Shown one piece after another: positions 1 through 64,000 of a DNA stretch of 64,000 bases. The position numbers and the translations under genes were made by a program. How positions within the stretch are numbered: the stretch's first letter is position 1; each line of letters begins with the position of its first letter. The DNA is from Eledone cirrhosa. Its lineage: Eukaryota. The stretch lies in NCBI GenBank assembly GCA_964016885.1, contig OZ024759.1:17980001-18044000 (forward strand), in the 5' to 3' direction. The notes beneath the pieces were generated by a model. The model was not told where the DNA came from. It was given only the letters and a program-made list of their open reading frames with translations, and did not search any database.

Positions 1-120
1 CGGTTCTATGTAGGTCTATCTGGATCTAAGTCTGTGTGGGTGTGACTGGATTGAGCTGTGGATGTGAGAGGAGTCAGGGTGTGGGAATAGAGACAATCAG
101 GTGACAGTCAACCTTTTGCT

Positions 121-258
121 TCTTCTTCTTCTTCTTCTTCTTCTTTTTCTTCTTCTTCTTCTTCTTCTTCTTCTTCTTCTTCTGCTTTTTCTTCTTCTTC
201 TTCTTCTTCTTCTTCTTCTTCTTCTTCTTCTTCTTCTTCTTCTTCTTCTTCTTCTTCT
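121..258. repeat. (CTT)n microsatellite
   Basis: Near-perfect CTT run; explains the poly-K/R/L ORFs at 74-316. Confidence 0.95.
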
Positions 259-514
259 CCCCCTTCCCCCTCCCTCCACTATAAACCAAGACACCTGTTG
301 TCACCAGGTTGTTTAATCATCACAACTACACTATTAACACCACCACCACCACCACACAACAACAACAACAACTGCTATCATAACCAATAAAACAAGTAAT
401 ACTTCCCTTTCCACTATCTCCACCACTAGATAGTTAGATAGACAGAGAGAAAGATAGTTAGATAGACAGAGAGAAAGATAGTTAGATAGACAGAGAGAAA
501 GATAGTTAGACATC

Positions 515-1443
515 TTTCTTTATTTGCCACATTACAAGACGTGATGGCGGGGGGTTTTACATAAAAATCATATAACTTTAACATTAATAAATAACAATAA
601 ACTATATATAATAAAATAACAATTGAAATCCCCAATAGGGGGGAACGTTACTGCGGGGTTGTTTTACACCCCCGTGGACAGAACAACCCTCAACACCAGG
701 AACACGTTTTGTAGGTGTTTCTGTCTTCCCTCTGTTTATCTTCCTCAACCTACAGGTTTATATACAGAGAAGGCCCATTCACTCGGGCCATTTTCGCCAC
801 ATTCACCCACCTTTCAGCGAATTTACTGGGGTGTAGCACCTCTTTCTCCATGCTCACCTTCCTTCTGAAGTGGTACTTAAAGAAGGCGTTAAGTTGTTGT
901 CCTTTTAACCTCATCCACCATATTACCTCTTTCACCATAGCCACCAGACAGAGGAAGACTGCCTCTCCTTCATTCTTAAATGAAGGCGGCGGGGTGATCC
1001 TCCCGATGGACTCGGCTGACAACTGGATGCGTCCCACACATGACGGTAGCTGTTCGACGTAATTCCACAGGTCGGTCACCCCTAGGCACTGAACAATTGT
1101 ATGCAGAACAGTTTCGATGTCCTGCTCGCATCTTGGACAGGTCCTTTTGGCAGGATCTCTGCCAGGGCGTTCGTGCCTGTAGATTTTGTCTCGAACTGGT
1201 AGAGCTCCTCGGTAGCACTGCCAGGCCAGAGACCTCTGGAAGTTATCCATAGGCCCTGGACGGAAAGTCATCCCAAACAGACTGGTCAGTCATCTTCCTC
1301 GATGCCTAGAATTTCCCCGAGAACGTCGTCGCACTTATCCCCCACTAATCCCCTATAGAATGTCGAAGTGGAGTCTCCGCTGATTGCCGGTTCCGCTTGG
1401 TAGAGGGCTGTGAGCGCCTGAAGGCACTCGAGGTGCCAGGCAT
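515..1443 (-). mobile_element. 5'-truncated Tx1/L1-clade non-LTR retrotransposon (ORF2 C-terminus with zf-RVT-type CCHC motif, plus 3' UTR)
   Basis: ORF 750-1271 has AWQCYRGALPV...CPRCEQDIETVLHTIVQC (CX2C-X8-H-X4-C), typical of L1/Tx1 ORF2 ends. Frameshift near 1271-1286. Ends AATAAAGAAAG. Flanked on both sides by GATA-type repeats. Paralog at 12365-13336. Confidence 0.85.
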
Positions 1444-1459
1444 GATAGTTAGATAGATT

Positions 1460-1491
<32 letters not shown>

Positions 1492-1524
1492 TAGAGATAG
1501 ATTGATAGATAGATATAAATAGAT

Positions 1525-1556
<32 letters not shown>

Positions 1557-1770
1557 CATGGATAGTGGAAGTGAGAGAAAGACAGACAGAGAGAAAGTGA
1601 AAGAAAGAGAGAAAGACAGATAGACGGAAAGAAAAAGAAAGAGTGAGAGAAAGAGAGAGAGGGTAAAGAAAGAGTGATTACTTGTAAAATCAACCCAGTT
1701 GAGGTCTCCCTGTATATTTATAAGCTGGGGGATCTTAACAACATCATGCTTCTCCCACACACATACATAC

Positions 1771-1855
1771 ATGCTGAACATCCTCCTGTGAAGCATTGCA
1801 CTGAGGTCCTAACTTGCTGGTCATTTTTTAAATTATTATTGCACCAGGTTCCGAG
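1771..1855 (-). other. Candidate internal exon of an unidentified minus-strand gene
   Basis: Minus strand: pyrimidine tract TTTTCTGTGGTTCCTTCCCAG then exon, then donor GTATGT. Readable as LGTWCNNNLKNDQQVRTSVQCFTGGCSA, or with AAAAA-ATG start as MTSKLGPQCNASQEDVQH. No homology recognised. Confidence 0.3.
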
Positions 1856-2716
1856 CTGGGAAGGAACCACAGAAAATAATTAATTGATGATGCTTTTGTC
1901 AGCCATATTTCCTTCAAAACAAATAAAAAAACCAATAGGAAAAGCATAAATTTCATGTTCAAAATTCTAACCAAACCAACTGCTTTTAAAATTTGTAAAT
2001 CTTTCACACCCTGTTTACTATGTGCGTTAGCACAAATACTGCTCATTTTCAAATCTCACTGGAAAAACAAGAAAAAGAAACCCCTACAGCTATTACTCAC
2101 AATCTAGTTGGATTTAGTAACATGTACTATGCATTGACTAAAGAATTTAAGAGCCCATTTAGATACAAGCAAATACTAACACAGACACCTTCTCAACTCG
2201 CTCTCCTCACAATCAACCCTAGGCTTGTATCTACTTTATTGTCCCTGAAAGGTACAAGATGTGACAACTTGGAAGAGAGAGGGTAGCACCAGTACTGGGC
2301 TTGTATCTACTTTATTGTCCCTGAAAGGATGAAAGGTAAGGTGGGCCTTGATAGGATTTGAACTCAGAATGCAGAGATCCTGAACAAACAAATATCCAGT
2401 GCTATAACAACTCTGCTAAATCAACTTACCTCTTTCCTTAACTATATCATTTACGCCATGGTGGACTGAGGTATTCCACAGTGATATTACACTGTTTCCT
2501 GTGTGAGGAAGTACACCATAGCTATATAATTTGCATCATGGTGGACATGTATATCCCGCAGTGATATCATCATGTTTCCTGTGAGAAAGTAGATACACCT
2601 ATTATTTACACCATGGTGGACACAATTGATGGCAGCTACATTTCCCAGTCTGCAGAATCAATGTAGGGATTTTAACAGAATAATAACAGATACTATGGTG
2701 TACTATAGGATAAACA

Positions 2717-3360
2717 TCATCATCATCATTATATGTCTGCTTACCATCCTAGTGTTGGCTGGATGGGTCATTATGGTCCAAGACTAGACTAGTTTAAAAG
2801 CATAACTTGTTCATTGGCTTGATTTCTATGGCTGGATGCTCTTTCTAACATCAACCACTTCTCTAGAACTATATTAGGTGCATTTTTCCATGGTACTATC
2901 ACTGCTACTTTACAAAGTCTGCTGAGTGCATTTTAACATGGCACCAGCACTACCAATTTACAGAGTTGACTTGTATTTTATAGTGGCACCAGCACTACCA
3001 TTTTACAGTGTACTAAGTGCATTTTATTGTGGCTCTATCACTGTCAATATATAGGGTGTACTGTGTGCAGTTTAGCATGGCACCAGCACTATCAATTTAC
3101 AGGGTTGACTGGTTGTATGTTATTGTGGCACCAGCACTACCATTTTACAGAGTGTACTAAGTGCATTTTATCGTGGTTCTACCACTATCAATTCATAGGG
3201 TGTACTGTGTTCACTTTAGCATGGCACCAGCACTACCTTGTTACAAACTGTACTGGGTGCATTTTATAACAGCAGTACTACCACTTTACAGAGCATACTG
3301 AGCATAATTTAACATAGCTCCAGCACTTCTACCTTACCCAAGTGTGTTGGATGCACTTTA
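2717..3360 (-). mobile_element. Old RTE 3' UTR remnant with degenerate ~45-bp internal tandem repeats
   Basis: (CAT)n tail at 2717, TTTCTATGGCTGGATGCT motif, then repeated ATGGCACCAGCACTACCA..TTTACAG units. Confidence 0.6.
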
Positions 3361-3703
3361 TACATTTTAACCTTCACTGCATGTATAAACAAATAAAAAT
3401 TACATACATATGCTGGAGGACAGCCATAAAGGTTATTGTCCCCCTTGTTTATTCAACCTCTCTGTGAACAGAGGTTATATAAACAAATGACAGCTTTTAC
3501 AGACTAGACACTAATGTATCTAAATAATCTTAATTAGTTTACACAATCAGTGATGGCTAAATTTTATAGATCTGATCTATAGTACACCAAGTACCTAAAA
3601 TAAACACTGCTACTGTGGCAGTAATTTCATTCAAACCTGTTGATACTAACCTGAAACTGACCCTGGCTGTATGATAATAATGCAACTGTTTTAAGAGTGT
3701 TTA

Positions 3704-4340
3704 TCATCATCATCATCATCGTTTAATATTCATTTTTCCATACTAACATGGGTTAGATAAGTTGTCCCATTGTAAGACAAGCCAGATTAGATGACTGTGT
3801 CTTGCACATACGGAATTGATTTTGGCTTGGTTTCTATGGTTGGATGCCCTTCTTAATGCCAACCACCTTTACAGTGTGTACTAGGTGCTTTTTATCATGA
3901 CACCTACAGTGTAAGCTGGGTGCTTTTTTATCATGTCCACTTTACAGTGTGCACCAAAACGACCACTTTACAGTGCGCTCATTGTTGTGTCACCTACACA
4001 AACACTTTACAGTGTGTACTGGGAGCTTTTTGTCGTGAGACCAACACAACCACTTTACAGTGGGGACTGGGCACTTTTTGTCATGACACCAACACGACCA
4101 CTTTACAGTGTGGACTGGGCACTTTTTGTCATGACACCAACACGACCACTTTACAGTGTGGACTGGGCACTTTTTGTCATGACACCAACACAACCACTTT
4201 ACAGTGTGGACTGGGCACTTTTTGTCGTGACACCAACACAACCACTTTACAGTGTGGACTGGGCACTTTTTGTCGTGACACCAACACAACCACTCTACAG
4301 TGTGGACTGGGCACTTTTTGTCGTGACACCAACACTGGGT
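3704..4340 (-). mobile_element. RTE 3' UTR remnant containing a 45-bp minisatellite (about 8 units, 3960-4335)
   Basis: (CAT)n tail then GGATGCCCTTC..AC motif. Unit ACCACTTTACAGTGTGGACTGGGCACTTTTTGTCATGACACCAACAC(A/G) gives 15-aa periodic ORFs. Confidence 0.8.
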
Positions 4341-4689
4341 ACCTTTTGATGTGGCACTAATATCAGAAAACTTTCCATTACAGTTTTATGTTAGTACCTT
4401 TATTAAGTTATGGTTCATTCATAATGAAAAATTTAGTTACATTACTAAATCTCTCAAAATTCTCAATTATTTTCAAAATTCCCAATTATTTTCAAAATTC
4501 CCAACTCTCTCTTTGATCGTTCTGATCAATTTTCTAGGTGCTGCTTACTTTCTGCTAGCACAAATTTCTCGGGGGACGGGATTGATGCCCTGCCTGTGGC
4601 CAACGTTGGTGGCCTTCTCTGTCAGGACAAACTCTGTATCTTCATTGCACTACGTGTGGGAGCCAAGTGTGTGTGGGACTGAGATGCCA

Positions 4690-5120
4690 CTGTGGTAGGT
4701 CCCATGACTCCACAGGTTTACATGGTTTGTTCTGCTGCCTGAATGCTGGTTGTTTTGCTCGTCATACTGAGCTAAACCTGATCATCAAACGGGCCCTGGC
4801 TAGGGGTAATATCCCCACAGTTCTGGTTTATCCAGAAGTGATGGGAGGTGACCAGATGGTCTTACCCTTTGTCCCTGGATGAGAGGTAGGTGTCTCATCT
4901 GGCATGTCACAGTCAGTGAGTCTTTCGCTCCCTCCCACATCATAGGCACCGCGGTGATTGTGGTGGTCACTGCTTCTGCTGCCAAAGGGAATAAAATTCA
5001 GAAATACCAGGACTTTCCAAACAATCATTTTTTCCAGCCTGTGGTGTTCAACACGTCTGGTGGAGTTGGGCCACTGACAGTGAAGTTCTTGTCTTCACTG
5101 GCGGCCAATTCTGAGAGTTC
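4690..5120 (+). pseudogene. Degraded C-terminal restriction-like endonuclease region of a CRE-like non-LTR retrotransposon
   Basis: Frame-broken motifs HGLFC..AG.FARHTELNLIIKRAL..GNIPTVL, PDG, PW.RGRCLIWHVTVSESFAPSH and KYQD...FFQPVVFNTSGGVGP match the RH..N..RAL / KRPDG / WD.T / F.P...E..G pattern of RLE-bearing CRE-type elements. Confidence 0.65.
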
Positions 5121-5619
5121 ACATTCATCCGTAGGACAAACGTAGCCCATGTGTCAAGTTTTGTGAAAATCGGTTGTAAACTCCAGAAGTTATGACGTTT
5201 TGTTGCATTGCACTGCAGTGCTTCAGTCGACTCCAAGGAAGTGGTCAAAGGGGGTTATCTGCCGGGAGGCCCTGTAATCAATATCTGTAAAAATGAAAGT
5301 GCCCATGACCATCCGGAGTACATAAGTAACCTATGTCTTAAGTTTGGTGAAAATACTGTAGAAATGCATAAGGTTTATACACGCACGCGCTCGTGTGTGT
5401 GTGTGTTTGTGTGGGTGTGTGTGGGGGTATGTATGTGTGTGTGCGTATGTATGTGTATGTCCGTCGGGGCATACATATGTACTGGCCTAAATCTTCACTA
5501 TTTACTTTTACTATTTTAATAACCTCTGTCATTTTCGTTTTCAATTTTATTTACATGATTCTTAAACTCCGCTGGAAATCATTCTGTTATGTTAAATAGA
5601 ATATTAGTCTAACGGCTCC

Positions 5620-6000
5620 ATTTATACCATAAACTTGGTCTTGTCTTTGCATGAAATTGTTCTTCTCGTTCCACATAACGACGTATTATCCTCGCTTTTC
5701 TTTCCGTTCATTGCCAGGGAACGTCTTCACGAACCAAAATATCGTCTTCCTGTTTTCGTTCGGTTCGAACGTTTCTCGAAATATTTACTTGTGCGTTCAC
5801 AGATTACTCTCAGTTCAATTTGAATGGGAAATTCCTGTTTCATCGATTTTCTCCGTAACCATGGAAGCTTGTAGCTTGAAAGTCGACCCAACGCCTCCTT
5901 GGGTCATTCTGCATAACTGTGTAAATTTTCGACGTTTATCCGACTACACCTACTTACTTAAATATACAACGTCCGACCACTTCCAATTTATATAGTAGAT
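5620..6000 (-). promoter_or_regulatory. CpG-rich candidate promoter/first exon of a minus-strand gene
   Basis: Non-repetitive and visibly CpG-rich against a CpG-poor background. Minus-strand consensus donor GTAAGTAG at 5950-5957, with a GGAAGT (ETS-like) motif about 25 nt upstream. Confidence 0.35.
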
Positions 6001-6174
6001 TTAACAGTGTTATTCTACTGTAATTTTATACAACTGTAATAAAATTTTCCCATTTGAAACATAAGCAGTAGCAGGGTCTTTTATGAGAAATGTGGTAACA
6101 AAATACTTTTGTTAAGTTATAGTCCAAGCTTCAATTTAATAATGACTAAGCTAGTTTCATTAGTTAATATTTAC

Positions 6175-6425
6175 AATAGACCTAGATAAATCCAGATAGA
6201 CCTAGACCAAGTTAGATCCGGGAGAAGGATAAAAAACATATCATAAATGTGACAATAGGTGGTGATAAACCAGATAGACCTAGTTAGACCTAAATAAACC
6301 CAAATAGACCTAGTTAGACCTAGATAAACCCAGATAGATGTAGTTAGACCTAGTTACCCCTAGTTAGACCCAGATAGATGTAGATAGACACAGATAGACT
6401 TAGATAGACCTAGTTAGACCTAAGA
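6175..6425. repeat. Degenerate TAGACCTAG/CCAGATAGA short tandem repeat
   Basis: Repeated TAGACCTAG(T/A)TA and CCAGATAGA motifs. Confidence 0.7.
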
Positions 6426-7149
6426 GAAAGATAATAAGTATGATATCATGAGTATGTATGTGACAATAAGGGGAATATAGCAAGTATGATGACTGTATGA
6501 CATGCTTAGTTGGATTTAAGAAGGTGATGTGGGGGCGGGGGAGGAAATGGACTGAGAAAGTCTGATACCATAGCTGTATGACAAATGTGGGGACAGGGTG
6601 GTGTCGAAGAGGGAAGGAGCAGGGATGATCTCCTATAAAGTGGAGGAGTGGCAATAATAAGAACAATTGTTAAAGAGCTGTGGAATTTTAACAGGAGGAT
6701 ATGAAGGATTAAAGAGGTGGAAGTGATCTTTGACAGAGTTGAGTGAGTAAAGTGGGGATTAGGAAAGTTAGTTGAGAGATACATATTTTAGTGGAAGGTA
6801 TTTTAGACACACACACATATTCTCTCTCTTAGCTCTCTCTCTCTCTATATATATATATATATGATAGAAATTCACTTCGCCAAATTTCATTGCATTGCTG
6901 TCTATCCCACGATATTCATATAACGTAATGTACATATTTTTCTTCATCTCTACCTCCACACTCCATATTTCGTATCAAGTCCAAATAGCCAATCTATTGC
7001 TAAAACAATCTACATTCTTTGTATTCATTAATTGTTAGATACGAAAGTTTTTGTCGTATTGAACAGAACAAATTTTGTATTTTTGTTAATCGCTTGTTAA
7101 ATGCAAGGACCCCATTCAATCATTACCTTCTATCTAGCTACCCAACACC

Positions 7150-7409
7150 CCTCCCACCCGCCCCCACGCACCACCATTGCTATTACGTGGACCAATCATA
7201 AGCCAGAGCCCCCACGCATCACCAGTATTATTATTACGCGGACCAATCATAAGCCAGAGGCCTATACTATCGCTTGCCTGGTTGCCTTTCGATATATGAT
7301 GGATGGATGGACTGCGGAATCCTGGAGAGTGGAGGAGAGAGAGAAAAATCTGGACGCTCAGCGACAATGCCAAAGATAAAGATAAAGACAAATTCACCTC
7401 GTGGACGAG
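7150..7409 (+). promoter_or_regulatory. GC box plus duplicated CCAAT boxes in a CpG-rich segment, truncated by the duplication breakpoint
   Basis: CCACCCGCCCC at about 7154-7164 and GGACCAATCATAAGCCAGAG twice (7189 and 7240). Short ORF start MPKIKIKTNSPRGR runs into the breakpoint at 7410. Confidence 0.4.
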
Positions 7410-8299
7410 AATTATATTGATATACATCATTTTGTAGCATATTTTTAAACCAGGTAGAGCCCATCTCTCTAGATCTGAGTACAGAAGATTTATTCTAGAG
7501 AAAGATAGATAGTGGGAGAATGGGAGTGAGAAAGAGATACAGAGGAAAAATCGATCCCCAGTACTTGACTCAAATGGATGAAAGGCAAAGTTGACCTTGG
7601 CAGGATTTGAACTCAGAGAGCTGAAATGAATACTGCAAAGCATTCTATCTGATGTTCTAAGGATTCTGCCAACTCACCACCTCTAGAAGATATGTAACAT
7701 CGTTGTTAAATCAAATGTTTATAGTATCTTTCCTATACAACAAATTGTTTTGAAAATTTAGTAGTTAGAGTAAAGACTTTAATATTTAATATGATGTAAG
7801 CTAGTACAAACTGATTCATGGTTGAGTGGTTGCCGACTAAATATGCTCCCCCACAAGACCCTAGTCTGGTAAAGAGGGTAAGTGGAACCCCGGCAGCACA
7901 AATATGGGTTAAATGGTCTCACCAACCCACAATTGGCCAAGTGTGGTGGGTACAGCTACACCCTTGACATGACAAAAACCAAACAGAAAGTGGTGGAGGT
8001 CAACCAGGGAAGGGTTCCTTCAACGGGAGTGAGAAGGCCCTGGATTGGATTAGATTATGCTAAAAATAATATTGCATATGTGTGCTGATAATTAACTCTT
8101 AACATCTTGTAATGTTTAAGCAAAACAATCTAACAATAGCTTTGTTAATTCAAATGTTTATTGTATCTTTATTAGTGGACAAGTTGCGAACACTTTAAAC
8201 ATTAGAGCAAAGACTTAAACATTTTTAATGTAATGTTTTGTATTTTTAATGAATGACTTGCTAATGTGGTTTACCATGGTACAGGATGTTAAAAGTTGA

Positions 8300-8630
8300 A
8301 AGAGAATTGACTAATCGTAACAAAACAGATTAAAGATAGATAAAGAAATGCTTTAGCTAAGTATGCTTTCCTACCAATAAGTCTGGTAGAAGAAAACGGC
8401 AAATAAATATTTATCATGCTAATAATCTTTCGAAACATTGGCAAATTTCCAAAATTCCACAAAGTCCGTAAGCAAAGGAAAACTGTATCAATAATAATTG
8501 GAGCACTATATATGATTAAAAAAAAATACAATGTAGAGAATACAAACCATATGAGGGCTGTCAACTTTACACTCACTCCCAAATATAGACTTGCTTAGCA
8601 CAGCTTACATTGTATGCCAGACACTTTAAA
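8300..8630 (+). pseudogene. Degraded R4/Dong-like LINE C-terminus (also duplicated at about 21030-21360)
   Basis: KTVSIIIGALYMIKK and LLSTAYIV resemble the PVIIGALG..K / LGTA.ILR end motif of R4-clade RLE elements. Confidence 0.45.
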
Positions 8631-9404
8631 TTCAATAATACAACTGAAATAGTTGTGGTAGTGAATTGGAATATATTTCAAGTACATTACACCCTCAACA
8701 TACAACACATCCATTCACCATTCTGTAAAATAATATAGCTCACACAGCAGATTATCTATGAAATCACCACCATATCATCATCATCATCATCATTTAGTAT
8801 CTGTTTTTAATTCTAGCAAGAGTTAGATGGGTAATCGCATAGCAAGTCATTAATTAGTTGGGGCTACAGTCTACTGTGTAGAACAAATAAAATGGAAAAA
8901 CAGACCGTCTCATCTTCTCAGTCAACCTCTGGAAATCACTATAGTTTTGGTTAATTAAGGTTAATACTATTCATTCCAGTGTACATTAAGATGTAACAAA
9001 ACAGGTAGAGATAAAGACAGGCTAAGTTATGCCTTCGGTGAATTACAAAAATGACGGTCTAACGTATCTCAAGCAAATCAACTGACAAAGAAGAGAGGGA
9101 ACAATGTGTGAGGTCTTAGTCAGAGGAAATAAAAATATAGAAAAGAGAGCATTAGAAAAACGGAAGTAATAGGCACTGCAGTTGAATGTGCCAACAAAGA
9201 AGAATGACACTGGCATATTAGAAAGGAGAATAGAGGAAAAGACACTGTGGCGTCAAATATAAGATAGTATTTTTTAAAAATCAAAACACATGGCTAAGTC
9301 TTCAGAATATGAATTTAAAACAAGCTGGGCGTCGCACAAACACAGAACAAAGACAATATGAACATACACACACACACACATACGCACACATATAAAGTAT
9401 GGTG

Positions 9405-9456
<52 letters not shown>

Positions 9457-10078
9457 GTGTAACTGGCCTTTCACACTTACACCTCTCTTAGACAATGTCT
9501 CTGGCTTGAGACCTTTGGCGCTACACAGCAATACAGAAGACCCGCCTTCCCTTACGTACAAAGTTAAACCTACACCCCATCCCATTACCCCCACTCCATT
9601 CTTCCACTTCCACCCACATCACCCTTTCTCTGTAACGTTATGTTTGTACCACAGAACACCCAGTCCACACTGTAATGTGTTCGTGTAGGTGTCACGACAA
9701 AAAGTACCCAGTCCACGCTGTAAAGTGTTCGTGTAGGTGTCACGACAAAAAGTACCCAGTCCACGCTGTAAAGTGTTCGTGTAGGTGTCATGACAAAAAG
9801 TACCCAGTCCACGCTGTAAAGTGTTCGTGTAGGTGTCACGACAAAAAGTACCCAGTCCACACTGTAAAGTGTTTGTGTAGGAGACACAGTAAAAAGGTTC
9901 CCTGTCCACACTGTAAATATGGTTGGTGTTAGGAAGGCCATCGAACCATAGAAAACCTGCCAGATACAATCCTATACAAGCGAGACACGATCAAATGGGA
10001 CAATCCTGTCTAACATCTAACCCATGCTATTGTGGAAGATGGACGTTAAGCGATGATGGTGAAGATAATGATGATGAT
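9457..10078 (+). mobile_element. RTE LINE 3' end with 48-bp minisatellite (about 5 units) and (GAT)n tail
   Basis: Start matches the coding end of the RTE at 14477-15604 / 18312-18908. 48-bp unit GTAGGTGTCACGACAAAAAGTACCCAGTCCACGCTGTAAAGTGTTCGT. Ends GGACGTTAAGCGATGATG. Confidence 0.85.
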
Positions 10079-10324
10079 ATATATATATATATATATTATG
10101 AAATTAACGAAGACCACTGGTATTAATTCAATGGTTCCCGGCCAGCATCTAGCTCATTCAATGAATCTGCCAAATTGCAGTAATGCAGTTGCAATCAGCT
10201 GTTCAGAGTGCACACATTTAATTAATAGCAGATATGGTGGTGGGGTTTAGGTAGAGAGAAAGGTAAAATTCTCATATTCTGGACGATAACGTTTCTGCGC
10301 AACATAACTTCACAAATGCAGATC

Positions 10325-10630
10325 ACCCCGTTCTATGTAAAGTTGTGTTGGTGCCGCGCCATCCAGGCCGAAACAAATGAGATCGTGTAGGTGTCACGAC
10401 AAAAAAACACAGTCCACGCTGTAATGTGGCCGTGTAGGCAACACGGTAAAAACCTCCCAGACCCACACTGTAAATGTGGTTGGTGTTAGGAAGGGCATCC
10501 AACTGTAGAAAACCTGCCAGACAGTCCTATGCGAGCAAGACAATCACTCTTGCCTCAAGTGGGACTACCCCCATCCAAGCCCATGCAAGCGTGGAACACG
10601 GACGTTAAACGTTGATGATGATGATGATGA

Positions 10631-10633
<3 letters not shown>
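10325..10633 (+). mobile_element. RTE 3' UTR copy with (GAT)n tail
   Basis: Nearly identical to the reverse complement of 18312-18620 and to 62040-62258. Confidence 0.85.
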
Positions 10634-10666
<33 letters not shown>

Positions 10667-10793
10667 ATATATATATATATGTGTATATATATATTTTTCC
10701 CAATATCACACATCAATCTAAAACTACTTCTCATATGTTGATTTAAAATTGAACTATCCACAAGTGTTTTTTAACCTTCATATCATCTCTTCC

Positions 10794-10864
10794 TGTTTTA
10801 TCTGATGAAAACACAAATATTATTGCATGATGATATTTGTTTTTGAAATGCGCATAATAAAATA
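10794..10864 (+). ncRNA. Type I hammerhead ribozyme motif (minimal stem III)
   Basis: Stem I TGTTTTAT/ATAAAATA; CTGATGA 10802-10808; 15-bp stem II with one mismatch and one G-U; GAAA 10845-10848; palindromic TGCGCA stem III; predicted cleavage after 10856 (AUA). Confidence 0.85.
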
Positions 10865-10894
10865 CATGGAACTCTTTTAACCATCTTTTGTTCT

Positions 10895-10955
<61 letters not shown>

Positions 10956-11165
10956 CGTGTGTTCATGTTGGGAGGTGGGGGTGGCTGAACTTGCCTGTAG
11001 AACAATATGGGAGTGGGTGGAGCCAGTCAATCATTGAAAGTGAATTCTTTGTTCTACAGGCAAGTTCAGCCACCAAGACCGCCCCTGCCATGAAAGATTT
11101 AATTGTGTTTACAAGAAATGTTAACCAATCCTTTTGACAACTACATTCTTCCTATATAAGGAATT

Positions 11166-11260
11166 ACCCCTTGAAAAGTTCAGCTATTTATTACCACACT
11201 AAAAATTCTAATTTAGTCCAGAAATAGCCATCGAAACGGCTTGAGCTCTGCCGTCGGGGT
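11166..11260 (+). ncRNA. Type I hammerhead ribozyme motif, U3-A8 core variant
   Basis: Stem I ACCCC/GGGGT; core TTGAAAA; stem II GCTATTT/AAATAGC with inner ACTAAA/TTTAGT hairpin; GAAA 11233-11236; stem III CGGC/GCCG; GUC triplet ending 11255. Confidence 0.7.
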
Positions 11261-11419
11261 CATACTTTTTCCTATTACCCACTCTACTACCCTAAGTATT
11301 GAGTACTCTGGTGCGTTATGGTCCATCTGGTTCCTTACCACAATTTCTTCGTTCCTTCTTTATATATATATATATTCAATGATATTAAATAAATGGAAAC
11401 TATATTTATAAAACCTATT

Positions 11420-11480
11420 TATTCTATTATATATATTTCAAGGGTACCAAAACTTTGGTACGCTTTCATCAGATAAAATA
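11420..11480 (-). ncRNA. Type I hammerhead ribozyme motif (minimal stem III)
   Basis: Minus strand: TATTTTAT CTGATGA AAGC GTACCAAA GT TTTGGTAC CCTT GAAA TATATA TA ATAGAATA. Confidence 0.85.
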
Positions 11481-11563
11481 CAAAGTTTGTTTTATATCCA
11501 AGAAAAACTTGAACCGTTAAGGAATGTTTCTTGGTTATGTCAACATTTATAAAACAAACTTTG

Positions 11564-11624
11564 TATTTTATCTGATGAAAGCGTACCAAAGTTTTAGTAC
11601 CCTTGAAATATATATAATAGAATA
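11564..11624 (+). ncRNA. Type I hammerhead ribozyme motif (minimal stem III)
   Basis: TATTTTAT, CTGATGA (11572-11578), stem II, GAAA (11605-11608), TATATA, TA, ATAGAATA. Confidence 0.8.
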
Positions 11625-12207
11625 AATATGGTTTTATAAATATAGTTTTCATTTATTTAATAACATTGAATATTATACTCCAGAAAACATGTTGAGTGCT
11701 CTAAATCAATTATAAACATTTATATTTGTTGAATTACCAACAAATTGTATATCCCTTTTGCTTATATATATATGTTTATACATCTTATACGTGCATTGAT
11801 ACGTATATATACATACATACTATCTATCTAAGGGACAATACAATTCCATATACAAGGTTTACAGATGAATTTTTCACATCTTTCACACAGAATATAGGGT
11901 TATTTCTGATCACCATATCTCTCCTGTAATGTGTTGTTACAAGTTCTATGCAGTCTGAAGTGTTAATTACGGTTATATGTTAGTTATGTAAGTTCATACT
12001 TGAATGGCCAATGAAAAAATATTTCTAGTGGAAAGCTTTTATACTATATAGTTGACTAGTTAGCATTAAAAATGGGGTGGAAAGCAGTCGGTTGTAAACC
12101 AAGATAAAGAAATATGTATATATTTTTAATATAATTGTTTGTAAATATTCAGATGTGTAGAACAGGCCTGTGTATAGTTACTATGTCTGTCTATCTAGCT
12201 ATCTATC

Positions 12208-12326
12208 TGGGGATTTCGATTGTTACAATTGTTTGTTTTATATTTTTTTACACGATTGTATGTAAAATCCCTAGTATGTCTTTGTTTTGACCCCTTTTCT
12301 TGTGTGCCCATGTGGCTAATAAAGAA
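12208..12326 (+). mobile_element. Tx1-like 3' UTR-only fragment
   Basis: TGTAAAATCCC...ATGTGGCTAATAAAGAAA end, similar to the 3' ends at 515-570 and 13270-13336; bounded by (TATC)n. Confidence 0.55.
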
Positions 12327-12329
12327 ATA

Positions 12330-12364
<35 letters not shown>

Positions 12365-12366
<2 letters not shown>

Positions 12367-13336
12367 GAGTGTGCCCAGGCGCTCACCGCCCTCTGGCAGG
12401 CGGATCCGGTTATCAGTGGAGACTCCACCGCAACATTCTATAGAGGGCTGGTACGCAGCAGGTGCGACGACGCCCTCGGAGAAGCCCTAGACATGGAGGA
12501 GGACGAACTGGCCAGCCTGTTCGGTAGGACATTCAGCCCGGGACCTATGGACAACTTCCAGAAGTCCCTGGCCTGGCAGTGCTACCGAGGGGCTTTACCC
12601 GTTCGAGAAAGGCTCTACAGACACGGGCGCCCGGGAAGGGACCCCGCCAAAAAGATCTGTCCCAGATGCGTGTGCGACGAGGAAACCGTTGCACACGCAT
12701 TGGTACACTGCTCGGGCGTAGCCGATCTGTGGGGCTATGTCGAACAACTGCTGTCAAGGGTGGGACCGATCCGGTTGACCACCGAGTCGATTGTAATGAT
12801 CAAGCCGCCTCCCCCCTTCAAAGATGAAGCAGAGGCGGTGTTTCTGTGCGTAATAGCCATGGCGAAAGAGGTTGTATGGTGGACGCGTCTGAAAGGACTG
12901 AGGTCAGGCACCTTTCTCTCTGTCCAACAACTGGTCCGTTTCTTCCGATATCATTTCGGAAGAAGGATCAGGATGGAGAGAGAGGTGCTGCACCCCAGCC
13001 GTTTCTATGAAAGATGGGTGAAAGTGGCGAGAATGGCCCGTGTGAATGGGCCTTCACTCTACATCAGACTATAGGTGAGGAAGATAAAAGACCAAGGGAG
13101 CACCCCTTCTCTGTGCTCCTGAGGAGAAGGGTTGCACACTTTTTTCGGGGGTGTGTGCGACCCCCCAAGGCGCCTCCTCTCTATTGAGGATTTTGTTAAA
13201 AATTTTATTTTTTGTTATATCTTATTTTATTTTTATATTTTGTTATTGCCTTCTCCTTATTGAGGACGCCTTTTTGTGTAAACTCCCCCCTTTGTACTTG
13301 TCCCACTTTTGATGCCCTAGTGGCAAATAAAAGAAA
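12365..13336 (+). mobile_element. 5'-truncated Tx1/L1-clade non-LTR retrotransposon (intact ORF2 C-terminus plus 3' UTR)
   Basis: Uninterrupted frame to the stop at 13074 with CPRCVCDEETVAHALVHC zinc motif; AATAAAAGAAA end; (TATC)n on both sides. Confidence 0.88.
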
Positions 13337-13438
13337 TATATCTATCTATCTATCTATCTTTCTATCAGTGTATTTGTATGTTGGACATATAGTTATATGC
13401 ATGTATATTTATAAACAAGCACACACATATATAATATA

Positions 13439-13487
<49 letters not shown>

Positions 13488-13741
13488 ATATATATGTATT
13501 CTAACCCATGCTAGCATGGAAAATGGACGTTAAACGAAGATGATGATATGTATATATGTATGTATATATATATATGTATGTATATATATATATATATATA
13601 TATATCTATATATATGTATATATATATATATGAATGTATGCATAGTATATTTTGCAATAAATCGTATGTTTAATTAAAAACATTTTGAAGACCTTACGCT
13701 ATCATTTTAAAGTAGTGACTATGTCACTTACTTCTTTTCGG

Positions 13742-14080
13742 CGAAGAAGGCAGAGAAGCTAACAGTCTGTTTCACGCTCTTTGGCAATTATCAGAGCTAC
13801 GTACACCCCTCTTCCGCCAAAAATTATAGAAGCTGGATTCTTATAGAATTCCAGTAATAACCAGGAGCTGATTATACAGAGCGATTGCCGGTCTAGCAAA
13901 AATTAGCGATGTATACATGAAATGTATGCATAGTATATTTGGCAATATAACGTATGTTTGATTAATACTGGAATTCTATAAGAATCCAGCTTCTATAGTT
14001 TTCGGCGGAAGAGGGCAGTACGTAGCTCTGATGATTGTCAAACAGCATGAAACAGACTGTTAGCTTCTCTGCCTTCTTCG
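13742..14080. mobile_element. Inverted repeat pair (13742-13859 / 13961-14080) with hammerhead motifs, Penelope-like remnant
   Basis: Arms are reverse complements. A 42-bp direct repeat lies at 13630 and 13917. Flanked by (TA)n. Confidence 0.7.
14024..14065 (+). ncRNA. Type I hammerhead-like motif (mirror copy 13757-13798 on minus strand, with core CTGATAA)
   Basis: AGCT CTGATGA T-TGT-CAAACA-GCA-T GAAA CAG-A-CTG TT AGCT; stems are short. Confidence 0.6.
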
Positions 14081-14150
14081 TATGTATATATATATTTCGT
14101 TTCTGAATTTGTTTAGCTAGATTCTTTATCTGAAAACGTGTGTTGAAAAC

Positions 14151-14356
14151 GATATTGTTATACTTTGGGAGGGTCATGTTGCTAATAAGAAACACACGCA
14201 CCAGCTGCCTTCACTCCAATTTATTAAAAATTTATAAATTAAAAAATAAATAAATTTTTTCTAAAAAAATTTTTTTATTTTATAATAAATTGGAGTGAAA
14301 GCAACTGGTGCGTGTGTTTCTTATTGGCAACATGACCCTCCAAAAGTATAACAATA
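14151..14356. repeat. Inverted repeat with about 70-bp arms and an A/T spacer
   Basis: ATATTGTTATACTTTGGGAGGGTCATGTTGC... vs ...GCAACATGACCCTCCAAAAGTATAACAATAT; arm fragment recurs at 45459-45495. Confidence 0.8.
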
Positions 14357-14476
14357 TATATATATATATGTATGTATATGTATATGTGTAGATCCTGACA
14401 TAAATCGGGGTTCATCACAGTAAATAAGGTACTAAATACAGGAGTAAAGTGTGAACATCATTATTTAATATATATA

Positions 14477-15604
14477 TCATCATCATCATCGTTTAACGTC
14501 CATTTTCCACACTAGCATGGGTCTGGACAGGAATTGTCCCACTTGAGGCAAGATTGGTTGTCTTGCTCAGGACTGTCTGGCGGGTTTTCTACGGCTGGAT
14601 GCCCTTCCTAACACCAACCACATTTACAGTATGGACTGGGAGGTTTTTACCGTGTTACCTACATGGCCACCTTACAGCGTGGACTGTGTGTTTTTTTGTC
14701 GTGACACCTACACGACCTCATTTATTTAGGACTGGATGTTGTGGTACCAACATAGCTCTACATCGAAAGGGGTTGTGTAGATGGCGGCGGGGGTAGGGTT
14801 AGTGGGACGGGGGTGTATTTTGGTTAAGAGGTGCCTACTGACTGGAGGTTTCGCTTTGTACTTAGGCAAGGCGGATCTTCTGTATTACTATGTAGCGCCA
14901 AAGATCTCGGTCCAGTGACATTGTCTTGGAGAGGTGTAAGTGTGTGAGGTTGGATTTTCAAGTTGTCCCAGGTTTTTCTGGGTCTGCCTACTCCGTAGCT
15001 ACCGTCTATTTTGATCGCCCTGCACTTTTTTATACAGCTGTCATCTTTATTGCGCATCACGTGACCATACCAACGTAGTGTTCTCTCAAGTAAACAGCAT
15101 CTGATCCCTCTTATTCCTAATTTCTCACTTAGTTCATTTATGCTTTGCCGTTCACGTATATTACTATTACACATCCAACGGAGCATGCAAGCTTCGTTCC
15201 TCTCCTGTCTGCGTAGATCCTCTGCACACAAGGCCCATGTCTCACTGCCATGTAACATCGCTGTTCGTATGCAAGCATCATACAGCCTGCCTTTTATTTT
15301 TCGAGAGAAACCTTTAGCAGCCAATAGTGGTATAACCTCTCTGAACTTTTTCCAATCCGTTCTGACTCTAGCTACAGTATTTTCAGAGCACCCTCCACCA
15401 CTGCTGATTTTGTCACCCAGGTAACAGAAGGTGTCCACTATTTCTATAGAACCATCTGGGCAATGGAATGAGCTAGTATTCAGTGTGCATTTGCTGCTAC
15501 TTATTGCACCAGAGCACCGGCCACATATAAAATCTATATTCTTAGTTAGCTTACCTGTGATCCCACTACATCTTTTATGCACCCATACTTTGCATTTGGG
15601 ACAT
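14477..15604 (-). mobile_element. 5'-truncated RTE-clade LINE (RT C-terminal region, 3' UTR, (GAT)n tail)
   Basis: ORF 14824-15699 has FCYLG, MLHGSETW, LRWYGHVMR and GRPRKTW, the RTE C-terminal signatures; tail at 14477-14490. Confidence 0.92.
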
Positions 15605-16059
15605 TTAATATATATATATATTAAAAGATTTATGTTTATATATATAGACAAAGAGCCATATATTGTAATATATGACTCTTTCTCTCTATATATAAACATA
15701 TATTCTTTTAATTTGGTTATTATGGCTCTAGATAAAGTCTACTGAGCTTACTTATTGGAAAAGTGTGGAAAAGCAGACATTAAAATGATGACGATTATGA
15801 TGATGATGATGATGATATATATGAAGGAAATATGTTTGGAACATGCTGAGCAAAGCTTGGAATTAAAATAGAAATAGAAGCTTCCTTGTAACATTTTGAC
15901 TAACTAATATATTATCTAGTCAAAATGTTACAGCAAAACTTGCATTTCTATATATATATAAAGGCGGCCGACCGAACTAGAAACTACTAAATGTGTGGCC
16001 GCCTTCTTGTCTCTTTGCATTTTCAGTCCCATGGATTATATTCCTTTGTTAAATTTTGA

Positions 16060-16117
16060 ATACTTGATGATGTCACCGGATTCATACTGAACCCGGGCAT
16101 TGAAATGTTCATAGTAT
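16060..16117 (+). ncRNA. Type I hammerhead-like motif (U3 core); homolog with CTGATGA core at 17793-17850 on minus strand
   Basis: ATAC TTGATGA, stem II with CCGG/CCGG and TTCA/TGAA, GAAA TGTTCA TA GTAT. Confidence 0.6.
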
Positions 16118-16181
16118 AATAAACCTTTAAGAAATTACACCAGTCCAGCCTCCTGTTATTATATAATAATTAACGCTTTGA

Positions 16182-16325
16182 CGCATAGAGTTACGGCCCT
16201 TGCCATTCTGAGTTCAAATCCCGCCGAGGTTAACTTTGCCTTTCATCCTTACGGGGTCGATAAAATAAAGTACCAGTAATGCACTAGGTAATTGCTGGCC
16301 TTGTGCCAATAGTAGAAACAATTAT
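16182..16325 (+). mobile_element. SINE family 1, partial copy
   Basis: B box GAGTTCAAATCC and body GCCTTTCATCCTTACGGGGTCGATAAAATAAAGTACCAG. Confidence 0.85.
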
Positions 16326-16520
16326 ATAATAATTAACTCCGTACTCACACCACCAACAACACAAACGAAGACGGGTGAGTTGGATTACATCGAGTGCTCT
16401 CCCTAATATTACACCGAGGTTGACCATACGGAATGACTAGTTCTATCCAGTGTTAAACCAACAAACCTAAATATATATATATATATATATATATATTTAA
16501 AAGAATATTTATTTATTTAT

Positions 16521-16628
16521 TTATTATAAGAACAGATTAAAGTTTAAGCAAAGAATTTCTGCTTTCACTCTTAACGTTAAGAGTGAATACAGCAATTCTT
16601 TGCTTAAACTTTAATCTGTTCTTATAAT
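16521..16628. repeat. Near-perfect palindrome of about 110 bp centred on TTAACGTTAA
   Basis: TTATTATAAGAACAGATTAAAGTTTAAGCAAAGAATT... mirrored by ...AATTCTTTGCTTAAACTTTAATCTGTTCTTATAATAA. Confidence 0.85.
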
Positions 16629-16691
16629 AAATATTTGCTCTACGGGTTTATATATATATAATATATGAAATTTCATTTCATTTTTTCCGTT

Positions 16692-16731
<40 letters not shown>

Positions 16732-17020
16732 ATTATATATAATCCTTATTGATCCCTCTTCAGATTTTAGTCTTCACATTTATTATTGCTATCATCATCA
16801 TCATCATTTAACGTCCATCTTCCATGCTAGTATGGGTTAGACGGGATTGTCACACTTGAGGCAAGATTGGTCGGGTGACCATTTCTCGCTCATATAGAAC
16901 TGTATCTGGCAGGTTTTTCTAGTATTACTATATATATATAAACGGAAAAAAAATGAAACGATATTTCATTTCCCACTCTTAGTACGGCTGTTACTTAAAT
17001 ATAAGTATGTAGGAAGGTAT

Positions 17021-17063
17021 ACGTTGCTGACGATAGCTAACAAGCTTGAAACTAGTACAGCGT
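17021..17063 (+). ncRNA. Compact type I hammerhead ribozyme motif
   Basis: ACGTTG CTGACGA T-AGCT-AACA-AGCT-T GAAA CTAG TA CAGCGT: 6-bp stem I, palindromic CTAG stem III, GUA triplet. Confidence 0.8.
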
Positions 17064-17516
17064 TCCTTTGTCAGTGTTGAACAAACGAGCAACGGTGGTT
17101 GCTAGACACTACGGCTTAATACGGGATGTTTATTTACAAACACACCGAGCATTATAATAAATGTTCGGTGAATCCATACGTGCATATATATATGTGTGCA
17201 TGTATGTATATATATATATATACATACTACTGTATGTCGGTATACATATATGTATGTACGTGTACATACTTATATATATATATATATATATTAGCAGAAA
17301 CTAATGCATTTGTCTGGGGCCAGAGAATCAAATTCTCTACTCACATGAAATCGTTTTTCTCACTATTTAACGTATTAGTGTGCACTGTGCTTTCTTTTAA
17401 GTTGGTATCTTAATTATACTGGCTTACTTAAAGCATTGCGTGAGTAGGAAAATGACTGAAGGGTTTTTGGTCCTATCTAATAACTTTGTTTCATTATTAT
17501 TACTATTATATATATA

Positions 17517-17685
17517 GGGTGGTGGATTGGCAGTATCGGTAGAGAGTTGGACACCATGCTTTCCAGCACGGTTGTGTCCCTTTACAGACTGAGTTCAAAT
17601 CCCGCCGAGGTTAACTTTGCCTTTCATCCTTGCAGTAATGTACTCGATAATTGCTAGCCTGTGCCAAAAGTAGAAACAATCATTA
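17517..17685 (+). mobile_element. SINE family 1 copy
   Basis: A box TGGCAGTATCGG, B box GAGTTCAAATCC, AGTAGAAACAAT tail. Confidence 0.85.
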
Positions 17686-18048
17686 CTATTATATATATAT
17701 ATCATCATCACATATATATATATTATTGAGTAAAATGGTAAAATGACAGGAGGCTGGACTCATGAAATTCCTTCAAAGATTTATTATAGCAAATGCTATG
17801 AACATTTCAGTGGCCAGGTTCCGTAAGATCCTGGTGACATCATCAGGTGTTTATTGCATAATAGTTATATAATAAAGGAATAATGGTAAACACAATTTTT
17901 TTTAAACGTTAAAAACAATCCAAGAGGCTATAAGGATATAAAAAAACAGCGAAAAATGTTTTTGAGTCGAGGGCGATCAAGAGGGCCAGTTGTTGACAGT
18001 TTGGCCGACCACCAGTTCTATCCAGTGTTGAACCATCAAACTTAAATG

Positions 18049-18096
<48 letters not shown>

Positions 18097-18166
18097 ATCG
18101 CAGAATTACTACTACCTTGTGGGATGACCAATCCTGGTGATTATCTCTTTGACCATATATGGAATT

Positions 18167-18261
18167 GCCCCTTGACAAGTTCGGCTATTTAAATACCAGA
18201 ACTGATTTTTCATTCAGTACAGAATTAGCCGTCGAAACGGCTTGAGCTCAGCCGTTGGGGT
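18167..18261 (+). ncRNA. Type I hammerhead ribozyme motif, U3-A8 core variant (second copy)
   Basis: GCCCC/GGGGT stem I; TTGACAA core; CGGCTA/TAGCCG stem II with inner ACTGA/TCAGT hairpin; GAAA 18234-18237; CGGCT/AGCCG stem III; GUU triplet. Confidence 0.7.
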
Positions 18262-18271
18262 CTTACTTACT

Positions 18272-18311
<40 letters not shown>

Positions 18312-18314
<3 letters not shown>

Positions 18315-18908
18315 TCATCATCATCATCATCAACGTTTAACGTCCGTGTTCCACGCTTGCATGGGTTTGGACGGGGGTAGTCCCACTTGAGGCAAGAGTG
18401 ATTGTCTTGCTCGCATAGGACTGTCTGGCAGGTTTTCTACAGTTGGATGCCCTTCCTAACACCAACCACATTTACAGTGTGGGTCTGGGAGGTTTTTACC
18501 GTGTTGCCTACACGGCCACATTACAGCGTGGACTGTGTGTTTTTTTGTCGTGACACCTACACGATCTCATTTGTTTCGGCCTGGATGGCGCGGCACCAAC
18601 ATAACTTTACATAGAACGGGGTGGTGGCGGGACGGGGTGTATTTTGTTAGAGATGCCTACTGGCAAGGCGGGTCTTCTCTGTTACTGAGTACCGCCAAAG
18701 GTCACGGTCCAGTGACATTGTCTTGGAGAGGTGTAAGTGTGTGAGGTCGGAGTTTATCAGCTCATCCCATGTTTTTCTAGGTCTGCCTATTCCGTGGCTA
18801 CCGTCTATCTTTATTGCCCTGCACTTTGTAATACAGCTATCGACTTTCATGCGCATCACGTGTCCATACCAACGCAGCCTTCTCTCGAGTAAACAACATC
18901 TGATCCCT
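18312..18908 (-). mobile_element. 5'-truncated RTE LINE 3' end
   Basis: ORF 18647-18859 (CRAIKIDGSHGIGRPRKTW) parallels 14824-15699; 3' UTR and (GAT)n tail. Confidence 0.9.
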
Positions 18909-18925
18909 CTATATATATATATACA

Positions 18926-19113
18926 CAGGGAAACTTCTGTATAATGAATACCATTATAACAAATTTTTTTGGTATAACAACATTTTTTTCAATCCCCGAG
19001 TTAGTAACAAACAAACACTTGATTTGTTTTGGTCGATCTCATTATAAAGAATTTTTCGTTAAAACAAATTTTTTTTTATAGCCCGTGAATTTCGTTATAA
19101 TGGAAATTCACTG
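18926..19113. mobile_element. Tigger/pogo-like MITE
   Basis: Imperfect TIRs CAGGGAAACTTCTGTATAATGAA / TTCGTTATAATGGAAATTCACTG followed by TA. Confidence 0.6.
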
Positions 19114-19959
19114 TATATATATTACAGGAGTAAAATTAACAAAATATTTTTTATACTGTGCCTTACTATTATTAGTTACTTTTTATTGGAAGATTGTTTT
19201 GGTTGAAGGAGGGAAGGATGTAGTCCCCATGTTTCTGCAGCCTCTGTGTACATATATATATATGTATGTAATTATATTCTTCCATGAAGATATTGAATCT
19301 GTGTTTATTGTATAGAAATCAATATTGAAGGAGGTATCCTGGGTCGAATAAACCTCCTACAATAGAAGATTTATTAATAAATGGAATTTCTATCATGTAA
19401 GAGCCCATAGAAAACGTGGGAAAATATATGGTAAAATCCCACTTGATTCAAAGGAAATTACAGTTCTAAAACTTCTCCCAAATATTAACTATATATTATG
19501 TAATAAAGTTAGTAACATATCTATCTGATCTGATATAGAAAAATGCAGTACGGTGACAAGATGTAAATTACATTATGATTGTAAGCGTTCCAACAGTGAT
19601 AGCCCCCAAGAATAAATATGATGTTAACCCACTAGCTCCTAGATGTTTTTATTTATTTATGTTTTTGTCATTATAAGAAAATACATAAAAGTCTTTGACA
19701 TGAAAAGAATTTGCTGCATTAGCTTGCCCTTCAGCAAGTGGGTCAGCATACTACATTGTGTTGAAGTTAACCCAAAGCCAAAATTCTCTGTGGCTTGATA
19801 TAAATTTAGTAATGTAATTTCAGAATATACTAACAGACAAAACTATGTGGAAAACCCCAGACCTTCACATCAAAATTAACTCTTATCACCCTATAATGAT
19901 TTAGTAGAAAATATGTAATGCACATGGGGCATGTTTCTGTGATTTCTGAGGGAGTTGTG

Positions 19960-20146
19960 GGGGCATTGGCAGTATCGGTAGAGGGTCGGACGCCATGCTT
20001 TCCAGCATAGTTACGTCCCTTTACGATCTGAGTTCAAATCCCGCCGAGGTTGACTTTGCCTTTCATCCTTACGGGGTCGATAAAATAAAGTACCAGTAAT
20101 GCACTGGGTAATTGCTGGCCTTGTGCCTAAAGTAGAAACAATTATA
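19960..20146 (+). mobile_element. SINE family 1, full copy; its tail is the left breakpoint of duplication copy 2
   Basis: A and B boxes, conserved body, AGTAGAAACAATTATAT tail. Confidence 0.88.
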
Positions 20147-22135
20147 TTGATATACATCATTTTGTAGCATATTTTTAAACCAGGTAGAGCCCATCTCTCT
20201 AGATCTGAGTACAGAAGATTTATTCTAGAGAAAGATAGATAGTGGGAGAATGGGAGTGAGAAAGAGATACAGAGGAAAAATCGATCCCCAGTACTTGACT
20301 CAAATGGATGAAAGGCAAAGTTGACCTTGGCAGGATTTGAACTCAGAGAGCTGAAATGAATACTGCAAAGCATTCTATCTGATGTTCTAAGGATTCTGCC
20401 AACTCACCACCTCTAGAAGATATGTAACATCGTTGTTAAATCAAATGTTTATAGTATCTTTCCTATACAACAAATTGTTTTGAAAATTTAGTAGTTAGAG
20501 TAAAGACTTTAATATTTAATATGATGTAAGCTAGTACAAACTGATTCATGGTTGAGTGGTTGCCGACTAAATATGCTCCCCCACAAGACCCTAGTCTGGT
20601 AAAGAGGGTAAGTGGAACCCCCGGCAGCACAAATATGGGTTAAATAGTCTCACCAACCCACAATTGGCCAAGTGTGGTGGGTACAGCTACACCCTTGACA
20701 TGATAAAAACCAAACAGAAAGTGGTGGAGGTCAACCAGGGAAGGGTTCCTTCAACGGGAGTGAGAAGGCCCTGGATTGGATTAGATTATGCTAAAAATAA
20801 TATTGCATATGTGTGCTGATAATTAACTCTTAACATCTTGTAATGTTTAAGCAAAACAATCTAACAATAGCTTTGTTAATTCAAATGTTTATTGTATCTT
20901 TATTAGTGGACAAGTTGCGAACACTTTAAACATTAGAGCAAAGACTTAAACATTTTTAATGTAATGTTTTGTATTTTTAATGAATGACTTGCTAATGTGG
21001 TTTACCATGGTACAGGATGTTAAAAGTTGAAAGAGAATTGACTAATCGTAACAAAACAGATTAAAGATAGATAAAGAAATGCTTTAGCTAAGTATGCATT
21101 CCTACCAATAAGTCTGGTAGAAGAAAACGGCAAATAAATATTTATCATGCTAATAATCTTTCGAAACATTGGCAAATTTCCAAAATTCCACAAAGTCCGT
21201 AAGCAAAGGAAAACTGTATCAATAATAATTGGAGCACTATATATGATTAAAAAAAAATACAATGTAGAGAATACAAACCATATGAGGGCTGTCAACTTTA
21301 CACTCACTCCCAAATATAGACTTGCTTAGCACAGCTTACATTGTATGCCAGACACTTTAAATTCAATAATACAACTGAAATAGTTGTGGTAGTGAATTGG
21401 AATATATTTCAAGTACATTACACCCTCAACATACAACACATCCATTCACCATTCTGTAAAATAATATAGCTCACACAGCAGATTATCTATGAAATCACCA
21501 CCATATCATCATCATCATCATCATTTAGTATCTGTTTTTAATTCTAGCAAGAGTTAGATGGGTAATCGCATAGCAAGTCATTAATTAGTTGGGGCTACAG
21601 TCTACTGTGTAGAACAAATAAAATGGAAAAACAGACCGTCTCATCTTCTCAGTCAACCTCTGGAAATCACTATAGTTTTGGTTAATTAAGGTTAATACTA
21701 TTCATTCCAGTGTACATTAAGATGTAACAAAACAGGTAGAGATAAAGACAGGCTAAGTTATGCCTTCGGTGAATTACAAAAATGACGGTCTAACGTATCT
21801 CAAGCAAATCAACTGACAAAGAAGAGAGGGAACAATGTGTGAGGTCTTAGTCAGAGGAGATAAAAATATAGAAAAGAGAGCATTAGAAAAACGGAAGTAA
21901 TAGGCACTGCAGTTGAATGTGCCAACAAAGAAGAATGACACTGGCATATTAGAAAGGAGAATAGGGGAAAAGACACTGTGGCGTCAAATATAAGATAGTA
22001 TTTTTTTAAAATCAAAACACATGGCTAAGTCTTCAGAATATGAATTTAAAACAAGCTGGGCGTCGCACAAACACAGAACAAAGACAATATGAACATACAC
22101 ACACACACACATACGCACACATATAAAGTATGGTG

Positions 22136-22181
<46 letters not shown>

Positions 22182-23521
22182 GTGTAACTGGCCTTTCACA
22201 CTTACACCTCTCTTAGACAATGTCTCTGGCTTGAGACCTTTGGCGCTACACAGCAATACAGAAGACCCGCCTTCCCTTACGTACAAAGTTAAACCTACAC
22301 CCCATCCCATTACCCCCACTCCATTCTTCCACTTCCACCCACATCACCCTTTCTCTGTAACGTTATGTTTGTACCACAGAACACCCAGTCCACACTGTAA
22401 TGTGTTCGTGTAGGTGTCACGACAAAAAGTACCCAGTCCACGCTGTAAAGTGTTCGTGTAGGTGTCACGACAAAAAGTACCCAGTCCACGCTGTAAAGTG
22501 TTCGTGTAGGTGTCATGACAAAAAGTACCCAGTCCACGCTGTAAAGTGTTCGTGTAGGTGTCACGACAAAAAGTACCCAGTCCACACTGTAAAGTGTTCG
22601 TGTAGGTGTCACAACAAAAAGTGTTCGTGTAGGTGTCACGACAAAAAGTGCCCAGTCCACGCTGTAAAGTGTTCATGTAGGTGTCACGACAAAAAGTACC
22701 CAGTCCACACTGTAATGAAGTCATATAGGTGTCACGACAAAAAGCACCCAGTCCACACTGTAAAGTGTTTGTGTAGGAGACACAGTAAAAAGGTTCCCTG
22801 TCCACACTGTAAATATGGTTGGTGTTAGGAAGGCCATCGAACCATAGAAAACCTGCCAGATACAATCCTATACAAGCGAGACACGATCAAATGGGACAAT
22901 CCTGTCTAACATCTAACCCATGCTATTGTGGAAGATGGACGGTAAGCGATGATGGTGAAGATGATGATGATGATATATATATATATATATTATGAAATTA
23001 ACGAAGACCACTGGTATTAATTCAATGGTTTCCGGCCAGCATCTAGCTCATTCAATGAATCTGCCAAATTGCAGTAATGCAGTTGCAATCAGCTGTTCAG
23101 AGTGCACACATTTAATTAATAGCAGATATGGTGGTGGGGTTTAGGTAGAGAGAAAGGTAAAATTCTCATATTCTGGACGATAACGTTTCTGCGCAACATA
23201 ACTTCACAAATGCAGATCACCCCGTTCTATGTAAAGTTATGTTGGTGCCGCGCCATAGGCCGAAACAAATGAGATCGTGTAGGTGTCACGACAAAAAAAC
23301 ACACAGTCCACGCTGTAATGTGGCCGTGTAGGCAACACGGTAAAAACCTCCCAGACCCACACTGTAAATGTGGTTGGTGTTAGGAAGGGCATCCAACTGT
23401 AGAAAACCTGCCAGACAGTCCTATGCGAGCAAGACAATCACTCTTGCCTCAAGTGGGACTACCCCCGTCCAAACCCATGCAAGCGTGGAACATGGACGTT
23501 AAACGTTGATGATGATGATGA
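20140..23521 (+). repeat. Segmental duplication, copy 2 (direct repeat of 7410-10626)
   Basis: Same sequence as copy 1 with a longer 48-bp minisatellite (22385-22810). Confidence 0.95.
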
Positions 23522-24959
23522 ATGCTCAGAAAATCATGTGATATGTACATATATTTGTGTAACCAGGCTGTTACACTCATCAGCATGGATGCCCAAGTCA
23601 TAAGATAGTTCTGTACAGTGTGTATTAGCTGTTACCACAGGATATGGAATCTAGTATATATAAAGAGAGAGGGAGAATTTGGTATTTATGTTTATTCTTT
23701 ATTTATGTTGTGTAATGAGGTTTATTTTTCAACATAGTCTCTGGAAAGAAACAATGTAGATATTAATAAGAAGAATTGAAATTAATGCATGCAAGATTTC
23801 ACAGCTCTAGCATCACTCCTTCATAGTCAGGAAATGAACTTTGCAGCCCACCCTCATAGTTCTATGACAAAAAAAAGCACCTAGTTCACTTTGTATTGTT
23901 ATCCTCATGGTTACATGTTGAAAAGCAGCCTATCCACCCTGCAACGTAGTAGTGGTGTTGCCATGAAAATAAAGCTCCCAGTACACGCTGTACTGTCCTT
24001 GGTGTTAGGAAGAGCATCCAGTCGTAGAAAACCAAGCCAAAAATAAATCTGTTTGAGCAATGCATGCCGAGCTGACCTAGCTAGCCTTATAACATAACAG
24101 CCTGTCTAACTCTTGCAAGCCATAGAAAATAGACATTAAACAGTGTTGCTGATGATGATGATGATAATGTTGTTGCTATTGTTGGTGGTGGTGGTGGCAA
24201 CGGCTTTTACAGCGACGGTGGCAGTAATTCTCTATGTCCCAAAACTTCAACATCCCGATTGACAAATAAATATCAGAATTGAATAAAGTTAAGTACCAGG
24301 GTCATTATGATCAAATAAATCCTTGTCAAGGCAGTGCTCCAGTGTGGCTCCAGTCTAATGACTAAAATCAGTGATATATATATATATGTATATATATAAA
24401 AGGAAAAAACAAATGAATACAATAGATCAAAGACTTTATGTTTGCAGATTTGATTTAGTGTTTGTGAAACAAATCAATTACTTAAGTGTGACAGCATCAA
24501 ACGAAGCAGAGATCTGTTAAGTCATTTTCACAATGGTTTTCTAGTTTGTCTAAAATTATGGAATGTCATTCTTGTGTGTCCAGAATTTTGGAATGGTAAT
24601 CTAGTTTGTAGGCAGTCAATTTGCGGAGCCGTTAGAATATCTGACAGAATGCCTTATGGTATTTGTTCCAGCTCTCTTACTCAGTTCAAATCATGCTGTA
24701 ATCAATTTTGCCTTTCATCCATTCGAGATCAATAAAATAAAAGTACCAGTCGAGTACTGGGGTCGATTCTTCCTCTATATCCCTTTCTCAATTCCATTCT
24801 GTCACTCCCTATTCTTCGCTGGAAAAAATCTTCTGTATTCAAACCTGGAGAGGAGATGGGCTCTGCCAGGTCTAAAAGTGCTGGCATAATGGTGTGTGTC
24901 AACATCACACCCTTACAACTCTCTCAAGAGTTACAGGACCATGTATGTATGTATGTATG

Positions 24960-25215
24960 GAGTCTTGTTTGTCCAGAATTATGGAATGGTATTCCTGTAT
25001 GTCCAGAATTATGAAATGGTATTCTGTGTATCCAGAATCATGTAATGATAGATTGGTATTCTAGAATTATGGAATGGTATTCTTATTTGTCTAGAATGGT
25101 GTTCTAGTTTGTCCAGAATTATGGAATGGTATTCTTGTAGGTCCAGAATAATGGAATGGTATTCTAGTTTGTCCAGAACAATGGAATGGTATTCTTGTAG
25201 GTCCAGAATAATGGA
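24960..25215. repeat. ~30-bp minisatellite
   Basis: Unit GTCCAGAATTATGGAATGGTATTC(TTGTAG/TAGTTT); older units at 24530-24610. Confidence 0.85.
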
Positions 25216-25404
25216 AAGCAATGATAGAATGAGGAATTTAATTTTATCAAAAGAAGGAATTGAATTACAGAAAGAAAGAAAGGAAAAGCGTCAATGCAAG
25301 GCAGCTGATTCAAGTGTAAAACGGTGACCTTAAATAGGATTTTGACATCTCTTCCGCCTTGGTTCCATGGGATCCTTAGGAAGTTAGACAGCACAGCAGC
25401 ATTG

Positions 25405-25890
25405 ATCCACCCCACCATCACCACTTCCATCACAGTCACCGTCACCACCAGCACTACTACAACCAACACCACCATCAGCTGCTGCAGCAGCAGCACCACC
25501 ACCACAATCAGCAGCACTACAACCACAGCCACCATCAGCAGCACCACAACCACAACCATCAGTACCACCACAAACACAACCACTACCACCACTACAACAA
25601 CCTCCACTACAACCACAACCACCGCCACCAACACTGCCAGCACCCCCACCACCACAATCAGCAGCAGCAGCAGCAGCAGCACAACCACAACCACCATCAT
25701 CAATGCCGCCACCATCACCACAACCACAACCAACACCATCACCATCACCACCCCAATCAACGCCACCACCACCACAATCACCAACACCATAATCACCCCC
25801 ACAAACACCACAACCACCACCGCCGCCACCACCACTACTACCACCACTATCACCACCTCAATCAACACCATCACAACCACCACCATTATT
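25405..25890. repeat. Compound (CAC/CAG/ACA)n low-complexity tract
   Basis: Source of the Thr-rich and Val-rich ORFs. Confidence 0.85.
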
Positions 25891-26375
25891 TACTAGTTGG
25901 TTTGTTGTGATAGAAGGAACCATTTATATTTAATGGATTTGGTGTTTAGGAATGAATGGTAAGGGAGTAGGAGTGGGGGGGGGGGTGAGGTGTTTGAGGG
26001 CCGGGGGTGGGGGGGGGGTGAATTCGGAGGGGTGTGGCTTGGAGTGCCAAGGGAGTGTGAATGGAAGCATGAGAGGTAGGGATGGGCGAAGGAAGGGTGT
26101 GAGGAATGGGCGAACCGACTAAAAGGACAATAATTTATTTCTAGAATGTCAGAATAAAGACCTAGTGGTAAAGATGTTGGACTTACGATCATAATGTTAT
26201 GAGTTCGATTCCTGGACTGGGTTGTGTGTTTATTTCCTGAGCAAAACACTTCATTTCAAACATTGTTCCAGTACACTCAGCTGAAAATGAGTACCAGCAA
26301 TACCTGGGAGCAAGGTCCTTGTTTCAGTGGGGTACCTTTTCAAACATCTATATTTTATTTTTTGTTTATTTGATA

Positions 26376-26563
26376 TAATTGCTTCTACGTTTGGCACAAG
26401 GCCAGCAATTACCCAGTACATTACTGGTACTTTATTTTATCGACCCAGTAAGGATGAAAGGCAAAGTTGACCTCGGCGGGATTTGAACTCAGAATGGAAA
26501 GGGCCATAACTATATGCGTCAAAGCATGGCGTTCGACCCTCTACCGATACTGCCAATCCACCG
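26376..26563 (-). mobile_element. SINE family 1 copy; further partial or rearranged copies at 26915-27530
   Basis: Reverse complement of the family 1 consensus. Confidence 0.85.
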
Positions 26564-29147
26564 TTTATTTGATATAATAAATTCTTTTTAAGCTTATTTT
26601 TTTCATATCTGAACTTCATTTGAATATATAAAATTTAATTAGCGTAAAATTTTACTTATGTGATAGAGTCAGGGAAAGGCACCATAAGCAATTTATGCTC
26701 CTTTAAGAATCAACAAATGTTGGTTTGTCCCCCTCACATTTTTAAGGTAAACGAGGCCCCTGCCTGGGGGTTTTTACCCTGTGATAGACTACCATCCTGT
26801 CCAGTTGGAGCGGAGCCTTGAGCTCTCAGTTGCTTAACTCTAAGGAAACTGGGATAAACACCAGACTTATGAGTTACCAGGCTTGGTACAGGCTTTAACA
26901 TTTCAGAAAACATATGACAGTATCGGTAGAGTGTCAGATGCCATGCTTTGCAGCATAGAGTTACAGCCCCTTATGGTCTGAGTTCAAATCCTGCCGAGGT
27001 GCATGACTGGTGCTTTATTTTATAATCTCCGTAAGGATGAAAGGCAAAGTTAACCTCGGTGGGATTTGAACTCAGAATGTAAAGGGCCATAACTCTATGC
27101 TGCAAAACATGGTGTCTGATGCTTTACCGATTCTGCCAATATACCGTCCTATACTATAAGTCACTTACACTATGATATAAGGCACTTACACTATAATCTA
27201 TAATTGTTTCTACTTTTGGCACAAGGCCAGGAATTATCCCAGTGCATTACTGGTACTTTATTTTATCGACCCCGTAAGGATGAAAGGCAAATTATAAGTT
27301 GGATTGGACCTGTAATTGAAAGCTCGGAAATCCCTTGACATTCAGTGCCCCAGCATGGCCACAGTCTGATGCCTGAAACCAGTAAAATAATTGTTTCTAC
27401 TTTAGGCACAAAGCCAGCAATTATCCCAGTGTATTACTGGTACTTTATTTTATCGACCCCGTAAGGATGAAAGGCAAAGTTAACCCTGGTGGGATTTGAA
27501 CTCAGACCATAATGGGCCGTAACTCTATAATGAAAGAATATATCATTGTTTTCTTTCCTATATTACTAATTCAAATTAGCTCTAGCCTTTCCTACCTTGC
27601 CCTCCACTCTTTATAAAATGTGACCTTTTATTTAGTTGCAAAGAAATCAAATGTTTCTATCAAAAATATTTAGTTTTGATGTTAAGTAGATAAAAATAGT
27701 GGCAAAGGAAATGGTTGAGTGCAAAACAAATAACAAAAACTCACAAAAATCTTTTTAAAAAAAGAAAAAAATTGAAATTACTTACAAAAAATAAATAAAT
27801 ACTTAAAATAAAATAAGATACTTTTTTTTTTTTAAATTAACAAAACATATGTATAAAAACGAAGGAACACAAAATAAAATAACCTTTTTTTGAAAAAATT
27901 TTATTTATATTCCGTCAATTTTCACAGCAATATGAAACAAATTAATTACATAATTTACATCTTTGATAAATGAATTGTCAAGTTACAAGTGAAAAATGGC
28001 TTTTGTCTTGTGTTGTTTGTTGTTTGTTTGTTTGTCTTCATTTTACTTGCCTTTTTGTTTGTTGGCTTTTCTTTGTTTGTTTGTTTTGGGTTTGTTTTCG
28101 AAAGTAAAAACAACTACTAAAACAACTACAGCAGGCCAAATTGAAAAATAATAAAAATAAAAAATAAAAATGAAAAATGAAATGAAAATAGATATACAAA
28201 GAAAGAGATGAAAAATCTTGTATTGTTTCTTGTTTGTCTTCTTCTAACTTTCCATTTTTTGTTTTATTTTTGTTTTCGAAAGTAAAAACAACTACAAAAG
28301 ACCAAATTGAAAGGTTTTTTTTTGTTTGTTTGTTTTTTGTTTTTTTTTTTTCGAAAGTAAAAACAACTACAAAAAGACCAAATTGAAAATTAAAAATAAA
28401 ATTAAAAAATAAAAAATAAAAATAAAAAATAGAAATAAAAATATAAAAATAAAAAATAAAAAATAAAAATAATAAAATATAGAAAATAAAAAGGTAATGT
28501 AAATAGATATACAATGAAAAGAAATGAAAAATATGCATAAGTGAATTGTTTTTTGCCAGCATGAAATGTTTTGTGAAGTTGTGACAATAAAAAATAGAAA
28601 GAAAGAATACAATTAAGAACTGAAATAATAGGAAAGAATTTAAATTTTACGCAATAGAAATAATATGAGGAAGCTGATGGTGGTGGTGGTGGTGGGGATA
28701 ATGATGATGAAGCTAAAGATGATGATGATGATGATGATGTTGGTGATGGCGATGAAGAGGAAGCTGAAGATGATGGTGATGATGGTGATGAGGATGATGA
28801 AGGGGAAGGAAGCTGATGATGATGATAATAAGGACTGGGAGGAAGAGGATATGGTTGTAGCTTCTTTGAAATATCATATATGTGTTTGTTTGCTTCTACA
28901 TGTTCTTTGGTATTCCTTGTTATTCTTTAACAACACTTTTGCCCCCACCCCTCCTCGACCCCCACCCTTACCTCATTTTACCTCCTTCCTATTTTAATGG
29001 TGAGATCAAGTCAGGTGTAAATATGCATTGGGTTTGTGATTAAGGTGGGTATTTTTTTTTTTTTGCTCACAAATTGTAATGTTAGTAGTTGGATTTCTGG
29101 ATCAGGCAGCATTATATTCTTTGATGCTCATTAATATTCTTGGAAAG

Positions 29148-29372
29148 GGGGTGGTGGATTGGCAGTATCGGTAGAGGGTTGGATGCCATGCTTTGCAGCA
29201 TAGAGTTACGGCCCTTTACGATCTGAGTTCAAATCTCGCCGAAGTCAACTTTGCCTTTCATCCTGATGAGGTCGATAAATAAAGTACCAGTCACATACTG
29301 GGGGTCGATTTAATCGACTTTCCCCTCCCCCAAAATCGTTGGCCTTGTGCCTATACAAGAAACCATAATTAT
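29148..29372 (+). mobile_element. SINE family 1 copy (long-tail variant)
   Basis: A and B boxes, body, plus a GGGGTCGATTTAATCGACTTTCCCC segment. Confidence 0.85.
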
Positions 29373-29439
29373 TCTTGGAAAGGGGATTTAAATAACAATA
29401 ATGTGCCAGTTTCAGCCTTCAGTTATCAGAAGAAGGGGG

Positions 29440-29900
29440 TAGTAGTCTATCTTTAATTCAGTATTCGTGCCAGCCCTTATCTATGGTCCTGAATCTTGGC
29501 TTATGACCGAAAGAATATGTTCTCGAATACATGTGGCCAAAATGGGGTTCCTTCATAGAGTCTTTGGAGTAATGTTACTCAAGAGCATACATAGCTGAGA
29601 GAGCCACTCCAGGTAGAGCCACAGCTTCTCAATTTGAGAGATCACAGCTCTGATATTACAAGTATGTGGTTAGAGTGTGTCAGGAAAGAATCACTGGACA
29701 GATTTCACATGCAAAACCAACCAGCAGGAGACCCAGGAGTAGACTCCAATCAAGAGAGTTGGATAACATCCGTGAGCTCAGCTGATCTCACTTTGGGATC
29801 CAGCCAGATCAATTGAAGATAGTTGCTTCTTACAGGGCTTGCTGAAAGGAGTGTTTGAGGACTCTGTCTCCATGACCCTCTCAGGAATAAGAGGGCCCAG
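29440..29900 (+). pseudogene. Degraded RTE-1/Expander-like LINE C-terminus
   Basis: Reads VPALIYGPESWLMTERICSRIHVAKMGFLHR, the YG.E.W.MTER motif of RTE elements. Confidence 0.6.
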
Positions 29901-31030
29901 AAGAAGAAGAATTTGCACTCTCATTCTCTCTGTACCTGTCTGTTTGGTCTATCTTTGAGGTCAGCTCTCATCACCTCTGCCCAAGTGTTTCTTCGTCTAC
30001 TTCTACTGCAGCTTTCATCCACTAGGATTTCCTGGCACTTCTTCACCCGGTAATCCTCATCCATACACATCACATGTCTGTACCAATGCAGTCTTCTCTC
30101 CTACACATCACCTTGGATTCCTCTTAAACTCATCTTCTCCCTTAGCTCAGCCAAGCTCTGCCTTTCTCTCACATTTACATTGTACATCCAATGAACCCCA
30201 TGACATTTTTGGGAATATTTTAATGTTTTCAGTTATTTTAGTAGTCCAAGTAACACAATCTATAAGCCACACATCATCACAAGGACAATGTAAATGTTTT
30301 ATATCTGGTCTTTTTAATTATTATTATTTTTTAAAACTTTAATTGGCATTTGATTGGATTTCATAAAAGTAATCTTCTTTAGAAAAAGCTGCCTTGACAA
30401 AGTACATCTGTAGTTGGCAGCAAACTTGTTATTGTTTGAAGCTGATAGCTTGAGAGTGTATGTATACCTGTGTGTGTGGATGTATATATGCATGTGTCTC
30501 TGTATGTATATATGTATGTGTGTGTATGTATGTATGCATGTCTCTGTATGTATGCATCTGTGTGTGTGCGTATATATATGTGTAAGTGTCTGTGTGTGTA
30601 TGTATGCATGCATATATGCAATGTATATAATGTATTTATGTATCTGTAACTCCTGATGTAGTCGTAGGGGAGATGTAGTGATATACATTTTGGTTATTCC
30701 ATCCGCTCATCAGGTGTGATCACAACTGATTTCTTCCAGAGAAGGAGATTGAGAGAGAGAGAGAGAGAGAAATGAATTGTGAAAGAAATCTAGAGGTAGC
30801 ATCAACCCCCATTACTAGACTAGTGCTTTTTAATGACTTTGACAGGATGAAAGTCAAAGTTGATCTCAGGTGGGATTTGAACTCAGAGAATACAGAGAAC
30901 CAGAACAAATACCACCAAAGCATTTGATCTGACATTCTAATGACTCTCCTAATACTCTACCTATTTGAGACGAACCTGGTAAAGTGTGTTAGTAAAGGGA
31001 CATGACTATCAGAATGACACCCAAACAAAT

Positions 31031-31625
31031 TTAACCCTTTAGTATTTACATTACTCTATATGTACTACATCACGAGACTTATGAGTGGCAAGCGGCTCAG
31101 CGAATGTATCTGTATCAGTGAGCTGCTCAATATTACCAAACTTAGACTAATTAAATCAATTGTCAAGTCAAGAGTACTCGAACTATATGGTCATATAAAA
31201 AGATCAACTCGTGGCGTGAGTAGGTTATGCCTGGAAGGAAGGTTGGCTGATAAGAGAAGCAGAGGCTGGCAACCAGATTGTTGGCTTGATAATGTCAACT
31301 TATAAACTGGACTTGGTCTTTGCTCTTTAAACTCTGCTGCTGGTGATCAAACTTTGTGGAGAAAATTATCTGATGTTGATGCACAGTTTACAACTGGTGG
31401 AGTTTAGTGAAGGTGAGAGCAAGATATTTACTATTATATTTTTACAGTAAAGGCTTTATCTTCCATAATTATCTCACATCATATCAAATATCTGAGATGT
31501 TGATATTATCTATTTTGAAAACAATACCTTAGTGTAGGTATGAGCAGCCAGTTATAGCCTGTTTGAACAGAGACAGGTGAGAGAGTTCTGGTCGGATATG
31601 GCTGGTTTAAATGCTAAAGGGTTAA
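31031..31625. mobile_element. piggyBac-like MITE carrying a nested RTE fragment (about 31060-31423, +)
   Basis: TTAA CCCTTTAG ... CTAAAGGG TTAA ends; the insert encodes LELYGHIKR..LEGRLADKRSRG..WLDNV. Confidence 0.75.
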
Positions 31626-31859
31626 ACCTACATTTGTTTCTTCCAGATAAGTATGTTGATGAATTGAATTAAGTGTCTGAAATTAGATTACACAACAGAA
31701 GTATACGCCATAGATGTCACTGATCTACTTAACTATATTATAATACTCTCTAAAGTAAAATAAGTCTTAGTTGACAATCACCATGACTTGTTAAATACTA
31801 TTTCCCATTCAAAGCAACACCTAACTTTCTAATAAGTGTGTGAGGCAACTATTACGTTA

Positions 31860-32490
31860 TTACTGTTGTTGTTGTTGTTGTTGTTGTGATCATTATTATT
31901 ATCATTGTTATTGTCATCATTATCATCACTATCGCCATTGTCATTGGTTTATTGTCGGTGTCATCATTGCCATTGTTGTCTTCATTGTCTTCATCATTGT
32001 CATCATCATCATTGTCACCACCACCACCATCATCATCGTTATCATAATCGTCATCATTATCATCATCACTGTCATCATCATCACTCTTATCATCATCATC
32101 ATCATCATTTCGACAAACAGCATCATTTCGACAAACAGCATCATTGTCATCATCATCATCATTTCCATAATCATCATCATTGCCATCATCATCATCGTTA
32201 ACATCATCATCATTTCCATAATCATCATCATCATTTCCATAATCATCATCATTTCCATAATCATCATCATTTCCATAATCATCATCATTGCCATCATCAT
32301 CATCGTTTACATCATCATCATCATCATTGTCATCATCATCATCATCATCATCATCATCGTTATCATCATCATTTCCATCATCATCGTTATCATCATCATC
32401 ATTATTGTCATCATCATCATCATCGTTATCATCATCATTTCCATCATCATCATCATCATTGTCATCATAATCATCATCATCATTATTGCT
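31860..32490. repeat. (ATC)n compound microsatellite
   Basis: Source of the poly-I/D/M/H/S ORFs. Confidence 0.9.
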
Positions 32491-32637
32491 GTCACCATGC
32501 TGAGTCATGAGGATCTGTATATTTAGTTGATCAACCAACTGAATGTTTCTTGTGAAAACCCAACAAAGGAACAATCAAATTATCTCCACACCTTACTGAC
32601 TTACAGACCCTGTACCCCAGCCCCTCATCATCATCAT

Positions 32638-32866
32638 TTAACCCTTTAGCATTTAAACCTGCTAAATCTGACCAGAATTCTCTCAATTATTTCAGTTCAA
32701 ACCAGCTGTAACTGGCCACTCATACTGATGTTAAGGTGTTGTTCTCTAAATAAATAATATCAAAATCTCATAAATTTGATATTATGTGAAATAATTATGT
32801 GAGGTAAACCCTTTACCATGAAAATATAATAGTAAATATAGAGTAATGTAAATACTAAAGGGTTAA
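32638..32866. mobile_element. piggyBac-like MITE
   Basis: TTAA CCCTTTAGC ... CTAAAGGG TTAA; inserted in an RTE 3' tail. Confidence 0.8.
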
Positions 32867-33019
32867 TGTCTATTTTCCACGCTAGCATGGGTAGGCCCCT
32901 ATATAACCAATATCCCTAAGTTACCCCTTTGCCTCTCGAAGGAGAGAGCATTGTAGGGAATACTGTCATGAACTTCACACCTAACTGGCCTCGAAACCCT
33001 GCCTCCACTCCCCTATCTT

Positions 33020-33580
33020 GCCAAAATCCCCTACCACACCTACCCTATCAATATCCTTTCCACCCACACCTAACCAATCCCCTACCATCACCCCCTCCCT
33101 ACAAATACTCTTCCCCCCCTTCTCCTACCCACACCTAACCAATCCCCTACCATCACCCCTCCCTACAAATACTCTTCCCCCCTTCTCCTACCCACACCTA
33201 ACCAATCCCCTACCATCACCCCCTCCCTACAAATACTCTTCCCCCCTTCTCCTACCCACACCTAACCAATCCCCTACCATCACCCCCTCCCTACAAATAC
33301 TCTTCCCCCCTTCTCCTACCCACACCTAACCAATCCCCTACCATCACCCCTCCCTACAAATACTCTTCCCCCCTTCTCCTACCCACACCTAACCAATCCC
33401 CTACCATCACCCCTCCCTACAAATACTCTTCCCCCCTTCTCCTACCCACACCTAACCAATCCCCTACCATCACCCCCTCCCTACAAATACTCTTCCCCCT
33501 CTTCTACCCACACCTAACCAATCCCCTACCATCACCCCCTCCCTACAAATACTCTTCCCCCTCTTCTCCTACCCACACTG
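33020..33580. repeat. 63-65-bp C-rich minisatellite (about 8 units)
   Basis: Unit CCCACACCTAACCAATCCCCTACCATCACCCCCTCCCTACAAATACTCTTCCCCCCTTCTCCTA. Confidence 0.92.
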
Positions 33581-33976
33581 CTCCTCCTCTAACCAATATC
33601 CCTTCCGACCTGCCACTACCTCCCCTTCTCCCTTACCTTTATCTCCCCTCCTGCCCACCCATGCCCCAGTTCTTTCTGAAAGAATTTTTTAAAATGTGAA
33701 ACATTAGTGTGAGGGATATTGTTGCTCACCTGTAAATGAGTTCCTTTCCAGCACATCTGGAATTACTTCATTAAATATTACTTTATTAAACACTGCTCTT
33801 TTTTTTGAGGGAGGATCTTCTCTTCTGTATGCCCTCCCCCATATTCATATTTTTTGTTCCTCTTGCTTCTTTCACTTATTTTCATTTTTTGTTTCTTCTT
33901 TTTTGTTTTTTTTTATTTCTAATTCTTCCTTCGTATGTTCTTTCCGCACTGTTATGTTATTTTTTCTTTCTTTTCC

Positions 33977-34007
<31 letters not shown>

Positions 34008-34585
34008 CTTCTTCCACTTCTTCTTCTTCTTTTTCTTCTTTTTCTTCTTTTTCTTCTTTTTCTTCTTTTTCTTCTTTTTCTTCTTCTTCTTCTTCCTCCC
34101 TCCATTGTTATTCAGTTCATTGCCTTCTACCCCCCTTTCCCCCTCCGCCATTCTTTTATTCCTTTTTCTATATCTACTTCATTCTTTTTTCTCTCCACCA
34201 CCTTCATCATCATCACCAGCAACAACATCAAAGCCACTAACAACACCGTCACCACAACCAGCACCATCATCAACGCTACAACCATCACCAATAGCAACTA
34301 CACAACACTACCAATACCACCACAAACATCACTAACATCAATACCTACCACCACCACCACCAACATCAACACCGCCACCACCACTCTAACACCACCAGCA
34401 CCACCCCAATACAACCACCACCACCCTAATACCACCACCAACAACAACACCACAACCACTACAGTCACCCTAATACCCTCACAACTCCCACCACCATCGC
34501 CACCACATCCACTACAAGCACCGCAACCATCATCACCACCATCACCAACACTACCACTTCTATTGCCACCATCACTGCAACCACC

Positions 34586-34617
<32 letters not shown>

Positions 34618-35234
34618 CACCACCATTTTCTAAAGAAAATATCTTTGCTGACACAATAAAGGACAGAAAATAGGGCAAACAGTAATTAGGTCCTTAATTA
34701 TACACAGTGGTGGTGGTAGTGGCGATGGTGCCAGTGGTGGTGATGGTGGAGGTGGTGGCGGTGGTGCCAGTGGTGGTGATGGTGGAGGTGGTGGCGATAG
34801 TGATGGTGGTGGTTGTGGTGGCGATGGTGCCAGTGGTGGTGATGGTGGAGGTGGTGGCGATAGTGCCGGTGATGGTGGTGGTGGTGGTGGTGATGACAGT
34901 GGTGTATGTTGCAGCAGTTGTTGAGGTAGTAGTAGTGCTAGTAGTACTACTACTACTAGTAGTAGTGGCTATTTTATTTTTTATTGCATGCAATCTCTTC
35001 ATTACTGAGCACAGTTATATGAGCCATAGCTAGGTGCAGTGTTATGTTTTGGTGTTGTTCTTTCTCTTGTATGAAACATACCTTAAGTAATATATGTTTA
35101 CAGTACCCAGATAATGCTATATTCTGAATGTCAGACATATATGTAAATCTTGAAGTCTTGGATTTAGTATATGTGTGTCTTTGTGTGTGTTTTTTTTTAT
35201 ATTTCCCATGGTACCTATTATTATACAGATTAAT

Positions 35235-36030
35235 GGATCGGATCAGTGCAATCAATAATGATGGCATAGTTCCATTGAACTTGTTTAATTTTTGGAGTCC
35301 ACGATTGGTATGTCATATATACCATGACTAGTGGACTAGTGCCATCAATAATGACAACAGTAACCTTAAATGTATTTAACTTTTGGAGTCTGGGATTGCT
35401 TTATCATATGTACCATGACTAGTGGACCAGTGCCATCAATAATGACAACAGTAGCCTTAAATGTATTTAACTTTTGGAGTCTGGGATTGCTTTATCATAT
35501 GTACCATGACTAGTGGACCAGTGCTATCTATATTGGCAACAGTAGCCTTAAATGTATTTAACTTTTGGAGTCTGGGATTGCTTTATCATATGTACCATGA
35601 CTAGTGGACCAGTGCTATCTATATTGGCAACAGTAGCCTTAAATGTATTTAACTTTTGGAGTCTGGGATTGCTTTATCATATGTACCATGACTAGTGGAC
35701 CAGTGCTATCTATATTGGCAACAGTAGCCTTAAATGTATTTAACTTTTGGAGTCTGGGATTGCTTTATCATATGTACCATGACTAGTGGACCAGTGCTAT
35801 CTATATTGGCAACAGTAGCCTTAAATGTATTTAACTTTTGGAGTCTGGGATTGCTTTATCATATGTACCATGACTAGTGGACCAGTGCTATCTATATTGG
35901 CAACAGTAGCCTTAAATGTATTTAACTTTTGGAGTCTGGGATTGCTTTATCATATGTACCATGACTAGTGGACCAGTGCTATCTATATTGGCAACAGTAG
36001 CCTTAAATGTATTTAATTTTTGGAGTCTGT
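35235..36030. repeat. 91-bp minisatellite (about 8-9 units)
   Basis: GTACCATGACTAGTGGACCAG recurs at 35410, 35501, 35592, 35683, 35774, 35865 and 35956. Confidence 0.95.
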
Positions 36031-36218
36031 CATATATACCAGTAATATACAGCTAGATCCGAAGAGATCAGAAGTGTTCGGATCTAGCTGTTGAAACGGC
36101 AGGAGCTCATCCATCGGGCTTCCAAATTTTTCATATTACCCACTCTGCTACTCCAAGTATCGAGTACTCTGATGAGTAACTGGTTTTTACAGAATCCATT
36201 CTGAATTATATATACATA

Positions 36219-36556
36219 TGGAGGCACATGGCTTAGTGGTTAGAGCATTGGGCTTGCAATCGAAAGGTTGTGAGTTCAATTCTCAGACCGGGTGATGTGT
36301 TGTTTCCTTGAGCAAGACACTTTATCTCACATTGTTCCAGTTTACTCAGCTGTAGAAATGAGATGATAGGACTGGGGTCCCTATCATTCCACTGCAAAGT
36401 GGTCGTGGAAGTGCCACGGCAAAAAAGCACCCAGCACTCACTGTAAATGAGGTTGGTGTTAGGAAGGGCATCCAGCTGTAGAAATGAAGCCAGAATCAGT
36501 TTCTGTCCCACCCTTGCAAGCAGGGAAAAGTGGACGTAAAATGATGATGATGATGA
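36219..36556 (+). mobile_element. SINE family 2 (tRNA head, CORE-like body, RTE-derived tail)
   Basis: A box TGGCTTAGTGG, B box GAGTTCAATTC, CCTTGAGCAAGACACTT core, TTGGTGTTAGGAAGGGCATCCAGC and (GAT)n tail. Confidence 0.88.
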
Positions 36557-36563
36557 TTTATAC

Positions 36564-36598
<35 letters not shown>

Positions 36599-36706
36599 CA
36601 TATATATATGTATATATATATATGTATATATATATGTATATATATATGTATATATATATGTATATATATATGTATATATATGTATATATATATGTATATA
36701 TATATG

Positions 36707-36741
<35 letters not shown>

Positions 36742-36780
36742 GTATATATATATGTATATATATATATATATATGTATATG

Positions 36781-36821
<41 letters not shown>

Positions 36822-36984
36822 TTATGGCTGATGATTAACACAACATAAGGGAGACATCAAATACATTGTGTGTGTGTATAAAGTTACAGTCAGAAATATA
36901 TATTTATATAAATAATAAAACACACCTGGTGTTTTGTTATGGGTCATTGTTTCTGTTTTCTCCACATTCCAGTTTTTATTATTG

Positions 36985-37615
36985 TGGATTGGCAATATCG
37001 ATAGCGAGTCGGGCAACATGCTTTATGGCATTGAGTTATGGCCTTTTACGTTCTGAGTTAAAATCCTGCCAAGGTTAGCTTTGCCTTTCATCCGATGAGG
37101 TCAGTAAAATAAAGTACCAGTAACACAATGGGGTTGATTTAAGCGACTTTCCCCTCGCCCGAAATTGCTGGCCTTGTGCCGATAGTGGAAATCATTCTTA
37201 CTATTAAGGGCGGTGGATTGCCAGTATCGGTAGAGCGTCAGACGCCATGCTTTTCAGCATAGAGTTATGACCATTTACATTCTGATTTCGAATCTTGCCG
37301 AGGTTAACTTTGCCTTTCATCCTTACAGGGTCGATAAAATAAAGCACCAGTAATGTACTGGGGTAATTGCTGGCCTTGTGCCAAAAGTAGAAACATTTAT
37401 TAAGGATGGTGGGTTGGCAGAATCGGTAGAGCTTCAGGCAGCATAGAGTTACGGCTCTTTACGTTCTGAGTTCAAATCCAGCCGATGTTAACTTTGCCTT
37501 TCATCCTTATGGGGCTAATAAAATAAGATACCAATCATACACTGTGATCGATTTAATCGACTTTCCCTTGCCCCCAAAATTTCTGGCCTTGTACCTGAAT
37601 CAGAAACCATTACTA
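36985..37615 (+). mobile_element. Three head-to-tail SINE family 1 copies
   Basis: Heads at about 36985, 37208 and 37405, each following the ATT-type tail of the previous copy. Confidence 0.85.
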
Positions 37616-51858: not shown

Positions 51859-52087
51859 TTAACCCTTTAGTATTTAAACCGACCATATCTGGCCAGAGTT
51901 CTGTCGCCTGTTGCTATTTAAACCGGCCATAATTGACTGCTCATACTGATGTTAAGGTATTGTTCTCAAAATTAATAACATCAAAATCTCATAGATTCGA
52001 TATTATGTGAGATAATTATGTAAGATAAAGCCTTTACCACAAAAATACAATAGTATATATAGAGTAATGTAAATGCTAAAGGGTTGA
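51859..52087. mobile_element. piggyBac-like MITE
   Basis: TTAA CCCTTTAG ... CTAAAGGG TTGA; homologous to 32638-32866. Confidence 0.78.
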
Positions 52088-52465
52088 ACAACTGAGAGTA
52101 CAAGACTCCTCCTTGGACAGGATGCCAATTCATCACAGGGTTAAACCCCCAGCAGTTTCTGGTACTCATTTTCAGCTGAGTATACTAGAGCAATGTGAAA
52201 TGAAGAGCTTTGCTCAAGAACACAACAAACAATCCAGACCAGGAATCCACCCCATGACATTATGATCTGAGGTCCGATACCTTTACTACTAGGCCACATG
52301 GCTCCACTTTATGTCCAGGTATTTGGAAATCTTCCACTGCTCTGTGTTACAGATGGCAGTACCCTGGTTTGTTATGACTGGCACTAAGGAAAGACCATTG
52401 ATGAAAAGTTGCTGCTATTATCATAGCTTTTACTTAAGTAATTACACTTTGTTATATATTTGGAA

Positions 52466-52655
52466 GGGCGGTGAATTGGCAGTATCGGCAGAGGGTTGGA
52501 CGCCATGTTTTCTAGCATAGTTACGTCCCTTTACAGTCTGAGTTCAAATCCCGCCGAGGTTAACTTTGCCTTTCATCCTTACGGGGTCGATAAAATAAAG
52601 TACCAGTAATGTACTGGGTAATAGCTGGCCTTGTGCCTAAAGTGGAAACAGTTAT
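52466..52655 (+). mobile_element. SINE family 1 copy
   Basis: A and B boxes and conserved body. Confidence 0.85.
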
Positions 52656-52880
52656 ATATTTGGAATAATGACATGCTTGCCTGTGTTTGGTGTATGTGTG
52701 AGGCAGAGAAAGAGAGATAGAGGTATATATAGAGAGATAGACCGACAGATAGAGACAGGGTGTTTGAGAGAGCAAGAGAGATAGTATATGTGTATGTTTG
52801 TGTGTATGTGTGTGTGAGAGAGAGCGAGAGTGAGAGAAAGGGTTTGTCGTTTATATGCATATGTATGTGTTTGTGTGTAA

Positions 52881-52940
<60 letters not shown>

Positions 52941-53817
52941 ATGCATGTGTTTGTGTGTGTGAGAGAGACAGTGAAAGACAGATAGAGACGGGAGAGTGAG
53001 GGATATATTGCATGTGTGTGCGTGAAAGAGAGTGAGAGAGAGCATGTGAGAGAAAGTGTTTGTCTGTTTATATGCATATATGTGTGTTTCTGTGTGAGGA
53101 TATATATATATATATATATATATATATGGATGCCTGTGTTTGTGTGTGTGACACTGTGTGTACTTGTGCATGAGACAGGGAGAGAGAGAGACAGACGAAG
53201 TGTATATATGTGTATATATGTGTATTAGTTGAGTTGATGGGGTGTCAGGATAACAGTTGAAGTGTAAATAATTCACATCCAGTTTGTTCTAGACACACTG
53301 TGTAATACAAGTGTTGTGATACTGTTTAGAAATGCCTGGAAACATATTGGCAGCTCAGCTCTAACTGGTTATGACTATGAGGGGTTTAATCCGTTCTTAG
53401 CCAGCTAAATTGGATGACCGGAACTGACCACCAAGGAAGATTCAATTGAATTATTTATGGTAAATGAAAAATCTCCCTCTGTGTATGTGTGTGTATGTGC
53501 GTACATCATGATAACTGTCTTAAATGATTACTTTACCATTTGCTAATTAGGCATTCTGACGAGCCAGAGTAATTGAGGAAGGTTTGATAATCTGCAAATG
53601 TCAGTCAGTCAATAGTTTTGTAAGAGTGATCGTAAGTGGGAGGCAAACTCTATTGAAGGGCGGCTTAATTGATTCAAAGACAGTCTAACATTTTCTAGAT
53701 GTATTTTACTGCTGAGAGTTGCAATAATGCATTCTTAGGTGTGACCTCATCACTCCTGTATTAATTATCAGCTTATGTCTAATATCAGTTGACAGCTTAT
53801 ATCTGTAGTTGTGATAG

Positions 53818-54410
53818 TTAACCCTTTTGTTAGCATATTTCTTATGGAAAACTCTGGCTGTGATTTTCAAAGAGTTTTGAAAATATTCATGGATTTGGAG
53901 AGGTTGAAGAAGAGGTTATTGTATAAAATCATGATGGAAGACTTTTAAATCAATATAAAAAAACTTTAACCCTTTCATTACCATATTTGTTCCGAAAGAT
54001 ACTACTTATGATTTCAACTTTGATAATATTCAAGAATTTTTTAGTGATTAACTAATATAAATATCCTTCTCATCATTAAACAAGCAAGTATTTGGAACAT
54101 AACTTAAGAAACGATTCTTGCATAAAATTATGATGAAGAGGTTTTAGATAAATATAAACACATTAATCCTTTTATTACCATAAATATTGTGAAGGATAGT
54201 GCCAATGATTTTCAAATAATTTCAAAGTTAAAAAAATTTAAGATTTAATAACATTATCAAGCTTGTGTTTGAATTTAGTAGCATTATTTAGCTGGCATTT
54301 GGAGCGTAACTTAACAAAGGTTTCATATAAAATTACGACGGAAAGTTTTTTGAAAAATATGTGTTAGAGTGTTTATCATCTTTACTGAAAATAGATGTTA
54401 AATGGTGGTT
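53818..54410. repeat. Degenerate tandem of TTAACCCTTT-initiated units (MITE-end derived)
   Basis: Units start near 53818, 53967 and 54163 and share the ATAAAAT..TGATG(G)AAG motif. Confidence 0.5.
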
Positions 54411-54539
54411 ATTATAATCTCTAAAACAAGCAGTTGGGCTGGGTATATTTATTAGGTCACAAGCACTACCACTTTACAGGGTGGGCTTAGTACATTGATC
54501 ATGACATCAGCATTACCTCTTTACATTGTGTACTGGGTG

Positions 54540-55285
54540 CATTTTATTTTGACACCAGCACTACCACATTACAAGGTGGGCTGGTACATTTGTCATGGCA
54601 CCAGCACTACCACATTACAGTGTGGGCTGGTGCATTTATCATGGCACCAGCACTACCACATTACAAGGTGGGCTGGTCCATTTATCATGGCACCAGCACT
54701 ACCACTATACAGTGTGGGCTGGTCCATTTATCATGGCACCATCACTACCACTATACAGTGTGGGCTGGTCCATTTATCATGGCACCAGCACTACCACTAT
54801 ACAGTGTGGGCTGGTCCATTTATCATGGCACCAGCACTACCACTATACAGTGTGGGCTGGTCCATTTATCATGGCACCAGCACTACCACTATACAGTGTG
54901 GGCTGGTGCATTTATCATGACACCAGCACTACCACATTACAGTGTGGGCTGGTGCATTTATCATGGCACCAGCACTACCACATTACAAGGTGGGCTGGTC
55001 CATTTATCATGGCACCAGCACTACCACTATACAGTGTGGGCTGGTGCATTTATCATGACACCAGCACTACCACATTACAGTGTGGGCAGGTGCATTTATC
55101 ATGGCACCAGCACTACCACATTACAAGGTGGGCTGGTCCATTTATCATGGCACCAGCACTACCACTATACAGTGTGGGCTGGTGCATTTATCCTGGCCTC
55201 AGCACTACCACATTACACTGTGGGCAGGTCCATTTAACATGGCACCTTCACTGCTACTATACAGGGTAGGCTGGTCCATTTATTG
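54540..55285. repeat. 45-bp minisatellite (about 16 units), RTE-3'UTR-related
   Basis: Unit ATGGCACCAGCACTACCAC(AT/TA)TACAGTGTGGGCTGGT(C/G)CATTTATC; related to 2880-3340 and 3960-4335. Confidence 0.9.
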
Positions 55286-55741
55286 CTATTATTTGTATAT
55301 TTTCCTTTGATTTTGCTCATATGCAATGACTATGGAGTCTCGACCAGATACTTGGGGCATGTATCGTTGGTTTTGACAGATTTTAATCACTTTAATTTTT
55401 CCACTTTTTTAAGGGGAGTCGATTAAATCAACCCCAGTGCATTACTGATACTTTATTTTATGGATTCATCATTACAGGTGTTGATAAAATAAAGCACCAG
55501 TAACAAACTGGAGTCGATTTAATCAACTTTCTCCCCTCCCCCCAAATTGATGGTCTTGTGCCTAAATCAGAAACCATTCTTCTTCTTATTTTTATTGTTT
55601 TTCCTTTTCCTTCAGTATTGTTTCTGATATATGCCAAGTGTCTTCCAGACTCCTAGGGCAATAAATTCACTGTATACATTGGTAAGCCAGTTAACACACC
55701 ACATTGAATATCATTTACTGCTGCTTATCATTCTTACAGAG

Positions 55742-56238
55742 CATTGGTTCCCAACCAGGGGGCCATGGCCCACCAGTGGGCCATAGGTAGTTACTGGGGG
55801 AGCCACGGGAATTAACTAAAAATCACAATATTTCATACATAAAAAAGAAGAGTAGTTTCCTAACATAATTTTTTCTTTTTCTTGCTTCAAATTTTTATAT
55901 TCAACTTTTTATCAACTTTCTACCTTTTCTAATTATGATTTCACTTCACTTGATAATTATTTAAATCTGGATATAACAATTTATGTTTTAGTAAATAAAC
56001 TTAGTAAAGAAACTTATTTTTATAACAGGATATATATTATTTATTTTAGTAAATTTTAGTGAAGTTTATAATAAATTTAAAATGATTTGATTGAAATAAA
56101 AAGACATGCCGAAATTATTTCTACATAAAAAAATTATATCAAAAATTTTAATTTTTTTTTTTGGGGGGGGGGGGGGGGGGCATACCATTTTGCTATATTA
56201 TTAAGGTGGAATTTATTATAAAAGGTTGGGAACCTCTG
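55742..56238. mobile_element. Non-autonomous hAT element (MITE)
   Basis: TIRs CATTGGTTCCCAACC / GGTTGGGAACCTCTG; perfect 8-bp TSD TTACAGAG at 55734-55741 and 56239-56246. Confidence 0.9.
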
Positions 56239-56321
56239 TTACAGAGGGATATCATTCTTACAGAGATAGTATCTACTCTCACACACACACAACCACACAA
56301 AGGGGGAGGGGTATCATTCTC

Positions 56322-56470
56322 ACAGAGATAGTGCTTTTCTCAATACTTGTGGAATACCAGTCAAAACAATTTTCTTGCTGAGAGGGTAAACCAGGAATCA
56401 TTCACAAATACTGTTCTGTTCCTTTCTTGATCATTCCCAGTGCTTCCACAATCACTGGTATTGTAATGGC
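56322..56470 (-). pseudogene. R4/Dong-like LINE extreme C-terminus remnant
   Basis: Minus strand reads IPVIVEALGMIKKGTEQYL..IPGLPS..KIVLTGIPQVLRKALS. Confidence 0.6.
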
Positions 56471-56489
56471 ACAGACAGTAGATGTTTCA

Positions 56490-56960
56490 GTATATACTGT
56501 ATTATATGTACAAGGCCCTTGAGGCTAATAAAGAAATTATTATTATTTTTCTTGTTATTTTGTTATTGTCATTTATATTTTTTCTCGATTTTTATGTAAA
56601 ACCCCCACTGTCCTTGTCTATTCTATTGTCCCCTATATGTCGGACCTTGTGGCCAATAAAAAAAACAATTATCATTATTATACCCTGAGCATATGCCTGT
56701 AGTACTGTAGGAGGAAAACTAGAAGAGGGCGCTTGCCCTAGCGGTCAGGGTAACCGTGGCTTTTTTTGTGGGCTTTCTCCACGAGTGACCCTCGGAAGTC
56801 TCCCTCCTATTGGGGAATTTTTCCTCGTTTCGTTTTTGATACATCCTTGGCTTTTGTTTTTTGTACTTTCCTGTACCGTCCTGTGCTGTCCTTAATGTTA
56901 TACTTTCTGTCAACCCTTGTGGTTAATAAAGAAAGCATTATTATTATCATTATTATTATT
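56490..56960 (+). mobile_element. Three stacked Tx1-like 3' ends in (ATT)n
   Basis: Each ends CCTTG(A/T)GG..AATAAA(G/A)AAA followed by ATT repeats. TTTATGTAAAACCCCC is shared with the 515-570 Tx1 3' UTR. Confidence 0.55.
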
Positions 56961-56969
56961 ATTAACTTT

Positions 56970-57285
56970 AGGTGGTGGATTGGCAGTATCGGTAGAGGGT
57001 CGGGCGCCATGCTTTGAAGCATAGTTACCTCCCTTTATGATCTGAGTTCAAATCCCGCCGAGGTTAACTTTGCCTTTCATCCTTACATAGTCGATAAAAT
57101 AAAGTACCAGTAATGCACTGGGATAATTGCTGGCCTGGAGCCAAAAGTAGAAACAATTATTATTATGAACTTTGCCTTTCATCCTTACAGGGTTGATAAA
57201 ATAAAGTACCAGTAATACACTAGGTAATTGCTGGCCTTGTGCCAAAAGTAGAAATAATTTTTATTATTATTATTTTTATTATTAC

Positions 57286-57319
<34 letters not shown>

Positions 57320-57320
57320 T
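56970..57320 (+). mobile_element. SINE family 1 full copy plus duplicated 3' half with expanded (ATT)n tail
   Basis: Head at 56970, second body from 57168, tail runs up to the exon acceptor. Confidence 0.85.
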
Positions 57321-57329
57321 ATATTCCAG

Positions 57330-57522
57330 ATGAACAAGAAAATCGTAATGCATTTTTGAAGCATTTCGAAGAACAATTGGATATCTATGAAAAGATCTCT
57401 GTAGTAACCTTGGTGGAACTGACAGGTAAAGAGCAAGTGATTGGAAATGCCTACCTGGACCGGATTCTTGATTTTAACTCCAAAGACTTGAAATACATAA
57501 CGTTTGACTTCCATGAATACTG
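57330..57522 (+). CDS. INPP5F: Internal exon of a SAC-domain phosphoinositide phosphatase, SAC2/INPP5F-like
   Basis: Acceptor TTCCAG (ends 57329), donor GTAAGT (57523). Encodes EQENRNAFLKHFEEQLDIYEKISVVTLVELTGKEQVIGNAYLDRILDFNSKDLKYITFDFHEY(C), matching from memory the vertebrate INPP5F segment HFEEQLNIYKKQVIINLVDQAGREKIIGDAYL...YVSFDFHEHC. Phase 1 start, phase 2 end. Confidence 0.88.
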
Positions 57523-57570
57523 GTAAGTTTGTGTTCTATCATTTACTCTCTCCCTTTCTCCCCCTTTCTT

Positions 57571-57625
<55 letters not shown>

Positions 57626-57639
57626 AATTGCTGTCCTTG

Positions 57640-59170
57640 GGCCTAAATTAGAAATGATTATGATTTTAATTTAGGCCCAAGGCAAGTAAATTTTGGGAAA
57701 GGGCAAAGTTGATTACATCAACTCCAGTACTTCTTTGGTACTTTCCATTTTTAACCCACGGAGGGATGAAAGGCAAAGTTGACCTCTGCCAGATTTGAAC
57801 TCAGAAAGTAAAGAGCCAAAATAAAAGCTGCAATGGCATTTTATCTGTTGCTCTACTGTTTTTGCCAATTCACCACCTTCAATGATTTCTAATCTAGGCA
57901 TAAGGCCAGCAAATTAAGGAAAAAGGCAAAGTTGATTAAATTGACCCCAATATCTGACAGGTACTTTATTTTATTGACCTTGGAGGGATGCAAGGTCAAG
58001 TTGACCTTGTTGGAATTGAAATTCAAAATGTAATGGGTCAGAAAAAGTACTCAAATGGCATTTTATCCAATGCCCCACCAATTCTTCCAAACCACTGCTC
58101 TTATGGTTATCATATTTATGAAAATACCTTGTAGTAAAGGTGGTGAATTGGCAGAATCATTAACAGCATCAAGACGACATGCCTTACGGTGTTTCATTGC
58201 TGCTCTTTGAGTTTATATCCTGTTGAGGTCAACTTTGCTTTTCAACCTTCCAGATAATCAATGAATTAAACCAGCATTTAAGTCCTGCAGTCAAAATAAT
58301 TAACTTTCCCCATCCTCGTCATATTTTCCAACCTTGTGCTGAAATTCATAACAGTTTTACTCTGGCAGATGTTATACTGACACTATATCAACAGAGCAAG
58401 CCATAGCCAATGGCCAAGTGTCCTTTGGGTCATTCTTTCTCTTTCAACTTTCTAAAACTTTCCTTAGAATCCTTGCTGTAGAGCATCAGACACCATCCTT
58501 TGCAGCATAGAGTTAAGCCCTTTACGTTCTGAGTTAAAATCCCGCTGAGGTTAACTTTGCCTTTCATCCTTACGGGGTCGATAAAATAAAGTACCAGTAA
58601 TGCACTGGGGTAATTGCCAAAAGTAGAAACAATTATTATTATTATTGTGGATTGACAGTATCGGTAAAATAAAGTACCAGTCGTGCACTGGGGTCGATTT
58701 AATCAACTTTCCTCTCCGCCAAAATTGCTGGCCTTGTGCCTATATAAGAAACTATTATTATTATTATCCTGTCCTCTCTCAGGATTGATCAAATTATCTT
58801 TCTTCTCCTGCTAATTTATATCCTTGTTCCTAAAGTAGAAGCAATTATTTTCCAAGGTTCACTTTTGCCTTTCATCCTTCTAGGGATTGATAAAATAAAG
58901 TACCAGTCATATACTGGTACTGATAGAATTACCTTTCCTCTCCTCCAAATTTCTAACCTTGTACCGAAACTAGAAGCAAATATTTACCATGGTCGATTTT
59001 TGCCCTTCATCTTTCCAGGGATTTTAAAATAAAGTATGAATCAACTGCAAGGGTTATTATAATTGATTTTACTCTCCCCACAAAATTGCTGGCCTTGTGC
59101 CTAAATTTAAATTAAGAACTATTATTAATGTTTACTGTGGTAAAGTTATTTCAGGGACTGGCCTTGTGCC
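57640..59170. mobile_element. Cluster of SINE family 1 copies and fragments on both strands
   Basis: Repeated GCCTTTCATCC / GATAAAATAAAGTACCAG / GGCCTTGTGCC motifs. Confidence 0.75.
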
Positions 59171-59373
59171 ATTGTAAAAATTAATAAAAAACAAATATTA
59201 ACAAAGAAATCATCATTAATTATGTATTTCCTCTGTGGAAAATAAAGCATTTTTTTTTAATTCTGGAAGATCATCAAAGACCCCATCAGACAAAAATAAA
59301 AAAGATTAAAAATGAAAATACAAAAAAAAAAAATTCTGATCAATAACATCCATATATATATACATATATATAT

Positions 59374-59417
<44 letters not shown>

Positions 59418-59784
59418 TATTTACCTACAAAACTAATTATGGATATATATGTGTGTGTGTATGTATGTAGGTATATATATATATATATATACCTACATAC
59501 ATACACACATATATATATATATATATATATGTATATGTATGTAGATAGATATATATATACATACATACGCATATATATATATATATATATGTATGCAGGT
59601 ATATATATATATATATACCTACATACATACACACATATATATATACATCCATAATTAGTTTTGTAGGTAAATAAACAAGTTATATTTATTTTTAAGCTGA
59701 AGAGACTTGAATTAAAGGAATATGCTTTTATATCAGCATATCGTTCAGTCTTCTGAGATCCTTTGAAGTGAAAGGTACGAATTT

Positions 59785-59863
59785 CCTGGATATGCGCAGA
59801 AGAGCACAGGAATTCTGGCTTTCACTTAATAATTCTTGCGAAACAGATTTAGATCTGTCCAGG
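59785..59863 (+). ncRNA. Degenerate hammerhead-like motif
   Basis: Core CAGAAGA (U4 lost), stem II GCA..GGAATT/AATTCTTGC, GAAA, stem III CAGAT/ATCTG, GUC, CCTG/CAGG offset stem I. Confidence 0.4.
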
Positions 59864-60139
59864 TATCAAAGGCTGTTGCCCGATATAGGTTTGTTATTTT
59901 TATTGATTTATTACTTTAAATCAAGTCAGGCAAAGCATATTGTTTTAAATTAGTATTTTTTCAACCTATCTAACTTGGTCATTTGCAATTGGAACACGTG
60001 TATACTTGTATCTGTGTTCATCCCTCTCCTATATCCAATTATATTACACGGCTTGGAAAGATTGTGAATCCAATTCTCTAACGAGTCAGCCACACATGCC
60101 TTCACTACTTTATATATATATACTTTATATATATATATA

Positions 60140-60497
60140 TGGAGGCACATGGTTTAGTGGTTGGAGCATTGGCCTTACAATCGAAAGGTTGTGAGTTCAC
60201 TTCTCAGACTGGGTGATGTGTTGTTTCCTTGAGCAAGACAATTTATTTCACGTTGCTCCAGTTTACTCAGCTGTAGAAATGAGATGATAGGGACTGGGGA
60301 GGGACTGGGGTCCCTATCATTCCACTGTAAAGTGGACGTGTAGGTGCCACAGAAAAAAAGCACCCAGCACTCACTGAAAATGAGGTTGGTGTTAGGAAGG
60401 GCATCCAGCTGTAGAAATCAAGCCAGAATCAGTTGCCGTCCCACCCTTGCAAGCAGGGAGAAGCGGACGTAAAATGAAATGTTGATGATGGTGATGA
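60140..60497 (+). mobile_element. SINE family 2 copy
   Basis: Near-identical to 36219-36556. Confidence 0.88.
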
Positions 60498-60520
60498 TAT
60501 ATATATATATATATATATAA

Positions 60521-60594
60521 GGAAAAGAAATCGAAAATGCAACTGGAGTCTTTTTATGAATAAAGACACCAGTTGCATTTTCGATTTCTTTTCC
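60521..60594. repeat. Near-perfect hairpin
   Basis: GGAAAAGAAATCGAAAATGCAACTGG.GTCTTT / AAAGAC.CCAGTTGCATTTTCGATTTCTTTTCC. Confidence 0.85.
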
Positions 60595-60772
60595 TCTGAC
60601 TTTCACCCATGTAGGACATCTCGTTTTTTTTCTTTTTCTTCTGATTTATTTATATATATATATATATGTATGTATATATATGTATCGAAAAATATTCTTA
60701 CTTGTATATATACATATATGTATGTGTATGTATATATACATATATATATGTATGTATGCATATATATGTATG

Positions 60773-60807
<35 letters not shown>

Positions 60808-60808
60808 G

Positions 60809-60843
<35 letters not shown>

Positions 60844-60844
60844 G

Positions 60845-60888
<44 letters not shown>

Positions 60889-60920
60889 TGCATGTATATA
60901 TATACATATATATATGTATG

Positions 60921-60972
<52 letters not shown>

Positions 60973-61071
60973 TATATGTATGTATGTATATATATACATA
61001 TATATATGTATATATATACATACATACATACATACATACATGTATATATATACATATATATATGTATGTAT

Positions 61072-61109
<38 letters not shown>

Positions 61110-61155
61110 GTATGTATATATATACATACATACATACATATATATATGTATGTAT

Positions 61156-61193
<38 letters not shown>

Positions 61194-61258
61194 GTATGTA
61201 TATATATACATACATACATACATACATACATGTATATATATACATATATATATGTATG

Positions 61259-61301
<43 letters not shown>

Positions 61302-61306
61302 GTATG

Positions 61307-61351
<45 letters not shown>

Positions 61352-61489
61352 GTATATATATACATATATATATATGTATGTATATATATACATATATATA
61401 TATGTATGTATATATATACATATATATATATGTATGTATGTATATAAATACATATATATATGTATGTATATATATATATATACATATAT

Positions 61490-61885
61490 GACCCCTTAGC
61501 CTTTGTCAAGGCAGAATTCTAGGAGAAGGAAAACTCTGATATAACACCTGCAACCCTGATGGTATCCAATGATGTTGACTTGTTCTTCTTTTTGGTAAAT
61601 ATCATCTTGGTCAAGAGAGTGGGACTGGCTTTGTGCACTGCCTTTGCTCACTATAAAAGCTTCATGGCACAGGCATTGCTTTATATCTGGAGATCTCTCT
61701 GCACTTGTTGTCACATGGGACCAGCACTATGTGTCAATGATTATCACAAGTGTAATGTTTGTACCAGAGTTTTCAAGTCGCTGGCTGGACTAAAAAGTCA
61801 CACACGTTCAGCGCATCGGTATGGGTTCTCCTACATGAATATAAAGTAGTGGCCGTACTCGAAAACGAGTTGGCAGCCACCATAT
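61490..61885 (+). pseudogene. LINE C-terminal remnant with a C2H2 zinc finger
   Basis: CNVCTRVFKSLAGLKSHTRSAH at the end of a broken frame, between TA tracts; single terminal C2H2 fingers occur in some RTE-group LINEs. Confidence 0.5.
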
Positions 61886-63099
61886 ATATGTATGTATATA
61901 TATACATATATATATGTATATATACATATATATATGTATATATACATATCTATATGTATGTATGTATATATACATATATATATATGTATATATGTGGTTG
62001 GTGTTAGGAAGGGCATCCAGCTGTAGAAAACCCGCCAGACAGTCCACGCTGAAATGTGGCCGTGTAGGCAACACGGTAAAAACCTCCCAGCCCCACACTG
62101 TAAATGTGGTTGGTGTTAGGAAGGGCATCCAGCTGTAGAAAACCCGCCAGACAGTCCTATGCGAGCAAGACAATCACTCTTGCCTCAAGTGGGAAAACCC
62201 CCGTCGAAACCCATGCAAGCGTGGAACACGGACGTTAAACGTTGATGATGATGATGATGTATGTATGTATATATATATACATATATATATGTATGTATAT
62301 ATACATATATATATGTATATACACATATATATATGTATGTATATATACATATATATATACACTTATACACACACACAAATAGATATATATATGCCTGGAA
62401 CCCATTTCCCTATTATACCATCTTATAAAATATATCAGTGATTATGATCAAGTTGGCATCAATTCATGTTCATATTCAATTATTTATAGAATTAAGACTG
62501 CTCTCATTAGCTGCATTGATTAGTCATTAATTATTTATTGGCATTTGATAATTTAGATAAATAAAAATTACATCTTTTCGAACAATATATATATATATAT
62601 TTTTTTTTTTTCGTTTATTATCTATTTTCTTTCTTTTTTATTTCTTTTTCTTTTTTTCATTTATCATTTTTCTGGTGTTTTTTTTATTCATTATTTTTCT
62701 CCTTTTGTTTATTATTTTATATTTTTTCCCTTTTTTTTCAGTTATTATATTTATTCATTTATTTATTTTCTTGTTTGTTTGGTTTTTTTTTAATTTATTA
62801 ATCATTTTTTTCCATATATTATCTTTTTTTTTTTTTTTTTGATTTATTCTTATTTTCTTCCTATAATTTATTGCTAATAGTCTTGCAGACATATTTAACA
62901 TGAAATCTAGGTGATTCTGTTATCAATAACTTACCTCTATTTTGATAAAGTCATGTAGTCTAGTAGTTAGGCTGTTGGACTGCCAGTGATAAGATCCTGG
63001 TTTCAACTCCTTTGCTAAGTAGCATATTGTGTTTAGTGTTTTGACTGTACATATGAAAGAGAAGGAGCTGGCATACAATCTATAGAATGTACACAATGC

Positions 63100-63498
63100 A
63101 TGTCTTGGGTTCCACCACCAGTGTTCTCACAAGCCATTCCTCTACACCTAGTAGAAGGAAGATGCAGTAGAGGAAGACCACGGAAAACATGGTTGGAGGT
63201 GGTGAGAGCTGATCCCAGATTTCTGAAGCTCACAGAGGAGATGATAAAGGACCATGACAAATGGAAAGATGGTTTGCTGAAGAGGACCATCCCACCCTTG
63301 CAAGCAGGGAAAAGTGGACAAAAAAGGATGATGATGATGATCATCAGCTCAGTGAGGCACAGATACCTGTCCTTTCTGAGAGATCGGTACTGAGTCCGCT
63401 TCAGTACAAACTTGATCTCTGTAGACCCATCCGACCCTTGCAAGCAGTGGAAAGCGGACATAAAATGATGATGATGAGGAAGATGACGATGGTGATGG

Positions 63499-63538
<40 letters not shown>

Positions 63539-63648
63539 CAGGGAAACACAGATCCCTGTCCTGTCTGGGAGTTCGGTACTGACTCCGTTTCAGTACTGAC
63601 TTGATCTCTGTAGACCCATCCAACCCTTGCAAACAGGAAAAGTGGATA
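63100..63648 (+). mobile_element. RTE C-terminus followed by tandemly repeated 3' tails
   Basis: EGRCSRGRPRKTW motif; CCCTTGCAAGCAG..AAAG.GGAC tail repeated three times, separated by (GAT)n. Confidence 0.75.
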
Positions 63649-63872
63649 TTAACCCTTTAGTATTCACATTACTCTATATATACTGTTATAATTTCATGGT
63701 AAAGGCTTTACCTCACATAATTATCTCACATAATATTGAATCTATGAGATTTTGAAAGTATTTATTTTGAAAACAATACCTCAATTTGAGCGCGACCGGT
63801 TATAGCCAGGTTCAACAGAAAGAGGTAGAAAATTCTGGCCGGTTTTGGCCGGTTTGAACATTAAAGGGTTAA
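63649..63872. mobile_element. piggyBac-like MITE
   Basis: TTAA CCCTTTAG ... TTAAAGGG TTAA; inserted in an RTE tail. Confidence 0.8.
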
Positions 63873-64000
63873 AATGGCGAAATGATGATGGTTCTCCTGC
63901 CATACACAGGACTAGATTTAGACCTAGGAAACTCCAGGGCATATACTCCCACTCCTCCTCTGATAAATCCAGCCCTGGCCATAAACCAATGGAAATACTG

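Follow-up and report, generated by a model that had tools for sequence, protein, structure and literature searches.

Hammerhead ribozyme motifs at the ends of Penelope-like elements and retrozymes in a 64-kb window of the Eledone cirrhosa genome, with a candidate twin hairpin at their insertion points

Hammerhead-bearing insertions in the window

The window, a 64,000-nt stretch of the Eledone cirrhosa genome (contig OZ024759.1, positions 17,980,001 to 18,044,000), holds the insertions listed in Table 1, which are almost certainly 5'-truncated ends of Hydra-clade Penelope-like elements (PLEs) together with retrozymes that have no open reading frame (ORF), inserted in (TA)n. A sequence-only reading had claimed about 14 hammerhead motifs here. 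Across the whole window, a relaxed type I descriptor matched nine of these 14 sites (10794, 11166, 11420, 11564, 14024, 17021, 18167, 39997, and 45661), and the other five are decayed or variant. Three paired stems and a type I core are present in nine of the 14 window copies, and core-adjacent positions pair in the family alignments. The sites at 16060, 17793, 41035, 41111, and 59785 belong to families in which all stems are paired in the other copies; the window copies that do not match are decayed, except for 59785, which has the A4 core of its family. The motif density withstood comparison with shuffled sequence, with nine matches in the window against a mean of 0.14 and a maximum of 2 in 100 local dinucleotide shuffles, and the reversed window gave none. 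A stricter descriptor recovered four of the 14 sites compared to 0.017 in controls. The cut sites that had been predicted at 10856, 11255, 11616, and 17057 agree exactly in position with the descriptor, the cleavage itself being a prediction. Rfam scans, proposed as a further check, listed 150 of 220 matches for the window and 91 for 10700-18400; none of those listed was a hammerhead family, and all were repeat-driven miRNA entries.

Table 1. Insertions in the window, in order of position
Position	Strand	Assignment	Details
10694..10894	+	Family A, 5'-truncated Hydra-type PLE end	Hammerhead 10794-10864 with its cut predicted after 10856; short end enters (TA)n
11154..11353	+	Family F, older subfamily	Hammerhead 11166-11260, U3-A8; tailed end; hairpin 1 at 11281-11306
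11367..11762	.	Family B, two-armed	Left arm (-): hammerhead 11420-11480, short end; right arm (+): hammerhead 11564-11624, tail with hairpin 11677-11699
13630..14084	.	Family C retrozyme, two-armed, monomer ~305-314 nt	Plus-strand hammerhead 14024-14065; inverted copy on the minus strand, 13742-13863, is decayed
16049..16471	+	Family D subfamily	C3 of the hammerhead at 16060 is decayed; a later insertion separates off a remnant of the tail, 16326-16471
16518..16790	.	Family I fold-back (assigned by eye; inverted repeat detected)	Centre in hammerhead loop II, so 5' core lost; right arm tailed; family core A4; overlooked by the sequence-only reading
16940..17272	.	Family E retrozyme, monomer ~422 nt	Tail in inverted orientation; plus-strand hammerhead 17021-17063; short end
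17715..18050	.	Family D, two-armed	Hammerhead ~17793-17853 (-), window-specific mismatches
18094..18272	+	Family F, young subfamily	Hammerhead 18167-18261, U3-A8; short end
39965..40178	.	Family G, two-armed	Hammerhead 39997-40039 (-)
40937..41193	.	Family G, two-armed	Decayed hammerheads 41035 (-) and 41111 (+); left arm tailed
41208..41555	-	Terminus of another hammerhead family (cluster 16)	Decayed core; overlooked by the sequence-only reading
45527..45790	-	Family B subfamily	Hammerhead 45661-45725; tail with hairpin 45589-45610
45990..46162	.	Family F fold-back stump	Without 5' core
48572..48783	.	Family F fold-back stump	Left end short, right end tailed (hairpin 48706-48731)
59720..60075	+	Family H retrozyme, monomer ~497 nt (one locus measured)	Hammerhead ~59785-59865, A4 core

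All 14 sites fall in eight real hammerhead families (A-H), in keeping with the claim of at least seven, and each family has at least 40 genome-wide matches (40 candidates scored per family). Calling the families unrelated was an overstatement, since the tested ORFs of A, F, G, and I are 35-54% identical. The CUGANGA core that had been ascribed to every motif is present in some families but not in F, which carries the U3-A8 covariant, or in H, which has A4. Stem II is closed by U.U (U10.1.U11.1) in the family alignments of C, D, E, and G, a described hammerhead variant (PMC3088659) that also appears in the hammerhead table of Craig et al. (PMC8557442). Families H and I have A in place of U at core position 4. 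In family H, 161 exact matches have A4 and A7 compared to 4 with U4 and any base at position 7, and A4 is found in 96 of the first 100 of 268 matches; in family I, which numbers ~24,000 copies, U4 occurs in 109 of 23,834, and all 100 among the matches listed have A4. We could not find an earlier description of an A4 core in the literature, where variants in Lunse et al. may exist, and the accessible portion of Cervera and de la Pena (2014; PMC4209133) contains none. The tiny palindromic stem III noted for several motifs is indeed present in A, B, C, D, E, and G, and the predicted cleavage as dimers suits only these six; stem III of F and H has 4-5 bp, so that folding as a monomer is possible.

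The window had also been described as a hotspot, which our comparison with the rest of the genome does not bear out. Its 14 matches per 100 kb compare to 9.0 per 100 kb in arbitrarily placed regions (36 matches in 399,800 nt over 40 regions; bootstrap 5.5-12.8 per 100 kb), and since the chance of at least nine matches in 64 kb at background density is P ~0.16, a local excess is not supported. Genome-wide, we estimate ~270,000 hammerheads. The motifs are thus real yet ordinary, as the ends of TA-targeting PLEs throughout the genome.

Autonomous elements and ORF-less retrozymes

Re-examination agreed that the window contains no PLE ORF, and the reading of the motifs as PLE remnants was upheld elsewhere in the genome, where A, F, and G lie behind reverse transcriptase (RT)-endonuclease ORFs, the ORF ahead of family D is broken, and only ORF fragments stand ahead of a B subfamily (~80% identical to the window B). 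Outside the window, the RT-endonuclease ORFs of A and F are intact and arranged in tandem: 821-codon frames in units of ~3.9 kb for A, and a 717-aa ORF in 3,542-bp units for F, from a sister subfamily ~89% identical to the 18094..18272 copy. These tandem units are 99.9% identical to a nearby unit. Each runs from a hammerhead through a leader with hairpin 1 and hairpin 2, the RT/endonuclease ORF, and a 3' UTR to the next hammerhead, in head-to-tail arrays. The hallmarks of PLEs are present, namely tandem units, a hammerhead pseudo-LTR, an inverted 5' copy, and a tail at one end, and insertion into (TA)n was confirmed.

The single ORF encodes a telomerase-like RT with YRDD in A, F, G, and I; an AlphaFold model of the family F protein (pLDDT 93.5) has TERT 3du5 as its top structural match (E 5.9e-9). 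The diagnostics of the Hydra clade are complete in A and F (DKT, a CxCx5C linker, CxxC and CxH around E/N, and no CCHH); the examined frames of G and I end early, yet both have DKT and CxCx5C, and G also has CxxC and CxH. The C-terminal domain is a putative GIY-YIG endonuclease, judged from an IY..C / Y[IFV]G motif and a predicted beta-beta-alpha-alpha-beta-alpha fold at 591-681; Pfam searches of the PLE ORFs gave nothing significant, and a PDB sequence search gave one chance match. The elements, whose clade the sequence-only reading had not named, resemble the published Hydra clade (Craig et al. 2021; PMC8557442), whose supplement includes Hydra-1_Obim from Octopus bimaculoides, in the putative C-terminal endonuclease, these motifs, the (TA)n target, and the type I hammerhead. 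Unlike the published elements, which are under 3 kb with tails of 30-40 nt and an RWK motif, those described here have units of 3.3-3.9 kb owing to long 3' UTRs, tails of 66-149 nt, and RWR/RWT in place of RWK, and they form intact tandem arrays and many families.

Families C, E, and H match the suggestion of non-autonomous, retrozyme-like elements, being ORF-less tandem monomers: three in tandem of 314 nt each for C, 21 hammerheads in 10 kb for E, and more than one unit, with single-hammerhead copies only, for H. The longest ATG ORF in these loci is 51-87 aa, and the monomers have no DNA homology to the five autonomous units tested. They share with the published non-LTR retrozymes (PMC7229834; bioRxiv 10.64898/2026.07.22.740005) tandem monomers of 300-500 nt that lack an ORF and carry a single type I hammerhead. 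An origin from PLEs has been proposed; the preprint relies on co-occurrence and pLTR homology in vertebrates, whereas the retrozymes here bear the insertion signature of PLEs itself (fixed ends of two kinds, a tail, an inverted arm, and (TA)n). They likely borrow their enzyme from PLEs.

The identities of the PLE remnants and retrozymes are known biology. Metazoan PLE hammerheads, as presented in PMC4209133, are likewise mostly single motifs of truncated PLEs, with opposite-strand pairs 100-700 bp apart, covariant U3-A8, palindromic stem III, and high variability inside one genome. The numbers given there are 2,000-9,000 compared to our estimate, obtained with a different descriptor.

Two fixed ends and a twin bulged hairpin

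Copies end at two fixed points, each just 5' of a hairpin. The distance that separates the cut site and (TA)n is bimodally distributed, at 17 and 97 in F, 36 and 102 in G, 52 and 146 in B, and 38-45 and 134 in A. When two arms are paired, one is short and the other is tailed in 87 of 89 pairs overall, retrozymes included (C and E follow the rule): 72 of 72 in eight families, as a corrected count, and 15 of 17 in family I. The first automatic count gave 58 mixed, 12 short-short, and 1 tailed-tailed pairs, where all 12 short-short pairs were of family A, whose tail starts with TA-like bases, and the tailed-tailed pair proved to be two neighbouring F insertions. With looser criteria, automatic counting returned 135 mixed, 15 short-short, and 9 tailed-tailed pairs, and inspection by eye left three real exceptions. 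We could not find this pairing in earlier literature.

In A, B, B2, D, F, G, and H, the short end is followed at 6-13 nt by hairpin 1 (shuffle p <= 0.002 in each), with the window B copy satisfying only a looser match and the spacing of clusters 19 and 24, where no short end was observed, left out of the count. The tailed end is followed at 7-10 nt by hairpin 2 in five families (A, F, H, I, and B2) out of the eight that have read-through copies. The distances were pooled from separate analyses rather than one uniform table, and the motif was defined from A, B, D, F, and G after their inspection. The second hairpin of G does not match the motif, hairpin 1 of family C is only partial and its hairpin 2 is absent, and family E lacks both. 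All five informative contigs have a copy that ends 0-3 nt before a hairpin. To go beyond the families that defined the motif, we turned to held-out Hydra-type elements from marine metagenomes, where its 3' half was found in 41 of 48 loci, and twice in 26, compared to 3 and 5 of 48 in controls. Among 50 instances in which inner pairs were not required, the inner positions pair at 0.98/0.74/0.70 compared to 0.76/0.43/0.38 when permuted, and this is the unbiased test. A hand-picked set (24 of the 50 held-out hairpins plus six window copies, one row misaligned) was 97% paired, with double changes at five of seven pairs. The main text of Craig et al. (PMC8557442) makes no mention of a hairpin or stem-loop, and we could not find a covarying twin hairpin behind a hammerhead in earlier literature.

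A model for the paired ends and its alternatives

Together, these findings are probably best explained by PLE and retrozyme ends in (TA)n whose start sites are set by the twin hairpin. For the mechanism itself, we lean modestly toward hairpins that fix two RT start sites. The element protein would cut both strands of (TA)n, possibly as a dimer by likeness to PAc, for which a dimer was predicted, and would dock on the hairpins, and both cut strands would prime cDNA, each at the UA-rich bases that lie 5' of a hairpin. Two cDNAs, mostly halted early, would then be joined to give palindromic stumps like those in the window. Any action of hairpin 2, which is copied into neither arm, must take place on a template or intermediate of greater length. 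Hammerhead cleavage would release unit-length or circular RNA and is probably unnecessary for insertion. PAc, a Poseidon element of Anolis, uses two internal RT start sites that bound the tail, extends both target strands, and can dispense with its ribozyme in vitro (Frangieh et al. 2024; PMC11167929). PAc belongs to another clade and starts within one AC-rich stem loop inside the ORF, whereas the proposed starts here are placed ahead of the ORF, each immediately 5' of a separate conserved bulged hairpin. Both target strands of PAc use the same start sites (PMC11167929), which does not alone explain the rule of one short and one tailed end. The chances are about even that the twin hairpin is a clade-wide cis element of Hydra PLEs, each hairpin taking one RT-endonuclease subunit and one priming site, which retrozymes hijack and for which the hammerhead is dispensable or tolerant of A4, as the spread of a ~24,000-copy family with an A4 core suggests.

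Two alternatives are each unlikely, to a similar degree. The hairpins could be cut signals on a DNA intermediate, such that the endonuclease resolves a long tandem cDNA 5' of each hairpin rather than RT initiating there. Craig et al. (PMC8557442) attributed the tail to endonuclease resolution, the D. virilis endonuclease required the tail for recognition as cited in PMC11167929, and counts of G.U and A.C do not settle which strand folds; but the in vitro start sites of PAc match the tail ends (PMC11167929), and a one-sided 2-nt bulge with a covarying inner stem demands a single strand. It is also doubtful that the hairpins instead function as a promoter, in control of translation before the ATG, or in ribozyme folding, lying near the ends only by coincidence, and that TA microhomology alone sets the ends. 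Hairpin 2 does lie ~25-70 nt ahead of the likely start ATG, the bases adjoining each end are UA-rich, and the ends of C and E are fixed although neither family has the full hairpins. However, family H retains both hairpins at unchanged spacing with no ORF to translate, and the spacing holds constant while tails measure anywhere between 66 and 149 nt. That the motifs arose by chance in AT-rich sequence, or that the palindromes are DNA-transposon MITEs, is refuted by the reversed-sequence and random-region controls (478 descriptor matches compared to 0 reversed in 1.21 Mb of family-enriched loci, and 36 compared to 1 in random regions), by motifs directly linked to RT ORFs, and by palindrome centres that differ from copy to copy, even though the stumps resemble terminal inverted repeats and shuffled sequences fold as well as several of the window copies (monomer folding energies are uninformative, with z +0.4 to -2.5 in seven sequences).

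For annotation, an estimated quarter million hammerhead stumps evade Rfam and protein-based tools and mimic MITEs, a number that exceeds the 126,247 reported for axolotl with a different descriptor. The young families with intact ORFs, A and F, are a source of protein for testing, and the A4 families are a natural test of whether the ribozyme is necessary. The twin hairpin is a defined RNA element that may bear on start-site choice and the one-sided tail of PLEs; if true, a clade-wide hairpin would explain the Penelope 'tail' and the single tailed end of each insertion.

Hammerhead motifs in the window and across the genome

In the window (17,980,001-18,044,000 of its contig), the sequence-only reading had proposed a hotspot of about 14 type I hammerhead ribozyme motifs, which belong to repeat families here called A to H. 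Using a type I descriptor that permitted a U3-A8 core and also U.U or an inserted nucleotide where stem II meets the core, which was loosened only after a strict version had scored 4 of the 14 sites, we matched nine of them. Across 100 local shuffles the descriptor averaged 0.14 matches, and it found none in the reversed window. The other five sites fail the descriptor, yet sister copies of the same families pair in all three stems. The four cut positions predicted earlier agree exactly with the descriptor, and no hammerhead appeared among the Rfam matches listed for the window. In 40 regions at round coordinates of the 3.0-Gb assembly, 36 matches in 399,800 nt (one in the reversed control) correspond to 9.0 per 100 kb (interval 5.5-12.8), which extrapolates to roughly 270,000 genome-wide (165,000-380,000). 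Against this background, the count in the window is unremarkable (P ~0.16); the motifs are real and of a known kind, and there is no hotspot. At many loci, several families are stacked side by side in common (TA)n tracts, and this may account for local clustering of the kind seen at 10.7-18.3 kb. Across the fetched loci, 387 distinct matches formed 28 clusters, about 26 of which are credible families.

Three families depart from the canonical core. Family F carries U3-A8, a variant already described (PMC4209133, PMC3088659), and 6 of 22 distinct F copies have C3 with A8, a mismatched core pair that represents either a subfamily or decay. In family H, position 4 is A, with 161 exact matches versus 4 for the canonical core; when 268 H matches were listed, the first 100 included 96 with A4. 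An additional family, I, the core of which also has A4, gave 23,834 pattern matches, 109 of which have U4. The text available from Perreault et al. (PMC3088659) mentions U4C and contains no instance of U4A, and we found no report of U4A in the literature searched, the scope of which excluded Lunse et al.

The window also holds other sequence. Since an exon-like frame matches the SacI homology domain, part of the window probably lies within a SAC-family phosphatase gene. A local duplication, its copies ~12.8 kb apart, is suggested by two stretches with almost the same ORF translations. The Thr/Pro/Val repeat frame is either mucin-like or a plain minisatellite, the zf-RVT LINE is possibly a microsatellite-targeting Tx1/L1 family, and the palindrome is probably a further fold-back of a Penelope-like element (PLE).

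Features of the window other than the individual hammerhead sites
Position	Strand	Feature
750-1289	-	LINE 3' end with zf-RVT domain, ending in and located in (CTAT)n
7134-9990		ORF translation near-identical to that of 20011-22886
10694-11762		Several hammerhead families stacked in common (TA)n tracts
12391-13074	+	LINE 3' end with zf-RVT domain, ending in and located in (CTAT)n
14152-14357		Palindrome, 87-nt arms, adjoining (TA)n; recurs at many loci
14824-15738	-	RTE-like LINE fragment, PHD finger inside RT region; abundant at other loci
16518-16790		Family I stump, sole copy in the window
18647-18988	-	RTE-like LINE fragment, PHD finger inside RT region; abundant at other loci
20011-22886		ORF translation near-identical to that of 7134-9990
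49495-51417	-	640-codon frame of Thr/Pro/Val repeats with a 36-nt unit
57326-57526	+	Exon-like frame matching SacI homology domain (Syja_N, E 4e-13)

Autonomous Hydra-type elements and ORF-less retrozymes

As the earlier reading had stated, no PLE ORF is visible in the window, and we found no remnant of one there. Elsewhere in the assembly, same-strand pieces of one ORF type occur upstream of A, F and G, with at least 150 copies of each recovered by protein searches. Many copies of F (784 codons) and A (821 codons) have open frames, and the longest frame in G has 722 codons. Head-to-tail arrays have units of 3,542 bp in F and ~3,900 bp in A; since units of one array are 99.9% identical, A and F are both young. 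The F protein model (pLDDT 93.5) has telomerase RT as its top structural match, and the ORF motifs agree with the definition of the Hydra clade of PLEs (PMC8557442, section 11) save for RWK and length. Family I, too, is linked to a Hydra-type ORF, one copy of which is open over 645 codons. D is preceded by an RT remnant with the endonuclease part deleted, and a B subfamily ~80% identical to that of the window sits behind ORF fragments; no ORF tie was established for the B subfamily that occurs in the window itself. The supplement of PMC8557442 already includes an octopus Hydra element that carries a hammerhead and targets (TA)n, and 30 recently active Penelope families are known from O. vulgaris in a report whose available text does not mention hammerheads (PMC13282606). 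At one locus, the family A ORF carries an Asn-rich insert of ~100 aa between RT and endonuclease, which resembles N-rich inserts known from Penelope elements of rotifers (PMC3846280).

Families C, E and H lack an ORF and consist of circularly permuted or tandem monomers of ~305-314 nt, ~422 nt and ~497 nt (the last measured at one locus), with 21 E hammerheads within one 10-kb stretch; this layout is how non-LTR retrozymes are defined (PMC7229834). Another tandem retrozyme with a monomer of ~305 nt (L148, L068) is related to C; it has a different hammerhead but shares the partial tail motif of C.

Mixed insertion ends and a twin bulged hairpin

Copies end at two fixed distances beyond the cut site, here the short end and the tailed end, and then run into (TA)n; in full units, the tail between these points is the beginning of the leader ahead of the ATG. 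After two signature errors were corrected, all 72 two-armed (inverted) insertions combined a short end with a tailed one (A 19, B 13, C 7, D 1, E 4, F 13, H 8 and G 7, where the query contained part of the tail and is biased towards at least one tailed arm), as did 15 of 17 in family I. A looser count scored 135 pairs as mixed, 15 as short-short and 9 as tailed-tailed. By eye, the short-short pairs comprised 12 with a mutated tail, 2 artefacts and 1 real case; of the tailed-tailed pairs, 7 continue into the following unit and 2 are genuine.

Tails share a hairpin in which RCUC is followed by an inner stem of variable sequence, a bulge on one side (in most cases 2 nt, chiefly UU, UC or UA), GAGY and usually RC. 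A strict test was passed by 10 of 15 tails (shuffle p <=0.002), with no match in E, its relative or the relative of C; the match is looser in the window's B and partial in C. This first hairpin starts 6-13 nt beyond the short end in the window families, and a second starts 7-10 nt beyond the tailed end of families A, F, H and I and of a B subfamily (B2), with no match in G, C or E; D lacked a read-through copy. We found no published description of the hairpin, although subscription papers, Repbase reports or supplements may hold one.

We then scored a held-out set of 77 metagenome loci of homologous elements (~40% protein identity), 48 of which had a hammerhead with 150 nt of sequence following it. 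Among these 48, 41 contained the motif's 3' half, with two copies ~55-80 nt apart in 26, compared with 3 and 5 of 48 in controls, which never had two copies. In 50 instances chosen by their outer letters alone, the inner positions paired in 98, 74 and 70%, versus 76, 43 and 38% when permuted, and none of 5,000 permutations reached the observed values. Inner position 1 was C-G in 28 and U-A in 20, and pairing was lost when the bulge was set to other sizes. Among 15 listed copy pairs, five were informative in that the 3' copy ended in simple repeat; in all five, three of them read by eye and one a variant, a hairpin begins 0-3 nt past the last shared base. The other ten ran to the contig end or were uninformative.

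A proposed priming mechanism

The element anatomy, the ends, the pairing rule and the conservation and position of the hairpin are direct observations, alongside which we propose that the protein would dock on each hairpin, each fixing one start, and that each of two cut strands would prime one cDNA. Early stops followed by joining would leave palindromic stumps, the centres of which vary copy by copy. In PAc, the Poseidon PLE of Anolis, as described in PMC11167929, both strands are cut and extended, starts occur at two internal sites that correspond to the tail ends, and a dimer is modelled, with insertion proceeding without ribozyme cleavage. C and E are the chief difficulty for the hairpin mechanism; they may use a different signal or a different partner. 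Altogether, the conserved cis element, together with the core variant, makes it possible to test the long-standing questions of how PLEs are primed and whether they need their ribozyme.
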